From Verrucomicrobiales bacterium (lineage in GTDB: Bacteria > Verrucomicrobiota > Verrucomicrobiia > Methylacidiphilales > JAAUTS01): 40,567 nucleotides of DNA. Positions 1 to 40,567 of the stretch are shown piece after piece. The position numbers were made by a program, and so were the translations under genes. Positions within the stretch are counted from its first letter, which is position 1. Each line of letters opens with the position of its first letter. A model generated the notes under the pieces. That model made no database searches. It was given only the letters and a program-made list of their open reading frames with translations, and was not told the DNA's origin. The DNA lies in assembly GCA_031265105.1 (NCBI GenBank), contig JAISDC010000230.1, positions 1 to 40,567 of the forward strand, read 5' to 3'.

Positions 1-770
1 GGCAGACTATCATCGACATGACATCAGTGACCGGGTATGGGCGATCTTAAAACCGCACCTGCCCGGCGAGCGCGGTCAATGGGGCGGGATTGCCCAAGAC
101 AACCGGCGGTTTATCAACGCGGTGCTGTGGATCTTGCGCACCGGGGCACCATGGCGTGATTTGCCGCCGGATTACGGCGGCTGGAGCAACACTCACCGGC
201 GTTTCATCCGGTGGCGGGACGCCGGGCGTTGGGAACGTCTGTTAAATGCCCTGATCCAAGAGCCGGATTTCGAGTGATTGATGATCGACGCTTTGCACGT
301 CAAGGTGCATCAGCACGGCACCGGGGCCAGGGGCGGTAACCAGGATATGGGCATCACTAAAGGGGGCTCAATTCAAAAATACATCTGGCCGTGGATGCGC
401 ATGGTCTGCCGCTGCGAGTCCTTGTTACAGCAGGTCCCGTGGCGGATTGCACACAAGCTGCAGCCCTGACCGCCGGCGTTGCCGCCGCACATCTGATTGC
501 CGACCGCGGCTACGATACCAATGCCATTGTCGAACAGGCCCAACAACACAACACCGATCCCGTGATTCCACCCAGGAAGCACCGCAAAGAACAGCGAGAT
601 TATGACCAATACCTGTATAAGTTACGTCACTTGGTCGAAAACGCCTTCATGCAGCTCAAGGGTTGGCGCGGCATTGCTACACGCTATGCCAAGCGTACTT
701 CTTCCTATTTGGCCGCGGTCCAAATCCGCTGTATTTTCCTCTGGACTCAAATCTTGTGACTACACTATCT
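1..770 (+). mobile_element. IS5-family insertion sequence (IS427-like group), left end outside the window
   Basis: Frame from position 2 reads ADYHRHDISDRVW...RRFINAVLWILRTGAPWRDLP. The downstream frame has ADRGYD and RHLVENAFMQLKGWRGIATRY. The probable right end TGACTACACTATCT follows the stop at about 757-770. Confidence 0.88.
2..759 (+). CDS. IS5-family transposase split over two frames (probable -1 programmed frameshift); 5' end at the window edge
   Basis: ORF-A (2-469) and ORF-B (to 759) join at AAAGGGGG (359-366), giving TKGG/LNSKIHLAVDAHGLP. Confidence 0.85.
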
Positions 771-990
771 AATACGAAGCCAAAAAATCTGCCTTTGTTA
801 TCGCTGTTGTTGACGTGGCTGTCTTTATCGAAATTCCATGTGCTGTCGTTGCTGACAATGCGGTCACCGCTGGTGAAGTCGCCGCTGCCGGTGGGGTTGG
901 GAGAACAGTAGTCACTGTCAGCGATTACTTGGCGCTGTTAAACAAATTTTTCTGAAAAGGGAAAGACGTACGTCTTCTAAATCCCGGAGT

Positions 991-2460
991 TCACGGGTAT
1001 TGTTCCAGCCATTTCACGGCGTCCCAAATCTCTTCACCGGTATTCTTCTGTTTTGGTCCGGGTGTGCTGCGACCGTTACGCACATAAGCGGCCAGGATTT
1101 TTTTGAGCCTTTCGGCAATAGCAGGATGTTGTTCGATAATATTGATTTTTTCACCAATATCATCTTCTAAATTATAAAGCTGAAATTTAGGCATGTCGGG
1201 GGTTTCTTTTCCCGGCGCGGGATAAGACCAGCCGCCGGATCCCGGGCACAATTCCAATTTGAATTTTCCTTTCCGGATTGAAAGCGAACCGTTAATACTC
1301 TGATGAACCACATCTTCTCGTACCGCAGTACCGGCGGGATCCAACCAGAGTGGCAAATTACTAACACTATCAACTCCCGCCGATTCCGGCAGCTTGGTTC
1401 CGAAATAATCCGCCATGGTTGCCATAAAATCCGACAGGCAAACCAACTCTTCACAATTACCCCCCGCCTTGATCCGCGCGGGCCAACGGACAATCAGCGG
1501 AATTCGATGTCCGCCTTCATAGATATCCGCTTTATGTCCCCTAAATATATAACTGGGATTATGTCCGGCCGCTAGCAGTTCCTTAAAATCAGCCATGGGG
1601 GAACAGCCGTTGTCTGAAGTATAAATAAGAATGGTATTATTATAAAGATTGAGTTCTTTTAACTTGTTTGTGATCTGCCCGATAACATCATCACATTGAA
1701 GAACAAAATCACCGTATTCATTGACATGGGATTTGCCTCGGAATTGCGGCAATGGCAATATGGGGGTATGCGGCGCGGGAAGCGGGAAGTACAGAAAAAA
1801 CGGTTGACCCTTGTTTTCTTCAATCAGCTTCAATGCTTTTTTTGTAAGATGAGGCAGCACATCCTGATGAACGAAATCGGGAGCCGTTGGTCCCTTCCGC
1901 CAGAATTGTTTCCCCGTATTCGCGGTTTCATGATCCGGCAGCTGGGTAAAACGATCGTTTTCAATATAAATATACGGCGCCATGTCCAGGGATGCGCTGA
2001 TGCCGTAAAAATAATCAAAACCTCTGGTAACGGGGCTGTTTGCTATTTTTCCGGCATAGTTAATGCCCGGGCATGTCTCATAGCCGCTCATGAACTGAAA
2101 GGTTTCTTCTTTTGCAAAATCCATTCCAAGATGCCATTTACCGACCGTCATGGTTTTATAACCATTTTGCCTGAATAAATCGCCTATGGTCATGAGATCT
2201 TTTTCGATGAGAGCGGGCGAATAACCGCTCTGCACATCACGCTTGAGTCTGGACCGCCAGTTATACCGTCCGGTAAGAATACTGTAACGGGAAGGAGTAC
2301 AAACGGCAGAACTTGCATGGGCATCATGAAAGGCAAGTCCATCAGCGCACATTTGATCGAAATTGGGGGTTTTAAATCCCGCGTTTTCGTTAAACGCGGA
2401 AACATCCCCATAGCCCATATCATCGGCCAGCACGTAAATCAAATTGGGAAGATCATTCAT
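991..2460 (-). CDS. Arylsulfatase (Cys-type sulfatase, no signal peptide)
   Basis: LADDMGYGD, formylglycine motif CTPSRYSILTG, GKWHLG, SDNG and GHKADIYEGGHRIP. Markedly more AT-rich than its neighbours. Confidence 0.93.
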   Translation of the reverse strand: MNDLPNLIYVLADDMGYGDVSAFNENAGFKTPNFDQMCADGLAFHDAHASSAVCTPSRYSILTGRYNWRSRLKRDVQSGYSPALIEKDLMTIGDLFRQNGYKTMTVGKWHLGMDFAKEETFQFMSGYETCPGINYAGKIANSPVTRGFDYFYGISASLDMAPYIYIENDRFTQLPDHETANTGKQFWRKGPTAPDFVHQDVLPHLTKKALKLIEENKGQPFFLYFPLPAPHTPILPLPQFRGKSHVNEYGDFVLQCDDVIGQITNKLKELNLYNNTILIYTSDNGCSPMADFKELLAAGHNPSYIFRGHKADIYEGGHRIPLIVRWPARIKAGGNCEELVCLSDFMATMADYFGTKLPESAGVDSVSNLPLWLDPAGTAVREDVVHQSINGSLSIRKGKFKLELCPGSGGWSYPAPGKETPDMPKFQLYNLEDDIGEKINIIEQHPAIAERLKKILAAYVRNGRSTPGPKQKNTGEEIWDAVKWLEQYP

Positions 2461-2533
2461 TTGAGCGCCTTTTAATGGTTATGGTCAGCGTGAATCGCGC
2501 GGTGGCACCTGGTCTTCCTTCATGATAAAACAC

Positions 2534-4003
2534 TCAGTCTTCATTTTTTGACAAATTCTTTATATCCCCGGCGCGGACGAGCTTGTAGCTGTCCTTGGCA
2601 TCCTGCATGGTCCAGCCGAGGGCGGCGAGTCGGGCGCGGCATTGGTCGGCGAGTTGCCAGTGTTGTTCTTTTTTCGCCGCCCAGCGTTGGGCCGCCAAAT
2701 CGCGCACCTCGGCGGGCACAGCGTCAGCGACGGGGTCATCGTCAGCGGGCGGCAGGGTGAGGCCGAGGGCGCCGATGACGCGCTGGAAGCCGAGCCAGGC
2801 TGCCGGTGGGTCGGCGAATCGGCCGGCGTCCTTGAGCGCGACGAAGGTGCGGCCGAGCGCCGCGCTGACGTTGAGGTCGTTTTGCAACGCCGCCCACGCG
2901 GGGTGAAACGGGTTGTCCGCTGACAGTGCCGCGGCCCGGTTGACGAGTTGTTCATAGTCAAGCGCCGGCGCGCCCGCTGACAGTGCCGCGGCGGCCCGGG
3001 CGAGTTTTTTCAACGCGACCCGCGCCGCGGCCAGCGACTCCAGCGTGAAGTTCAGCGGCTGGCTGTATTTGCCGGCCAGCAGCACGTAGCGCGTCTCCAT
3101 CGGGGTAAAGCCCCGGCGTTGCAAATCCGCCAGCGTGTAGAGGTTGCCCTCGCTCTTGCTCATCTTGCGGTTTTCAACCAGCAGATGATTGGTGTGAAAC
3201 CAGTGCGCGGCGAACGGCCGGCCGGTCGCCGCCTCGCTCTGGGCGTTTTCGTTCTCGTGATGCGGAAAAATCAAATCCACCCCGCCGCCGTGCAAGTCGA
3301 ACGACTCGCCCAGATAGCGCATACTCATGCAACTGCACTCCAAGTGCCAGCCCGGCCGCCCCTCACCCCACGGCGCGCGCCAGAAATTGTCACCGTCAGC
3401 GGGCTTGCGCGCCTTCCACAGCGCGAAATCGGCCAGCGACTCGCGCTCGTATTCGTCCGCCAGATTCCGGCCGCTGACGGTGGCCGCGCCGCTCGCCCCG
3501 GCGGCCAGCTCGCGTTCTTGCACGCGCGAGAGCTTGCCGTAGTCCGGGAAGGAGGCGAGGCGGAACCACACCGAGCCGTCGTCGGTGCGGTAGGCGTGGT
3601 TTTTCGCCAGCAACGTTTCGACCAGCGCGATTTGCTGCGGAATGTGCGCGACCGCGCCCGGCTCGACATGCGGCGGCAACAGGTTCAGCGCCGCGCAATC
3701 GGCGCGGAACAACTCGCGCCAGCGGTCGGTGAAGACCGTCAGCAGCTCGCCGACCGCCTGCGACTGGCGAATGGTCTTGTCGTCCACGTCGGTGAGGTTG
3801 CGGACGTGTTTGGTGCGCCAGCCCGCCAGCTCCAGCACGCGGCGCAACACATCCTGCGACACGAACGTGCGGAAGTTGCCGATGTGCGCCGGGCCGTAAA
3901 CCGTCGGCCCGCAACAATAGAACCGCACCGTCGCACCGTCAGCGGCGCTGACATTCCTCACGCCGCGGGTCATGGTGTCGTAGAGCTGGACGTGCTGTGG
4001 CAT
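2534..4003 (-). CDS. cysS: Cysteine--tRNA ligase
   Basis: YCCGPTVY, HIGN (HIGH motif), GRPGWHLECS, HGGGVDLIFPHHENE and KMSKS. Confidence 0.97.
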   Translation of the reverse strand: MPQHVQLYDTMTRGVRNVSAADGATVRFYCCGPTVYGPAHIGNFRTFVSQDVLRRVLELAGWRTKHVRNLTDVDDKTIRQSQAVGELLTVFTDRWRELFRADCAALNLLPPHVEPGAVAHIPQQIALVETLLAKNHAYRTDDGSVWFRLASFPDYGKLSRVQERELAAGASGAATVSGRNLADEYERESLADFALWKARKPADGDNFWRAPWGEGRPGWHLECSCMSMRYLGESFDLHGGGVDLIFPHHENENAQSEAATGRPFAAHWFHTNHLLVENRKMSKSEGNLYTLADLQRRGFTPMETRYVLLAGKYSQPLNFTLESLAAARVALKKLARAAAALSAGAPALDYEQLVNRAAALSADNPFHPAWAALQNDLNVSAALGRTFVALKDAGRFADPPAAWLGFQRVIGALGLTLPPADDDPVADAVPAEVRDLAAQRWAAKKEQHWQLADQCRARLAALGWTMQDAKDSYKLVRAGDIKNLSKNED

Positions 4004-4164
4004 AAGCTCCCCAAGCTAGGGCTGGCGCGGGGGAAGCTCAATGTTAAAACACGCGCCGCCAGCCGCCTCCGGCATTCCCATGACCACGATTCCATGCTAG
4101 GTTGTGGCGCCATGCACAACTCCGCACAACCGCGCCGGCTCCGCCGCAGTCTGGAGACGGCCAA

Positions 4165-4887
4165 ATGAAACCGCCCGTCGCCCTCGTCACCGGCAGCGCC
4201 GGGGGACTCGGCGCCGCGCTGGCCAGGCGCCTCGCGCAACACGGCTGGGCCGTCGCCGCGCACTACCGCCATAGCGGGCGGGCCGCCGCCGCGCTGGTGC
4301 AAAGCCTCACCGCCGGCGGCGCCACCGCCGCCGCGTTCCAGGCCGACCTGGCCGTCGAAGCGGAAGCGCAACGCATGGTCGGCGAAGTCATCGCCAGGTT
4401 CCGCCAGCTCGACCTGCTGATCAACAACAGCGGCGTTTATCACGCCAAACCCCTCGCCACACTGTCAGCGGACGAGTGGTTCGAGGGCCTCAACAGCACC
4501 GCCACCGCCGTGTTCTTCACCACCCGCGCCGCGCTGCCGCACCTGGGGAAGGCGGCCAACGGCCGCGTCATCAACCTCGGCGACGCCGGCTGCGAACGGG
4601 TCGGCGCGCGCGACTTGGCCATCAGCTACCACCTTGGCAAGACCGGCGCGTTGATGCTGACCAAATCCTTCGCCCGCGAGGCCGCCGGGCGCGGCGTCAC
4701 CGTCAACATGATTTCGCCCGGCTACCTGGACAACAGCCGGGAGTTGCCCGACCCCGGCGCGATACCCGCCGGCCGCTTCGGCACCGCGGACGATGTCTGG
4801 AACGCGGTCGAGTTTCTCATTAAACCGGCCAGCGGCTACCTTACCGGCGCCAACCTCATCGTCAGCGGCGGGTGGAATTTGCGTTGA
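4165..4887 (+). CDS. Short-chain dehydrogenase/reductase (SDR family)
   Basis: ALVTGSAGGLG Rossmann motif, LINNSG, YxxxK (YHLGK) and VNMISPG. ATG at 4165. Confidence 0.9.
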   Translation: MKPPVALVTGSAGGLGAALARRLAQHGWAVAAHYRHSGRAAAALVQSLTAGGATAAAFQADLAVEAEAQRMVGEVIARFRQLDLLINNSGVYHAKPLATLSADEWFEGLNSTATAVFFTTRAALPHLGKAANGRVINLGDAGCERVGARDLAISYHLGKTGALMLTKSFAREAAGRGVTVNMISPGYLDNSRELPDPGAIPAGRFGTADDVWNAVEFLIKPASGYLTGANLIVSGGWNLR

Positions 4888-4953
4888 CGGTTGGGGGTTG
4901 ATAATCCGCGTCTCCCGCGCCGCGCCGGGGTCAAGAGGCGGCCGATACGTTTG

Positions 4954-5020
4954 CACCACGAAGACACGAAGGCACGAAGGTTAAGCAAAAAATCCTTCGT
5001 GCCTTCGGGTCTTGGTGGTG
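4954..5020. repeat. Hairpin element with 8-nt-periodic arms (CACGAAGR family), followed by an orphan arm of a related family at about 5033-5048
   Basis: 27-nt arms CACCACGAAGACACGAAGGCACGAAGG (4954-4980) and its inverse (4994-5020), 2 mismatches, 13-nt A/T spacer. Lies between convergent genes. Confidence 0.9.
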
Positions 5021-5047
5021 AATAAAAATATTTAGCGTCTCCGCGGT

Positions 5048-6232
5048 TCAAAAACCACCGGTCATCTCCGGCGGCAAATCCTTCGGTGTGATGGTGTTGC
5101 CGCCGGCGAGGATGGCGGCGCGCTGGATGCTGTTTTCCAATTCGCGCACGTTGCCGGGCCAGTGGTAGGCGGTGAGGACGGCCAGCGCGTCGGCGGAGAT
5201 TTTCACCGGGCCGCCGTGATTGCGCTGGCGCCATTTGCGCATGAAGAAGGTGACCAATCCGCTGACGTCGCCGCTCCGCATCCGCAGCGGCGGCAGGTTG
5301 ATGCTGAACACGTTCAGCCGGTAGAACAAATCCTCGCGGAATTCCTTGTTGCGCGCGGACGCCCCCAGGTCGCGGTTGGTGGCGGCGATGATGCGGACGC
5401 TGACCCTGACCGGTTGGCGGCCGCCGACGCGCAACACCTCGCCGTCCTGCAAGACGCGCAACAGCTTGGCTTGCACGCCCAGCGGCATCTCGCCGATTTC
5501 GTCGAGGAACAGCGTGCCGCCGTCGCATTGCTCGAAGCGGCCGAGGCGTTGCGCCAGCGCGCCGGTGAAGGCGCCTTTCTCGTGGCCGAACAACTCGCTC
5601 TCCAGCAGGGCTTCGGGGATGGCGGCGCAGTTGATGGCCATGAACAGCGCGCGGTCGCGTTTGCTGTTGGCGTGGATGGCGTGGGCGACGAGTTCCTTGC
5701 CGGTGCCGCTCTCGCCGGTGACCAGCACGGTGGCGTCGGTGGGGGCGACCTGGCCGATGAGTTTGTAAATTTGTTGCATCGCTGACGATGAGCCGATGAT
5801 GCCGCCGCTGTCCGTGCCGGCGCTGACGGTGAGGACATTGTCGGCGCTGAGTTCCCGCGCGGCGCGGAGGGCGCGGCGGAGCAGGTCCTTGAGTTGCGGG
5901 ATTTCAAACGGCTTGAGCGTGTAGTCGAACGCGCCGAGTTTCATGGCCTCGATGGCGGTTTGCGAGGTGCCGTAGGCGGTCATCATGATGACGATTTGGC
6001 GCGGCCTGGCCTGGCGGATTTGGCGCAGCACGTCGAGGCCGTTCTCGCGGCCCAGGCGGATGTCCATGACCACGATGTCGGGTTGTTCTTTCTGCACCAT
6101 GTGCAGACCGTCAGCGCCGTTGGCGGCGGCGAGGACGTTGACGTGGTCCTTGGCGAGCAGGCGCTCGAAGGAGTAATGCACGTCGGTCTCGTCGTCGATG
6201 ATGAGGATTTTTTGTCGCGGCAAGTCGGTCAT
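5048..6232 (-). CDS. Sigma-54-dependent response regulator (NtrC family; receiver + AAA+, no evident C-terminal HTH)
   Basis: Receiver domain (IIDDE, MDIRL, KPF), GESGTGKE, GAFTGA, LFLDEIG, FREDLFYRL and WPGNVRELEN. Confidence 0.93.
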   Translation of the reverse strand: MTDLPRQKILIIDDETDVHYSFERLLAKDHVNVLAAANGADGLHMVQKEQPDIVVMDIRLGRENGLDVLRQIRQARPRQIVIMMTAYGTSQTAIEAMKLGAFDYTLKPFEIPQLKDLLRRALRAARELSADNVLTVSAGTDSGGIIGSSSAMQQIYKLIGQVAPTDATVLVTGESGTGKELVAHAIHANSKRDRALFMAINCAAIPEALLESELFGHEKGAFTGALAQRLGRFEQCDGGTLFLDEIGEMPLGVQAKLLRVLQDGEVLRVGGRQPVRVSVRIIAATNRDLGASARNKEFREDLFYRLNVFSINLPPLRMRSGDVSGLVTFFMRKWRQRNHGGPVKISADALAVLTAYHWPGNVRELENSIQRAAILAGGNTITPKDLPPEMTGGF

Positions 6233-6277
6233 AGGGAAAGGACTTTAGCGTGAACGGCAGCGAAGGACATCAGGAAT

Positions 6278-6355
6278 TTTTCACCACGAAGGCACGAAGG
6301 GAGACAGTTTATAAAAATAAACAAACTGTAGCCCTTCGTGTCTTCGTGGTGAAAA
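6278..6355. repeat. Hairpin element, CACGAAGR family
   Basis: 24-nt arms TTTTCACCACGAAGGCACGAAGGG (6278-6301) and inverse (6332-6355), 1 mismatch, with an inner ACAGTTT/AAACTGT stem. Confidence 0.9.
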
Positions 6356-6414
6356 CAATCCCCGCCGCAGATTTGAGATTTGAGTTTTGCGTTTCGCCTC
6401 ACTACACTCCCCCC

Positions 6415-7443
6415 ATGTTTGTTGACCGAGTCAGAGTATGGGCCAAGGCCGGCAAGGGCGGCGACGGTTGCAGCAGTTTCCGCCGCGAGAAGTACGTGCC
6501 CAGAGGTGGCCCGGACGGCGGCGACGGCGGCCAGGGCGGCGATGTGGTGCTGGAGGTGGACGCGCAACTGAACAATTTGCAGCACTTGAAGTACCAGCCG
6601 CACCAGTACGCGGGCAAGGGCGCCAACGGTCAGGGCGCGATGAAGACCGGCAAGAGCGCCCGCGCGTTGTTAATCAAGGTGCCGCCGGGCACGCTGGTGT
6701 ATTACCTGCCGACCGCCGCGGAGGATTTCGAGCGCGCGGCGGACTTGGCGCTGGGCGAGGTGGCCGCCGATATGGTGGAGCCGGGGCAGCGTTTGGTGCT
6801 GGCCGCGGGCGGGCGCGGCGGGCGCGGCAATATTCATTTCAAAAGCTCGGTCAACCAGGCGCCGCGCCGCCGGGAGCTGGGGTTGCCCGGAGAGATGAAG
6901 CAGTATTACTTCGAGCTGAAATCCATCGCGGAGGTCGGGCTGGTGGGGTTCCCGAACGCGGGCAAGTCGAGCCTGCTGGCGGCGCTGTCCCGCGCCCATC
7001 CGAAAATCGCGCCGTATCCGTTCACCACCCTGACCCCGGTCATCGGCCAGGTCGAGGCCGGCGATTACCGGCGCTTCAACGTGGCGGACATCCCCGGCTT
7101 GATTGAGGGCGCGCACGCGGGCGTCGGGCTGGGGCACGATTTCCTGCGGCACATCGAGCGTTGCCGGCTGCTGGTGTTCGTGCTGGACATGGCGGGCACG
7201 GAGGGGCGCGAGCCGGCGGCGGATTACCGTCAATTGCGGACGGAGTTGAAGTTGTATGACGAGAATCTGGCGCAGCGGCCATTCCTCATCGCGGCGAACA
7301 AGATGGATTTGCCGGAGGCGGCGGCGCGGTTGAAGGAGTTCAAGCGGCAATTCCGCCGGCCCATCGTGCCGGTCTCCGCCCGGCAACCGGCCACCGTCGC
7401 GGCGCTGAAACAGGCGCTGGCCGACCGGTTGGCGGAGGCTTGA
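6415..7443 (+). CDS. obgE: GTPase ObgE/CgtA
   Basis: MFVDRV...AGKGGDG...FRREKYVPRGGPDGGDGG, GFPNAGKSS, PYPFTTL, DIPGLIEGA and NKMD. Confidence 0.97.
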   Translation: MFVDRVRVWAKAGKGGDGCSSFRREKYVPRGGPDGGDGGQGGDVVLEVDAQLNNLQHLKYQPHQYAGKGANGQGAMKTGKSARALLIKVPPGTLVYYLPTAAEDFERAADLALGEVAADMVEPGQRLVLAAGGRGGRGNIHFKSSVNQAPRRRELGLPGEMKQYYFELKSIAEVGLVGFPNAGKSSLLAALSRAHPKIAPYPFTTLTPVIGQVEAGDYRRFNVADIPGLIEGAHAGVGLGHDFLRHIERCRLLVFVLDMAGTEGREPAADYRQLRTELKLYDENLAQRPFLIAANKMDLPEAAARLKEFKRQFRRPIVPVSARQPATVAALKQALADRLAEA

Positions 7444-7476
7444 AAATGATTGCCGGGCGGACGGCTGCCGCCGGGG

Positions 7477-8445
7477 ATGGATGAAGCTGTAGTTGTGAAC
7501 TTTAAACATTTTTTGCTGTTCATCGGCCTTTCGCTGCTGCTGCACATGTTTTTGCTGCTGCTGGCGTTCTCCTCCTTTTTTGCGCCGCTGTTCATCGATT
7601 TTGGCGCGCCCGATTTGTCGAGCGACCAGGAAATGACGCTGACCGTGCGGTCGGCACCGACGGATCGCGAGACCAAAATCATCGACACCGAGCAATCCAT
7701 CCCGACCGACCAGCCAGTGCAGAACACCCCGTTCGAGGGCGACCGCAACACGCGCGCGGCCAGTCTCACGCCCGGCCAGGGCAACCCGCAGGTGCCGAAT
7801 AATCCGGGCCGGGACATTCCCGGTCAGGATTTGCAGAATCAGCGTTACGCGCCGAACGCCACGCCGTCGCCGCCCGTGCCGCCGCCCCCCCCGCCGCCGG
7901 CGCGGCAACCCAAGCCTGACAATCAGCGGGCGGAGCAACAACGGAAATCCGGCGTGACCGTGCGCCCCGCCGACCAGTCCAGCACGGGCGACCAAGCGAC
8001 GCCACGCACGGTCAGTCCAACCGCCATCGCCGCCCGCCCGCCCGCGGACGCGCGACCGGCGGCGAGTTTTGCCACCTCACGCCTCGCCAGCCGGATGTCT
8101 GGCGGCGCCGCTGACACTGACGGGACTTCCATCGCGGTGCGCGAGACCGAGGAGGGGCGTTACAAGGTCAAGTTGTACCGGGCCATCGGCTCGCGCTGGT
8201 ATCAGTATGTGCACATGGACACGGGGCTGCTGAACATCGGCACGGTGAACATCAAATTTTACGTGCGGGCGGACGGCACCATCGTGAATCTGCAAATTAC
8301 CGACGGGCGGGACAATAGCGTGTTGGTGGCGATTTCCCGCCGCTCTATCCTTGAGGTCAGCGGCCAGTTGGAGCCGTTTTCGGCGAGTATGCGGGAAAAG
8401 ATGGGCGACGGGTTTTGGGACGATGTGAATTTTAGTATTTATTAA
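7477..8445 (+). CDS. TonB/TolA-like energy transducer (N-terminal TM, Pro-rich linker, C-terminal domain); start uncertain
   Basis: SLLLH transmembrane motif, poly-Pro linker, C-terminal GTVNIKFYVRADG, and position directly upstream of exbB/exbD-like genes. Confidence 0.72.
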   Translation: MDEAVVVNFKHFLLFIGLSLLLHMFLLLLAFSSFFAPLFIDFGAPDLSSDQEMTLTVRSAPTDRETKIIDTEQSIPTDQPVQNTPFEGDRNTRAASLTPGQGNPQVPNNPGRDIPGQDLQNQRYAPNATPSPPVPPPPPPPARQPKPDNQRAEQQRKSGVTVRPADQSSTGDQATPRTVSPTAIAARPPADARPAASFATSRLASRMSGGAADTDGTSIAVRETEEGRYKVKLYRAIGSRWYQYVHMDTGLLNIGTVNIKFYVRADGTIVNLQITDGRDNSVLVAISRRSILEVSGQLEPFSASMREKMGDGFWDDVNFSIY

Positions 8446-8490
8446 AACTCAAAACGGGCTGACGGTCTGGTTTTGAGATTTGAGTTTTAA
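8442..8490. repeat. Intergenic hairpin built from (A/T)TTTGAG heptamers
   Basis: TTAAAACTCAAA (8442-8453) and TTTGAGTTTTAA (8479-8490). A similar ATTTGAG tandem lies at about 6371-6390. Confidence 0.6.
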
Positions 8491-8520
8491 AATGCCCTCG
8501 TTGCCCTATTTTAAATCGGC

Positions 8521-9183
8521 ATGGACATTCTTCGCAACATCGCCAAATTTTTTCATGACGGCGGCTGGGCTATGGTGCCGCTGTCGCTCACCTCGCTGGT
8601 CGCGCTGGCCTTCATCCTGGAGCGCGGTGTCGCCTTGCGCCGCGCCAGGGTTATCCCCGATTACCTGTACCGCATGTTGCTCTCCTACCACAGCGGCCAG
8701 CCGCTGGAACCCATCGCCGCCATGATTGGCGTCGGCGACAGCACCATGGCGCGGCTGGTGCGCGTCTGCCTGGAGCACCTGCCGTGGTCGAAGGCGGAAA
8801 ACGCGGAGGCGGTGCAGGTGCGCGCGCGGGCCGAGGTGGTGCAATTGGAGCGCGGCCTGGTGCTGCTGGAAATCATCGTCGGCATCGCGCCGTTGCTGGG
8901 GCTGATGGGCACGGTCAGCGGCATGATAGTGATTTTCACCGATGTCGGCCACCTTGGCGCGGCGAAGCAGACCATGCAAATGGCGCTCGGTATCTCCCAG
9001 GCGTTGAACGCCACCGTCAGCGGCCTGGCCATCGCCATCCCGGCGCTGATCATGCACGGCTACTACAGCCGCAAGGTCGAGGCGCTGGCGGTGGAAATGG
9101 AAAGCCTGTGCATGGATTTTCTGACCAAACTTTACCTGCAACCGGCGTCCGCTGCCGGTGACAAACCCAAAACCGCCCGGTGA
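8521..9183 (+). CDS. exbB: MotA/TolQ/ExbB proton channel protein
   Basis: GGWAMVPL, APLLGLMGTVSGMI and GISQALNATVSGLAIAIP. Confidence 0.9.
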   Translation: MDILRNIAKFFHDGGWAMVPLSLTSLVALAFILERGVALRRARVIPDYLYRMLLSYHSGQPLEPIAAMIGVGDSTMARLVRVCLEHLPWSKAENAEAVQVRARAEVVQLERGLVLLEIIVGIAPLLGLMGTVSGMIVIFTDVGHLGAAKQTMQMALGISQALNATVSGLAIAIPALIMHGYYSRKVEALAVEMESLCMDFLTKLYLQPASAAGDKPKTAR

Positions 9184-9190
9184 CACTGCC

Positions 9191-9622
9191 ATGCAATTCT
9201 ACACCAAACGTCGCCGGATGCCGGTCATCAACGTGGTTTCGTTGATCGACGTGTTTTGCCTGCTGCTGATTTTTTACATCGTCACCACCACCTTCAAGAA
9301 AGCGGAGCCGGCGGTGCAAATCCGGGTGCCGGAATCCGCCGCCGCGCAGGCGGAAACGCCGGCGCGGGAACCGGTCGTGATTTACGCCACCAAGGCGCAG
9401 GAACTTTATCTCGGCGAGGAAAAAATCCCGCTGGCGCGGCTGGGCGAGGCGCTCAAGGCCAGGAAAGCCCAGGCAGCGGCCGGTTTCTCGTTGAAAGCCG
9501 ACACCGATGTGCCGCTCGGTTTTTTTGTCAAGGTGATGGACGCCGCCAAGCAGGCCGGCATCACCGATTTGTCAATGTACACCGAGGAGCCGCAACCCGA
9601 CCCCGCCGCGCCGGCGCCATGA
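9191..9622 (+). CDS. exbD: ExbD/TolR biopolymer transport protein
   Basis: INVVSLIDVFCLLLIFYIV and LKADTDVP...VKVMDAAKQAG. Confidence 0.9.
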   Translation: MQFYTKRRRMPVINVVSLIDVFCLLLIFYIVTTTFKKAEPAVQIRVPESAAAQAETPAREPVVIYATKAQELYLGEEKIPLARLGEALKARKAQAAAGFSLKADTDVPLGFFVKVMDAAKQAGITDLSMYTEEPQPDPAAPAP

Positions 9623-9979
9623 TCAGCGGTGCCGCGTCATGGTCACGCTGACAAAGCGGGTGGTCGGGATGATAAATTTGCGGACTTCTACCGTGACCGC
9701 GCTGACCTTGAACTCCGTCAGAATCACCGCGCACAAGTCCGCGGCCAGCGTTTCAAGCAACCGGCGGGGCCGCGCGCCGGCGCTGTGTTTGACGGTTTCG
9801 CACACTTGGAAATAATCCACGGTCAGCGCCAGGTCATCGGTGGCGGCGGCGGCAGCGAGCGACGGCGGGGTCAGGGTCAGCGACACTTCCAGCCGCTGCG
9901 GTTGGGCGCGTTCCTCGTCGGTCACGCCGAGGCGGGCGCTGACGGTGAGGCGGTCGATGTGAATTTGGTCGGACGTCAT
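9623..9979 (-). CDS. folB: Dihydroneopterin aldolase
   Basis: LGVTDEERAQPQRL, DDLALTVDY, LLETLA and VEVRK. Confidence 0.92.
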   Translation of the reverse strand: MTSDQIHIDRLTVSARLGVTDEERAQPQRLEVSLTLTPPSLAAAAATDDLALTVDYFQVCETVKHSAGARPRRLLETLAADLCAVILTEFKVSAVTVEVRKFIIPTTRFVSVTMTRHR

Positions 9980-9985
9980 GGTTTT

Positions 9986-10639
9986 TTATTTGTCGCGCCT
10001 GCCGTCAAGCGGCGCGGACTGCCGGACGAGATACTCTTGCAATTCGCGCAAATCGTTGAACAGCAAATCCGGCGCGGCGGCTTGCAGCATGGCCGGCGTG
10101 TTGTAGCCGGTCAGCACGGCGCAACTGGCGACGCCGCCGTGTCGGGCGGTGGCGATGTCGTGCTCCATGTCGCCCACGAACAGCGTGGCCCGCGGGTCCA
10201 GGTCGAACTCCGCCAGCAGCGCGTGGATGACTTCGCGTTTGTCGCGGACTTGCACGCAGGCTTTGGTGAAGTATGTCGCCAGGCCGAGCCGGGGCGCTTG
10301 CGCCGCGTAATGCTCGGCGTGGATGCTGCTCAGGAGAAACAGTTTGCGGCCCGCGGCGCGGCAATAATCCAGCAGTTCTTTCGCGTGCGGCAGCAGCGGG
10401 GTGTCCGCTTCCAGCAATTTGAACGCGTCCGTGAAGTTGCGGTCAATCTCGGTCATGGCCGCTTCCGGCAGGTGGCGCGCGTAAAATTCCGTGAAGGGCA
10501 GGCAAAATTTTTCCCGAAATTCCGTCAACGTCAGCGGCGGCCGGCCGTAATGGGTGAAGATTTTATTGGTCGCGTCCAGCACCGCCGGCAAATCGTCCAC
10601 CAGCGTGCCTGACCAGTCGAAAATAATGTTGTTGAACAT
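9986..10639 (-). CDS. HAD-family hydrolase (phosphoglycolate-phosphatase-like)
   Basis: FDWSGTLVD motif I and FVGDMEHDI motif IV. Confidence 0.9.
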   Translation of the reverse strand: MFNNIIFDWSGTLVDDLPAVLDATNKIFTHYGRPPLTLTEFREKFCLPFTEFYARHLPEAAMTEIDRNFTDAFKLLEADTPLLPHAKELLDYCRAAGRKLFLLSSIHAEHYAAQAPRLGLATYFTKACVQVRDKREVIHALLAEFDLDPRATLFVGDMEHDIATARHGGVASCAVLTGYNTPAMLQAAAPDLLFNDLRELQEYLVRQSAPLDGRRDK

Positions 10640-10641
10640 AG

Positions 10642-11085
10642 TTATGGTTTGAAACTCCGGTCACGAAGACGCAAAGGCGCGAAGTTTTTTTGGATGATTC
10701 GTTTGATTCCTTGTTTAATTAAAGGGACGTTAAAGTTGATAAGAAAACCCAATTGCAGATTGGATAATTTGAGGTACGTCAGGAGTTGGGATTGATGCAC
10801 CGGCAACAGCGCCTCGACGGATTTGACTTCCACGATGATTTGGTTTGCCACCAGCAAATCCAGCCGGAAATCGGCAGGTATCCGCTGCCCGTCATAAATC
10901 ACCGGCAGCGGAACCTGTCTGGCAAGCTTGATGTCGCGTTTGTCTAATTCGATGACCAGACACTGCTCATAAATGGATTCCAGCAATCCCGCGCCGAGGG
11001 TTGAATGCACTTTAAAGGCCGCGTCAACCACTTGTTTGGCCAGCCTTTCAATATCGGGATGCAAAATGTTTTTTTGATCAGTCAT
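10642..11085 (-). CDS. GxxExxY protein (PD-(D/E)xK nuclease-like)
   Basis: VHSTLGAGLLESIYEQCL (GxxExxY), FRLDLLV, IVEVKS, QLLTYLK and GFLINFN. ATG at 11085. Confidence 0.93.
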   Translation of the reverse strand: MTDQKNILHPDIERLAKQVVDAAFKVHSTLGAGLLESIYEQCLVIELDKRDIKLARQVPLPVIYDGQRIPADFRLDLLVANQIIVEVKSVEALLPVHQSQLLTYLKLSNLQLGFLINFNVPLIKQGIKRIIQKNFAPLRLRDRSFKP

Positions 11086-11119
11086 TGCTTGGCGTCTTAG
11101 CGTCTTCGTGGCAGGAGTT
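10653..11119. mobile_element. Putative GxxExxY cassette bounded by 32-bp imperfect inverted repeats
   Basis: Arms at 10653-10684 and 11088-11119 (27/32 match), core CACGAAGACGC(A/T)AAG(G/A)CGC(G/C)AAG. Confidence 0.6.
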
Positions 11120-12164
11120 AAAATTGGTTCAACCGGTCGAGCAACTCGCGCAGACGGCCGTGGGTGCGGCGGTCGAATTTCAGGCACAGGCGCGGCAGGT
11201 CGGCCAGTTCGGGTTCGTTGATTTCCTCCGGCAAGGCGCGGCTCATGTGGATGGAGCCGGGTTCGTCGAGAATGTCGGCGAAGTCGTCCTCCAGGCGGCG
11301 GATGGCGCCGGGCGGTACCTCGCGTTGCAGGCGGATGACCAACTCGTCGCCGACGTAGCGGTAGGAGTGGAAATTGTAATAAAAATTCAGGATTTCCTTT
11401 TGCGCCTCCGCCAGGTTGTCGGTGAATTTGATGAGCTTGAAATCGTCCCTGGAAATCACCCCGTCGCGCAGCAAATGCTCGTGCAGGTAATGCTCGAACG
11501 TCCGCCAGAAATTGCCGCCCGGCTCGTCCACGAACACGATGGGCATGATCGGCGCCTTGCCGGTCTGCACCAGTGTGATGACCTCGAAGCCCTCGTCCAT
11601 GGTGCCGAAGCCGCCGGGGAACAGCGCCACGGCGTCGCTGTTCTTGATGAAGTTCAGCTTGCGGGTGAAAAAATAACGGAAGGTGATGAGTTTTTCGTCG
11701 CCGCTGATGGTCGCGTTGGGCCGCTGCTCGAACGGCAACTGGATGTTCAGCGCGAAACTGCGCTCGCGCCCCGCGCCCGCCTGCGCCGCGCCCATGACGC
11801 CGTGGCCGCCGCCGGTGATAATCATGTAGCCGCTGTCCACCATCAGCCGGGCGAAGTCATGCGCGGCCCGGTAAGCGCCTTCCGCCGGCTGGGTGCGGGC
11901 GGAGCCGAAGATGCAGATTTTTTTGTCGGCGGCGTAGGGTTGGAAAACTTTGCTGGCGTAACGCATTTCCTTGAACGCGACGTTCATCTGGTAAACATCG
12001 GCGGGCGCGGGCTGGTCCTGGTTGAACTTCAGCACCGTCACCAGCATCTCGCGGAATTTGTCGTAATCGGCGCTGACGTTGGCGAGGCGCAACAGCTCGT
12101 CGATTTTTTTCTCCAACGCGGCGTCGCCGGTGGTGTAGGCGGTGGGTTTGTTCGGCTTGGTCAT
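11118..12164 (-). CDS. LOG family protein (TIGR00730-like Rossmann fold)
   Basis: IFGSART, ITGGGHGVMGA, FRYFFTRK and PGGFGTMDE. Confidence 0.9.
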   Translation of the reverse strand: MTKPNKPTAYTTGDAALEKKIDELLRLANVSADYDKFREMLVTVLKFNQDQPAPADVYQMNVAFKEMRYASKVFQPYAADKKICIFGSARTQPAEGAYRAAHDFARLMVDSGYMIITGGGHGVMGAAQAGAGRERSFALNIQLPFEQRPNATISGDEKLITFRYFFTRKLNFIKNSDAVALFPGGFGTMDEGFEVITLVQTGKAPIMPIVFVDEPGGNFWRTFEHYLHEHLLRDGVISRDDFKLIKFTDNLAEAQKEILNFYYNFHSYRYVGDELVIRLQREVPPGAIRRLEDDFADILDEPGSIHMSRALPEEINEPELADLPRLCLKFDRRTHGRLRELLDRLNQF

Positions 12165-12179
12165 GGTCAGCGGCTCCGT

Positions 12180-13040
12180 TCAGAGGTTCAGGGTCTCGTA
12201 AATTTTGCGGGTCGTGGCGGCGCGGTTCAGCGTGTAAAAATGCACGCCGCTGACGCCGTGGTCCACGAGGTCGCGCACCTGCTCGGTCGCCCAATGCGCG
12301 CCCACGCGCGCGACGCCCGCATCGTCAGCGGCGCGCGCGACGGCCTTCAGCAGCGGCGCGGGGAAACGCGCCCCGCCCGCCAGCTCCGCCATGCGCCGCA
12401 TCCCCGCCAGCGTGGTAATCGGCATGATGCCGGCGATGATGGGGACGTTGATGCCGGCCAGCTCGCAGCGTTCGCGGAAATCATAAAAATCGCGGTTGTC
12501 GAAGAACAGTTGCGTGACGAGATAATCCGCGCCGGCGGCCACCTTGGCTTGCAAAAACTCAATCTCGCGCAAGCGGTTCGGCGTGGCGGGATGCCCTTCG
12601 GGAAAGCCCGCGACGCCGATGCCGAAGCGCGGGAAATGTTGCTTGATGAACGCGACCAAATCCGCCGCGTGCGGGAAGTCGCCGCCCGCCGCTGACGGTG
12701 TCCCCGGCGACGGGTCGCCGCGCAAGGCGAGGATGTTGTGAATGCCGTGCCGGTCGTAATGTTCGAGGATGGCGTGGATGGCGTCACGGTCAGCGCCGCC
12801 GCAAGTGAGGTGGGCGACGACCGTCAAGTCCGTCTCCCGCGCCAGCCGCGTGACGAGCCGTTGCGTGCGGTCGCGCGCCGAGCCGCCCGCGCCGTAAGTG
12901 ACACTGACCGCGGCCGGCCGGAGCGGCATCAGCGCGGCGATGGTGTGGAACAACGTCTCCGCCTCCGCCTCGTTTTTCGGCGGGAAAAACTCGAAGCTGA
13001 ACGTCGGCCGGCGGCGGGCTAAAATTTCGCGGAACAACAT
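12180..13040 (-). CDS. metF: 5,10-methylenetetrahydrofolate reductase
   Basis: FSFEFFPPK, VSVTYGAGGS, AHLTC, ILALRGD, TQLFFDN and HFYTLN. Confidence 0.96.
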   Translation of the reverse strand: MLFREILARRRPTFSFEFFPPKNEAEAETLFHTIAALMPLRPAAVSVTYGAGGSARDRTQRLVTRLARETDLTVVAHLTCGGADRDAIHAILEHYDRHGIHNILALRGDPSPGTPSAAGGDFPHAADLVAFIKQHFPRFGIGVAGFPEGHPATPNRLREIEFLQAKVAAGADYLVTQLFFDNRDFYDFRERCELAGINVPIIAGIMPITTLAGMRRMAELAGGARFPAPLLKAVARAADDAGVARVGAHWATEQVRDLVDHGVSGVHFYTLNRAATTRKIYETLNL

Positions 13041-13104
13041 AACTAAACCGCCCTCTCCATTTCCTCCATGTTCTCCTTGTAAAAAGTGTTTTTCCAACAG
13101 ACCC

Positions 13105-14898
13105 TTAACCGGGAATATCCCCCGTCAACCGCGCCGCGCCGCCGGCCATCGGCTCAAGGATGGTCTCCCGCACACTCGTGCCGGCGGGTATCATCGGCAG
13201 CACATGCTCGGTTTCGGGCACCAGCACGTCCAGCACATACGGCTCCCGCGCCGCCAGCATCCGCTTCAGCGCGGGGACCAGGTCGGCGGGTTTGCTCACC
13301 TGCTCGGCCTTGACGCCGAAGCCCGCGCAAATCGTCACGTAATCGGGATACATTTTGCCACGGTCAGCGTGGTCGCCGAGGTAAGTGTGCCCGCGGTTGC
13401 TGGCGAAGAACCGGTCTTCCCACTGCATCACCATGCCGAGGTATTGGTTGTTAATGATGATGACTTTCGCGGGGATTTTCTCAATGGCGGCGGTGGCGAG
13501 TTCCTGCACGTTCATCATGAACGAGCCGTCGCCGTCGATGTCCACCACCTGCGCGCCGGGCCGCGCCACCTGCGCGCCGAGCGCGGCGGGGTAGCCGAAG
13601 CCCATCGCGCCGAGGCCGAGGCTGCTCAGGTAGGTGCGCGGCCGCACGTAGTCGTAAAATTGCGCCGCCCACATTTGGTGCTGGCCGACGCCGGTGCTGA
13701 TGATGGCGTCGCCGCGCGTCAGCTTGCTCAATTCCGCGACCACCTGCTGCGGCATGATGACGTCGGGCCGGGCGCGGTAACGCAGCGGGTACGCGCGCTT
13801 CCACGCGGCGATTTTTTTGTGCCACGCGGGAAAGTCCTTGCGCTGCCGGCCACCCTTGCGGATGAGTTCGTTCAACCGGCGCAGCGCGTATTTCACGTCG
13901 CTGAGGATGGGCAACTGCACGACCTTGTTCTTGTTCAACTCCGCCGCGTCGGTCTCGATGTGGACGATGGTGGCGCGCTTGGCGAACTCGCTGACCTTGC
14001 TCGTCACGCGGTCGGAAAAACGCACGCCGACGGCGATGAGCAAATCGCAATCGTCAGCGGCACGGTTGGCGTACGCGGGGCCGTGCATCCCCAGCCACTT
14101 GCACGCGAGCGGGTGCGTTTCGGGGAACGCGCCGACGCCCATCAACGTCGTGGACACGGGGATGTGCGTGGCCTCGGCGAATTTTTTCAACTCACCCGCG
14201 GCGTTGGCGGAAATCACCCCGCCGCCGGCGTGCAACAGCGGGCGCGCGGATTTTTCCACCAGCGCGAGCAGCTCCAGCAGCGCGTCATCACCGGCCTTGG
14301 CGTGCCCGACGAGGCCGGGCAGGTCAACGTCAGCGGGCCACACGGGCCGGGTGCGCGCGGCTTGCACGTCCTTCGGCACGTCAATCCACACCGGCCCGGG
14401 CCGGCCGGTGGTGGCGATTTTGAACGCCTCCTTGACCACGCGCGGGATGTCGTTCACGTCCATCACGAGGTAACTGTGCTTGACGATGGGCACGGTCATG
14501 CCGTACACGTCGGTTTCCTGAAAACCGGTTTTGCCAATCATCGAGCGGGTGACCTGGCCGGTGATGGCGATGAGCGGGATGGAATCCATGAAGGCGTCGG
14601 CGACGCCGGTGATGAGGTTGGTCGCGCCGGGGCCGCTGGTGGCCATGCACACGCCGACCTTGCCGGAGGCGCGCGCGTAGCCGCCGGCCATGAACGCGCC
14701 GCCCTGCTCGTGACGCGGGAGGATGGTGCGGATTGGTTTGGAGCGGGTCAGGGCCTGGTGGAACAACATGCTGTTGCCGCCCGGGTAAGCGAAGACGGTG
14801 TCCACGCCCTCCCGCTCCAGCGCGCGGACGAGGATGTCGGCGCCGCTGAGGGTGGACGAGGTTTGCTTGGCCGCTGCGGTTGACTGGTTGTTTTTCAT
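13105..14898 (-). CDS. ilvB: Acetolactate synthase large subunit (biosynthetic)
   Basis: FAYPGG, RHEQGG, TSGPGATN, GRPGPVWID, GQHQMW and ThDP motif GDGSFMMN. Confidence 0.96.
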   Translation of the reverse strand: MKNNQSTAAAKQTSSTLSGADILVRALEREGVDTVFAYPGGNSMLFHQALTRSKPIRTILPRHEQGGAFMAGGYARASGKVGVCMATSGPGATNLITGVADAFMDSIPLIAITGQVTRSMIGKTGFQETDVYGMTVPIVKHSYLVMDVNDIPRVVKEAFKIATTGRPGPVWIDVPKDVQAARTRPVWPADVDLPGLVGHAKAGDDALLELLALVEKSARPLLHAGGGVISANAAGELKKFAEATHIPVSTTLMGVGAFPETHPLACKWLGMHGPAYANRAADDCDLLIAVGVRFSDRVTSKVSEFAKRATIVHIETDAAELNKNKVVQLPILSDVKYALRRLNELIRKGGRQRKDFPAWHKKIAAWKRAYPLRYRARPDVIMPQQVVAELSKLTRGDAIISTGVGQHQMWAAQFYDYVRPRTYLSSLGLGAMGFGYPAALGAQVARPGAQVVDIDGDGSFMMNVQELATAAIEKIPAKVIIINNQYLGMVMQWEDRFFASNRGHTYLGDHADRGKMYPDYVTICAGFGVKAEQVSKPADLVPALKRMLAAREPYVLDVLVPETEHVLPMIPAGTSVRETILEPMAGGAARLTGDIPG

Positions 14899-15012
14899 GA
14901 TGGGTGGATAATTATAAAAGGAAACCCGCGCAAGGCAATCCATAAGAAAGTTGGCGGCAAAACCCGCCAACATAGGCTTGTCCTCAGCGGGAGCGGTGGC
15001 TAAGGTTGTCTG

Positions 15013-15237
15013 ATGGTCACGATTTTGCCTCTGAAGAAAATGTCGCGGCGCGACAAATTGCGGGTGATGGAGGAGCTTTGGGTGGATTTGTCAACGAACG
15101 CTGAGGTTGACTCCCCCGCATGGCACGGGGCGGAGTTGCGCCGGACGGAACAATTGGTCGAAAGTGGCGCGGCCAAGTTTGATGATTGGGGCAAAGCTAG
15201 GCAGCGGCTCCGCCGCCAAATTTCCCGGCGCCTGTGA
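15013..15237 (+). CDS. Putative addiction-module antitoxin component
   Basis: KLRVMEELW...SPAWH...DW pattern, overlapping (GTGA) a RelE/ParE-like gene. Confidence 0.8.
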   Translation: MVTILPLKKMSRRDKLRVMEELWVDLSTNAEVDSPAWHGAELRRTEQLVESGAAKFDDWGKARQRLRRQISRRL

Positions 15238-15527
15238 ACATTCGCCTCCTCAATCTTGCCGAGCAGGACTTGCTGGTTGGTTTTGAATTTTACGAACGGC
15301 AAGAGGTCGGCGTGGGAACGTATTTTTTTGAGAGCCTGCAGGCGGACATCGAATCACTGCGGTTGTTTGCCGGCACACACCGCGAGGTGTTTGGTTTTCA
15401 CAAAATGCTGTCGCGCCGTTTTCCCTATGCGATTTATTATCGTGTGACGCATGACGAGATTGCCGTCTGGCGCGTTTTGGATTGTCGTCGCAATCCCCGG
15501 TGGATAGTACGGCAACTTGGCGGTTGA
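15234..15527 (+). CDS. RelE/ParE-family toxin
   Basis: AEQDL...FYE...G..F and RRFPYAIYY...VLDCRRNP. Confidence 0.85.
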   Translation: MNIRLLNLAEQDLLVGFEFYERQEVGVGTYFFESLQADIESLRLFAGTHREVFGFHKMLSRRFPYAIYYRVTHDEIAVWRVLDCRRNPRWIVRQLGG

Positions 15528-15557
15528 TAAAAAAATCACCAAACTCAATAAAAAGCG

Positions 15558-15586
15558 TTGACAGAGTAGCGCGATACGCATACCGT
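15558..15586 (+). promoter_or_regulatory. Sigma-70-type promoter of rplM-rpsI
   Basis: TTGACA (15558-15563), 17-nt spacer, TACCGT (15581-15586), with an A-rich upstream tract. Confidence 0.6.
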
Positions 15587-15600
15587 TTCCGTTCCTTTTT

Positions 15601-16035
15601 ATGAAAACATTCTCGGCAAAAGCAGAAACCACTGACCGCCAGTGGTATGTTATCGACGCCCAAAACCAAGTGGTGGGCCGCGTGGCGGAAAGAGCCGCGG
15701 TGCTCCTGCGCGGCAAGGCCAAGGCCATTTTTACCCCGCATGTTGATACCGGCGACCATGTCATTGTCATCAACGCCGGCAAGGCCCGCTTCACCGGCAA
15801 GAAGGAGGAGCAGAAGAATTACAGCACTTATTCCAACTTCATCGGCGGCCAGAAAAACGAAAGCCCGAAGGACGTGCGCCGCCGCCGCCCCGAATTGCTG
15901 GTGGAACGCGCGATCAAGGGCATGATTCCCCATAACCGGCTTGGTCGCGTGGTGTTGAAAAAACTGCACGTTTACGCCGGGGCCGAGCATCCGCACTCGG
16001 CGCAGGAACCCACCGCGATCAAGGTCGCCCGCTGA
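15601..16035 (+). CDS. rplM: 50S ribosomal protein L13
   Basis: WYVIDA, FTPHVDTGDHVIVINA and KGMIPHNRLG. Confidence 0.98.
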   Translation: MKTFSAKAETTDRQWYVIDAQNQVVGRVAERAAVLLRGKAKAIFTPHVDTGDHVIVINAGKARFTGKKEEQKNYSTYSNFIGGQKNESPKDVRRRRPELLVERAIKGMIPHNRLGRVVLKKLHVYAGAEHPHSAQEPTAIKVAR

Positions 16036-16060
16036 CACTGAATATCATAGGATCAATATT

Positions 16061-16456
16061 ATGGCAGATACTGTAATTTTTACCGCCACCGGTCGCCGCA
16101 AAACCGCCGTGGCCCGCATCAATCTCAAAGCAGGCAAAGGCACGCTGACGGTGAACGGCAAGGCCGCCGACGAGTATTTTTTCACTCCGGAGCAGCGCAT
16201 TGAATTGCGGTTGCCGCTGGTCGTTACCGACAGCCAGAAAAAATTTGACGTCCAGATTCGCGCCGAGGGCGGCGGTCTCCAGGGCCAGGCCGGGGCTTCC
16301 TGCCTGGCGATAGCCCGCGCGCTGGTGCAAGTGGACAAGGAACTCCGCGCCCCGCTGCGGGCGCAGGGTTTGCTAACCCGCGATTCCCGCATGAAGGAGC
16401 GCAAAAAATCCGGCCAGCCGGGCGCCCGCAAGCGGTTCCAGTTCTCCAAGCGCTGA
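16061..16456 (+). CDS. rpsI: 30S ribosomal protein S9
   Basis: ATGRRKTAVAR, GGGLQGQAGA and LTRDSRMKERKKSGQPGARKRFQFSKR. Confidence 0.98.
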   Translation: MADTVIFTATGRRKTAVARINLKAGKGTLTVNGKAADEYFFTPEQRIELRLPLVVTDSQKKFDVQIRAEGGGLQGQAGASCLAIARALVQVDKELRAPLRAQGLLTRDSRMKERKKSGQPGARKRFQFSKR

Positions 16457-16587
16457 TGGTGGCAGAGTGCCCAAGCCGGGTTGCCCAAATCTCCTCAGTC
16501 GTCATTCCGAGCGGAGCAAAAAAGCAATCCGTGTTCATTTGTGTCCATTTGCTTCACTTCGTTCGGAGCTTGAGGCGGCGTGTAATT

Positions 16588-18049
16588 CTGAAGATTACCC
16601 AGAAGTGATCTGTACAATGAGAGGTGCTTGTGCAAAGTGTAGGGATGAGCAAAGGAAGTGATGAAGTTGGCGAGTGGGCGACCGGGGAATTGGCAGGATT
16701 GAGCAGCGTGGAGGATCCGCGACGGGTGGCCCGGTTGACGCGGTTGTTGGGAGCGTTAAGGCGGCAACCTGGGGCAAGCCTGCCTGAATGTTGTCGCAGT
16801 TGGGCGGAGATCAAGGCGGCTTATCGTTTGATTGAAAGTGAACGGATTGACGCGGCGGCGGTGTTGGACAGTCATGGGTTGGCAACGCTGGGTCGGATGA
16901 GCACGGCGGGGACGGTACTGGTGATTCAGGACACGACCAGCCTGGATTATTCGGGGCGCGCGGCCACCGAGGGGCTCGGGCCGATTGACCGCAAGGGTCA
17001 ATGGCGGCAAGGCTTGTGGTTACATAGCCAATTGTGCGTGGATGGAGCGCACGGCATGGTGTACGGGTTGCTGGATGCCAAACTTTGGGCGCGACCGACT
17101 GACCGCAAACGCCGAGTTTCGACCGAACGCAACCGGCTGTCGCTGGGCGCCAAGGAAAGTTGCCGTTGGTTGGATGGTTATGCGCAGTGCGTGGAGTTAC
17201 GGCGGCAGCTCAAGACGCAGGTGATCAGCGTGGCTGATCGTGAGGGGGACATTTACGAAGTATTCAGGCACTATCAACCGGGTTCGGCTGATCTGTTGGT
17301 GCGGGCGCAGCATGACCGTGAGTTGTTGGGGCAAAACGGACGGGTGCGCGCTTGGTTGTCGGCACAAGCGGTGAACGGGTATCGGTCGGTGACCTTGCCC
17401 GACCGGTCACGCAACGTCACCCTGGCCTTGCGCTGGCAACGGGTAACCATTGCTGCGCCGGTGGATCAACGCCGTTACCATGGAGTCACAGAGCCGGTGG
17501 AACTAACGGTATTGTGGGCACGGGAGGAACACCAACCGGCGGGACTGGACTGGATGTTGTGGAGCACCCTTGAGGTGAAGAACGCAGCGGAGGCCAACAC
17601 GTTATTGAGCTATTATGAACAACGCTGGCAGATTGAAGTGCTGCACCGCATCCTCAAAAGTTACTGCCGTGCCGAACAACGACAATTGCGTACGGCGAAG
17701 CGACTGGGCTTGCTGCTGGTACTCGACCTGTTGGTAGCCGTGTATGTGTTGGGGTTAACACATGCCGCCCGTATTACTCCGAACGCCCCGGCCGATGACT
17801 GGTTAACCCCGGGTGAACAACAAGCCCTCTGCGTGTGGCATACAGGGCCGCCGTTAACCAAGCCTCTCACCCTCTCCGTCGCCGTAGCCAAGCTCGGCCA
17901 ATTGGGCGGACACTTGGGGCGCAAGCACGACGGCCCGCCGGGACCAAAAGCCCTCTACCGCGGCCTCGCCAAACTCCTAACCATTTCAGATACCTGGCAT
18001 GCCGCTGCCGTTTACTTCGCCGCCAATAAAACTTCTGGGTAATCTTCAG
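16588..18049 (+). mobile_element. IS4-family element (IS50/Tn5-like), complete, 1462 bp
   Basis: Perfect 19-bp terminal IRs CTGAAGATTACCCAGAAGT (16588-16606, 18031-18049) and 8-bp target duplication GTGTAATT (16580-16587, 18050-18057). Confidence 0.95.
16645..18042 (+). CDS. IS4-family (Tn5-like) transposase; alternative start 16624
   Basis: KAAYRL, IQDTT, KESCRW, VADREGDIYE, YEQRWQIEVLHRILKS and LGGHLGRKHDGPPG. Confidence 0.94.
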   Translation: MSKGSDEVGEWATGELAGLSSVEDPRRVARLTRLLGALRRQPGASLPECCRSWAEIKAAYRLIESERIDAAAVLDSHGLATLGRMSTAGTVLVIQDTTSLDYSGRAATEGLGPIDRKGQWRQGLWLHSQLCVDGAHGMVYGLLDAKLWARPTDRKRRVSTERNRLSLGAKESCRWLDGYAQCVELRRQLKTQVISVADREGDIYEVFRHYQPGSADLLVRAQHDRELLGQNGRVRAWLSAQAVNGYRSVTLPDRSRNVTLALRWQRVTIAAPVDQRRYHGVTEPVELTVLWAREEHQPAGLDWMLWSTLEVKNAAEANTLLSYYEQRWQIEVLHRILKSYCRAEQRQLRTAKRLGLLLVLDLLVAVYVLGLTHAARITPNAPADDWLTPGEQQALCVWHTGPPLTKPLTLSVAVAKLGQLGGHLGRKHDGPPGPKALYRGLAKLLTISDTWHAAAVYFAANKTSG

Positions 18050-18153
18050 GTGTAATTGCCGCCTGACTCTTGTGGTTAAAAAAACACTTCGTGCCTTGGT
18101 GGTTCTGAGTTTTTTCCTATCAGCCCGGCATGTTATCAATGAAATACGATAAC

Positions 18154-18885
18154 CTACAATCCCGACGCGCCCTTTTGTCCCTTGCGCAGTTCGATGTAGG
18201 TCCGGCTTTGTGACAGGTCGCGGCCGGGCATCATGGTGGAAACCATCATTTCCTTGATAGTGTAAGTGTCCTCGATTTTCATCACGCCGTTGACCTCGAC
18301 GCGTTTGACGACCTGCTGGTCGGCGTTGTAGGCGTCGGCGCGCAGGACGGCGAGATACTCGCTGCTGATCCAGAAACGGATTTTGGCGTAATTGCTGACG
18401 ATGGGCGGGGTGCTTTCGTAGCACCAGGCGGGCAGGGTGAGAATACTGTCCGTGCCGACGGGCTTGACCGTGCTCCAGCGGAAAAAGTCGAGGGCGAGGT
18501 CCTCGTAAGCAATGTCGGAGTCAAGGATTCTGGCCAGGCGGTCCTTGCCGGCAACCAGTTCCCAGTCACGGTCAGCGCTCTGGCGACGCTGAATGACGCT
18601 GCCGTTGGGCATGAAGATGACGCGGATTTGCAGAGCACGGTCATTGAACTCGAACACCATCAGGCGGTCGCGGGTGCGCATGGTGACGGCATGGTAAAGG
18701 TCCTTGCCCTTGGCGGTGGTGATGTGCAGGAAGCCTTCCAGTTTGAAATCCTGCAACCGGCCGGACTGCCACATGGCGTCTTGCAAGCGTTCGGGCGCGG
18801 GGATTTTCCCGGCGGGGTCGGGGGCCGCGTGAATGTCAGCGGCCGTCAGGCCAATGGCGAGGAGCAGAACATAAACGGTGCGCAT
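18154..18885 (-). CDS. Exported protein, outer-membrane lipoprotein-sorting (LolA-like) family
   Basis: Signal peptide, ILDSDIAYEDL, YAKIRFWI...ADAYN...VKR pattern. Confidence 0.65.
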   Translation of the reverse strand: MRTVYVLLLAIGLTAADIHAAPDPAGKIPAPERLQDAMWQSGRLQDFKLEGFLHITTAKGKDLYHAVTMRTRDRLMVFEFNDRALQIRVIFMPNGSVIQRRQSADRDWELVAGKDRLARILDSDIAYEDLALDFFRWSTVKPVGTDSILTLPAWCYESTPPIVSNYAKIRFWISSEYLAVLRADAYNADQQVVKRVEVNGVMKIEDTYTIKEMMVSTMMPGRDLSQSRTYIELRKGQKGASGL

Positions 18886-18946
18886 GCGGGGACAGGTTAA
18901 CAGGTTGCCGCCGGGGAACCAGCCGGAATTCGCGCCGCGCGCGCCG

Positions 18947-19183
18947 TCAGCGGGCTTTTTTCCGCGTCGGCGACACCTGCAAGGCGACCAGCTCCGGCCT
19001 GGGCAGCACGGCCAGCGGCAGGGTGATTACTTTTTTCAGCGCGTAATAATCGCAAATGGCTTCCAGCCCCTCGACCGCCAGAATGGTGGACGGAATGCCG
19101 GTCTCGCTTTCCAGCACGGTCAGCCGGTCTTTCAACCCCTGCGACAGACGCAGGGACAGTCGCGCTTCTTTCAACGGTTTCAT
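18947..19183 (-). CDS. Small hypothetical protein, possibly ribbon-helix-helix DNA-binding
   Basis: RLSLRLSQGLKDRL..LESETGIPSTIL resembles an RHH strand-helix-helix pattern. ATG start. Confidence 0.5.
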   Translation of the reverse strand: MKPLKEARLSLRLSQGLKDRLTVLESETGIPSTILAVEGLEAICDYYALKKVITLPLAVLPRPELVALQVSPTRKKAR

Positions 19184-19287
19184 GTCTGTTTTTTACGCCA
19201 GATACCTCTTGACAGCATCGAAGTCTTTCACGCATATTGAGCGTCATTGACGTTCAATGACGTTATTATTAATAAACCCGCAAAATC

Positions 19288-20079
19288 ATGAATGACAAAT
19301 TACCGGTGGCCGTGGTCATGATCGCCCGCAACGAGGCGCGGCGGTTACCGCGCTCGCTCGGCAGCGTCAGCGGCTGGGTCAGCGAGCTTATGGTCGTTAC
19401 CAACGACTGCGCCGACGACACTGCCGGCGTGGCGGCGAGCTTCGGCGCCATCGTCAGCGAGCATCCGTTTCAAAATTTTCGCGACCAAAAAGCCTTCGCG
19501 CTGTCGCTGGCGACACAGCCGTGGGTGCTCAGTCTCGACGCCGACGAGGTGGTAACACCGGCGTTGCGTGACGAAATCCGTGACCTCATCGTCAGTGCCC
19601 CGGACACTGTCAGCGGCGCGTGGTTGCCGCGCCGGCTGTGGTTCATGGGCCGGTGGGTCCGGCACGGCGACAATTATCCCGACCGCGTGCTGCGGCTGGT
19701 CCGCCGCGACCGCGCGCGCCTGGCGGACGCGACCATTCACGAGCGGCTGGAGGTCACGGGGCTGACGGTGAAGTGCAAGAACGATTTGCTGCACTACTCG
19801 AATGAATCGGTGGCCCGGCATTTGGAAAAAATCGGTTATTACAACGATTGTTTTGTGCGAGAGGCGGCGTTACAGGGGAGGAAGGTCTGGTCGCTGACGG
19901 TGATTTTGCGGTCTGGCTGGCGTTTGTTTCGCGCCTATTTTTTTCGGCTCGGTTTTCTCGACGGTTTTCTCGGTCTGTATCTGGCGGTCACGAGCGCTTA
20001 CGCGACGTTTTCAAAATACACAATGCTGATTGAGCATTGGCGTGTGCCAGCGTCAGCGGGCAAGAAAGCAAACCAATGA
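19288..20079 (+). CDS. Glycosyltransferase family 2 (WaaE/KdtX-like LPS glucosyltransferase)
   Basis: IARNEA, WVLSLDADE, YPDRVLRL, IHE and GFLDG...FSKY. Confidence 0.9.
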   Translation: MNDKLPVAVVMIARNEARRLPRSLGSVSGWVSELMVVTNDCADDTAGVAASFGAIVSEHPFQNFRDQKAFALSLATQPWVLSLDADEVVTPALRDEIRDLIVSAPDTVSGAWLPRRLWFMGRWVRHGDNYPDRVLRLVRRDRARLADATIHERLEVTGLTVKCKNDLLHYSNESVARHLEKIGYYNDCFVREAALQGRKVWSLTVILRSGWRLFRAYFFRLGFLDGFLGLYLAVTSAYATFSKYTMLIEHWRVPASAGKKANQ

Positions 20080-20282
20080 ACGAGGACCGCTACGACTACG
20101 AACATGAGTGGGAGCGCGAGCGCAGTTGGCTGGTGCGGTTGTTGCCGGATGCGGCGGGGCTGGTCGGCGTGTTCATTGTTTGCGCGGTCAATGCTCCGCA
20201 ATGGCTATACCAAGCTTGCCGGAGTTGGCGGCGAAAAACACCGGGCGTGGACGACGAAAAATTTCGCCAACGACAACCATGA
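20076..20282 (+). CDS. 68-aa hypothetical protein with one hydrophobic segment
   Basis: ATGA overlaps with both the upstream GT2 stop and the downstream GT25 start. Confidence 0.5.
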   Translation: MNEDRYDYEHEWERERSWLVRLLPDAAGLVGVFIVCAVNAPQWLYQACRSWRRKTPGVDDEKFRQRQP

Positions 20283-21082
20283 AAACACCCGTTCATATTT
20301 TTATTATCAACCTGCCGCGTGTCGCTGACCGTCGCGCGATGATGACCCGGCAGTTGTCCGCGCTGGGGCTGCCGTTTGAATTTGTCGAGGGCGTGGACGG
20401 ACGCGCACTGTCAGCGGCGGCACTGGCCGAAAATTATGACCATGACAAGGCGCTGCGCGAGCGTAACGCGATGACCTTGCCGGAAATCGGCTGCGCGCTG
20501 AGCCATCAGAAAATTTACCGGAAAATGGCGGCGGAAAATATTCCCTGCGCATTGATTTTGGAGGACGACGTGAAGTTGGCGGATGATTTGCCGGATGTGC
20601 TGACCGAGTTGGCAAACCGGCCCGCTGACGGTGAGGTGGTGCTGCTCGGCCATGTGCCGCGCCATTTACGACGTGGCCGGGCGCCGCTGACGGTGACGCG
20701 CGCGTTGGCGCGGACGCACGGCCTGTGCTGGGGTGCTTACGCTTATTTCCTTGACAGCGTGGCGGCGGCGCGGCTGCTAGCCGACGCTCATCCGGTGTGG
20801 GTGGTGGCGGACCACTGGCGGAAGTTTCAGGAACGCGGCCTGGTCATGGTCAGCGCCATGACACCGTATTGCGCGGGGTTGACCGAGCTGGGCCGGGCCA
20901 GCTCCATCGGTGAAAGAGGAGTGCCGCGCCGCCGTGGGCTGGCCGGTTGGTTGCGCCGTCAGCGGCAGCGTTATTGTCACGCCGGTTTGCCGGCTTATTT
21001 GTGGCGCACAGTCCGCTGGAAAGTGGCGCGGCTGCTGGCCACGGTCAGCGGCAATGTTGTCACGCAACCCAGGACTTGGTGA
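20279..21082 (+). CDS. Glycosyltransferase family 25
   Basis: FIINL...RR, FEFVEGVDG, EIGCALSH and ALILEDD. Confidence 0.92.
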   Translation: MKTPVHIFIINLPRVADRRAMMTRQLSALGLPFEFVEGVDGRALSAAALAENYDHDKALRERNAMTLPEIGCALSHQKIYRKMAAENIPCALILEDDVKLADDLPDVLTELANRPADGEVVLLGHVPRHLRRGRAPLTVTRALARTHGLCWGAYAYFLDSVAAARLLADAHPVWVVADHWRKFQERGLVMVSAMTPYCAGLTELGRASSIGERGVPRRRGLAGWLRRQRQRYCHAGLPAYLWRTVRWKVARLLATVSGNVVTQPRTW

Positions 21083-21092
21083 TTCACGCCCA

Positions 21093-21941
21093 ATGCAGAC
21101 GCCTTTTTATTATTATGACCGGGACACGAACTTTGGCGATTTGGCCAATCCGCTGCTGATGGAACGGGTATTCGGCCTGCCTGTCGTCCACGCGAGCAAG
21201 TATCGCGCCGCGCTCTGCGGTGTCGGCAGCGTGTTGAAACATTTTATATGTCGGCGCGGCAATCTGGTCAAGAGATTGCGCGGCACCCTAACTGCCGAAT
21301 GCGTGGTTTGGAGCGCTGGCTTTATCGCCGCGCCGCCGCCTGGCCGGATTTTTTTTCGCGCCATGAATTTTCAAGCCTTGCGCGGCAAGCTCAGTCGCGG
21401 CCACGCGGAACGAATCACCGGAACCAGGCTGGACGTGCCGTTGGGCGACGGCGGCTTGCTTTACCCGCTGCTGCTGGAGCGCCGCCCGCCGGTCACGCAT
21501 GCGGTCGGCCTCATCCCGCATGTGAGCGAGCGGGATTTGCCGGTGTTTGCCGCGTTGCGCGCGCGCATACCGCGTTCGACGCTGATTGATTTGCGGGCGG
21601 AGCCGCTGACGGTGCTCAGGCAAATCGCCGCCTGCGAAACAATTTTGTCGAGCGCGTTGCACGGGTTAATCGCCGCCGACGGCCTGGGCATCCCGAACCG
21701 CCGCCTCATTGTCAGCGACCGGCTGATCGGCGGTGACTTCAAATTCAACGACTATTATTCCGTATATACACTATCAGCGCCACCGGCGCCCATCCGTCTG
21801 AATGAGGATAATTTGGCGGCAGCCGGGGATTTTTTCGCCACCATCAGCGACGATTATCAAATTGCGCCAACCGAGGTTTTGAAAATCCAGGAAACGCTGC
21901 GCGCGGTGTTTGTACACAGGATTTTGCCGAGTTTCAGATAG
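21093..21941 (+). CDS. Polysaccharide pyruvyl transferase family protein (ExoV-like)
   Basis: NFGDLAN, VGSVL, ALRGKLS, LGDGGLL, GLIPH and SSALHGLIAADGLGIP. Confidence 0.85.
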   Translation: MQTPFYYYDRDTNFGDLANPLLMERVFGLPVVHASKYRAALCGVGSVLKHFICRRGNLVKRLRGTLTAECVVWSAGFIAAPPPGRIFFRAMNFQALRGKLSRGHAERITGTRLDVPLGDGGLLYPLLLERRPPVTHAVGLIPHVSERDLPVFAALRARIPRSTLIDLRAEPLTVLRQIAACETILSSALHGLIAADGLGIPNRRLIVSDRLIGGDFKFNDYYSVYTLSAPPAPIRLNEDNLAAAGDFFATISDDYQIAPTEVLKIQETLRAVFVHRILPSFR

Positions 21942-22098
21942 ACCGCGAGCAACTTGGGCGAACGCTGACGGTGTGGCCATTACGCGTGAATTTGTACCTC
22001 GTAGCCATTTTAGACCTCTTCCCGCACCGTCAGCGGCAATAATATCTGCCACCGAAAATAGTTTGAATCAACGGGTGATTAGATTAACATATACCCAT

Positions 22099-22305
22099 AT
22101 GGAAACTGTCACGCTTTCATCTGAGTATCAGGTGGTTATCCCGCCGTCGGTTAGAAAAGAACTGGCTTGGCGTCCCGGCACCCGGCTCAGTGTGTTCAAG
22201 CACGGAGGCGGGGTTGAATTTGTCCCAGCGCGCTCGCCACAGAGTCTGCGCGGTTTCTTGCGCGGGATGGATACCAATATTGAACGTGATGAAGACCGGT
22301 TATGA
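22099..22305 (+). CDS. AbrB/MazE-family antitoxin
   Basis: LSSEYQVVIPPSVRKEL...PG, coupled (ATGA) to a PIN gene. Confidence 0.85.
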   Translation: METVTLSSEYQVVIPPSVRKELAWRPGTRLSVFKHGGGVEFVPARSPQSLRGFLRGMDTNIERDEDRL

Positions 22306-22661
22306 ACGTGGTGGATTCTTCCGCGTGGCTGGAAGATCTGTGCGACACAGAGCGGGCGGATTTGTTCGCCGAGGCGATTGAAAAGCCGGCGGAGTTGGTG
22401 GTGCCGTCCATTTGTTTGTATGAGGTGGGCAAAAAAGTCTCCCGTGAGTTTGGCGAAGACGCTGCGGCGCAAATCTATGCGCTGATGAGCATGGGCACTG
22501 TGGTTGACCTTGACGCCAGTCTGGCAATGGACGCCGCGGCGCATCATTTGCCGCTGGCGGACAGCATCATTTACGAAACCGCGTTGCGTTATCGCGCCGT
22601 GTTATGGACACAGGATGCGCATTTTGACGGTTTGTCCAACGTGAAATATTTTTCCAAATAA
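22302..22661 (+). CDS. VapC/PIN-domain toxin
   Basis: VVDSSAWLE, VPSICLYEV, LADSIIY and LWTQDAHF. Confidence 0.9.
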   Translation: MNVVDSSAWLEDLCDTERADLFAEAIEKPAELVVPSICLYEVGKKVSREFGEDAAAQIYALMSMGTVVDLDASLAMDAAAHHLPLADSIIYETALRYRAVLWTQDAHFDGLSNVKYFSK

Positions 22662-22702
22662 AAACGGTGACGGATTAGTAATTCATCCCGCTAGCGACAT
22701 CG

Positions 22703-23179
22703 TCAGCGCTGTTTCTCATCTGATGTTTTGCCAAATGCCGCGATTAGTTCTTTGGCTTCCGCTTTGTTGGTAAATGGAAAATTGCCTATTTCCAATTCAC
22801 CACCGGTAATTTCTGCCAGCACTACCGGCGCGGAATATAATTTTCCATTCAACAAAATAGCTAGTCGCTTGCCTATCGTTTCTTTGGTCAATTTAGCAAA
22901 TTTTTCCTTGCTGTTTTCCGTGAGTTTGAGATTAACCGAAAAAGTATCGTTTCGCTCAATCATTTGAGCCGAAACAACATCGCGGTCATCAAGGACTTTT
23001 TCCTTGGACACAAAAAATGTCTGGTCATTGGCAGCGTCGCCAGATTTTGATTTCAGCACCATTGCAACGGTGTCCGGCGATTCTTTTTCTTGGATTCGAC
23101 AAATCGCGAAAACATCTTCCACTGCTGATGAGGTCGCTGCTAACAAAATGCTAATTGCCAACAAACAAAGAAATTTCAT
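22703..23179 (-). CDS. Exported protein with a stand-alone SecD/SecF P1-head-like domain
   Basis: Signal peptide, then VNLKLT...KFAKLTKETIGKRLAILLNGKLYSAPVV..EITGG. AT-rich. Confidence 0.75.
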   Translation of the reverse strand: MKFLCLLAISILLAATSSAVEDVFAICRIQEKESPDTVAMVLKSKSGDAANDQTFFVSKEKVLDDRDVVSAQMIERNDTFSVNLKLTENSKEKFAKLTKETIGKRLAILLNGKLYSAPVVLAEITGGELEIGNFPFTNKAEAKELIAAFGKTSDEKQR

Positions 23180-23308
23180 TTTCTAATTTAATCATATGAC
23201 CATTTTTAATACCACACAAAAACACCCCTTTTGTGGGTGGCGTTTTCATGAATGGGAAGAGCAAAGAGTCATCTTGAAACCACACTTGTCTTGCGCTAAG
23301 TTGACGAT

Positions 23309-23536
23309 ATGTTGAATTGGTCACAATGCTTGGAGGTGGAGCGGTCGCCGCTGACGGTGAGCGGTAATTGGGTGTTTCGTGGCACTCGCGTGCCGGTGTC
23401 GGCATTGTTTCAAAATCTGGAGGATGGCGCGTCGGTGGAGAATTTCCTCGCGTGGTTTTCCGGCGTCACTCGCGAGCAGGTCGCGGCGGTGCTGGCGTTC
23501 ACTGAGAAAAGTTTGCTGGCAGCGGAGGCGGTGTGA
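23309..23536 (+). CDS. DUF433 domain protein (putative antitoxin)
   Basis: SGNWVFRGTRVPVSALFQNLEDG...F.GVTREQV. Confidence 0.88.
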   Translation: MLNWSQCLEVERSPLTVSGNWVFRGTRVPVSALFQNLEDGASVENFLAWFSGVTREQVAAVLAFTEKSLLAAEAV

Positions 23537-23850
23537 AAATTTTGCTCGACCAAGGCACGCCCAATCCCCTACGGGCGCATTTGTCAGGACACACGGTGGC
23601 GACGGTGTATGAGTTGGGGTGGAGCCGGTTGACCAACGGCAATTTGATTCAACAGGCGGAGCAAGAAGGATACGATGTGTTAGTCACCACCGACCAAAAT
23701 TTGAAATACCAGCAAAATTTGCTCCACCGAAAAATCGCCATTGTAGTATTGCTCACTACCAGTTGGCCGCGCTTGCAAAAAGTTGCGCCGCAAATCTCGC
23801 TGACGGTCAGCGGCGTGGCCGCCGGTGATTACATTGAGGTACCCGCATGA
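23533..23850 (+). CDS. DUF5615/PIN-like putative toxin
   Basis: MKILLDQGTP, HTV, GW...NG.L and LVTTDQNLKYQQN. GTGA overlap with the DUF433 gene. Confidence 0.85.
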   Translation: MKILLDQGTPNPLRAHLSGHTVATVYELGWSRLTNGNLIQQAEQEGYDVLVTTDQNLKYQQNLLHRKIAIVVLLTTSWPRLQKVAPQISLTVSGVAAGDYIEVPA

Positions 23851-23912
23851 TGTTGCTGTCAAATAGAGGTATAAGGTATATTTACTTTAGTTTTGCTCTT
23901 TTTTCAAACTGA

Positions 23913-24896
23913 CTATTTTCCTTGACTCGCTGGCGCTGACAAGGTCGCGTCACCGTCAGCGGTGGATTTTGCCGGAAAATATTTTTTAATCCATAACAGG
24001 TAGCCGAGCCACAGCACGCTTGAGCCAATGGTGAACCACAAGATTTGATTGCCGCCGAAATGTTGCAGCCCTTGTTCCAGTTGCGCTAATTGCTGTCCGG
24101 TATAACCGGCGGCGCGGTTAAATTCCATCGTGTCGTGACAGATGAACGTCAGCGTGCCGGACACGCCAAAGAATAACACACAGGCGAATGACAGCCACCA
24201 GCCACTGACGGTCAGTCGGTACATTTTCCACGCCGAATAGAGCCAGAGCACGCTCAGTGCGAGAAACAGAACGGTTGCCGAAATGCCGATTAGGATTTGC
24301 CCAAAGAACGGAAACGCCGGGCGAACAAACGCGACTGGCACCAAAGTCATGACACCCAAAATTATGAACAAACAACTGGCGAGCACCGGCAGCGGGCAAG
24401 CGTCTGTCCAACTTGGCGCTGGGTTGCGTGCTTCGCAGGTAGCTTTGACATGCCGGTCGCCGTAGAACCAAACGCCAATGGCGGGAATTATAAAAAAAAT
24501 GGTTGCTTGAATGGCGATAATAATTCCGCCCACAGGTCCCAGTTTAAGCGGGCTTTGCAATAGCATCCAAAGCAGTGAGCCAACAGTCAAAATTCCCATG
24601 ATTAACACGCACCACGCCAGTATCAGCAACAACGCCCGTGCCCAGCGCTGTGCCTTAATAGAACCGATACCCAGCCAGACGAGTGTCACAGTTAAACCGC
24701 TGTATATTGCCAATGTTACGATTAGCATGTTCGAGTTAATTGGCATGCCGCTTTTTTGCGCGTTAAATAATAAACCGCAAATTATTAACATCATGAATAA
24801 CGCGTTCAACACACCCGCCAGAATTTCCAAAATGCCGAACACTATCAGCCAAGCCGAGCGGTCTTTAAACGGAGCTGTCGAGTTTGTCATCAGCAA
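23913..24896 (-). CDS. Multi-pass membrane hypothetical protein
   Basis: About 8 hydrophobic segments in a 327-aa ORF; no family recognised. Confidence 0.7.
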   Translation of the reverse strand: MLMTNSTAPFKDRSAWLIVFGILEILAGVLNALFMMLIICGLLFNAQKSGMPINSNMLIVTLAIYSGLTVTLVWLGIGSIKAQRWARALLLILAWCVLIMGILTVGSLLWMLLQSPLKLGPVGGIIIAIQATIFFIIPAIGVWFYGDRHVKATCEARNPAPSWTDACPLPVLASCLFIILGVMTLVPVAFVRPAFPFFGQILIGISATVLFLALSVLWLYSAWKMYRLTVSGWWLSFACVLFFGVSGTLTFICHDTMEFNRAAGYTGQQLAQLEQGLQHFGGNQILWFTIGSSVLWLGYLLWIKKYFPAKSTADGDATLSAPASQGK

Positions 24897-24960
24897 TAAA
24901 TAGTCGCTGATGGTGAAATGTCTAGCAATAAATTCGCTGTTAGAGGTAATGGTGCTTCAC

Positions 24961-24992
24961 AAAAAAAGCGCCCCCTTGCGGAGGCGCTTTTT
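24961..24992 (-). terminator. Rho-independent terminator of the dnaK-groESL operon (potentially bidirectional)
   Basis: AAAAAAAGCGCC-loop-GGCGCTTTTT, 33 nt downstream of the groEL stop. Confidence 0.85.
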
Positions 24993-25025
24993 GAATGCAG
25001 CTTGCGCTGACGGTGATGGATTCGC

Positions 25026-26663
25026 TTAGTAATCCATCCCGCCCATGCCGCCGCCGCCCGGAGGCATTGCCGGAGCTTTTTCCTTTTCAGGGGCGTCCGT
25101 GACAATGGCTTCCGTTGTCAACAACAGGCCGCTGATGCTGGCCGCGTTTTGCAGGGCGGTCCGCGTCACTTTCGTCGGGTCCACGACGCCGGCTTTTACG
25201 AGGTCTTCGTATTGCTCGGTGGCCACGTTGTAGCCTTCGGCGCTCTTGCGCTTTTTCACTTCTTGCACGACGATGCTGCCGTCCACGCCCGCATTGTCAG
25301 CGAGGGTGCGGAGCGGTTGCTCAATCGCGCGGTTGACGATTTGCGCGCCGATGAGCTGGTCTTCGTCGGTCAGCTTCAGCGCTTCAATCGCTTTTTGCGC
25401 GCGGATGAGCGCGGTGCCGCCACCGGGGACGATGCCTTCCTCGACCGCCGCGCGGGTGGCGTGCAGGGCGTCTTCGACGCGGGCTTTCTTTTCCTTCATC
25501 TCGGTCTCGGTCGCGGCGCCGACGTTGATGACGGCCACGCCACCGGCGAGTTTCGCCAGGCGTTCTTGCAATTTCTCGCGGTCGTAGTCGCTGGTGGTCT
25601 CTTCAATCTGGCGGCGGATTTGACCCACGCGCCCTTGAATGTCAGCGTTCTTGCCGCCGCCTTCGATGATGGTGGTGTTTTCCTTGTCAATGACGATGCG
25701 CTTGGCTTTGCCGAGGTCGTCGATGCCGGTGTTCTCCAGCTTGATGCCGAGGTCTTCGCTCAGCAGCTTGCCGCCGGTCAGCACGGCGATGTCTTCGAGA
25801 ATCGCCTTGCGCCGGTCGCCGAAGCCGGGGGCTTTGACGGCGGCCACTTGCAGCGTGCCGCGCAGTTTGTTCACCACCAGCGTCGCGAGCGCCTCGCCCT
25901 CGACTTCTTCCGCGATGATGAGCAGCGGTTTGCCGCTCTTGGCGACTTTCTCGAGCACGGGGAGCAAGTCCTTCATGCTGGAGATTTTTTTCTCGTTGAT
26001 GAGGATGTAGGCGTTCTCCAACACGGCTTCCTGCGCCTCGGCGTCGGTAACGAAGTAGGGCGAGAGGTAACCTTTGTCGAACTGCATGCCCTCGACCACT
26101 TCCAGCGAGGTCTCGATGGATTTGGCTTCCTCGACCGTGACGGTGCCGTCTTTGCCGACCTTGTCCAGCGCGTCGGCGATGATTTCACCGACGGTGTGGT
26201 CCCAGTTGGCGCTGACGGTGGCGACTTGCTTGATTTCCTCTTTATCCTTGACTTTCTTGGAAATCTTCGCGAGTTCCGTGACGACGACTTCGACGGCTTT
26301 GTCAATGCCGCGCTTGAGGTCGGTCGGGTTGGCGCCGGCGGTGACGTGTTTCAAGCCGGACTTGTAGATGGCTTCTGCCAACACGGTCGCGGTCGTGGTG
26401 CCGTCACCGGCGATGTCGCTGGTTTTGCTGGCGACTTCGCGGACGAGTTGGGCGCCGATATTTTCATAACGGTCTTCCAACTCGATTTCCTTCGCCACGG
26501 TCACGCCGTCCTTGGTGATGGTCGGTGAGCCGAATTTTTTGTCGAGGACGACGTTGCGTCCGCCGGGACCCATCGTGGCTTTCACCGCGCGGGCGAGTTT
26601 TTCCACGCCGCGCAGGAGACCCTGGCGGGCGGCTTCTTCGAATAATAACTGTTTTGCTGCCAT
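25026..26663 (-). CDS. groL: Chaperonin GroEL
   Basis: [46 protein letters not shown] and GGM tail. Confidence 0.99.
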
Positions 26664-26687
26664 AGTGTGTGTTTTCCTTTCTTGAAT

Positions 26688-26984
26688 TTATGCGATTACG
26701 CCGAGGATATCGTCCTCGCGCAAGATGAGATACTTGTCGCCGTCGAGAGTGACCTCGGTGCCGCCGTATTTGCTATACAACACGCGGTCGCCTTTGCTCA
26801 CCTCGAACGGAATGACTTTGCCACTCTCGTCTTTTTTACCAGTACCGAGGGCGACGATGGTGCCTTCCTGCGGTTTTTCCTTCGCGGTATCGGGGATGAT
26901 GATACCGCCCTTCTTCACTTCCTGCTCCTCGATGGGTTCGACCAACACGCGGTCGCCAACGGGTTTGAACTTAATGTTTGCCAT
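26688..26984 (-). CDS. groS: Co-chaperonin GroES
   Basis: [25 protein letters not shown] and YSKYGGTE. Confidence 0.98.
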
Positions 26985-27027
26985 AAGTTACTTTTTTCTT
27001 TCTTGTTATCGTTAGTTTTTGTTTTAG

Positions 27028-27068
27028 TCAACACCAGCGGCAGCGGAGCCGCTGATGGTCACGAAATT
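27028..27068. repeat. 41-bp hairpin direct repeat, copy R1
   Basis: TCAACACCAGCGGCAGCGGAGCCGCTGATGGTCACGAAATT; 38/41 identical to R2; contains the KilA-N gene stop. Confidence 0.92.
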
Positions 27069-27919
27069 ATTTGTGGTTTCTCCTTCAATAGTTTCATTCC
27101 TTGGTTTCCCATGAGCGATTTCATTTGTGTAATCGCCACGTTGTTTAATTGTACCAGTCGCTCGCCTTGCGGTAAACTGTGGCGAACGAGCAGGGCGTTG
27201 ACGCTTTCCATGTTTGAGAGCACCACGAGTTGTTCCAACGCGGCGAAGTCGCGGATGTTGCCTTTTTCGCCGGGGTTGTCATCGCGCCATTGCTTCGCTG
27301 TTTTGCCGAACAGAGCCACGTTCAGCAAGTCGGCTTCATTGGCATAGACAGTGCTGATTTGTTTTTTGGTGACGAGTTGCGGGATGATGCATTCCTTGAT
27401 GGCGTCAGTGTGGATGCGGTAATTGATTTTGGAAAGTGTGCGTTGCAAATTCCATTCGAGCGAAAGCCGTTGGTTTTCTTCTCGTTTAAGACGCTTAAAT
27501 TCAGTGACGAGGAAAAGTTCAAATTCCGCCGAAATCCATGCGGCGAATTTAAAGGCAATATCGGAATGGGCAAATGTACCTCCACCATAGCGACCTGACT
27601 TTGAAATCAAGCCAATGGCATTGGTTTCGCTAATCCATTTTTGCGGTGACATCCAAAAATGTGGTTTGGCGGACTCATTTTTAAACCCCTCATAAATGTG
27701 GGGTTTAAAATTTGGGTTGTTTAGCTTTTCCCACAACCCGATATACTCAATCGTGCTGTAGGTGCGAAGCCAAAGGCTGATAACCTGCGACGGACTTTCG
27801 TCGTTGCGGTATCTTGCCATGTCGGTGAGCGAAATATAATCTTCCTTCTCTTTTGAGAACAAGACTATTTTCGTCCCCTGCACAGTTATGGTTTCCTTCT
27901 TCGCCACATTATTCTCCAT
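27059..27919 (-). CDS. KilA-N domain protein
   Basis: EDYISLTDMARY, WLRTYSTIEYIGLWEKLNNPNFK, SPQKWI, SKSGRYGGGTFAHSDIAFKFAAWIS and LSKINYRIHTDAIK. Confidence 0.92.
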   Translation of the reverse strand: MENNVAKKETITVQGTKIVLFSKEKEDYISLTDMARYRNDESPSQVISLWLRTYSTIEYIGLWEKLNNPNFKPHIYEGFKNESAKPHFWMSPQKWISETNAIGLISKSGRYGGGTFAHSDIAFKFAAWISAEFELFLVTEFKRLKREENQRLSLEWNLQRTLSKINYRIHTDAIKECIIPQLVTKKQISTVYANEADLLNVALFGKTAKQWRDDNPGEKGNIRDFAALEQLVVLSNMESVNALLVRHSLPQGERLVQLNNVAITQMKSLMGNQGMKLLKEKPQIIS

Positions 27920-27927
27920 TGCCAACT

Positions 27928-27955
27928 TTAAAGTGGTCAAATTCGACCACTTTAA
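27928..27955. promoter_or_regulatory. 28-bp near-perfect palindrome upstream of the KilA-N gene
   Basis: TTAAAGTGGTC-AAATTC-GACCACTTTAA, lying 8 nt upstream of the ATG at 27919. Confidence 0.7.
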
Positions 27956-27967
27956 TTTTTCTTCTTA

Positions 27968-28008
27968 TCACCATCAGCGGCAACGGAGCCGCTGATGGTC
28001 ACGAAATT
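27968..28008. repeat. 41-bp hairpin direct repeat, copy R2
   Basis: TCACCATCAGCGGCAACGGAGCCGCTGATGGTCACGAAATT; perfect 12-bp stem with a 6-nt loop. Confidence 0.92.
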
Positions 28009-28027
28009 TGTTTTTATTTTTACAAAA

Positions 28028-29074
28028 TTATTTTTCCTTGTTGCTCAGTTTAGTGGTTTGCTCCGCCAGTTCAATCGCCTGCTGTAATTTTTGCTCCAGT
28101 AATTTTTTTTCCGGCAACTGCGTCATGTATTCCGCCACTTTGATTTGTCCGGGATGGTCGAGCAGCAAATAGTTGATTTGCTCAGGCGATTTTTCGCTGC
28201 ACAAAATCAACCCCACGGGCGGGTTCTCGCCCTCCCTCAAATCGTTGCGTTCGAGCCAGCGCAAGTACAATTCCATTTGCCCCTTGTAATCGGCTTTGAA
28301 TTTTCCGAGCTTCAAATCAATCGCCACCAAACACCGCAAGCCGCGATGATAAAACAGCAAATCCAGGTAATAATCTTCATTGTCAATGACAAGTCGTTTT
28401 TGGCGGCCGACAAAGGTGAAATCCGCGCCCATTTCCACGATGAAATTTTGCAGGTTCCGCAAAATAGACGACTCCAAATCTTTCTCGCTGAAGGTGTCTT
28501 TTAAGCCTAGAAAATCGAGGAAATAGGGGTCGCGGAAAACCAAATCAGGCGTGAGTTTTTTCTCATTTTTCAGCGCAGCCAAATCATTGGTGATGGTCAG
28601 CGCCGGTTTTTTGCTAATCGCCGTCCGCTCGTAAAGCATACTGTCCACGCGCTCTTGCAACGTGCGAACACTCCAATGTTCGTGAATGCACATTTGCGTG
28701 TAAAAGTCACGTTTTAGGCTGTCTTCGATGTAAATGAGGTTGCGGATGTGTGTCCAGGTCAATTGTGCACTCAGTGAGTGCACAATTGGCTCTTCTAGAA
28801 CTAACTCATTGAACCTAATGAAGTTATGTAAATTTCTTTTTGAAAAACCCTGGCCGTAACGACGGGTTAGTTCCGCGCTCAACTCTTTGATAACGGTCTT
28901 GCCATAATCAGCTTTTTCGTGCTTCAAAACGCGGTCATTTATCTGCTTACCGATATGCCAATACAAAACCGTCAATTCACTGTTGACCGTAACGGCAACT
29001 TTGCGCCGCGCGCTGTCAATCAGCGAAACGATGGACTGAAGCAATTCGCTTCCGGTTGTTTGTATCTGGCTCAT
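28028..29074 (-). CDS. YhcG / DUF1016 family PD-(D/E)xK nuclease-domain protein
   Basis: VNSELTVLYWHIG, YGQGFSKRNL, LTWTH, WSVRTL, RDPYFLDFL, DLLFYHRGLRCLVAIDLK, GQMELYL and ENPPVGLILC. Confidence 0.94.
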   Translation of the reverse strand: MSQIQTTGSELLQSIVSLIDSARRKVAVTVNSELTVLYWHIGKQINDRVLKHEKADYGKTVIKELSAELTRRYGQGFSKRNLHNFIRFNELVLEEPIVHSLSAQLTWTHIRNLIYIEDSLKRDFYTQMCIHEHWSVRTLQERVDSMLYERTAISKKPALTITNDLAALKNEKKLTPDLVFRDPYFLDFLGLKDTFSEKDLESSILRNLQNFIVEMGADFTFVGRQKRLVIDNEDYYLDLLFYHRGLRCLVAIDLKLGKFKADYKGQMELYLRWLERNDLREGENPPVGLILCSEKSPEQINYLLLDHPGQIKVAEYMTQLPEKKLLEQKLQQAIELAEQTTKLSNKEK

Positions 29075-29095
29075 TTTTTAATCAATTTTTTCTTG

Positions 29096-29136
29096 TCATC
29101 GTCAGCGGCAGTGGAGTCGCTGAGGGTCACGAAATT
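29096..29136. repeat. 41-bp hairpin direct repeat, copy R3
   Basis: TCATCGTCAGCGGCAGTGGAGTCGCTGAGGGTCACGAAATT; 35/41 identical to R2. Confidence 0.9.
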
Positions 29137-29377
29137 ATTTTTTGTTTTTGTCACGTAAATATCCTTCAAATATCTCGGTTATGTTCCTGCCAATAAGCAC
29201 CGCCGACGCCAAAATGCTTATGCTAACCATTATTCCGACACAGGCTAACAGTGGATTACTTCGCCATGCCGTAACCCATGCAAACATAAAACTTCCTCCC
29301 ATGGCAAAAGCTCCAGATATTACCAGCCATTTCATAAACTTTGAGTTTTGAATGTTCATTTTTTGTCCGCTAATCAT
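29135..29377 (-). CDS. Small two-TM hypothetical membrane protein
   Basis: AT-rich 80-aa ORF filling the space between dnaK and R3, co-oriented with the operon, with two hydrophobic segments. Confidence 0.6.
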   Translation of the reverse strand: MISGQKMNIQNSKFMKWLVISGAFAMGGSFMFAWVTAWRSNPLLACVGIMVSISILASAVLIGRNITEIFEGYLRDKNKK

Positions 29378-29416
29378 GCTACTAGCTTTTGATTTGCGTG
29401 ATTAGCGGACTCTTGG

Positions 29417-31360
29417 TTATTTCTTCTTATCATCATCCACAATCTCCGCGTCAATCACATCATCGTCAGCGGACTTCGCCGACTGCGGCTCACCGTCAGC
29501 GGGCGCGGCACCGGCAGCGGCACCGCCATGTTGCGCGTTCACATTCGCGGACGCTTGCTTGTACAACTCCGTCGAAACCTCCTGAATCTTCACCGTCAGC
29601 GCCTCGGTCGCCGACTTGATAGCGTCGCTGTCCTCACCCTTGAGAGTCTCGCGCAACTTGCCGACCAAATCCTCAACAGCCTTCTTGCCGTCCTCGCCAA
29701 TCTTGTCACCATTATCCTTCACCAACTTCTCCGCCTGGAACGCCAAGTTGTCGCCCTGATTGCGAATCTCCACCTTCTCCTTCGCCTTCTTGTCATCCTC
29801 AGCGTGCGCCTCGGCCTCCTTCACCATCCGCTCAATCTCGCTCTTGTCCAACCCGCTGCTGCCGGTGATGGAAATCTTCTGCTCCTTGTTCGTCCCCAAA
29901 TCCTTGGCGCTGACGTTGAGGATGCCGTTGGCGTCAATGTCAAACGTCACCTCGATTTGCGGCACCCCGCGCGGCGCCGGCGGAATGCCATCCAGATGAA
30001 ACTTGCCCAGCGACTTGTTATCGCGCGACAACGGCCGCTCGCCCTGCAAAATGTGAATTTCCACGCCCGGCTGACTGTCCGACGCCGTGCTGAACACATT
30101 GTTCTTCTTGGTCGGAATCGTCGTATTGCGCGGAATCATCGGCGTCGACTGGCCGCCTAACGTCTCAATACTCAGCGTCAGCGGCGTCACATCCAGCAAC
30201 AACACATCATCCACCTCGCCGCGCAACACACCGCCCTGCACCGCCGCGCCAATCGCGACCACCTCGTCCGGGTTCACGCCCTTGTGCGGCTCCTTGCCCA
30301 CGATGCGCCGCGCGATTTCCAAAATCTTCGGCATCCGCGTCATGCCGCCGACCAGCACCAATTCATTGATGCCACTGGCAGCGAGCTTCGCGTCGCGCAA
30401 ACACGCCTCGACCGGCTTGATGGTTCGCTCCGCCAGCGCCTCGGTCAGTTGCTCCAACTTCGCGCGCGTCAGCTTCAGTTGAATATGCTTCGGCCCGGTC
30501 TGGTCCGCCGTGATGAACGGCAAATTAATCTCGAACTCCTGCGACGACGACAGCGCGATTTTCGCCTTCTCCGCCTCCTCCTTGATGCGCTGCATGGCGT
30601 CCGACTGACTGTGCAAATCAATGCCGCTGTCCTTCTTGAACTCGCTGACGATGTGGTCAATCAGCGCGTTGTCCCAGTCATCGCCGCCGAGATGCGTGTC
30701 ACCGTTAGTGGCCAGCACCTCGAACACCCCGTCAGCGATGGACAACGCCGAAATATCGAACGTCCCGCCGCCGAGGTCATACACCGCGATTTTCTCATCC
30801 TTGGTCTTTTCGAGACCATAAGCCAACGACGCCGCCGTCGGCTCATTAATAATCCGCAACACCTCAAGCCCGGCAATCTTCCCCGCATCCTTCGTCGCGT
30901 GCCGCTGACTATCATTAAAATAAGCGGGCACCGTAATCACCGCCTGCGTAATCTTCTCGCCCAATTTCGCCTCAGCATCAGCCTTCAACTTGGACAAAAT
31001 AAAAGAAGAAATTTCCTCCGGCGTATAAACCTTCGCCTCCCCGCTGACCGTGACCTCCACCGCCGCCGCCCCATTCTTCCCCTCGACGACCTTATACGGC
31101 AACCGTTTAATCTCCTCCCCAATCTCCGAAAACTTCCGTCCAATCAACCGCTTCACCGAAAAAACCGTATTTTTTGAATTCGTCACCGCCTGACGTTTCG
31201 CCGCCTGTCCGACGAGTCGTTCCCCATTCTTAGTGAACGCCACCACCGACGGCGTAGTCCGCGCCCCCTCGGCATTCTCAAGAACGACCGCCTTCCCACC
31301 CTCCATAACCGCCATGCACGAATTAGTCGTGCCCAAATCAATACCCAAAACTTTACTCAT
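29417..31360 (-). CDS. dnaK: Molecular chaperone DnaK
   Basis: [45 protein letters not shown] and [15 protein letters not shown]. Confidence 0.99.
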
Positions 31361-31410
31361 AAAATAAACTCCTATAGCCGTAAGAAACGGCTGTTGTTGC
31401 CTACTATATC

Positions 31411-31426
31411 GCAAATGGCGTGCCAA
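31411..31426 (-). promoter_or_regulatory. Sigma-54 (-24/-12) promoter of dnaK-groESL
   Basis: Minus strand reads TTGGCACGCCATTTGC, matching TGGCAC-N5-TTGC, 50 nt upstream of the dnaK ATG. Confidence 0.8.
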
Positions 31427-31452
31427 GGTTGGTTTGAGAAAATAACGCTGAT

Positions 31453-31465
31453 AATCAACATGTTA
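31453..31465. promoter_or_regulatory. IHF-like binding site
   Basis: AATCAACATGTTA matches WATCAANNNNTTR and lies just upstream of the sigma-54 promoter. Confidence 0.55.
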
Positions 31466-31744
31466 TGAAATTCATGGCAAAATCCAAGTGCGACAATAAT
31501 AACGCACAAGAGACATAATGACCCTTTTAATAAGAGATGTACCTAACTCACGCACCCATTAAAGGGTGCGACCATAAATAAGACAATTTCCTTACTTAAA
31601 CCATTGTTTCAACTCACACATCCACGAAGGATATGACTTGACCACTTTAGCAGTTTTTTTTCAAAGGCAAGCGCCGAAATCTTATTGATAAATCGTCTGA
31701 TTTTTGTTTAATGGATTAAGGAAGGATAAGTAAATGGAAGCTAA

Positions 31745-32589
31745 AAATCTGTATATAATTTTAAGTATGTGTAACGTAAGTCGGATGAGGAAAGGTCGAC
31801 AGTACCCCAGTGATATCAGCCGAACGCAATTTGCGGAGATCAAACCACTATTGGAAAGCGCACGGAAAAAGACCCGCCCACGCGAGGTGGATTTATACGA
31901 AGTGTTCTGTGCGGTGCTGTATGTGCTGCGCAGTGGGTGCCAGTGGCGGATGCTTCCCGATGGGTTCCCCAAGTGGCGCACGGTTTATTCCTACTGGCAA
32001 ATCTGGAATGCCGTTAACGATACTGAGAGCCTGTTACCACAGGCCCTTAAAAAAATCGGTTGGCGCGGCCCGCGTTCGCCTTGGGCGCAACGCCCAGCCC
32101 AGCCTACTAATCATTGACGCCCAGCGCGTGCAGAACACCGACAGCGCCAGACACAAGGGGTATGACGCTGGCAAAAAGGTTGCCGGTAGCAAACGCCATC
32201 TGGCGGTGAATACGCAAGGTTTGCCACATGGCCTCATTGTCACCACCGCCAATGTCACCGACCGCCACGGTGCCACCAAACTGCTGTGCCAGCAACGCAC
32301 CGAGTTACAGTCCATCCACACCAGCCTGACCGATAGCGGCTACAGTGGCACCACTTTCGCCCAGGCGGTCAACCAATGGCTACCACACGCCAAGGTGCAA
32401 ATCGTCAAGCGTTTGGAGCAAGCTACTTTCGTGGTGTTGCCCAAACGCTGGATTGTCGAGCGCACCTTTGCCTGGCAGGATAAACATCGCCGCCGCTGGA
32501 AAAACTGCGAATGCCTCCTCAACTCTTCACTCCAATTCGCCATCCTCGTCCTGTTCGCTTTGCTCCTCAATAGATTATGAACAGGCTCT
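31745..32589 (+). mobile_element. IS5-family insertion sequence with degenerate terminal IRs
   Basis: Left TAAAAATCTGTATATAATT versus right (reverse complement) TAAGAGCCTGTTCATAATC, 13/19 match. TAA on both flanks. Confidence 0.8.
31785..32580 (+). CDS. IS5-family transposase in two frames (probable -1 frameshift)
   Basis: YPSDIS, VLYVLRSGCQWRMLP, A7 tract at 32049-32055 (LKK/SVG), IIDAQ, GYDAGKKVAGSKRH, DSGY and KRWIVERTFAW. Confidence 0.88.
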
Positions 32590-32732
32590 TAAAGTTTTTG
32601 CCGAGAGACGTACATCTCCCTTCCGCTGACGATATATTTCACCATCAGCGGCTAAAATGCCGCTGAGCATCTTCCCGCGCCATACGAAAAAGACTTTGCA
32701 CGGCGAAGGGGGGTGCGGTAGGTTAACAAGTC

Positions 32733-33014
32733 ATGAAACTCGTTGAAGCCAAGCCGTTGAAAGATTACCGGCTGTTCCTGCATTATTCCGACGGCACGGC
32801 GGGCGTGGTGGACTTGTCGCCGCTGGTCGGGCGCGGGGTGTTTGCCGCTTGGTTGCAACCGGAAAATTTCGCGCAAGTCACTCTCAGCGAGGACGGCGCG
32901 CCGGTATGGGCGGGTGAGATTGATTTGTGCCCCGACGCTTTGTATTTGCAACTGACCGGCCGGCGACCGGAGGAGATGTTTCCCAACCTTAACCTGAGAT
33001 TGGTCCGTGCCTGA
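32733..33014 (+). CDS. DUF2442 domain protein
   Basis: YRLFLHYSDGTAGVVDLS...GVF...W..EIDLCPDALY. Confidence 0.88.
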   Translation: MKLVEAKPLKDYRLFLHYSDGTAGVVDLSPLVGRGVFAAWLQPENFAQVTLSEDGAPVWAGEIDLCPDALYLQLTGRRPEEMFPNLNLRLVRA

Positions 33015-33267
33015 GATTGCCAGATTTTACGGTTTGGTGATCCGCCTGTATTACGGCGACCATTTGCCGCCGCACTTTCACGTGAGTTACGCGGGGCACG
33101 ACGCCAAGGTTGACATTGACACGCTGTCTGTGTTTGACGGCAAACTGCCGCCGCGCGCGCTGGGGTTGGCGATAGAGTGGGCGAGTTTGCATCAGGATGA
33201 ATTGCGCGCCGCCTTCCGCCAAGCTGCGGCGAATCAGTTGCCGCCGAAGATTAAGCCGCTGCCGTGA
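33007..33267 (+). CDS. DUF4160 domain protein
   Basis: MPEIARFYGLVIRLY..DHLPPHFHV.Y...EWASLHQDEL...IKPL. Confidence 0.9.
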   Translation: MPEIARFYGLVIRLYYGDHLPPHFHVSYAGHDAKVDIDTLSVFDGKLPPRALGLAIEWASLHQDELRAAFRQAAANQLPPKIKPLP

Positions 33268-33341
33268 AGAAAGGAGGCAGCGGTCATTATATGTTGCCAA
33301 ACCACTCCCGCTGACCGTGCCCTTCACCATCAGCGACATCG

Positions 33342-34397
33342 TCACGATGGAAGATTTTCCAGCAAAACACTCAGCGACACGTCAAGAAACCCATCGTCAC
33401 CGTCAGCGGCGAAAATCACGCGGTCTTGCGGGCCGTCGGGCAGAAAGGCGCTGTCGGTGAGTGTTGCGTGGAACCAGCACACCACCGGCGTGTTCATCAT
33501 TTGCGCGACATGGATGCCGCCGCTGTCGCCGCCGACGTGCAGTTTGGCGCGCGCGATGACCGCGGCGAGTTCGGCGACGTCAAGCTCGCCGGCAAAAATT
33601 TTCCACGGCGTGAAATCCAGCAGCGCCAGCAGCCGGCGGGTTTTCTCCGCCTCGCGCGCGGTCGGGGCGGTGGAGATGACCAGCGGCATGTCAGGCCGCT
33701 GACGGTGAAACTGGTTCAAAAACGCGGCGAGTCGCGCGGGCTGCGGCTCGCGCCGGTCAGCGGTGGTGAACGGGCTGAGATGCATGAAACCGCGTTGGCC
33801 GCCGAGCAATCGGTCAACGCGCCGCTCAACGTCAGCGGGCACGGTCACGTCGAAACGCCGCGCGGCGCTGACGGCGAGGCCGGCGTTTTGCAGAAACCGC
33901 AAATGCAGCCGCCACGCGCTCATGCCGCGGTGCGGTGATTCGGCGCGATGGTTGAAACACAGCCGCCAATGCAACGGCGGGCGCTGACGGTGAGGATGGC
34001 GCGGATAAAACGGCACGCGCCCCAGCCGCAGCGGCGCGCCGGTGGCGAGCGTCAGCCACGCGGCGCGGTCTTGCGCCGCAAAGCTGATGGTGACGTCGAA
34101 TTTTTCCCGGCGCAATTCCAGCAGCAGCGGCAGCGATTGCCACAGCGGCGGCGACTTGGGAAAACGCGGATACCCCCGCGCCCGGTCAATCCACGGACAC
34201 AGCCGCAACAGTTCGACGACATGCGCCGCCGTGATAACCTGCAATTCCGCGCGCGGCCAGAAATCCCGCAACGCGCGCAACGCCGGCAGCGTGTGCACCG
34301 TGTCGCCGAGGAAGCCGAGGTCAATCACCGCGACCTTGCGCGCGGCGCGGGCCAGCTGGAAAAAATTTCGCGCGCTACCTGGTAACGGCTGGCACAT
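33342..34397 (-). CDS. Glycosyltransferase family 9 (heptosyltransferase-like)
   Basis: GFLGDTVHTLPAL, LRREKFD and GGDSGGIHVA. Confidence 0.9.
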   Translation of the reverse strand: MCQPLPGSARNFFQLARAARKVAVIDLGFLGDTVHTLPALRALRDFWPRAELQVITAAHVVELLRLCPWIDRARGYPRFPKSPPLWQSLPLLLELRREKFDVTISFAAQDRAAWLTLATGAPLRLGRVPFYPRHPHRQRPPLHWRLCFNHRAESPHRGMSAWRLHLRFLQNAGLAVSAARRFDVTVPADVERRVDRLLGGQRGFMHLSPFTTADRREPQPARLAAFLNQFHRQRPDMPLVISTAPTAREAEKTRRLLALLDFTPWKIFAGELDVAELAAVIARAKLHVGGDSGGIHVAQMMNTPVVCWFHATLTDSAFLPDGPQDRVIFAADGDDGFLDVSLSVLLENLPS

Positions 34398-34400
34398 TAT

Positions 34401-35192
34401 TCACACCCAACCGAGTTCAATGTTATCCGCCCCGGCTTCACTGATGATGTGCCGCAGCCGTTGCAAGCGGTCCTCCTGGTCGGAGAAAAATTTCTCGTGC
34501 GTTTCCACCACGATATGCCGCGCCAACCGGTAAACCTGCTCGGTTATGAGTCGCTCCACCACCTCAAACTCGCTGCCCTCAATATCCATTTTTATCAACC
34601 AAATCGGCGGCTGGGCCGCCTGACTGCCGGCGCCGAATTCCTGTTTGAGAAACCTGGCGAAGTCCATGACTTGCACCGTGTCATAGGACTGTGCCTGCTC
34701 CCGCCGCTGACGCTGCCACAGCGAGCCGTCCTCATAAGTGGCGCCCGGATTGTCATGGGTGTCGGCCGGCAGGTAAAATTTTGCCGTGCCGTCACTTGCG
34801 CCCAAGGCCGCCTTAAACAACTGTACCCGCCGGTTGCCGGCATATTTGCGCGACAAAAAATTAAACAGCACGGTGTTAGGCTCAAACGCGTAGGAGCTGC
34901 CGCCCTGATGCAATACCGCGTCGGTAAACTTGCCGACATTGGCGCCGCAATCGATGCACACCGCGCCCGGCGGCATTTTATAAAACAGATGATAAAACCG
35001 CCTGGGCACGTGCAGGTTCCACAGTTTCAATTCCAACCCGCCGAACCCGTGCGGATCGGCGATGGCGGCGGCGGTCAGGCGCGGCAATTCAAGTTTGTCG
35101 CGTTTATTGGCATTCCAACTGGCCACTCGGATGCCGCAAATATAAAGCCGTTTCCGTCCTCCCGGAAAAATAGCTTTTTTAAATAATTTCAT
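34401..35192 (-). CDS. FkbM-family methyltransferase
   Basis: IDCGANVG, YAFEPN, IKMDIEGSE and VETHE. Confidence 0.9.
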   Translation of the reverse strand: MKLFKKAIFPGGRKRLYICGIRVASWNANKRDKLELPRLTAAAIADPHGFGGLELKLWNLHVPRRFYHLFYKMPPGAVCIDCGANVGKFTDAVLHQGGSSYAFEPNTVLFNFLSRKYAGNRRVQLFKAALGASDGTAKFYLPADTHDNPGATYEDGSLWQRQRREQAQSYDTVQVMDFARFLKQEFGAGSQAAQPPIWLIKMDIEGSEFEVVERLITEQVYRLARHIVVETHEKFFSDQEDRLQRLRHIISEAGADNIELGWV

Positions 35193-35232
35193 AAATATTC
35201 TTTCCTGAATTCATGTTGCACTCCCGTCGCCG

Positions 35233-36045
35233 CTAAAAATTATCAGGTTGCTCCAATCTTTTGTTATAGCGCGCGTTAAATGCCGCCGCCTTGATCCGGC
35301 GCCACCAGTACGCCGGTAATCCCGTGTTGATATAACGCCGGAAAAAACGCCCGATGGTTTTGCGATTGGCCGGCAAACGGCGAACGCGTTCACGTTCGTT
35401 ACCGATGGAGCTGGTTTCGCTGACTGTATCAGTGCCGATGACATACGGCACCAGTGTCCGCGCGCGCATAATGCCGTAGGCGCGAAATTGCAGCCACTGG
35501 TCGGCAACCTGCCACACCGGATGCAACGCCGCCACCATCCGGCGCGCGGCGGCATTGGTAATAAAATAGCCGTGCGTGCCGCCGCAATGTTTGGCGCGAA
35601 TCTCCGCGACCAGGTGCGTGTCGTCCACCGGCCGCGCGCCGCGTTGCGCGTAATGTCGTATGTAGGTCAGCAGAATCAACGCCTCACGGTCAGCGGGATA
35701 AAGTCGCCGCAACTTTTCCACCACCGGCAGTGTCTCCGGTTTCAATTTGGCATCGTCCTCCAAAATCAGCGCGTGACCGATGTCTGCGGCAAGCATCCGC
35801 CGGTAGATATTCAAATGACTAAGCGCGCAGCCAATTTCCGGCAAACTCAGGTCGTTGCCATAACGCAGCGCCTTCCGGCGGTCATAGTTTGCCGCCAGCT
35901 CCGCCGCTGACAGTGAGCGAACGTCCACCGCCGCGACGAGTTCAAACGGTATGCCGAGTGCCGCGAGATGTCGCGTAATGTATTCGCGCCGCGCTGACGC
36001 TGACGCAAGATTGATAACCAAACATTTGACCGCGCCGCGGTTCAC
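35233..36045 (-). CDS. Glycosyltransferase family 25 (start uncertain; frame open to 36081)
   Basis: LVINL...RR, EIGCALSH, ALILEDD and GTHGYFIT. Confidence 0.9.
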   Translation of the reverse strand: MNRGAVKCLVINLASASARREYITRHLAALGIPFELVAAVDVRSLSAAELAANYDRRKALRYGNDLSLPEIGCALSHLNIYRRMLAADIGHALILEDDAKLKPETLPVVEKLRRLYPADREALILLTYIRHYAQRGARPVDDTHLVAEIRAKHCGGTHGYFITNAAARRMVAALHPVWQVADQWLQFRAYGIMRARTLVPYVIGTDTVSETSSIGNERERVRRLPANRKTIGRFFRRYINTGLPAYWWRRIKAAAFNARYNKRLEQPDNF

Positions 36046-36277
36046 GGGGCGCCTCCGCTGACGGTGACTTTGTCTGACCAATGATTATTGCCATTGAACC
36101 GGCGAAATGCCGCCGCGTCGCGGAATGGAACTGCCGGTACCCGGCCCGTCATGGCATATCGTCTTGATTGAGGCGCGACCATTTATCACTACATTTTTTA
36201 TCACGGCTTCGATTTATATCAAGCGCGTCATAACTGCCATTTGCTTGCGGCTGCCATGCCAGCCAAACAAATACCCG

Positions 36278-36305
36278 TTGACGGAATGACTTTTTACAGT
36301 ACAAT
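36278..36305 (+). promoter_or_regulatory. Sigma-70-type promoter of the NlpC/P60 gene (near-leaderless)
   Basis: TTGACG, 16-nt spacer, TACAAT; ends 9 nt before the GTG start. Confidence 0.5.
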
Positions 36306-36314
36306 CAGTAATAA

Positions 36315-37007
36315 GTGAGCAAACAATTCATCAGCATCGTGGCCTGGGGATTTCTCGTTGGCGGCGCTAACGCGCAGTTAACGCCAACGCAACATGCCGC
36401 GCTGGTTGACGAAATGCGCCAGCTCAGCGCCCGGCGCATTGCCTACAACCAGGGCTGGCAGCCGCCCGGTGCCGCCAAAGCCTGGGCGATGGATTGCTCC
36501 AACACTTCCCGGTACATTTACCAAACCGTCTTCGGCCTGCAACTGCCGCGCACCGCTTCCGACCAATATTACGCCTTGAAACAAGTGAAGCGCATTGTTT
36601 ACGCGCCCCGGCTGGCCAACGGCCGGGTGGACACCGAGGCGCTGCTCAGCCAGTTGCGTTCCGGTGATCTGTTGTTCTGGCAATGGACCTATGACATCGA
36701 GCGCGACCCGCCGATCACGCACGTGATGGTTTATCTCGGCCGCACCGCCGACGGCACGCCGAAAATGGCCGGCTCCGCCAGCCGTTCCAAGGGCGAGCAA
36801 ACCAACCGCGGCGGCGTCAATGTTTATGTCTTTGATCCCAACGCCAGCATGGGCGGGGTGAAAAATATCTTCGGCGACTACATCCGCCGCGGCGAATTCG
36901 TCGGCTTCGGCCGCGTCATCAAGCAGGAACCGATCAGCGGCGCCCAGACCGCTGACAGTGTCGGCGGGTATCGCCAGACTGTACCCGCCGTGATGCGGGT
37001 CAATTGA
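36315..37007 (+). CDS. NlpC/P60 (C40) family cell-wall peptidase, exported
   Basis: Signal peptide, MDCSN, LPRTASDQY, GDLLFW and THVMVYLG. Confidence 0.88.
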   Translation: MSKQFISIVAWGFLVGGANAQLTPTQHAALVDEMRQLSARRIAYNQGWQPPGAAKAWAMDCSNTSRYIYQTVFGLQLPRTASDQYYALKQVKRIVYAPRLANGRVDTEALLSQLRSGDLLFWQWTYDIERDPPITHVMVYLGRTADGTPKMAGSASRSKGEQTNRGGVNVYVFDPNASMGGVKNIFGDYIRRGEFVGFGRVIKQEPISGAQTADSVGGYRQTVPAVMRVN

Positions 37008-37019
37008 TTGTTTTTTTTT

Positions 37020-37138
37020 CACCACCAAGACACGAAGGCACGAAGGTCTTTTTAACGAAATTTAACCGCTGAGGCGCGGAGACGCGGAGGTTTTTTTAAT
37101 TTTTAAAATAAAACTCCGCGTCTCCGCGTCTCTGCGTT
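37020..37138. repeat. Composite repeat: orphan CACGAAGR arm plus a GACGCGGA-periodic hairpin
   Basis: CACCACCAAGACACGAAGGCACGAAGG (37020-37046), then 25-nt inverted arms 37065-37089 and 37114-37138 (3 mismatches) around an A/T spacer. Lies between convergent genes. Confidence 0.88.
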
Positions 37139-37148
37139 GAATGTGCTG

Positions 37149-40100
37149 TTAGAACTGATGCCGGTAGCCGAGGTTCAGGTTCCACGGCACGGTGGTGTGG
37201 TCGCCGAAGATGGCGTCGTATTCCAGGCGCAACTGGTCGAAGGTGGTGATTTGCCACTGGACGCCGGCGCCGCCGAGGAAATACAGGCCGTCGGTATGCA
37301 CGCGCCACACATCGTCAGCGTCGCCGCCGATGTGGACTTTGTTGCCCGCGCTGATTTGCTCCAGCGCGCCGCCGCGCAGATACGGTTGCAAGGTCTGTCC
37401 CTGGTCGCCGAGCTTGAAAGTCCAGCCGCCGCGCACGTTCGCGGCCAACTGGCCAATGTCAGCGGCGTTGACGCGCACGGTCGCCACGTCGCTGGAGTAA
37501 TTGCCGTTGAACAGCCGCAGATACGCGGCCTGCACCGACGGCTCGACAAACGCGCCGCCCGCAAAATCAAAGCGCTTGCCCGCTGACAGTGCCGCGCCGC
37601 CCGCCCAGTTTTTGAAGTCCGCGCGGTCACGGAAATTCACGTCATTGGCGGCGCGCGCGTCGAACGAGTTCTCGGCGTACTGTCCCTTCAGCACCAGGTC
37701 GGCGAACCAGCCCGCCTGATTCAGCCAGGTGCCGTAAAAGCCGCCGTAAAAACTGTTCGTGTCGCCGTCGCCGTTGTTCTTGAAATCATGCCGCGCGCCG
37801 CCGTAGCCGACGAAATAACCGAAGGTCAGCGAGTTGGCGGCGTCGAGCCGCCAGGTCATGTCCGCGCCGAGGTCGATGCCGTAAATCATGTCGGTGAATT
37901 TCTCGACGCCGCTGATGTTGAGCTTCGTGTCGGCCTGGCGCCCGTAGGAACGCGCCCAGAAATCCACGCCGTGATCGCCCTCCTGCCGCCCGTAGGCGAT
38001 GTAGTCCTCGATGCTCTGTTCCGCGCGGAAGCGCGTTTCCGCCAGCCGCCCGCGCAGGCTGTCGAGTTGCGCGAACCATGCCAGCGGCGCCGACGCCGCG
38101 ATGTTCAAAATCGCGTTCGCCGCGCTCATGGTTTTCACGCCGCTGAGCGTCCAGTTTTGCCCGTCGGTCGCCAAGTCATATTTGTACATGCCGGAGTACA
38201 ACGAGCCGCCGTTAAGCGTGAAAGTCGCGCCACTGACACCGCTGATGGTGATAATATCGGTGGCCGCCAGCGCGCCGCCGCTCTTGCCGCTCTTGTCGAT
38301 GAACAGCGTGGTGGCGCCGGAGCTGTCACCGTTGATGAACACGCGGTCAACAATCGGCGCGCCGCCGTCCATGCGCGCGGTCATGTGCAGGGACGAACCG
38401 TCGCCGCCGAGGTAGTCGCCGTACACCGTCAGCGTGCTTTGCGTGTTGCCGTTGCCGAACCGAATCGCACCGAGGTTGGTCACGCCCGCCGAACCGGCGC
38501 GGCCGAATTGCGCGTTCGTGTCGCTGAGGGTGACTTGCGCGCGGAAGGCAATGGTCGTGCTGCCGACGTAGTCGTTGCTCCCGCTGATAACGGTATTGCC
38601 GTTGAAGGTGACGTTCAATTCCTTGGTGCTCGCCAGCGCGCCGAGCCGGACATCGCCGTTCAATTGCAAATCGGGATAATCACCGTCACCGAACGCGAGC
38701 GTGCCGCCGACGTTGAGCCGCGCGCGCCCGTCGTCCACCAGGTTAAGCACCCCGGACGAACCGGCGTTCTGCGCGACGTTCAGGTTGCCGCTGACGGTGA
38801 GTTCGCTGTTATCGATGCGCAACGAGCCGCTACCGACCGGCGCGAAATTCAAGTCACCGTTCACCACCAGCCGGGCGTCCCGTTCGAGAATCACCGTCAC
38901 GTCCGAACCGACACCCTCAGCGACGGTCATGTTATTCACCGTCAGCGTCGAGTTGCGCGAGACGACCGTGGTACCGCTCGCCGCCACGCCACCAGCCAGG
39001 GCAAAGTTACCGACCCTGACCGTGGAGTAACGATCAACACCCAACCACCCCGTCGCGTCCGCGCCTGAGGCCAGCGTCAGATTGCCCGCGGTCAGCGTGG
39101 AATAATCCAACACGTCAAGCGACGCCCACGCATTAGTCCCGGACGCGCCGACGATGTCGCCGGCGAAAATCAGCGTCGAGTGATTGGCCGCGCCCAGCCA
39201 AGCATGGGAGTTTTCGCCGGTTGCCAGATGGTTGGTACCGGTGCCGAGAAATCTTGCGCTGCCGATGTGCAGGCCGAATTGCGTGTAGGAATTTGATCCC
39301 TCGGAAGCATACAGCAAGCCGCTGTTGATGAAGCGCGCACTGACAAAATCCGTGCTCGGCGATTCAATATACACACCACCGCCGCTGTTGTCCAAATGGC
39401 CGATGCTCAAATCACCGTTGTTCGTCCATGATGACGAGTCTTCAACATACACAGCGTAGTACCCGCCGCCGTCATAGCTGATGGTGGCGCTGTTGGTGAC
39501 CAGCGTGCTGTTGTCATACAAATAAATGTGGCCATCCGCGAAGGAACTCCACGTGGAACCATCATCGCCGGACATGTCCAGCGCGCCGCCGACCGTGACC
39601 CGTCCGCTGCCGCTGACGAAGACATAACTGCCCGTGCGAAGGCGTAAGTCGCCATCATTGCGCATGGTCGCCGTGTCGGCGACTTGCAGGATACCGTACG
39701 TATTAATGTAGTTATAAGTGTTGGTTCCGCCGGTGCGAAGACTTTTGCCGGACAACTCCAGCGCGCCGAGATTATGCCACTCGCCGTTGCCGCTAACGGT
39801 GACGTATGCGTCGCCACCGTAGGCCTCCCAAGTGTTGTTGTTAATGAGGGAGCTGTGATCGGTGCCATAAATCCTCGACAGCGCGCCTTCGGTGGTGAAG
39901 GAGCCGTCGCGGATAACAAATTCCGTGCCGGTACCGGAATTGGCGGTGAGCTGGTAGCTGCCGCCGTCCACGAACAAATTGGAAATGAGCACCGGCACGG
40001 TGCTGCTGACGGTGGGATATACCCAACTGTTGGAAATATAGGCGTTATCGTGGTAGCGATTACCTTCATCGCCGGGGATGCCGCTGCGATAATATGAAAT

Positions 40101-40265
40101 GCCATTGTAATTATACCACATGCCTTCGGTGTCCTCCCAGTTCACCCTGTCGCCGATATAAAATGTGCCGGTTGGCCACCATTCATAATCATCCGCTCGC
40201 GCTGACAGTGACAGGGCGCTGACGGCAGCCAGCACCGCGATTTTTCCAAACCAATATTTACTCAT
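37149..40265 (-). CDS. Autotransporter (type Va) outer-membrane protein with Gly/Asn/Ser-rich beta-helical passenger
   Basis: Signal peptide, repetitive passenger, GDYLGGDGS..DRVFINGDSSG autochaperone-like region, and beta-barrel (FWARSYG, VEPSVQ, LQPYLRG) ending LNLGYRHQF. Confidence 0.93.
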   Translation of the reverse strand: MSKYWFGKIAVLAAVSALSLSARADDYEWWPTGTFYIGDRVNWEDTEGMWYNYNGISYYRSGIPGDEGNRYHDNAYISNSWVYPTVSSTVPVLISNLFVDGGSYQLTANSGTGTEFVIRDGSFTTEGALSRIYGTDHSSLINNNTWEAYGGDAYVTVSGNGEWHNLGALELSGKSLRTGGTNTYNYINTYGILQVADTATMRNDGDLRLRTGSYVFVSGSGRVTVGGALDMSGDDGSTWSSFADGHIYLYDNSTLVTNSATISYDGGGYYAVYVEDSSSWTNNGDLSIGHLDNSGGGVYIESPSTDFVSARFINSGLLYASEGSNSYTQFGLHIGSARFLGTGTNHLATGENSHAWLGAANHSTLIFAGDIVGASGTNAWASLDVLDYSTLTAGNLTLASGADATGWLGVDRYSTVRVGNFALAGGVAASGTTVVSRNSTLTVNNMTVAEGVGSDVTVILERDARLVVNGDLNFAPVGSGSLRIDNSELTVSGNLNVAQNAGSSGVLNLVDDGRARLNVGGTLAFGDGDYPDLQLNGDVRLGALASTKELNVTFNGNTVISGSNDYVGSTTIAFRAQVTLSDTNAQFGRAGSAGVTNLGAIRFGNGNTQSTLTVYGDYLGGDGSSLHMTARMDGGAPIVDRVFINGDSSGATTLFIDKSGKSGGALAATDIITISGVSGATFTLNGGSLYSGMYKYDLATDGQNWTLSGVKTMSAANAILNIAASAPLAWFAQLDSLRGRLAETRFRAEQSIEDYIAYGRQEGDHGVDFWARSYGRQADTKLNISGVEKFTDMIYGIDLGADMTWRLDAANSLTFGYFVGYGGARHDFKNNGDGDTNSFYGGFYGTWLNQAGWFADLVLKGQYAENSFDARAANDVNFRDRADFKNWAGGAALSAGKRFDFAGGAFVEPSVQAAYLRLFNGNYSSDVATVRVNAADIGQLAANVRGGWTFKLGDQGQTLQPYLRGGALEQISAGNKVHIGGDADDVWRVHTDGLYFLGGAGVQWQITTFDQLRLEYDAIFGDHTTVPWNLNLGYRHQF

Positions 40266-40387
40266 AACCAAGGGTTCCGTTGTTTTATATTCGTGGCGTC
40301 ACAGACGCGACAATGCCGAAGATAGCAAAGTCATCCAAGCTGACAACATTTTATTTGGCGTCTCGTCATATTTTACCGAGTGTTTTT

Positions 40388-40471
40388 TTTAACCACGGAT
40401 GGACACGAATGGACACGGATTATTTTTTTGTTTTAAATATCCGTGTTCATCGGTGTCCATCCGTGGTTAAA
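40388..40471. repeat. Hairpin element with 10-nt-periodic arms (GGACACGGAT family)
   Basis: 33-nt arms at 40388-40420 and 40439-40471 (3 mismatches) around an 18-nt A/T-rich spacer. Confidence 0.9.
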
Positions 40472-40566
40472 CAACGCTCGGCCCGGTACAGCTGCCACGA
40501 GTTCCACAGGTTGTGCCACAGCACGTAGAACGTCGGGCCGAGCGCCACCAGCGGGTTGGCGTACAC
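40447..40566 (-). CDS. 3' end of a membrane transporter, possibly bile acid:sodium symporter family (partial)
   Basis: Minus frame reads VYANPLVALGPTFYVLWHNLWNSWQLYRAERCLTTDGHR*. The stop lies inside the repeat arm. Confidence 0.55.
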   Translation of the reverse strand: MYANPLVALGPTFYVLWHNLWNSWQLYRAERCLTTDGHR

Positions 40567-40567
40567 C

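Follow-up and report, generated by a model that had tools for sequence, protein, structure and literature searches.

An uncultured genus of verrucomicrobia, represented by metagenome-assembled genomes alone, carries a short non-palindromic word thousands of times per genome. This word, CGCTGACGGTG in the genome analysed here, is a DNA-level signature of the genus and not a product of its coding sequences. It resembles the tags by which a few pathogens recognise and import DNA of their own kind, and we put the probability that it is a new uptake signal of the DUS/USS kind at about one half. Enriched uptake motifs of 9-12 nt are described as known only from Neisseriaceae and Pasteurellaceae (PMC12616744; bioRxiv 10.1101/2025.10.24.684340).

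The window, a stretch of 40,567 nt, is the complete contig C285 of genome G000 (289 contigs, 2,995,901 bases). It holds 27 exact copies of CGCTGACGGTG (17 on the + strand, 10 on the - strand) where 0.05 are expected, and none of 100 dinucleotide shuffles of the window reached 27. An earlier sequence-only reading had listed these copies and guessed a verrucomicrobium as their host; all 27 positions agree, Table 1, and the guess was right. Its ten coordinates for the variant CGCTGACAGTG (n = 10; 0.02 expected) are likewise correct, with the strand left unstated; four of them (913, 4460, 19605 and 20406) lie on the - strand. It had estimated about 15 further variants, and we count 17, ten of CGCTGACGATG and seven of CGCTGATGGTG. 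Taken as a pattern, CGCTGAYGRYG occurs at 47 sites against 0.37 expected, and the broader CGCTGAYRRYG at 61. A transposase stretch between the sites at 16451..16461 and 18942..18952 is free of the motif.

Table 1. Motif sites in the window. CGCTGACGGTG is the canonical word; all other words are variants. Orientation is relative to the gene named; frame gives the residues listed for the canonical sites.
Word	Position	Strand	Location	Orientation	Frame	Remark
CGCTGACGGTG	3391..3401	-	cysS	sense	A-D-G	
CGCTGACGGTG	3472..3482	+	cysS	antisense	T-V-S	
CGCTGACGGTG	3934..3944	-	cysS	sense	A-D-G	
CGCTGACGGTG	5821..5831	+	sigma-54 response regulator gene	antisense	T-V-S	
CGCTGACGGTG	9012..9022	-	ORF 8515-9180(+)	antisense	T-V-S	
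CGCTGACGGTG	9937..9947	+	ORF 9626-9985(-)	antisense	T-V-S	
CGCTGACGGTG	12690..12700	+	ORF 12183-13124(-)	antisense	P-S-A	
CGCTGACGGTG	16143..16153	+	ORF 15959-16453(+)	sense	L-T-V	
CGCTGACGGTG	19892..19902	+	ORF 19276-20076(+)	sense	L-T-V	
CGCTGACGGTG	20623..20633	+	ORF 20108-21082(+)	sense	A-D-G	
CGCTGACGGTG	20685..20695	+	ORF 20108-21082(+)	sense	L-T-V	
CGCTGACGGTG	21604..21614	+	ORF 20883-21938(+)	sense	L-T-V	
CGCTGACGGTG	21963..21973	+	intergenic			left arm, only intergenic inverted pair
CGCTGACGGTG	22025..22035	-	intergenic			right arm, pair 21963/22025
CGCTGACGGTG	23349..23359	+	intergenic			by our gene calls
CGCTGACGGTG	23951..23961	-	ORF 23916-24956(-)	sense	A-D-G	
CGCTGACGGTG	25005..25015	+	intergenic			close downstream of groEL
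CGCTGACGGTG	26210..26220	+	groEL	antisense	T-V-S	
CGCTGACGGTG	29491..29501	-	dnaK	sense	A-D-G	
CGCTGACGGTG	29591..29601	-	dnaK	sense	L-T-V	motif at equivalent aligned position in G004
CGCTGACGGTG	33398..33408	-	heptosyltransferase gene	sense	A-D-G	
CGCTGACGGTG	33697..33707	+	heptosyltransferase gene	antisense	H-R-Q-R	
CGCTGACGGTG	33982..33992	+	heptosyltransferase gene	antisense	H-R-Q-R	
CGCTGACGGTG	36056..36066	+	ORF 35236-36084(-)	antisense	H-R-Q-R	
CGCTGACGGTG	38424..38434	-	autotransporter gene	sense	L-T-V	
CGCTGACGGTG	38789..38799	+	autotransporter gene	antisense	T-V-S	
CGCTGACGGTG	38937..38947	-	autotransporter gene	sense	L-T-V	
CGCTGACAGTG	913..923	-	intergenic			
CGCTGACGATG	2737..2747	-	cysS	sense		
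CGCTGACAGTG	2918..2928	+	cysS	antisense		
CGCTGACAGTG	2975..2985	+	cysS	antisense		
CGCTGACAGTG	4460..4470	-	ORF 4084-4884(+)	antisense		
CGCTGACGATG	4857..4867	-	ORF 4084-4884(+)	antisense		
CGCTGACGATG	5780..5790	+	sigma-54 regulator gene	antisense		
CGCTGACGATG	12320..12330	-	ORF 12183-13124(-)	sense		
CGCTGATGGTG	16451..16461	+	intergenic			last before transposase stretch
CGCTGACGGCG	18942..18952	-	ORF 18157-19026(-)	sense		first beyond transposase stretch
CGCTGACGATG	19449..19459	-	ORF 19276-20076(+)	antisense		
CGCTGACAGTG	19605..19615	-	ORF 19276-20076(+)	antisense		
CGCTGACAGTG	20406..20416	-	ORF 20108-21082(+)	antisense		
CGCTGACGGCG	20954..20964	-	ORF 20883-21938(+)	antisense		
CGCTGACAATG	21707..21717	-	ORF 20883-21938(+)	antisense		
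CGCTGATAGTG	21769..21779	-	ORF 20883-21938(+)	antisense		
CGCTGATGGTG	21839..21849	-	ORF 20883-21938(+)	antisense		
CGCTGACGATG	22698..22708	-	intergenic			by our gene calls
CGCTGATGGTG	24905..24915	+	ORF 23916-24956(-)	antisense		
CGCTGACAATG	25292..25302	-	groEL	sense		
CGCTGATGGTG	27969..27979	-	intergenic			
CGCTGACGATG	29097..29107	-	intergenic			
CGCTGACGATG	29461..29471	-	dnaK	sense		
CGCTGACGATG	30643..30653	+	dnaK	antisense		also at equivalent aligned position in G004
CGCTGATGGTG	32640..32650	-	intergenic			
CGCTGATGGTG	33325..33335	-	intergenic			
CGCTGACGGCG	33866..33876	+	heptosyltransferase gene	antisense		
CGCTGACAGTG	35905..35915	+	ORF 35236-36084(-)	antisense		
CGCTGACAGTG	36950..36960	+	ORF 36315-37004(+)	sense		
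CGCTGACGATG	37310..37320	-	autotransporter gene	sense		
CGCTGACAGTG	37581..37591	+	autotransporter gene	antisense		
CGCTGATGGTG	38240..38250	+	autotransporter gene	antisense		
CGCTGATAACG	38582..38592	+	autotransporter gene	antisense		
CGCTGACAGTG	40200..40210	+	autotransporter gene	antisense		

The enrichment is not confined to the window. Across the whole of G000 we find 2054 copies of CGCTGACGGTG (1013 forward, 1041 reverse; 0.69 per kb), the commonest 11-mer of the genome, with at least one copy on 276 of the 289 contigs. They occur in 892 of the 1953 called genes, the top 20 genes holding 9% of the sites, and the motif takes up 1.36% of the genome. Its full form is G-N-CGCTGACGGTG-A, in which the 5' core, CGCTG(A), is strict and the 3' half less so; the core hexamer CGCTGA is present at 4.7 per kb, above the density of any known uptake signal, which speaks against a role in uptake. 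It is scarcely credible that such a word follows from protein sequence or codon usage, reflects a repeated peptide (L-T-V or T-V-S) or belongs to a mobile mini-repeat. High-GC codons (CTG, ACG, GTG) do make parts of the word common, a codon shuffle by itself predicts about 2540 occurrences of CGCTGA in genes, and a single giant repeat-protein gene can hold up to 28 family sites. Against this, the enrichment persists when codons are preserved: genes contain 1817 copies, compared with 180 +/- 10 after a synonymous shuffle leaving the proteins unchanged (about 10x) and 11.7 +/- 2.4 after a codon-order shuffle, under which the observed/expected ratios are 175x (11-mer) and 541x (12-mer). The word is read in five frames on both gene strands (T-V-S 677, L-T-V 489, A-D-G 477, P-S-A 132, H-R-Q-R 41), and the genome-wide count has no site in the stop-containing frame CGC-TGA. 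Although 88% of copies lie within called genes, leaving 238 intergenic or partial sites, and genes are somewhat denser in the word than non-coding DNA (about 0.73 vs 0.40 per kb), non-coding DNA still holds 210 copies where a second-order Markov model expects 0.6 (about 350x). Sister genera of similar codon usage have 0-27 copies. The flanks carry information only at G -2 and A +12, at most 0.43 bits. Frames, shuffles, non-coding enrichment and flanks thus refute a coding origin or a mini-repeat, and the unconserved flanks and mainly genic location rule out a REP/MITE-type element in particular, since such elements lie between genes and their flanks are structured and conserved.

The word is also restricted in its distribution. 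The family CGCTRAYGRYG is present in the five species of the genus at 3759, 1623, 3348, 2651 and 2410 copies, compared with at most 170 in 36 other relatives and at most 429 in 400 further genomes from 185 genera of the phylum; a comparable copy number was not found outside the genus among these 436 genomes. Nor do the sister genera have an abundant word of their own, their top 11-mer occurring 8-9 times in 200-kb samples, whereas a G000 sample of that size has 182. Dialects in relatives, which the sequence-only reading had suggested looking for, do exist: one species, G001 (86% complete), uses CGCTAAYGRCGA as its word, at 0.58 per kb. In 177 alignments of orthologues between G000 and G001 (211,725 nt, 77% identity), 40 of 128 dialect sites share position and strand with a G-type site of G000, where 0.07 are expected by chance, and in 34 of these 40 position 5 is G in G000 and A in G001. 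More broadly, 68 of the 128 coincide with a word in G000 that departs from the G-type family by at most one mismatch, compared with 0.18% of same-frame controls. Since the dialect occupies orthologous positions in diverged species, the sites appear to have been converted in place, as Bakkali et al. 2004 and Redfield et al. 2006 reportedly described for Hin- and Apl-type USS, likewise at orthologous positions.

Between G000 and G002, motifs differ by 2.9% against a background of 5.7%, and at third codon positions by 4.0% against 8.8%. The motif is thus maintained, diverging at about half the background rate; across this genome pair, motif density and lower divergence are not correlated (rho 0.10, p 0.28). 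The motif is missing from foreign-looking islands. Gaps of 15 kb coincide with a Wadjet-like island (GC 54%) and another island (GC 50-52%), and islands with a methyltransferase and Vsr in G001 and G002 are motif-poor. The Vsr genes raise the question of whether biased mismatch correction or gene conversion, for instance very-short-patch repair with a sequence-specific methyltransferase, could be making the motif from near-matches. Vsr is present in three of the five genus members (G001, G002 and G004) and in none of four sister-genus genomes (G005-G008), the G001 and G002 proteins are 73% identical, and many abundant variants are transitions from the motif. However, G000, the genome densest in the motif, has neither Vsr nor a C5-methyltransferase (PF00145) in 92.3% of its genome; the G002 module, itself a motif-poor island, is not in the G000 assembly, where only one flank matches (96-97% identity); the methyltransferases adjoining Vsr in G001 and G002 are unrelated (28% identity); and transversion variants (8C, 9C, 6C and 11C) are as enriched as transitions. 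Known effects of such repair on word frequencies are small. With no Vsr or PF00145 in 92.3% of G000 and the modules being variable, motif-poor islands, we do not class the motif as a repair footprint and consider this mechanism very improbable.

The sequence-only reading had treated strong replichore polarity as the mark of a Chi- or KOPS-like word. With replication direction inferred from GC skew, the bias is not strong, 57-61% of sites lying on the G-rich strand. The value is 57-58% in G000, where composition-matched 11-mers give 58.6%, and 61% in G001 (153 vs 99, on two contigs whose GC skew is about +/-0.1), which is small but real against 49% in position-permuted controls. This slight excess would be compatible with a Chi-like signal, at which an AddAB-type helicase-nuclease switches from DNA degradation to RecA loading and so marks DNA as self. 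Like the motif, Chi sites (RecBCD/AddAB) are lineage-specific, over-represented, non-palindromic and enriched in core DNA, and G000, G002 and G003 each have two adjacent AddAB-like PDDEXK_1 ORFs of about 1000 aa. Chi polarity, however, is about 75% or more, and that of KOPS higher, far above the values found here, which in G000 do not exceed what composition gives. Known Chi words have 5-8 nt and single-digit enrichment, whereas the motif is a far more enriched 11-12-mer (175-541x). RecC was not found in G000, and no PDDEXK_1 match was found in the 86% complete G001, although it has the dialect at 0.58 per kb. Given the weak polarity, the length and the lack of RecC in G000, we do not class the motif with Chi sites, and we find a Chi-like role improbable. 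KOPS and other architecture-imparting sequences (FtsK) are abundant oriented words like the motif, but are strongly co-oriented with replication. HIP1 of cyanobacteria is a hyper-abundant short word found inside and outside genes, but it is a palindrome.

The nearest relatives in kind are the uptake sequences. The Neisseriaceae DUS, which the minor pilin ComP recognises, is like the motif a short non-palindromic word of 10-12 nt, present at about 1 per kb on both strands, occupying 1-2% of the genome, found between genes and within them in several frames, with a strict inner core and looser outer positions, species-level dialects and gaps in foreign DNA. The USS of Pasteurellaceae shares with it a mostly genic location and dialects (Hin-type and Apl-type) that differ by a few letters and occur at orthologous positions. 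Both are unrelated to the motif in sequence: the USS is AAGTGCGGT, and the DUS, from a different phylum, is GCCGTCTGAA as given in bioRxiv 10.1101/2025.10.24.684340. That source reports about half of DUS/USS within predicted terminators. Inverted pairs and terminators are frequent for DUS, but no such enrichment, a hallmark of both systems, was found for the candidate signal among neighbouring sites in G000. The inverted intergenic pairs put forward by the sequence-only reading do not hold up as a feature: the window has one (21963/22025; 13-bp stem, 45-nt loop, no T-run), and genome-wide, sites at most 150 bp apart comprise 458 direct pairs against 346 inverted ones (187 convergent, 159 divergent). 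The excess of coding over non-coding density is the reverse of DUS, and unlike USS the motif has neither AT-rich flanking segments nor terminator pairs, nor was ComEA found. No counterpart of ComP was assigned for the motif; for USS too the receptor, PpdA/ComN, is a predicted one (PMC12616744).

We propose that double-stranded DNA bearing the word is bound at the cell surface by a receptor, in all likelihood a minor subunit of the type IV pilus or competence machinery. Such fragments would pass preferentially through the secretin and ComEC, with DprA loading them for recombination, and the uptake bias, a molecular drive with or without selection, would fix word-creating point mutations wherever the protein tolerates them. 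A shift in receptor specificity in one lineage (position 5 G to A, position 10 T to C) could then have converted existing sites in place. DNA uptake, its dependence on the motif and the nature of the protein that would read it are what we infer from the genomes. G000 encodes ComEC, DprA, secretins, six matches to the T2SSE ATPase family that include a PilT-like pair (PilB/PilT-type) and 14 prepilin-type ORFs, so that most of the machinery named by the sequence-only reading is there; the exception is ComEA, for which the sole match of HHH_3 and TIGR00426 is a Tex-like ORF (about 800 aa) that does not reach the TIGR00426 cut-off. Since ComEC, DprA, secretins, ATPases and pilin-like genes are found equally in the motif-less sister genera G005 and G006, their presence does not explain the origin of the motif. 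The sequence-only proposal of a DUS/USS-like signal is borne out in part: most of the computational checks it named favour it, among them shuffles, genome-wide spread, weak polarity and dialect, and the sisters' competence genes, the missing ComEA and the absent inverted-pair hallmark limit this verdict.

The sisters' competence genes and the missing ComEA would also suit the fallback of the sequence-only reading, a protein-binding site found throughout the genome. Such a site, or "self" tag, would be recognised intracellularly by a DNA-binding protein peculiar to the genus, and selection would keep it, not uptake bias. That protein might organise the nucleoid or chromosome, or might belong to a defence system sparing tagged DNA. 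This fits all sequence-level results equally well (abundance, coding independence, genus restriction, dialect, slow divergence and absence from islands). We nevertheless hold it to be somewhat unlikely. No candidate protein was identified, and no defence or nucleoid factor is known to us to require one particular 11-12-mer, in whichever orientation, at a density of 0.7-1.9 per kb. The spacing is irregular, with 22 gaps above 5 kb where 8.1 are expected, and uptake sequences are the nearest precedents for the full feature set. As regards the receptor that an uptake signal would call for, none of the 14 pilin-like ORFs proved cleanly genus-specific when set against the pilin loci in G001, G005 and G006; three of the ORFs, on contigs C135 (228 aa), C243 (215 aa) and C150 (340 aa), are kept in the genus and divergent in the sisters.

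Within the window, the 11-mer CGCTGACGGTG (the canonical word) is present in 27 copies, 17 on the + strand and 10 on the - strand, at precisely the coordinates that the sequence-only reading had listed; dinucleotide shuffles predict 0.05 copies, and 27 was reached in none of 100 shuffles. For CGCTGACAGTG, 10 copies were found against 0.02 expected. The family pattern that allows for transitions, CGCTGAYGRYG, matches 47 sites where 0.37 are expected (27 canonical copies, 10 of CGCTGACGATG, 7 of CGCTGATGGTG and 3 of CGCTGACGGCG), and CGCTGAYRRYG matches 61. Housekeeping genes (cysS, groEL, dnaK) contain sites, as do genes for a sigma-54 regulator, a heptosyltransferase and an autotransporter, and also spacers; the autotransporter gene listed in the table carries nine family sites, in both orientations.

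The abundance of the word extends to the whole genome assembly, G000 (2,995,901 bases in 289 contigs, GC 60.9%, estimated 92.3% complete), in which the canonical word occurs 2054 times (1013 forward, 1041 reverse; 0.69 per kb), with at least one copy on 276 of the 289 contigs. It is the top 11-mer by a wide margin, the next non-neighbour word reaching 555 copies, and the concern that the enrichment might be confined to this region can be set aside. Using a gene set of 1953 ORFs from our own simple and crude codon-likelihood caller, we found the canonical word in 892 ORFs and a family member in 1236, the richest 20 genes accounting for 9% of sites. The enrichment also survives codon-preserving shuffles: 1817 genic copies were observed, compared to 180 ± 10 when synonymous codons were shuffled within genes, keeping the proteins, and 11.7 ± 2.4 when codon order was shuffled (20 replicates each). 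The word is therefore about 10-fold more frequent than the proteins require, while the peptides it encodes are themselves about 15-fold enriched in the proteins. The ratio of observed to expected counts grows with length, from 4.8x for CGCTGA through 15x for the 8-mer and 175x for the 11-mer to 541x with the added A. Non-coding DNA holds 210 canonical copies versus 0.6 under a second-order Markov model, at a density per kb below that of coding DNA, and 238 copies are intergenic or extend across a gene end. Five reading frames on both gene strands are used, sense as L-T-V (489) and A-D-G (477) and antisense as T-V-S (677), P-S-A (132) and H-R-Q-R (41), with no canonical copy in the frame that reads TGA. 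None of the coding, mRNA-level or mobile-element explanations survives these tests.

To define the word itself, we built a profile from 2049 aligned copies with 25-base flanks. Apart from a G at -2 (66%) and an A at +12 (54%), the flanks display only codon periodicity, and the word is a free-standing 11-14-mer rather than a piece of some larger repeat. It is strict at positions 1, 3, 4 and 5, where no single-change variant is more than 14x enriched, while some changes are tolerated elsewhere (8A 237x, 2A 98x, 9A 83x, 8C 80x, 9C 59x, 11C 55x, 7T 35x). The core hexamer CGCTGA occurs 14,150 times in G000 (4.7 per kb), and CGCTGAYGRYG sites make up 1.36% of the genome.

The assignment to a verrucomicrobium, which had been a guess, holds: GroEL places the genome in Verrucomicrobiota, at 84% identity to MAGs. 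In three further species of its genus the canonical word is present in 1770, 1384 and 1081 copies, compared to 0-27 copies in 36 genomes of other genera of the family and order. The remaining species, G001, has only 33 copies and uses a dialect with CGCTAA in place of CGCTGA, a survey of related genomes for dialects being among the checks that the sequence-only reading had proposed; its top words in a 400-kb sample (GC 54.9%) are CGCTAATGGCGA, CGCTAACGGCGA, CGCTAATGACGA and CGCTAACGGTGA, and its anchored profile reads G-N-CGCTAA-Y-G-R-C-G-A, where 73% of copies have the A at +12. When both dialects are counted together as CGCTRAYGRYG, the five genus members hold 3759, 1623, 3348, 2651 and 2410 sites, the 36 other relatives at most 170, and another 400 genomes of the phylum, spanning 185 genera, at most 429, the maximum falling in a 7.2-Mb genome. 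The feature is real, strong and genus-wide. In 200-kb samples of two sister genera (G005 and G006) we found no abundant word of any kind, the top 11-mer having 8-9 copies versus 182 in an equal sample of G000. This confinement to the genus, together with the lack of an abundant word in the sister genera, suggests that the motif arose at the base of the genus.

The 33 G-type copies in G001 are clustered on contig C2 at 4-19 kb and contig C11 at 24-32 kb, in GC-rich giant-repeat-protein genes that are 65-76% identical to G000 DNA, a level of identity that rules out recent transfer as their source. Genes of this kind, which harbour most of the few G-type words of G001, are up to 18.9 kb long, GC-rich and 65-76% identical across species, with as many as 28 family sites in a single gene.

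To follow the sites across species, we made codon alignments for 177 one-to-one orthologue pairs between G000 and G001 (211,725 nt, from 441 kb of G001), at 77.0% identity overall and 60.2% at third positions. These alignments contain 229 family sites in G000 and 128 in G001, of which 40 share position and strand, compared to 0.07 expected by chance; at 34 of the 40, position 5 of the word is G in G000 and A in G001. Furthermore, at 68 of the 128 G001 sites the aligned G000 word differs from the G-type family by no more than one mismatch, versus 0.18% for same-frame shifted controls. Taken together, the common and near-matching sites indicate that many sites are older than the split between the two species and that the dialect changed in place. 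Hin-type and Apl-type USS, the uptake words of Pasteurellaceae, are likewise found at orthologous positions. The window itself aligns at the DNA level with G001 and with another species, G004, only in groES/groEL and dnaK, and in these few genes two of seven motif columns are common to G000 and G004, and none to G001.

A closer relative, G002, allowed us to ask about maintenance (137 orthologues, 176,301 nt, 94.3% identity, from 279 kb of G002). Here 102 canonical sites are common, 31 are specific to G000 and 25 to G002. Divergence is 2.9% inside the G000-defined sites versus 5.7% overall, and 4.0% versus 8.8% at third codon positions, which argues that the word is actively maintained, synonymous positions included. 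Divergence between these two genomes is also highly mosaic, with per-gene third-position values from 0.4% to 39% and a variance among 300-nt windows 32x Poisson, which could reflect frequent homologous exchange or the mis-pairing of some paralogues. Motif-rich genes gave no sign of greater homogenisation: motif density did not correlate with lower G000/G002 divergence (rho 0.10, p 0.28).

If the word directed replication-linked processes in the manner of Chi or KOPS, it should be strongly oriented. Per-contig strand counts in G000 are slightly over-dispersed (mean absolute skew 0.43 versus 0.39 ± 0.02 expected; chi-square 336, 276 df, p = 0.008). Inferring replication direction from GC skew and orienting G000 contigs of at least 8 kb by its sign, we counted 909 canonical copies on the G-rich strand versus 663 on the other (58%), while forty composition-matched 11-mers, pooled, gave 58.6%. 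On long G001 contigs with a GC skew of about ±0.1, the dialect word was distributed 153 versus 99 (61%) and position-permuted control patterns 218 versus 225 (49%). The G-rich strand thus carries a weak excess, far below the polarity of Chi or KOPS, and the strong replichore polarity that would have spoken for such words is not seen. Together with the length of the word (11-12), its enrichment (175-541x), and searches that found no RecC in G000 and no AddAB-type match in G001, this disfavours a Chi-like role, and we reject a Chi- or KOPS-like function. The first 200 kb of G001 contigs C8 and C9 (C8:1-200000 and C9:1-200000, L086-L105) have an unusually strong GC skew, about +0.1 and -0.1 in each 20-kb bin, which would ease ori/ter mapping in a closed genome. 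The inverted pairs counted as a hallmark by the sequence-only reading did not stand, since they are not enriched in G000, and a role of such pairs as terminators is unsupported, the window's one intergenic pair being a poor terminator. For DUS, the uptake words of Neisseriaceae, and for USS, about half of the copies are reported to fall within predicted terminators (10.1101/2025.10.24.684340).

The distribution of sites is not uniform: gaps longer than 5 kb number 22 in G000, versus 8.1 under random placement. The longest fall on a Wadjet-like cluster, a GC 50-52% island (an AAA_13 ATPase gene and ORFs without any Pfam match) and rpoB/rpoC. The first of these lies in a GC 54% island of 15.4 kb, the genome's longest stretch without the motif, and the four-gene DUF cluster is taken to be a Wadjet-type anti-plasmid defence system. 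Foreign-looking DNA and the genes under the strongest constraint thus lack the motif, as would be expected if a signature accumulates slowly where substitutions are tolerated. Islands also bear on the proposal that VSP repair builds the motif, which draws on the presence of Vsr in three of five genus members and in none of four sister-genus genomes. We reject it: G000, the motif-richest genome, has neither Vsr nor a C5-methyltransferase in its 92.3%-complete assembly; the G002 module is missing from the G000 assembly, with only one flank matched there; and the modules are motif-poor islands whose methyltransferases are unrelated (28% identity between G001 and G002, compared to 73% for Vsr).

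Locations of features in the window and in the genomes compared
Feature	Location	Strand	Remarks
Motif-free stretch (2.5 kb)	window 16,461-18,942		between sites at 16451 and 18942; contains IS4/Tn5-like transposase gene
IS4/Tn5-like transposase gene	window 16624-18042	+	domains Tnp_DNA_bind, DDE_Tnp_1
Autotransporter gene, 1040 aa	window 37149-40271	-	Autotransporter beta-domain, autochaperone and pertactin-like domains
DUF2397/DUF2398/SbcC-like/DUF3323-DUF2399 cluster, four genes	G000 C261:4107-12331 (locus L149)		GC 54% island
Giant repeat-protein genes	G000 C107:11546-30401; relatives C240, C266, C261, C79, C94; G001 C2:7-19 kb		
C5-methyltransferase + Vsr module	G002 C96:8997-13993 (L325:997-5993)		plus HATPase_c_3 and receiver-domain proteins
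C5-methyltransferase + Vsr module	G001 C18:100543-102207 (L324:6544-8208)		motif-poor island
GAGCGCGT arrays, examples	G000 C1:9589-9643, C120:6514-6584, C143:13485-13603		

Considering these observations together, the motif is very likely a DNA-level signal maintained by drive or selection. It resembles DUS and USS in being a non-palindromic 11-12-mer found about once per kb, in either orientation and in several frames. Further traits in common are a strict core with tolerated variants, a dialect whose sites are orthologous, lowered divergence, and gaps where the DNA is foreign; unlike DUS and USS, the motif is not enriched in inverted pairs or terminators. Among known words, only the uptake sequences of Neisseriaceae and Pasteurellaceae come close to combining all these features. 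Of competence-type machinery, G000 has ComEC (a 774-aa frame), DprA, secretins, six matches to T2SSE-family ATPases, a PilT-like pair among them, and 14 ORFs with a prepilin N-terminus, but ComEA was not found: across the five genomes searched the sole match was a Tex-like ORF of about 800 aa, below the TIGR00426 cut-off. The competence genes are equally present in sister genera without the motif, and the pilin-like genes gave no clean presence/absence pattern that would single out a genus-specific pilin as receptor; the leading receptor candidates are the ORFs on contigs C135, C243 and C150.

On the DUS/USS precedent, and with ComEC, DprA and pilus genes present, we favour biased uptake. Sites would be made and kept by a pilus-associated receptor that favours the uptake of DNA carrying them, with recombination as the next step; a shift in what this receptor recognises would account for the dialect. 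We consider a new, independently evolved uptake-type signal the most likely reading, at a probability of roughly one in two. A cytoplasmic reader would fit the sequence data equally well; it might be a defence or repair system that takes the word as a self-tag, or a chromosome-organising factor. The more specific proposition is one we hold tentatively, at slightly less than even odds: that the word belongs to the first system of DNA uptake sequences outside Proteobacteria, arisen de novo at the base of the genus, given that sister genera have nothing comparable, and later switched from CGCTGA..TG to CGCTAA..CG in place at many orthologous sites in the sampled genome. Self-DNA recognition in natural transformation would then have originated independently a third time. 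A 2025 paper (PMC12616744) calls Neisseriaceae and Pasteurellaceae the only families known to have such uptake sequences, and describes sequence-specific DNA uptake as known for more than forty years, in two proteobacterial families only. Our literature searches returned no uptake-like motif outside these families and no earlier publication on the present feature, although supplements may hold wider surveys; the matches listed for the exact word were, by their titles, on unrelated subjects, and 'DNA uptake sequence' combined with 'Verrucomicrobia' gave nothing relevant by title and abstract.

How uptake tags arise is still argued, between molecular drive from a biased uptake machine and selection for own DNA. 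A third case in another phylum, if true, would have a datable origin, since the sister genera lack the motif, and a recent dialect switch at orthologous sites in a genus whose species are 77% to 94% identical. It would offer a natural contrast for finding the receptor, and would make receptor-motif co-evolution traceable because the switch falls inside one genus. It would also imply DNA exchange by transformation, with an inherent species barrier, among uncultured Verrucomicrobiota from the environment or from hosts. In practical terms, genetic tools could use the motif as a handle, and genome binning could use it as a marker of the genus. Even without a role in uptake, an 11-12-mer enriched 175-541x and kept at synonymous sites would point to an unknown genome-wide DNA-reading system.

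Two further observations concern other repeats and viral DNA. For one 14-mer extension in viral contigs, among the matches listed (80 of 118 stretches), 79 carry one copy and one carries two. G000 contains 82 arrays of the octamer GAGCGCGT on 70 contigs, each with 1-14 overlapping 14-mer matches, and none in the window. Several of the arrays are at contig ends, and their flanks are conserved and partly inverted, with ..GAGTCATA.. on one side and ..TATGACT.. on the other. The family has the appearance of a MITE-like element whose octamer array varies in copy number and interrupts the assembly.

Follow-up and report, generated by a model that had tools for sequence, protein, structure and literature searches.

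GxxExxY nuclease genes framed by periodic inverted repeats in a Verrucomicrobiales bacterium: a likely driver of hairpin turnover at operon junctions

The DNA analysed here (the window) is a stretch of 40,567 nucleotides from a Verrucomicrobiales bacterium (GenBank assembly GCA_031265105.1, contig JAISDC010000230.1), whose genome, hereafter G000, is represented by a 92% complete assembly. On its reverse strand lies a run of host genes comprising a TIGR00730/LOG family gene (11118–12164, assigned by profile match), a HAD-family phosphatase gene (9986–10639) and folB (9623–9979, profile match). Inserted between LOG and HAD, on the same strand, is a GxxExxY gene (10642–11085) encoding a predicted PD-(D/E)xK nuclease of 147 amino acids; a longer 181-residue reading from a GTG start was rejected, as it runs into LOG and is absent from relatives. 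The gene is framed by two inverted arms of 32 bp, the upstream (5′) arm at 11088–11119 (reverse strand), made of a leader and three 8-nt units, and the downstream (3′) arm at 10653–10684 (forward strand). A recomputed alignment confirmed these arms, with 27 of 32 positions identical and a likeness that ends at the arm boundaries, and the layout described in the original prediction is likewise borne out: the inner end of the upstream arm lies 2 nt from the ATG, the other arm is translated in frame as the protein tail NFAPLRLRD, and the unit is packed into the LOG-HAD-folB run with hardly any spacer, the LOG stop codon overlapping the outer end of the upstream arm and only 2 nt separating the GxxExxY stop from the HAD start. 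The GC content inside the gene is 46%, versus 61% for the genome. A chance inverted repeat was ruled out by arm counts in shuffled genomes and by shifted-flank controls. No IS or MITE transposase was recognised between the arms, where TIGR04256 is the sole profile match, and Rfam gave no match at gathering score within the window.

The protein matches TIGR04256 with 152 bits against a cut-off of 35, covering model positions 2–116 of 116, and its closest named homologue, among the matches listed, carries the label Verrucomicrobiales. The motif residues are E36, D76, E86-x-K88 and Q100xxxY104, and I take this E, D, ExK and QxxxY set to be that of the RecB/Cas4 nucleases. Enzymes of that type often act on single-stranded DNA. 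D76, E86 and K88 are invariant in 20 of 20 relatives, and across 116 sequences D76 is kept in 116, E86 in 114, K88 in 116 and Q100 in 116, all four lying outside the search patterns used to collect the sequences. With dN/dS at ∼0.05–0.1, the comparison indicates that the putative catalytic residues are kept under purifying selection. An AlphaFold2 model (pLDDT 85) was compared to known structures, and nearly all top-ranking matches have the restriction-endonuclease-like fold, the best being 3ijm (VIA Z 8.0, rmsd 3.2, 100 residues aligned). Foldseek returned Cas4 (4r5q) at E 2.8e-3, with no match at E ≤ 0.001. The modelled fold is nearest to restriction-like and Cas4/RecB nucleases, with middling scores. 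The family is large: at a limit of E ≤ 1e-20 it counts at least 7,681 relatives, and species genomes are estimated to contain ∼12,000 matching stretches; the function of PF13366 is given as ‘Unknown’ (PMC3424549).

The arms belong to a repeat family that is dispersed throughout the genome, with 1,006 periodic arms (at least two units of C[AG]C.[AG]A[GT]) versus 48 after shuffling. Arm pairs within 150 nt are left-then-right in 244 cases and right-then-left in 4. Leader and unit together define at least ten subfamilies, whose motif counts range from 38 to 291 (these counts, and those of hairpin sites, junctions, loop recurrence and Y1 flanks below, were made over all contigs but that of the window). 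The arms of the gene at LOG-HAD represent a subfamily with a CTCCGGYCAC leader and CGC units. Elsewhere in the genome this subfamily has a further 58 arms, many of them surrounding a second hairpin of a different subfamily. It had been proposed that the repeats at 4954, 6278 and 37020 are empty hairpins derived from the unit of this gene. Repeat comparison identified two full gene-less hairpins, at 4954–5020 and 6278–6355, in line with the first part of that proposal; the third is a single arm (37016–37048, forward strand) behind an NlpC/P60 gene, followed by a gene-less hairpin of another type, the CGC.GAG class (37062–37141). The second part needs correcting: leader (T[AC]ACCAC) and units (CAC.AAG) place all three in a sister subfamily. 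A gene matching this sister subfamily is present at LOG-HAD in a related genome, G002, and not in G000.

Other repeats are found in the window. Repeat comparison located a gene-less hairpin of a 9-nt CAC.GAT class at 40385–40474, and a half arm of the same 9-nt class (16517–16548) adjoins an IS4 end, next to an IS4-family transposase gene (NF033590) with 34-nt inverted repeats at 16573–18064. Short pieces resembling that IS4 end also occur inside hairpins elsewhere in G000 and G002. An autotransporter gene (TIGR01414, 37149–40271) has a periodic hairpin on each side, and another family of intergenic repeats, which share a short palindromic core, is located between genes of the groE and dnaK region (27012–27094, 27952–28034, 29080–29162 and 32639–32666). 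On another contig of G000 (C50, 13355–14309), a two-gene module, by eye an antitoxin and a PIN-type toxin, lies between periodic hairpins.

With genes called by a crude gene caller, 237 of 242 hairpins lie outside genes and 5 inside. By junction type, hairpins are present at 76 of 288 convergent junctions, at 109 of the 1,294 co-directional ones and at 14 of 280 where the genes diverge. These hairpins start a median of 13 nt behind the stop codon (elements in general, 7–13 nt), and the gene-less ones lie a median of 88 nt from the next start, by the same crude caller. Among 135 loops, 53 reappear (85% or more) elsewhere between flanks that are unrelated, versus none after shuffling, which indicates that whole gene-less elements are copied. 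Arm sequence is absent from the recurring-loop clusters of 19 and 10, but present in some smaller clusters. A gene remnant is clear in 1 of 114 loops, and a second was identified at C45; judging from such sequences, gene-less hairpins can be internal deletions of the cassette.

All five GxxExxY genes of G000 are framed by arms, each by its own type. They are divergent single copies, located at LOG-HAD, purM-purH, parB-mutL, between two ABC ATPase genes and at gatA-gatB, all of them co-directional junctions. The flanks of many such genes were then compared, as had been suggested, taking the best 80 loci among species genomes that span many phyla, a set biased to close relatives of the query. 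Leaving out one locus with a short flank and another (L065) lacking its upstream flank, 60 of 78 loci have an inverted match score of at least 26, whereas none of 142 shifted flanks and no mirror control reached 26. A direct match is found in 20 of 78, and the two arms of a locus are strictly its best-matching pair in just 30 of 79. The arms are flipped in 8 of the 60 inverted-repeat loci; acidobacterial GxxExxY genes with such outward-facing arms include L082, L091, L109, L112, L113 and L127. In about a quarter of loci direct repeats replace inverted ones, resembling cassettes in arrays.

Other candidate partner genes for the arms were considered. The one GIY-YIG match of G000 is a 533-residue frame elsewhere, and DUF559 has no match in the 92% complete genome. 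None of the four Y1 transposase genes (PF01797) in G000 carries these arms, and none lies at LOG-HAD; neither of the two four-helix-bundle genes carries them, and these have short-period flanks of their own.

Of 61 related genomes, 38 carry the GxxExxY gene and 23 show a strict three-unit 8-nt pattern; gene and pattern coincide in 22, the gene stands alone in 16, the pattern alone in 1, and 22 genomes lack both, in a comparison where kin are not independent and the 8-nt pattern misses the 9–10-nt classes. The sole pattern-only genome, G004, has 9 matches versus 11 in its reversed control, and 22 of the 23 genomes without the gene have no three-unit arm match. Presence of the gene therefore goes together with presence of hairpins, as anticipated, but the expected correlation does not extend to copy number: G043 has 12 genes and 39 matches, G000 5 genes and 541 matches. 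The lack of scaling could be explained if hairpins spread through host recombination and replication slippage, or through another enzyme, with GxxExxY as a passenger that binds its own arms (for example in self-regulation) or acts elsewhere. In agreement with this, several abundant hairpin classes of G000 (F, H and G, with 220, 164 and 110 arms) have no matching gene in the 92% complete assembly; and G000 does possess four Y1 transposase genes, although these are not framed by the arms. The near-absence of arms from gene-less genomes argues against a passenger, as does the conservation of the predicted catalytic residues.

A further argument against a passenger comes from the arms themselves, whose type, on sequence comparison, tracks protein clade. 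In a quick-search tree built from 92 of 116 extracted proteins (21 lacking an inverted repeat and 3 mixed ones left out, and the protein of the window excluded), of whose 88 forks 47 are open, arm class changes 18 times, versus 36.7 with shuffled labels. A branch with support 97 separates the T-ending arm classes from the rest, and the AAG and GAG classes switch into one another along the tree. In one clade of 25 rows (support 99) spanning seven phyla, all 19 scorable loci have a TC[AGT] leader ahead of their first unit, versus 1 of 47 outside, in a test that was picked post hoc from the tree, with kin that are not independent and with 6 of the 25 rows in the clade and 3 of the 50 others unscorable. 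The five GxxExxY genes of G002 come from far-apart parts of the tree and each has its own arms, suggesting that the link between arm and clade is not a host effect alone.

I next turn to the LOG-HAD junction in relatives, for which 30 HAD loci, from 58 genomes with a match, were examined. Among these loci, a GxxExxY gene is found at the junction only in G000 and G002, and the five genomes of the genus searched form an allelic series. Two are empty (G001 and G004), HAD abutting LOG with 3 nt from the LOG stop to the HAD ATG, and these are relatives of the kind that the original prediction had called for; one (G003) has a hairpin only; and G000 and G002 have different genes. Gene and arms thus form a small cassette whose presence at LOG-HAD varies. 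In G002 the GxxExxY protein is 64% identical and has sister-type arms, while LOG is 97.7% identical. The G003 hairpin is gene-less, with arms of the same type as the G000 element, and its 55-nt loop matches the 3′ end of the G000 gene in 22 of 26 columns (1 in 1,000 shuffles), with a weak match to the 5′ end (44 in 1,000 shuffles). Since the loop keeps a match to the 3′ end of the gene, this hairpin probably arose from such a cassette by internal deletion. The HAD frame is ∼350 amino acids long (extended towards folB) in most relatives, and ∼220 in four of the five genus genomes.

Similar exchanges are seen at other junctions. The closest homologue in G003 (77%, same arm type) lies behind the ortholog of the NlpC/P60 gene at 36315–37007, a junction where G000 has only a half arm and another hairpin. 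Two further GxxExxY genes of G002 occupy sites that hold gene-less hairpins of other types in G000, and one gene of G003 is at a site without a hairpin in G000. Stable synteny without empty alleles had been named as evidence against a mobile unit. While LOG-HAD does have empty alleles, parB-mutL and purM-purH keep the gene across the genus. Between G000 and G002 the parB-mutL gene has a dS of 0.04; at purM-purH the arm type is kept and the flanks are 97% identical, with genes at 74% amino acid identity and saturated synonymous sites. At an apparent purM-purH junction in a genome of another family (L034, in G046) there is a GxxExxY unit of matching arm class, 62% identical to the G000 gene, which suggests that the site is ancient or has been occupied more than once.

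To measure turnover, G000 was compared to a 496 kb sample of the ∼2.8 Mb G002 genome, in which 38 shared hairpin sites were found; 5 were left out, their G002 regions having been picked for carrying the gene, which leaves 33 unselected sites with flanks ∼96% identical. At these, 15 hairpins are unchanged and 18 changed, compared with changes at 21 of 112 control sites that are AT-rich and armless, and at 10 of 204 random controls. The changes comprise class swaps, nested additions, gain or loss of single units and four exact in-place inversions, and only 1 of 33 sites is devoid of any hairpin in G002, by eye. At one site, a nested periodic hairpin of G000 (C280, 16224) faces a hairpin of 7-nt period from an unrelated family in G002 (L169). 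The main change between these close genomes is therefore replacement in place, not insertion at fresh sites. In view of the in-place changes, and of arms that are kept around differing genes, the sites are long-lived and their content is replaced, a pattern that cut-and-repair or plain recombination fits better than frequent jumps. The proposed unit of nuclease and inverted repeats with gene-less derivatives is supported by the arms on most genes, the empty alleles and the deletion derivatives, but its turnover is mostly in place.

The same data bear on two competing explanations. The first is the passenger introduced above: host recombination alone can invert, slip and swap inverted repeats, gain and loss of 8-nt units resembles slippage, and sites also exchange with the unrelated 7-nt repeat family. 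Set against a leader-clade link that spans seven phyla, I consider it unlikely, if a serious contender. The second is that the protein is a transposase of a new type, itself excising and inserting cassette and gene-less hairpins as an ‘autonomous’ element. Insertion sequences and MITEs do consist of a gene between terminal inverted repeats and of internal-deletion derivatives, which the GxxExxY unit resembles, and empty alleles at LOG-HAD and other junctions, identical loops at unrelated loci, nested elements and element starts so close behind stop codons would all be expected of a transposase. Unlike such elements, however, this one lacks a DDE transposase, has periodic arms and turns over mostly in place, with only one shared site hairpin-free in the relative. 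No clean target duplication or fixed junction is seen by eye at LOG-HAD, where few clean empty sites exist and the flanks have diverged; the five genome copies are divergent and single-copy; and a single PD-(D/E)xK domain of 147 amino acids is not known to have strand-joining chemistry. A transposase therefore seems rather improbable.

The arms might also act in RNA. The original prediction offered, as an alternative, an mRNA stem looping the gene out, and the arms could indeed serve chiefly in this way, for operon coupling or processing, with a protein that acts on RNA. In the predicted RNA fold the arms do pair (27/32, mean probability 0.81), and gene-bearing units are tightly spaced, with the upstream stop within 20 nt in 27 of 33 loci and, on the other side, no more than 25 nt to the next ATG in 20 of 30, by the crude gene caller; all five G000 genes are in co-directional junctions. 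However, the bias expected of a selected RNA stem is lacking: there is no excess of G-U pairs on the sense strand, either in gene-bearing loci (40 vs 54) or in G000 hairpins (132 vs 109), and none of the five arm mismatches of the element is a sense-strand G-U. Gene-less hairpins favour convergent junctions and lie far from the next start, inversions are tolerated, and flipped arms and direct repeats both occur among the loci of the cross-phylum set. The stem folds in silico and may ease tolerance of the insert, but from these sequence patterns it does not look like a selected function, and a primary role in mRNA is quite improbable.

Taken together, it is likely that the predicted nuclease drives the copying and swapping of hundreds of related hairpins. 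How it might do so can be outlined, and I consider the chances of the following scheme to be evenly balanced. The nuclease would recognise the outer leader and the phased units of its own arm type, in DNA exposed as a single strand, a hairpin or a cruciform, and would nick its cognate arm in a leader-specific manner. Host repair, template switching or gene conversion would then copy from another arm-bearing element, with no junction made by a transposase, producing swaps, inversions, nesting and, now and then, transfer of the gene, which would in effect home into dispersed hairpins. Deletions would yield the gene-less copies, seeding of new sites just behind stop codons would be rare, and the stem and the tight spacing of stop and start could make the insert tolerable in operons. 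Homing endonuclease genes follow a comparable logic, where a gene-less allele is cut and repair copies the gene-bearing one. The proposed cut-then-copy scheme would be analogous, but it would differ from homing endonuclease genes in having no intron or intein, and in targeting a dispersed repeat family instead of one allelic site.

Two described systems combine an enzyme with dispersed repeats, and the GxxExxY unit works like both while being a member of neither. Ssn/SRM likewise pairs a small single-domain nuclease gene with hairpin-forming flanks, hundreds of gene-less copies and cognate pairs; ssDNA cleavage was shown for Ssn, each SRM is a hairpin of 20–50 nt, and 42% of Ssn genes are flanked on both sides by repeats (PMC11893778), a share to be compared with the 60 of 78 loci found here. 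However, Ssn is a GIY-YIG nuclease (cd10448; PMC11893778), while GxxExxY is of the PD-(D/E)xK type (PF13366) and has no GIY-YIG domain. An SRM also differs from the arms described here, each of which is a non-palindromic array of 8–10-nt units, so that two arms make one stem around the gene. The analogy to RAYT/REPIN that had been drawn holds for the way of working: that system too has abundant extragenic inverted doublets, which in the case of the GxxExxY hairpins are polymorphic between relatives, single-copy divergent partner genes, co-evolution of enzyme and repeat, and long residence in lineages (PMC3337134, PMC8266576, PMC3733652). It fails for the components. RAYT (TnpA-REP) is an HUH/Y1 transposase and REP palindromes are tagged GTAG or CGTC (PMC3337134, PMC8266576, PMC3733652). 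Such a transposase is missing from this locus, and the arms repeat C[AG]C.[AG]A[GT] units behind different leaders. Again unlike RAYT, the GxxExxY gene lies inside one element, in operon junctions, with its tail encoded by an arm. No description of GxxExxY arms and gene-less hairpins was found in the main texts of the literature searched, though supplementary tables (e.g., of PMC11893778 and PMC3733652) might mention them.

A broader reading, which I put forward tentatively, as possible but short of probable, is that a third, independent class of nuclease-and-repeat replicators is driven by GxxExxY proteins and defined by a leader-reading RecB/Cas4-like nuclease, transposase-free homing and subfamily-specific sequence codes; jointly with this, the hairpins dispersed behind stop codons would make hundreds of operon junctions swappable, invertible landing pads. 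How REP-like repeats spread is a long-standing question, and the natural allelic series and in-place swaps described here separate transposition from cut-and-repair. For a very large family with no assigned function, the arms supply a predicted substrate for each protein, and the link between leader and clade provides a ready specificity control, making the function directly testable. If the proteins do prove to be leader-specific nucleases of single-stranded or hairpin DNA, at ∼130 amino acids they would constitute a second small tool family beside Ssn.

What the first reader, a model, noticed from the sequence alone, without database searches (positions are those of the whole stretch)
27028..29416. 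Integrase-less cassette array inside the dnaK-groES junction, delimited by 41-bp hairpin repeats
Seen: three AT-richer single-gene cassettes (2-TM ORF, YhcG, KilA-N), all co-oriented with the operon. Each is followed in the direction of transcription by the same 41-bp repeat: R3 29096-29136, R2 27968-28008, R1 27028-27068 (38/41 and 35/41 identity to R2). Each repeat is an inverted pair of variants of the 11-mer. Two cassette stop codons fall in or at the repeat. There is no recombinase nearby and no canonical attC boxes. Inference: genes accrete serially at a hotspot and are probably transcribed from the chaperone promoter; direct repeats would also allow precise excision.
Basis: partly seen in the sequence, partly recalled or inferred. 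Interest (0 to 1): 0.78.

Follow-up and report, generated by a model that had tools for sequence, protein, structure and literature searches.

The report
Defence genes stacked behind dnaK
Three foreign single genes, two of them candidate anti-phage genes, were inserted one after another between the chaperone genes dnaK and groES, and each insertion copied the host's own stem-loop that follows dnaK, a known but unexplained way for genes to enter bacterial genomes.

Summary
Three copies of a 41-nt hairpin repeat (38/41 and 35/41 identical; about 83 nt with flanks) separate a small membrane ORF, a YhcG/DUF1016 nuclease gene and a KilA-N gene between dnaK and groES. The repeat occurs nowhere else in this 3.0-Mb genome. 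In 104 genomes of the order it is found in only one other, a congener.

The repeats are not cassette-borne recombination sites. They are copies of the host's own spacer: the last dnaK codons with the stop codon, AATTTCGTGAC, a terminator-like stem-loop and an A-rich tail. Eight relatives have dnaK and groES 53-141 nt apart with a single such spacer. One congener carries a decayed version of the array.

Both larger genes are PADLOC phage-defence candidates (PDC-S02, PDC-S22). Both travel widely; the KilA-N protein is up to 81% identical across phyla and in archaea. Elsewhere both are often flanked by long direct repeats of local DNA: 15 of 72 KilA-N loci and 4 of 27 YhcG loci.

The best reading is serial "insertion with long target duplication" (Nobusato 2000; Furuta 2010). 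It is not an integron-like system. The insertion mechanism remains inferred.

Unexpectedly, both gene families carry a conserved intragenic palindrome whose arms covary.

The parts
29417..31360 (-). dnaK (HSP70). Its last codons and stop codon belong to the duplicated target.
   Evidence: Pfam HSP70 E 9e-260. The ATG at 31360 was read. The 3' end aligns with the 5' part of the repeats.
29365..29410 (-). Stem-loop (15-nt arms, 16-nt loop) directly after the dnaK stop, overlapping the small ORF's first ATG. It is unrelated to R.
   Evidence: Inverted repeat I5. Sense RNA folds at -21.8 kcal/mol, z -7.45.
29135..29359 (-). Small hydrophobic ORF (74 aa from the second ATG), 39.6% G+C. This is insert 1. 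Its stop codon aligns with the copied dnaK stop codon in R3.
   Evidence: No family in Pfam, PADLOC, NCBIfam or PHROGs. A weak homologue sits at the same place in G004: 13/28 identical, E 0.001 for that single comparison. No credible match in 104 genomes of the order.
29080..29162 (.). Repeat R3 (core 29096-29136): a copy of the native post-dnaK spacer.
28028..29074 (-). YhcG/DUF1016 PD-(D/E)XK nuclease gene, matching PADLOC candidate PDC-S02. This is insert 2.
   Evidence: Pfam YhcG_C 1e-52 and DUF1016_N 3e-46. PADLOC PDC-S02 1.3e-130. 46.1% G+C.
28760..28788 (.). Perfect 29-nt palindrome inside the YhcG coding sequence. It is conserved in position and covaries across the family.
   Evidence: It is retained, with a compensatory change, in the gene-less remnant of G004.
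27952..28034 (.). Repeat R2 (core 27968-28008).
27928..27955 (.). Palindrome 'hairpin B' between R2 and the KilA-N start. It is of the same type as the KilA-N intragenic palindrome.
   Evidence: A 29-nt stretch identical to it lies upstream of a KilA-N gene in a Paludibacter MAG (L076). It is unique in the own genome.
27059..27919 (-). KilA-N gene (286 aa), matching PADLOC candidate PDC-S22. This is insert 3. It reads on into R1 and stops there.
   Evidence: Pfam KilA-N 4e-18. PADLOC PDC-S22 2.7e-127. Model pLDDT 89.5. Mosaic origin shown.
27679..27710 (.). 32-nt palindrome inside the KilA-N coding sequence. It is conserved in position and covaries across the family.
27012..27094 (.). Repeat R1 (core 27028-27068): the copy that stands in the native position upstream of groES.
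25026..26984 (-). groES (26688-26984) and groEL (25026-26663), the downstream end of the interrupted operon.
   Evidence: Pfam Cpn10 2.5e-35 and Cpn60_TCP1 6e-79.

Best explanation
The array records at least two, probably three, separate insertions of foreign, AT-richer, ORF-sized DNA units into one spot of the dnaK-groES-groEL operon. The spot is the short spacer that starts at the dnaK stop codon and holds a terminator-like stem-loop.

Each insertion left a copy of the target on both sides of the insert. The target comprises the last dnaK codons with the stop codon, AATTTCGTGAC, the stem-loop and an A-rich tail. About 41 nt are well conserved and up to about 83 nt are recognisable. This is 'insertion with long target duplication'. 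The 41-nt hairpin repeats are therefore host DNA, not recombination sites carried by the cassettes.

Two cargo genes are widely travelling single-gene phage-defence candidates: YhcG/DUF1016 (PDC-S02) and a KilA-N protein (PDC-S22).

Inferred, not shown:
(a) The duplication arose at insertion. Either a widely staggered break was filled in, or replication switched templates at the stalling stem-loop and re-entered upstream. Homologous exchange among relatives through the repeats came later.
(b) The inserts are co-transcribed with the chaperone genes.
(c) Each copied stem-loop gives the preceding cistron the 3' end that dnaK had.
For: 1. Insert versus empty site. dnaK is followed by groES after 53-141 nt in 8 relatives: G001 of the same genus, three of the family and four of the order. 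The spacer is 2.4 kb here and 1.5 kb in G004.

2. The repeats are target. R1, R2 and R3, and R1/R2' of G004, align with the single G001 spacer across the dnaK terminal codons and TAA, AATTTCGT[G/A]AC, the hairpin position and the A-rich tail. In 7 of 8 relatives the spacer starts with a GC-rich hairpin of differing sequence.

3. The repeat is unique: 3 copies in the own genome, all here; 2 of 104 genomes of the order; and 4 metagenome matches with no flank similarity.

4. The same genes elsewhere sit between other, local repeats.
- The KilA-N gene of congener G002 lies between 39-nt repeats (92% identical, 951 nt apart) that hold the last 7 codons and the stop of the upstream gene.
- 15 of 72 KilA-N loci from many phyla have flanking direct repeats scoring 20 or more. 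Permuted flanks gave 0 of 216 and neighbouring mock units 4 of 119 (Fisher p 2e-4).
- 4 of 27 YhcG loci have flanking repeats of 28-56 nt; control maximum 13.
- One YhcG unit of 1,111 bp lies between perfect 56-bp copies of the start of the next gene. That start occurs once in the fetched empty-site sequence of G501. Four more genomes of that genus have the two flanks within 4-21 nt of each other.

5. Foreign origin. The insert has 45.0% G+C against 60.9% for the genome. The KilA-N protein is 77-81% identical to full-length copies (86% over a partial one) in Desulfuromonadales, Bacteroidota, Planctomycetaceae and Methanobrevibacter records.

6. The pattern matches the published class: repeats over 30 bp, unique in the genome, spanning a stop or start codon, and an insert of deviating G+C without an integrase. 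A solitary nuclease gene is among the published cases (passages of PMC2853133).
Against: - No empty site with the same hairpin sequence is available. G001 is another species whose stem differs, so the exact junctions cannot be read.
- The repeats have diverged (35-38 of 41; 56-63 of 83). The extent of the original duplication is therefore uncertain.
- No R copy stands between dnaK and the small ORF. Only about 18 nt of A-rich dnaK end resemble the small ORF's end, so the third event is weakly supported.
- Why three events hit one spot is unexplained. Direct repeats at other loci are mostly not hairpins: 2 of 15 have z below -1.9. None of 80 KilA-N loci elsewhere lies beside dnaK, groES or groEL.
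- The insertion mechanism itself is unknown, also in the literature I read.
- Only 21% of KilA-N loci and 15% of YhcG loci show flanking repeats. The others may have lost them or entered otherwise.
Confidence: 0.72

Rival explanations
1. Displacement by homologous recombination. Incoming DNA from a relative carried a copy of the dnaK end and spacer next to a new gene. One end recombined homologously in that copy and the other end joined illegitimately. The resident spacer was pushed downstream, as with 'orphan' modules behind Rhs or CDI genes. The newest gene would then be the one next to dnaK.
For: The repeats include the dnaK terminal codons. R3 shares GAGGGTCAC with R1 of congener G004, where R1 and R2 have GATGGTCAC. 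The KilA-N gene is a mosaic. Its 5'-middle part is 80-90% identical in DNA to copies in other phyla, and its 3' half and flank are 82-88% identical to G004. Recombination with foreign alleles has therefore happened here.
Against: It explains spread among relatives that already share the target, not how a gene first comes to lie beside a given target. Repeats at other loci differ in sequence from site to site. The 56-bp repeats around the YhcG unit of L105 are identical, as expected of a duplication made on the spot. No donor is known.
Confidence: 0.15
2. Site-specific recombination. R is an att-like core site (12-6-12, like Xer/dif, pdif modules or an attC analogue) used by a tyrosine recombinase encoded elsewhere. 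The array is then a set of integrase-less elements accreted in tandem.
For: The arms-and-spacer geometry resembles recombinase core sites. Repeats are direct, one follows each gene, and the genes are co-oriented. The genome has 4 tyrosine recombinase genes above the family cut-off on other contigs, plus one weaker match.
Against: The site is not conserved. G001 has a different stem and a loop of about 17 nt in the same place, and 6 further relatives have other hairpins. The similarity covers about 83 nt of ordinary spacer, not only the palindrome. The repeat accompanies no other gene anywhere searched. The same cargo genes lie between unrelated repeats elsewhere. No recombinase lies on the contig. 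The stems are perfect or nearly so, without the bulges of attC.
Confidence: 0.07
3. The repeats are regulatory or terminator copies that arose by local tandem duplication of the spacer before or independently of gene gain. Genes later landed between the copies by chance.
For: Furuta et al. list 'chance insertions between repeated sequences' as a class. The stem-loop is a native functional-looking element.
Against: None of the 8 relatives with an empty spacer has a duplicated spacer. Long flanking repeats are enriched around these two gene families at many unrelated sites. That ties the duplication to the insertion.
Confidence: 0.05

Closest known systems
Insertion with long target duplication of restriction-modification units (Nobusato et al. 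2000, recalled; Furuta, Abe and Kobayashi 2010, PMC2853133, passages read)
   Same: Insert absent from relatives. Flanking direct repeats longer than 30 bp that align with one target copy, are unique in the genome and span a stop codon. Insert of deviating G+C with no integrase or transposase inside. A solitary nuclease gene (mcrA) is among the published cases. Mechanism unknown.
   Different: The cargo is not a restriction-modification system but two PADLOC defence candidates and a small membrane ORF. Three events are stacked in one target and form an array. The target is the stem-loop spacer of a chaperone operon.
Integron cassette arrays and integrase-less attC clusters (CALIN) (recalled)
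   Same: Co-oriented, tightly packed single-gene units, each followed by a hairpin-forming repeat that can overlap the stop codon. No recombinase in the array.
   Different: attC sites differ between cassettes, travel with them and have bulged stems with conserved boxes. Here the repeats are near-identical copies of host spacer, occur only at this locus, and the cargo genes carry other repeats elsewhere.
pdif (Xer-dependent) modules of Acinetobacter plasmids (recalled)
   Same: Gene modules without a recombinase of their own, bounded by short arm-spacer-arm sites.
   Different: pdif sites are conserved XerC/XerD sites in alternating orientation on plasmids. Here the sites are direct, chromosomal and not conserved even within the genus.
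Passenger genes lodged inside type I restriction-modification and other defence operons (DUF1016, RhuM and others; Milman et al. 2023, PMC9881135, passages read)
   Same: The DUF1016 family is strongly enriched next to such systems (odds ratio 17.4) and sits between core genes of an operon. The habit is that of an operon-invading single gene.
   Different: Here the invaded operon is a housekeeping chaperone operon, and the insertion scars (target duplications) are still readable.
C-terminal displacement arrays behind Rhs/CDI toxin genes (recalled)
   Same: Stacked modules, each preceded by a copy of the end of the main gene.
   Different: Those copies are long coding stretches used for homologous exchange of toxin tips. 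Here only about 18 nt of dnaK plus non-coding spacer is repeated, and dnaK itself is unchanged.

Membership tests
Insertion with long target duplication | The insert is absent from a related genome that keeps both flanks adjacent (empty site) | tested here: met
   G001 (same genus) and 7 further relatives have dnaK-groES spacers of 53-141 nt.
Insertion with long target duplication | Direct repeats on both sides of the insert align with one copy in the empty site | tested here: met
   Alignment A2 of R1-R3, G004 R1/R2' and the G001 spacer. The stem sequence of G001 differs, so the match rests on the flanks and on the position of the hairpin.
Insertion with long target duplication | Repeat longer than 30 bp (criterion of Furuta et al.) | tested here: met
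   41-nt core, 83-nt family. The criterion was read.
Insertion with long target duplication | The repeat is not a dispersed or mobile sequence | tested here: met
   3 copies in the genome, all here. 2 of 104 genomes of the order. The metagenome hits are chance matches.
Insertion with long target duplication | No integrase or transposase within the insert | tested here: met
   The insert holds only the three ORFs. No PF00589 match on the contig. A DDE transposase ORF lies outside the insert, upstream of dnaK.
Insertion with long target duplication | The cargo is a restriction-modification system (as the class was first described) | tested here: not met
   The cargo matches PDC-S02 and PDC-S22 and includes an unassigned small ORF. 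No methyltransferase is present.
Integron / attC cassette array | IntI-type tyrosine recombinase and attI at the head of the array | tested here: not met
   No PF00589 match on contig C285. dnaK heads the array.
Integron / attC cassette array | Each cassette carries its own attC (variable sequence, bulged stem, conserved boxes), which moves with it | tested here: not met
   The repeats are near-identical host spacer copies. Stems lack bulges. Cargo homologues elsewhere lack R. No attC covariance model was available, so the boxes were judged by eye only.
Xer/dif-type modules | Conserved XerC/XerD core site shared by relatives, in alternating orientation around modules | tested here: not met
   The hairpin sequence differs in every relative. 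The copies are in direct orientation by their flanks.
PADLOC PDC-S02 (YhcG/DUF1016) and PDC-S22 (KilA-N) | Full-length match to the PADLOC-DB models | tested here: met
   PDC-S02 at 1.3e-130 over residues 5-342. PDC-S22 at 2.7e-127 over residues 6-281. These are candidate systems, and defence activity was not tested here.

The most novel reading that the evidence does not exclude
YhcG/DUF1016 and this KilA-N family may be members of an unrecognised class of ORF-sized mobile units. Each carries a conserved stem-loop, kept by compensatory changes, inside its own coding sequence. Each inserts with long, variable target duplications. The structure-forming DNA in the unit and at the target (here the post-dnaK stem-loop) would take part in the movement. 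It could act through replication template switching or through a hairpin-specific activity of the encoded nuclease or DNA-binding protein. Lodging in a stress operon would couple a defence gene to the heat-shock response.
Probability: 0.12. Interest if true: 0.85.

Novelty: new member of a known kind. Interest (0 to 1): 0.58.

Why it matters
Insertion with long target duplication has been described since 2000, but its mechanism is unknown. This locus is a compact natural record of it. Three events fall in one 140-nt target inside an essential operon, with a congener that keeps the empty site and another that shows the decay.

It extends the phenomenon from restriction-modification systems to two of the commonest single-gene 'passengers' of defence islands. 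It also gives a simple account of how such genes get into operons without a recombinase of their own.

It warns against reading repeat-bounded gene arrays as integron-like by shape alone. The covarying intragenic palindromes in both families, if confirmed, give a concrete handle for experiments on how these genes are controlled or moved.

Tried and rejected
- Metagenome scan for the repeat: 4 stretches, all in GC-rich coding-like DNA with no flank similarity. These are chance matches.
- Read-level test for deletion junctions or circles: one source run and two runs of the same study were found, kept as contigs only.
- Rfam, permissive thresholds, 24800-32200: one sub-threshold hit outside the array.
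- CIRCE operator: none in the window or the genome.
- Promoter and terminator consensus scan: counts equal the shuffled expectation. No conclusion on promoters.
- Hairpins as a general insertion target: only 2 of 15 flanking repeats at other KilA-N loci fold clearly better than shuffles. Rejected as a general rule.
- GAATTC-centred palindromes as a proliferating repeat family in this genome: 2 of 487 GAATTC sites. Hairpin B and the YhcG palindrome are unique. Rejected.
- The KilA-N protein as its own recombinase or nuclease: the model is good (pLDDT 89.5), but Foldseek gave only a weak match to the DNA-end-binding protein DdrC (E 1e-3, TM 0.29-0.36) and to APSES DNA-binding domains. No nuclease or recombinase fold was found. 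No support.
- Small ORF homologues in the order: only two hits at E 0.0025 and 0.009 inside long unrelated frames.
- dnaK-groES loci of congeners G002 and G003: not found. Those genomes are 77-78% complete.
- YhcG remnant in G004: only a 36-nt stretch around the palindrome (86% identical) survives. tblastn found nothing significant.
- Tree: the careful search did not finish. Only the quick tree was used, and the mosaic claim rests on the sliding identities.
- ORF ends: 7 of the KilA-N loci have ORF ends that my script overshot. Repeat offsets for those loci are unreliable and are not quoted.
Full report
**What is there.**
On the minus strand the window reads as follows:
- dnaK (31360-29417)
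- a 15-bp-arm stem-loop (29410-29365)
- a small hydrophobic ORF (29359-29135)
- repeat R3 (29136-29096)
- a YhcG/DUF1016 gene (29074-28028)
- repeat R2 (28008-27968)
- a 28-nt palindrome, 'hairpin B' (27955-27928)
- a KilA-N gene (27919-27059)
- repeat R1 (27068-27028)
- groES (26984-26688) and groEL (26663-25026)

The three repeats are 38/41, 35/41 and 35/41 identical. They belong to an 83-nt family that is 56-63 of 83 identical. Each holds 12-nt inverted arms around a 6-nt loop. As sense RNA they fold at -21.5, -27.1 and -10.8 kcal/mol (z -4.4, -7.1, -3.4). The inserted stretch has 45.0% G+C. The genome has 60.9%, dnaK 57.7% and groEL 60.9%.

One correction applies. A DDE transposase ORF lies about 450 nt upstream of dnaK (31810-32580), and a Tn5-like one lies at 16624-18042. 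No tyrosine recombinase is on the contig.

**The repeat is local, not dispersed.**
A degenerate 34-nt pattern with up to 3 mismatches finds exactly these three copies in the 3.0-Mb genome (289 contigs, 92% complete). The reversed control finds none. Among 104 genomes of the order it occurs in 2: this one and congener G004, which has one copy within the mismatch limit. A scan of the metagenome collection gave 4 stretches. All are in GC-rich coding-like DNA with no similarity in the flanks, so they are chance matches.

**The interval varies among relatives.**
dnaK-groES-groEL is a conserved arrangement. In G001 (same genus), G005, G006 and G008 (same family) and G009, G020, G022 and G030 (same order), dnaK is followed by groES after 53-141 nt. 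G004 (same genus) has 1.5 kb there. It holds:
- a hairpin-B copy
- a 56-aa homologue of the small ORF (13/28 identical)
- about 300 nt of non-coding remnant, including a short piece resembling the start of R3 and a 36-nt piece of the YhcG gene around its palindrome
- a degenerate R2
- a KilA-N gene
- R1

The locus was not found in G002 or G003, which are 77-78% complete.

**What the repeats are.**
The three repeats of this genome, the two of G004 and the single spacer of G001 align over four parts:
- the A-rich last codons of dnaK with the TAA stop
- AATTTCGT[G/A]AC
- the position of the hairpin
- an A-rich tail of about 25 nt

In G001 the stem has another sequence and the loop is about 17 nt. 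In 7 of the 8 empty spacers a GC-rich hairpin of yet another sequence starts 5-15 nt after the dnaK stop. In one (G030) it is followed by a T run. The hairpin is therefore a native, structure-conserved element at the 3' end of dnaK: a terminator, attenuator or stabiliser. Which of these it is was not tested.

R1-R3 are copies of this lineage's version of that spacer. This also explains why stop codons fall in the repeats. The TAA used by the small ORF aligns with the copied dnaK stop. The KilA-N frame runs past the end of its homology with other KilA-N genes into R1 and stops at a TGA there.

**The cargo genes do the same elsewhere, with other repeats.**
In congener G002 a KilA-N homologue (60% identical) lies at an unrelated site between 39-nt direct repeats. 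These are 92% identical and 951 nt apart; the spacing is 940 nt here and 959 nt in G004. They hold the last 7 codons and the stop of the upstream gene, so this KilA-N protein also ends in borrowed residues. In G003 a homologue follows a nusB-like gene with no clear repeat.

A search of one genome per species found 201 relatives, and I kept the best 80 loci. Of the 72 with complete flanks, 15 have a direct repeat scoring 20 or more between the 280 nt around the start and the 280 nt around the end of the gene. These repeats are 21-243 nt long and each has a different sequence. Permuted pairs of flanks gave 0 of 216. Mock units of the same size placed beside the gene in the same loci gave 4 of 119 (Fisher p 2e-4). 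For 7 loci my script overshot the ORF end, so I quote no offsets for them.

For YhcG, 131 of 401 genomes sampled from the phylum have a homologue. Of the 29 best loci, 27 had complete flanks, and 4 of these have flanking repeats of 56, 56, 48 and 28 nt. Control maxima were 13. Two of the four are the same insertion in sister species.

In one of them (L105) a 1,111-bp unit lies between perfect 56-bp copies of the first 56 nt of the next gene. The YhcG stop overlaps the first bases of the downstream copy. That start occurs only once in the fetched empty-site sequence of G501. By search coordinates the two flanks lie within 4-21 nt of each other in G501, G514, G301, G402 and G508, all of the same genus.

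The closest KilA-N relatives in other phyla show no similarity to R beyond the ORF. Identity falls to 12-43%, while G004 stays at 69-82%. None of the 80 KilA-N loci lies beside dnaK, groES or groEL, and 4 have a YhcG homologue next to them.

**What the cargo is.**
YhcG_C is a PD-(D/E)XK nuclease domain (PMC4316617 passages). Both larger proteins match PADLOC-DB models over their full length: PDC-S02 at 1.3e-130 and PDC-S22 at 2.7e-127. These are candidate defence systems, and that their activity is untested is my recollection. NCBIfam has no model for either.

DUF1016 proteins are strongly enriched beside restriction-modification and BREX genes and can sit between the core genes of a type I system (PMC9881135 passages).

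The KilA-N protein is 77-81% identical to full-length copies, and 86% over a partial one, in records labelled Desulfuromonadales, Odoribacteraceae, Lentimicrobiaceae, Planctomycetaceae and Methanobrevibacter curvatus. Several of these appear from their isolate labels to be termite-gut MAGs, and the window's DNA is held by a termite-gut metagenome run.

Its model (pLDDT 89.5) shows a KilA-N/APSES-like head, a long helix and a helical tail. The best structural match is weak: DdrC at E 1e-3, TM 0.29-0.36. No nuclease or recombinase fold appears.

**History of the array.**
The KilA-N genes of this genome and of G004 share their 3' half, an otherwise unique C-terminal end and the flanks (82-88% DNA identity). 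The 5'-middle part of this genome's copy is only 40-57% identical to G004 but 70-90% identical to copies from other phyla. The quick tree places the two genes in different major clades (the careful search did not finish).

I read this as one ancestral insertion before the two species split, followed by replacement of part of the gene through recombination with a foreign allele. G004 then lost most of the YhcG unit.

**Best explanation.**
The features fit 'insertion with long target duplication', described for restriction-modification units: empty site, flanking repeats that align with one target copy, repeats over 30 bp and unique in the genome, repeats spanning a stop codon, an insert of deviating G+C, and no integrase inside. 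One published case is a solitary nuclease gene (PMC2853133 passages).

The only defining feature not met is the nature of the cargo. What is particular here is that two or three events hit the same roughly 140-nt target, so an array resembling an integron arose.

How the duplication is made is not known. The authors suggest only that double-strand breakage is involved. My preferred mechanism is a widely staggered break filled in around captured DNA, or a replication template switch at the stalling stem-loop with re-entry upstream. This is inference. It would explain a repeated hit at a hairpin, but hairpins are not a general feature of the repeats at other loci.

**Rivals.**
- Displacement by homologous exchange with DNA from relatives that already carry a gene beside the same spacer. 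This fits the mosaic gene and some repeat variants, but it cannot create the first junction.
- A recombinase acting at R. This is contradicted by the lack of conservation of the site, by its restriction to this locus, and by the different repeats around the same genes elsewhere.
- A spacer duplicated beforehand. This is contradicted by 8 of 8 empty spacers being single, and by the enrichment of repeats around these gene families.

**Unexpected finding inside the coordinates.**
Both cargo genes hold a perfect palindrome in their coding sequence: 28760-28788 in YhcG and 27679-27710 in KilA-N. Both are family features.

In 69 KilA-N genes the region was taken by homology, not by the presence of a palindrome: 66 of the 72 loci with flanks that translate cleanly, plus the three congeners. 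Across them, 86.2% of cells of a 15-pair stem are paired, against 57-60% with the partner slid by one column. Ten of 15 pairs show changes on both sides. There are 92 doubly changed cells, against 21.6 in shuffles and 12-25 in slid controls.

In 20 YhcG genes (of 30; the 10 most distant had gaps in the region and were left out), 81.2% of cells of a 13-pair stem are paired against 28-42% slid. There are 47 doubly changed cells against 8-18. The left-out genes mostly show a palindrome near the same position.

Third codon positions are nearly fixed inside the palindromes and free beside them. The paired amino acids change as complementary codons do, for example Leu/Glu, Val/Asp and Asn/Val. The constraint is therefore on the nucleic acid.

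G·U in the sense strand is about twice as common as A·C (42 against 18 cells). This leans towards an mRNA stem-loop, but the cells are not independent.

Copies of the KilA-N-type palindrome also stand outside genes:
- hairpin B here
- after dnaK and in the remnant of G004
- upstream of the gene in G003
- upstream of KilA-N genes in several Bacteroidota records, sometimes two in tandem and sometimes within what reads as a fragment of a KilA-N-like frame; one of them (L076) is identical to hairpin B over 29 nt

The YhcG palindrome survives in G004 without the gene, with a compensatory change. I have no tested explanation. One search of the paper library (KilA-N, palindrom, defense) gave 2 unrelated papers by title and abstract.

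**Earlier notes of this scan.**
Two notes on other genomes describe the same KilA-N family inserted with a target duplication: 184-190 bp in one, and a 60-base copy of a gene start in the other. Many others use the same label. They are unchecked AI notes. I used them as leads only, and my counts above are independent of them.

**Verdict.**
This is a real, well-preserved and instructive case of a known but unexplained mode of gene gain, not a new recombination system. It is of moderate interest in itself. The covarying intragenic palindromes deserve a follow-up of their own.

Noticed in passing
window 27679-27710 and homologous positions in L024-L103, L005, L006, L010: The KilA-N (PDC-S22) family carries a 30-36-nt palindrome inside the coding sequence (encoding roughly F-K-P-x-E-F-x-G-F-K). 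Its arms covary across phyla: 86% of cells paired, and 92 doubly changed cells against 21.6 in shuffles.
   Followed up: partly
window 28760-28788 and homologous positions in L105-L132: The YhcG/DUF1016 family carries a 25-33-nt palindrome (ATTGT-N6-C-N6'-ACAAT type) at about nt 287-315 of the gene, with covarying arms: 81% paired against 28-42% in slid controls. Some members have a second one near nt 180.
   Followed up: partly
window 27928-27955; L005 921-944, 1191-1248, 1439-1462; L006 2301-2386; upstream of the gene in L062, L073, L076 and L095: KilA-N-type palindromes also occur outside genes, singly or in tandem. One (L076, a Paludibacter record) is identical over 29 nt to hairpin B of the window. 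They may be relics of decayed genes or small elements of their own.
   Followed up: partly
window 27059-27919 compared with L005 and L024-L028: The KilA-N gene is a mosaic. Its 5'-middle part is 70-90% identical in DNA to copies in other phyla. Its 3' half and flank are closest to the congener's copy.
   Followed up: partly
window 31810-32580 (+) and 16624-18042 (+): A DDE_Tnp_1 transposase ORF lies about 450 nt upstream of the dnaK start, beside a 35-38% G+C stretch (31350-31800). A Tn5-like transposase ORF lies further off. Element ends and copy number were not determined.
   Followed up: no
L144-L151 (genus of G191), query positions 115-1918 of L105:600-3400: The site holding the YhcG unit in G191 is itself variable in that genus. 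A conserved 114-128-nt piece (not a tRNA by ARAGORN) and the next gene are 4 nt to 1.8 kb apart in different genomes.
   Followed up: partly
L005 1333-1379: Three tandem 15-nt units (TTTGACAGGCAGATT type) lie in the non-coding remnant of the G004 array.
   Followed up: no
window 29420-29437, 27958-27975, 29086-29103: The 18 nt after the R2 hairpin match the last 18 nt of dnaK before its stop in 17 of 18 positions; after R3 the match is weaker. This may be coincidence of purine-rich spacer, or a trace of how the duplications were made.
   Followed up: no
window 37149-40271 (-): A 1040-aa ORF has autotransporter beta, autochaperone and pertactin-like domains.
   Followed up: no

Follow-up and report, generated by a model that had tools for sequence, protein, structure and literature searches.

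Palindrome and host gene

Why does a protein-coding gene carry a perfect palindrome in frame, and is this symmetry a property of the peptide, the mRNA or the DNA? The question is raised by a locus of a Verrucomicrobiales bacterium (GCA_031265105.1, contig JAISDC010000230.1, positions 1-40,567, forward strand), of which the whole stretch of 40,567 nt was analysed and is referred to as the window. An earlier note on this DNA had described a 29-bp palindrome within a yhcG gene, and re-reading of the sequence locates it exactly as claimed (Table 1), with arms of 14 nt that are 100% complementary and separated by a spacer of 1 nt. The peptide given there is likewise right, since the palindrome encodes P96-IVHSLSAQL-105 with TWTH directly after it. 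That such a structure is unlikely by chance was confirmed by dinucleotide-preserving shuffles of the window: a perfect 14-nt arm with a spacer of 0-3 nt occurred in none of 100, and the best shuffled arm, observed once, had 13 nt. No second copy of the arm with at most one mismatch is present in the genome of 2,995,901 bases. As single-stranded DNA, the palindrome folds at -13.8 / -14.5 kcal/mol (z -5.0 / -6.9).

Table 1. Coordinates of the yhcG-type gene, the adjacent KilA-N gene and their palindromes in the window
Feature	Positions	Strand	Description
yhcG-type gene, 348 aa	28028-29074	-	ORF; DUF1016_N head domain and PD-(D/E)xK nuclease domain
DUF1016_N head domain coding stretch	28625-29032	-	Pfam match and AlphaFold2 model; holds the palindrome
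YhcG_C PD-(D/E)xK nuclease domain coding stretch	28085-28540	-	Pfam; residues 179-330
Perfect 14+1+14 palindrome, YhcG-family site B	28760-28788	.	CAATTGTGCACTCA-G-TGAGTGCACAATTG; gene strand CAATTGTGCACTCA-C-TGAGTGCACAATTG
KilA-N domain gene, 286 aa from ATG at 27919	27059-27919	-	PF04383, 65.8 bits, cut-off 23.8
In-frame KilA-N palindrome	27679-27710	.	Encodes F78-K88; gene strand TTTTAAACCCCACATT/TATGAGGGGTTTAAAA
Non-coding KilA-N-type palindrome	27928-27955	.	8 nt upstream of the KilA-N ATG; gene strand TTAAAGTGGTCGAATTTGACCACTTTAA

The protein encoded by the host gene belongs to the YhcG/DUF1016 family, with both domains above the curated Pfam cut-offs: DUF1016_N (PF17761) covers residues 15-150 with 157.5 bits (cut-off 32.8; 159.8 bits in the genome search), and YhcG_C (PF06250) scores 178.6 bits (cut-off 32.5). 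Throughout 135 sequences, D238 and K255 do not vary, the window reading D253-L-K255, and the protein is a predicted nuclease. NCBIfam holds no family for the YhcG-type protein, the KilA-N protein or the small ORF, and a sequence-profile search of the PDB gave nothing below E 0.34. The PADLOC model PDC-S02 matches the protein with E 1.3e-130, which marks it as a defence candidate only; according to bioRxiv 10.1101/2024.09.26.614923, one PDC-S02 gene tested in E. coli B did not block T7, T5 or T4.

In the AlphaFold2 model (mean pLDDT 80.8), helices 79-91 and 107-113 flank a short helix that consists of the residues encoded by the palindrome (95-104). Foldseek ranks EndoMS/NucS first (E 3.3e-5), followed by the Can2 and SduA nucleases; significant matches span about 130 columns, which are taken to be the C-terminal nuclease domain, and no clear structural match to the head domain was obtained. 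A homodimer model of the protein reaches a score of 0.64 (best of three controls 0.00) and thereby passes the mark; among proteins of solved structure, 20 of 30 that form pairs of one chain and 1 of 23 with a single chain attained this mark. The runs show at least 94% contact agreement with a partner pLDDT of at least 66, and the predicted interface is symmetric, formed via the head-domain helices 7-49 and 61-73.

Conservation of the palindrome in the YhcG family

At least 9 of 14 arm pairs are of the Watson-Crick type at the same codons in 142 of 168 distinct homologous segments, whereas all other centres in the same YhcG genes give a mean of 3.6 pairs (sd 1.7), with 0.1% reaching 10. The dyad of the family is centred on codon 5 of the motif I-V-x-x-L-x-x-Q-L, at its first base, 18 nt before the Trp codon of L-S/T-W-S/T-H, and the window has 14/14 pairs at this centre. 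For 18 loci, a palindrome with at least 11/13 pairs is situated 1-117 nt upstream of the anchored spot. Covariation was assessed in 135 ungapped rows, in which 91.7% of the cells are paired compared to 67.8 +/- 0.7 in shuffles and 27-41% in slid controls, and 384 cells are changed on both sides compared to 122.9 +/- 8.8 in shuffles. The comparison of homologues proposed in the earlier note thus yields segments that are palindromic far above background, with compensatory changes in the arms, and not the lack of symmetry or of arm covariation that was named there as speaking against the idea. The description of the segment as a poorly conserved stretch applies to the four x positions of the motif, which alone vary freely in the 135-sequence alignment; it fails for I, V, L, Q, and L, which are majority residues.

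Conserved features are the dyad symmetry itself, the ends, which are AT-rich (ATTGT...ACAAT), and CA-(C/G)-TG as the core. Within each arm, the five middle pairs may take any bases provided that complementarity is kept. The window carries these ends and this core, reading CAATTGTG-CACT-CA-C-TG-AGTG-CACAATTG on the gene strand. Among 140 good palindromes, 54 distinct 5-nt arm cores occur; 53 of the 140 are perfect, and the other 87 carry one to three mismatches in pairs 2-12. Such frequent imperfect copies are what a tug-of-war between selection on the peptide and on the dyad would give. At pair 13, C never takes the place of the T in the right arm, despite G as the partner in 57 cases and CTG as a synonymous codon.

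A second family site, site A, lies 108 nt upstream of site B. Identity between the two sites is bimodal, with a mean of 5.9/10 within the same gene and 4.1 between genes, and the sites evolve independently. In view of this bimodality, one shared sequence for all copies of a locus, as expected for a locus-specific reader, was rejected, and since the middle parts often differ within one locus, a reader specific for the sequence of the middle is unlikely. In the window, site A has decayed to 3/13 pairs and the YhcG-type palindrome is single.

A third half-site at 28683-28696 (two mismatches, other reading frame) was treated as a chance match due to a pattern count of 4 compared to a shuffle expectation of 4.04; a copy at its offset was observed only in the window among 115 loci scanned. 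A general occurrence of coding palindromes throughout this genome was rejected as well: a genome scan (arms of at least 12 nt, spacer 0-1) returned 49 matches, most of which, judged from position and open frames, appear to be intergenic, at gene starts or at contig ends, and clear in-frame cases in defined genes were noticed in yhcG and KilA-N only.

Constraint on DNA, peptide and mRNA

Redrawing synonymous codons according to each gene's own usage, with the peptides unchanged, lowers pairing to 6.0/13 compared to 11.4 observed. As this halves the pairing, it is the DNA symmetry that is conserved, and the peptide follows; the arms covary even at the cost of amino-acid changes. Codon use at the palindrome is biased accordingly, with ATT 102 times and ATC never for Ile, CAA 90 times and CAG twice for Gln, and TTR 128 times and CTN once for Leu9. 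Residue pairings follow base complementarity and not chemistry (V-Q, L(TTR)/F-K, L(CTN)-E); the four variable residues of the helix are dictated by the dyad rule of the DNA. Chance or conservation at the protein level alone is practically negligible as an explanation: the flanking I, V, L, Q, and L are indeed conserved, with codons that allow some self-complementarity, but the family counts, the codon redraw and the covariation refute it, and the shuffles and the complementarity of the residue pairings speak against it. A hairpin in the mRNA, which would tune translation or stability of a potentially toxic nuclease, is a quite improbable alternative. Its stem would be stable, and all copies, including those before start and after stop codons, could be located on the gene's own transcript. 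However, structured RNAs tolerate G.U over A.C and require a free loop of at least 3 nt, and the YhcG palindrome shows neither property. Mismatches in pairs 2-12 of the 140 palindromes comprise 19 G.T, 29 A.C and 88 of the transversion type, and pairing runs up to the centre, with A-T at pair 1 in 100/168 and G.T in 37/168, where a loop of 1 nt cannot form. The centre base itself is C in 104, G in 29, T in 6 and A in 1 of the 140 palindromes, although TTG is synonymous with CTG; this interchange of C and G preserves the symmetry of a DNA element, whereas in an RNA loop the two bases would not be equivalent. In addition, an Rfam search of 27000-29500 with E up to 10 gave five chance-level matches, none at the palindrome. 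The absence of a G.U-type bias together with the central C or G points to a strand-symmetric DNA feature, and the constraint acts on the DNA and not on the mRNA.

The adjacent KilA-N gene

The KilA-N protein encoded next to the yhcG-type gene is matched by the PADLOC model PDC-S22 with E 2.7e-127, again as a defence candidate only. The arms of its in-frame palindrome (27679-27693 / 27696-27710) have 15 nt and are 93% complementary, and an even-centred reading gives 14/16 pairs. The remark that this gene shows the same design holds family-wide: with a fixed centre, 12-16 of 16 pairs are formed in 40 of 40 distinct segments, the window included, and elsewhere in these genes no centre exceeds 12/16. 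The KilA-N element is independent of the YhcG element, alike in design. Because homologous YhcG segments are palindromic and covary and the unrelated KilA-N family has the same design throughout, the shared DNA-level mechanism across families that had been inferred from the window is supported. The non-coding palindrome ahead of the KilA-N gene folds at -10.7 kcal/mol (z -6.2) and differs from the in-gene copy in its middle part; its core matches the palindrome inside the gene of a further KilA-N allele, L212.

Copies outside coding sequences and changes between close relatives

In case of E. coli K-12, yhcG carries three in-frame copies spaced 39 nt and a non-coding copy 28 nt past the stop codon. 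Copies after the stop codon also occur at loci L169, L109, L110, and L150, and copies just ahead of the start codon at L118 and L146. A non-coding copy within about 50 nt of the stop codon is rare (5 of 148 genes). For L109 and L169, identical in-gene and post-stop copies flank the nuclease-encoding part. In a genome of the same genus, loose copies of both the YhcG and the KilA-N type lie close together in the spacer between dnaK and KilA-N, and no yhcG remnant was found around them. The loose copy L251 1208-1238 equals the in-gene palindromes of L240 and L242.

Among 29 independent close pairs, 26 double-compensated and 61 single changes were counted, and the centre changed between C and G in 5 of 8 cases. 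Adjacent positions change on both arms together in L129/L136 (89% gene identity, four adjacent doubles) and likewise in L056/L060 (92% gene identity). Both arms are replaced as blocks, with flips of the centre, between otherwise close genes. These changes are consistent with upkeep of the arms by template switching, though selection may account for them as well.

Possible role of the palindrome

These observations point to an undescribed DNA-level signal hidden in coding sequence; no account of the YhcG palindrome was found in the literature searched outside subscription journals. The palindrome is the gene's copy of a strand-symmetric DNA element, carried in frame at a fixed spot of YhcG/DUF1016 genes. 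In our preferred interpretation, held tentatively and with less than even confidence, this element acts in cis as a DNA site that forms a hairpin or dyad, is read by the dimeric head domain of the gene's own product and has its arms kept matched via template switching. Reading of the site might involve a hairpin or cruciform, or else a symmetric dimer that recognises the dyad; with its predicted dimer, the head domain would be the most plausible reader, and control of, or action on, its own locus would be the likely use. Proteins reading hairpins recognise the foot and the tip of a stem while the middle may vary, which offers a possible analogy. Template switching during replication or short-patch conversion would keep the arms complementary. 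The fixed geometry, covariation, codon redraw, strand symmetry, non-coding copies and the KilA-N design count in favour of this cis-acting site, as do the imperfect copies and the passing homodimer model. Against it count the single copy in the window with its decayed site A, the small number of non-coding copies, the head domain without a clear structural match and the PDC-S02 gene without phage protection. Moreover, Watson-Crick arms without wobble bias, block changes and centre flips are all predicted by template switching alone.

Template switching is the core of the main rival, a functionless, self-renewing quasi-palindrome in which one arm is copied onto the other and the spacer is flipped; we consider it unlikely, though to be taken seriously. 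Such a sequence would originate in partly self-complementary codons of a tolerated helix, and its symmetry would be a mutational by-product, "parasitic" as proposed for the palindromes in mitochondrial genes of hairworms. A mechanism of this kind has been published: homogenisation of the arms, inversion of the spacer and multinucleotide changes by template switching are treated in PMC8604942 and bioRxiv 10.1101/2021.04.15.439925, and a repeat-conversion argument for coding inverted repeats in PMC6649704. It would account for Watson-Crick arms without an excess of wobble, for block changes on both arms, for the independent evolution of sites A and B, and for the C/G exchanges at the centre, a signature of spacer inversion. 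It leaves aside, however, that the position is fixed across phyla and in two unrelated families, whereas hairworm repeats (PMC6649704) are scattered, gained and lost. Rapid conversion should also leave few mismatches, but only the 53 copies mentioned above are perfect, and constraints beyond pairing (the invariable exclusion of C at pair 13, the avoidance of T and A at the unpaired centre) as well as the packed loose copies of both types in non-coding DNA without gene remnant are not expected from it. A site of recombination or diversification, i.e., orientation-free patches where alleles, paralogues and loose copies exchange sequence and thereby rewrite the four variable residues or swap the downstream part of the gene, is distinctly unlikely. 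The replacement of both arms as blocks with centre flips between close genes would fit, as would loose copies that equal in-gene palindromes of other alleles (L212 for the upstream KilA-N-type copy of the window, L240/L242 for L251), the copies bracketing the nuclease part in L109 and L169, and the in-frame triplet of E. coli K-12. But no recombinase is linked to the palindrome sites, most genes are without a nearby donor copy, no palindrome-joined variant was present among the contigs compared, and boundaries of gene gain and loss are here located at another repeat (TAATTTCGTGACC... after each gene) and not at the palindromes.

The earlier note had offered two readings of the design. For an intragenic operator bound by its own product, the predicted symmetric dimer of the head domain and the palindromes just before start codons give indirect support. 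Both-arm block replacement and loose copies beside genes are hints of the other, palindromic mini-cassettes specifying a recognition segment. In its full form, this idea has orientation-free mini-cassettes with loose copies beside the genes as donors; by short-patch conversion or template switching, these would be copied over the four variable surface residues in the head helix of YhcG and over the corresponding segment of KilA-N, with the dyad as address and payload at once. We regard it as very improbable.

Only rarely do nucleic acids carry signals that override the protein inside genes, and these are usually structures of the RNA. Here, a dyad at the DNA level shapes a helix in a family of nucleases that is widespread but uncharacterised and has a member in E. 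coli K-12, and an unrelated DNA-binding family next door follows the same rule. If the gene's own product reads the site, the long-missing DNA substrate of YhcG would be named and a handle on two candidate defence families gained. If there is only self-renewing symmetry, few bacterial cases would show as clearly how a mutational process dictates amino-acid sequence over very long evolutionary times, and if the mini-cassettes were real, a new kind of targeted diversification in genes of defence islands.

Comparison with known systems

The mitochondrial repeats of hairworms (2019, PMC6649704) are inverted repeats in functional coding sequence with both arms encoding protein, as here; codon degeneracy keeps the pairing, and template-switch conversion is proposed as the upkeep. 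Hairworm repeats differ in being up to 284 bp long, nearly all perfect, scattered, and gained or lost in the mitochondria of one lineage. By contrast, the YhcG palindrome has 27-29 bp at one fixed codon position across bacterial phyla, a covarying middle, many imperfect copies, and loose non-coding copies beside some genes.

Quasi-palindrome template-switch mutation is known as the Ripley model. Homogenisation, inversion and multinucleotide changes (PMC8604942 and bioRxiv 10.1101/2021.04.15.439925) all have apparent counterparts here. Template switching is a mechanism and not an element, though, and does not predict a fixed position in two families, base preferences where a position is unpaired or unmatched, or clustered loose copies.

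REPs are extragenic, occur in high copy number, and are characterised by a GTAG or CGTC tag and an HUH Y1 transposase. Their stems are variable next to a conserved end, and a protein is believed to read REPs as hairpins. The REP/RAYT system (PMC3733652) resembles the present case in short palindromes that are tied to one gene with copies adjoining it. Different from REP/RAYT, the genes here encode DUF1016 and KilA-N proteins, the main copy is in frame, and the arm is unique in the genome.

Rickettsia palindromic elements (RPEs), 100-150 bp in length, have entered many genes unrelated to each other, and the identity of their repeats is lost with time. They are mentioned in PMC6649704 and share with the YhcG element that palindromic DNA is tolerated inside ORFs; the triplet of E. 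coli K-12 yhcG resembles an in-frame multiplication. Unlike RPEs, the YhcG element is family-specific, fixed in position and kept symmetric.

Integron attC sites and the end hairpins of IS200/IS605 form hairpins with a conserved structure, foot and tip and with a covarying stem, and attC is located just past the ORF of its cassette. No ORF for an integron integrase or TnpA was found in 26000-32000. The rare post-stop YhcG copies resemble the placement of attC, but the principal copy, unlike attC, lies inside the ORF.

The palindrome of the window and its gene

The perfect palindrome that the earlier note had reported within yhcG is present in the minus-strand ORF (see table) and yields P96-IVHSLSAQL-105 on the gene strand, followed directly by TWTH. 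Its claimed improbability is borne out as well, since none of 100 dinucleotide-shuffled versions of the window produced a 14-nt perfect arm; elsewhere in the 3.0 Mb genome the arm is absent. GC content is low (0.42-0.49) across yhcG and the KilA-N neighbour, compared with ~0.6 in groES and dnaK, between which they lie.

Coordinates of palindromes, genes and repeats (window positions unless a contig or locus is named; C, contigs of the same genome; L, fetched relative loci)
Feature	Position	Strand	Remarks
Palindrome CAATTGTGCACTCA-G-TGAGTGCACAATTG	28760-28788		perfect; in minus-strand yhcG ORF
yhcG ORF, 348 aa	28028-29074	-	Pfam DUF1016_N head (residues 15-150) and YhcG_C PD-(D/E)xK nuclease (179-330), both far above cut-offs
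Repeat TAATTTCGTGACC with 9-12 bp hairpin	27022-27069, 27962-28009, 29090-29137	-	end of each small gene (KilA-N, yhcG, small membrane ORF)
Small ORF, 80 aa	29135-29377	-	two hydrophobic stretches; without family match
IS5-like transposase frame	31734-32580	+	split over overlapping ORFs 31734-32117 and 31810-32580
Long inverted repeats	4954-5020, 6278-6355, 37062-37141, 40385-40474		intergenic-looking; arms composed of short units in tandem (CACGAAGG-like, CGCGGAG-like, ACGGATGGACACGAATGG-like)
Palindrome AAATTCCCCTCTTG-G-CAAGAGGGGAATTT	C276:9843, C125:13131, C33:4789, C2:69646, C193:10640		five copies, nearly the same arms
Second DUF1016 gene, 339 aa	contig C17 (L248 1465-2484)		neighbours are glycosyltransferase-like ORFs
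E. coli K-12 yhcG	L249 7828-8955
dnaK-KilA-N spacer, same-genus genome G307	L251 900-1510		600 nt; about six closely spaced loose palindromes of KilA-N and YhcG types
Loose KilA-N-type palindromes	L251 921-946, 1208-1238, 1235-1262		a degenerate one near 1445
Loose YhcG-type palindromes	L251 1271-1300, 1375-1399

Covariation across the YhcG family

Relatives were taken from 38 loci of species genomes, 76 of viral contigs and 80 of metagenome contigs (the best 80 of 584 confirmed). With the Trp codon of L-S/T-W-S/T-H as anchor, 168 distinct segments of 72 nt were obtained, including that of the window, and pairing at the homologous position (site B) was scored at fixed geometry, without a search for the best centre. 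In 142 of the 168 segments 9-14 of 14 Watson-Crick pairs are formed, and 2-6 in the remaining 26. All centres elsewhere in these genes have 3.6 pairs on average (sd 1.7), 10 being reached by 0.1% of them, and in 108 of the 168 genes site B outscores all other centres of its own gene. At 18 loci, 11 or more of 13 pairs are formed by a palindrome placed 1-117 nt upstream of the anchored spot, which we take to be an alignment offset or short insertions.

Dyad symmetry with compensatory changes, proposed beforehand as a check, was found when 135 of the 168 segments were aligned without gaps, a sample leaning towards structure as 15 were dropped by hand and 18 to limit size: 91.7% of cells are paired versus 67.8 +/- 0.7 in shuffles, and 384 cells are changed on both sides versus 122.9 +/- 8.8. 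Slid partners give 27-41% paired. Numbered outward from the centre, the dyad comprises pairs 1-13 and ends at 14, all four pair types occur in pairs 3-7, and 54 distinct 5-nt cores were counted in 140 good palindromes. It is a strand-symmetric DNA dyad in which foot (ATTGT/ACAAT ends) and core (CA-(C/G)-TG) are conserved, the middle being free but complementary.

Another in-frame palindrome (site A) is situated in a second I-V-x-x-L-x-x-Q-L, 108 nt upstream of site B; 9 or more of its 13 pairs are formed in 52 of the 168 genes, and that of the window is decayed (3 of 13). Within one gene the two sites are similar in some cases and quite different in others. The second DUF1016 gene of the genome carries AAATCTCCAACCA-C-TGGTTGGAGAAAT at the homologous codon (11 of 13 pairs). 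Three in-frame palindromes, 39 nt apart and with centres at gene positions 316, 355 and 394, were observed in E. coli K-12 yhcG, and a fourth, non-coding copy 28 nt after its stop, between the convergent yhcG and nanQ.

KilA-N genes and copies outside coding sequence

The same design had been claimed for the adjacent, unrelated KilA-N gene, and here too it recurs across the family. The window palindrome encodes F78-K88, and 12-16 of 16 pairs are formed at this even-centred site in all 40 distinct segments, window included (proteins 46-62% identical), versus a mean of 4.1 and a maximum of 12 at other centres of the same genes. They follow the consensus TTTTAAA-N5-CGAATTCG-N5-TTTAAAA, of which 19 distinct middles were counted. 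Such a dyad is fixed in frame in two unrelated families, with occasional copies in nearby non-coding DNA.

In the window, a non-coding KilA-N-type palindrome with a different middle is situated 8 nt before the KilA-N ATG, and flank copies also occur at L222 and L237. Family-type non-coding palindromes, wherever found, are close to a yhcG gene: after its stop in L169, L109, L110 and L150, overlapping the final codons in L069, and immediately ahead of the start in L118 and L146. Of 148 genes, 5 have such a copy at up to about 50 nt from the stop. In the viral contig locus L109, yhcG is flanked by an hsdM-like and an hsdS-like ORF, and a 27-nt palindrome in the gene recurs without change 45 nt behind the yhcG stop codon, ~40 nt ahead of the start of the hsdS-like ORF. 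In the G307 spacer, which also contains three tandem GACAGGCAGATTTTT units, one loose palindrome is 93% identical to the window yhcG palindrome, one compensated pair apart; G307 has KilA-N but lacks yhcG, and tblastn revealed no coding remnant of yhcG in this spacer.

Level of constraint

With peptides held fixed and synonymous codons redrawn from each gene's own usage, pairing at site B drops from 11.4 to 6.0 of 13, and at the KilA-N site from 14.7 to 9.5. Codon choice at site B departs from the same-gene background accordingly: Ile (codon 1) is ATT in 102 and ATC in 0 cases (background ATC 36%), Gln (codon 8) CAA in 90 and CAG in 2 (CAG 47%), and Leu (codon 9) TTR in 128 and CTN in 1 (CTN 65%). 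The codon before the centre is xCA in 95, xCG in 27, xCC in 2 and xCT in 0 cases (in the background, 15-29% of Ser, Thr and Ala codons end in A). Residue covariation tracks base complementarity, V occurring with Q, L(TTR) or F with K, and L(CTN) with E; therefore the peptide follows the DNA, and the constraint acts on DNA, not on peptide.

Possible gene cassettes and other repeats

In the same-genus genome G304 dnaK and groES are ~125 nt apart, and the pair is adjacent also in several other relatives of the same family and order; therefore the island is an insertion. Contigs of a related strain (run X2) possess yhcG but lack both KilA-N and the small ORF, and the gain/loss joints of these two are located at the TAATTTCGTGACC repeats, not at palindromes. 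These repeats, one behind every small gene of the dnaK-groES interval, occur at three sites only in the genome and resemble the sequence after the dnaK stop in a same-genus empty-site genome. Due to the repeat after each small gene and the joints at repeats, the locus has the appearance of a small array of gene cassettes, each gained and lost on its own. G307 has a similar small ORF at the same place.

The long tandem-unit inverted repeats, of which contig C24 holds a relative with 33-nt arms, may be a genome-specific repeat family. The split IS5-like frame is either a frameshifted copy or a case of programmed frameshifting. The five-copy palindrome, unlike the covarying gene-linked ones, may serve as an operator, or else represent a dispersed repeat.

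How the symmetry may be read and maintained

A hairpin in the mRNA is quite improbable. Of the cells that fail to pair in the 140 good palindromes (pairs 2-12), 19 are G.T versus 29 A.C, besides 88 of transversion type, pairing reaches the innermost pair adjoining the 1-nt centre, and an Rfam search of the palindrome region gave no match. The centre base is C in 104, G in 29, T in 6 and A in 1 of these palindromes, TTG nonetheless being synonymous with CTG; the equivalence of C and G holds only if both strands count alike. The constraint acts on DNA, not on RNA, and is strand-symmetric.

That the middle is free yet must pair favours intra-strand pairing (hairpin or cruciform) or arm-to-arm copying, and speaks against a dimer reading each base. 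Among 29 independent gene pairs at least 75% identical, 26 double-compensated and 61 single differences were counted, as well as 8 centre changes, 5 of them C<->G, and both arms were replaced as a block between L129 and L136 (89% identity) and between L056 and L060 (92%). According to PMC8604942, bioRxiv 10.1101/2021.04.15.439925 and PMC6649704, such changes are marks of template switching between inverted-repeat arms. They are consistent with the main rival, a functionless, self-renewing symmetry, which we consider somewhat less likely than the reading preferred below: just 53 of the 140 good copies have no mismatch in pairs 2-12, and the right-arm T at pair 13 (C in 0 cases beside 57 G partners) as well as the avoidance of T and A at the centre are base preferences that pairing cannot explain. 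That the palindromes serve exchange or diversification is improbable; the joints in the related strain lie at the repeats. It is tempting to prefer, tentatively, a cis DNA site that would be recognized by its structure together with foot and tip; the most plausible reader would be the head domain of the gene's own product, as a predicted dimer, and template switching would maintain the symmetry.

YhcG protein and known systems

In an AlphaFold2 model (135-row alignment, mean pLDDT 80.8) residues 95-104 form a short helix, and the spacing of the hydrophobic I, V, L and L suggests that the four variable residues face outwards. The homodimer model passes controls (score 0.64; best of 3 controls 0.00). 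Its mark was attained by 20 of 30 proteins whose solved structures are pairs of one chain and by 1 of 23 whose structures are single chains. Between runs, contacts agree to at least 94%, with a partner pLDDT of at least 66. The model supports the predicted pairing of YhcG as a homodimer. The modelled interface is symmetric, via head-domain helices 7-49 and 61-73, and leaves helix 95-104 free.

No published description of a palindrome in DUF1016 or KilA-N genes was found in a search of literature other than subscription journals and supplements. PADLOC labels YhcG as candidate PDC-S02 and the KilA-N protein as candidate PDC-S22; for one PDC-S02 gene, bioRxiv 10.1101/2024.09.26.614923 reports no protection against T7, T5 or T4. 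By structure comparison, the nuclease domain of YhcG resembles EndoMS/NucS, Can2 and SduA.
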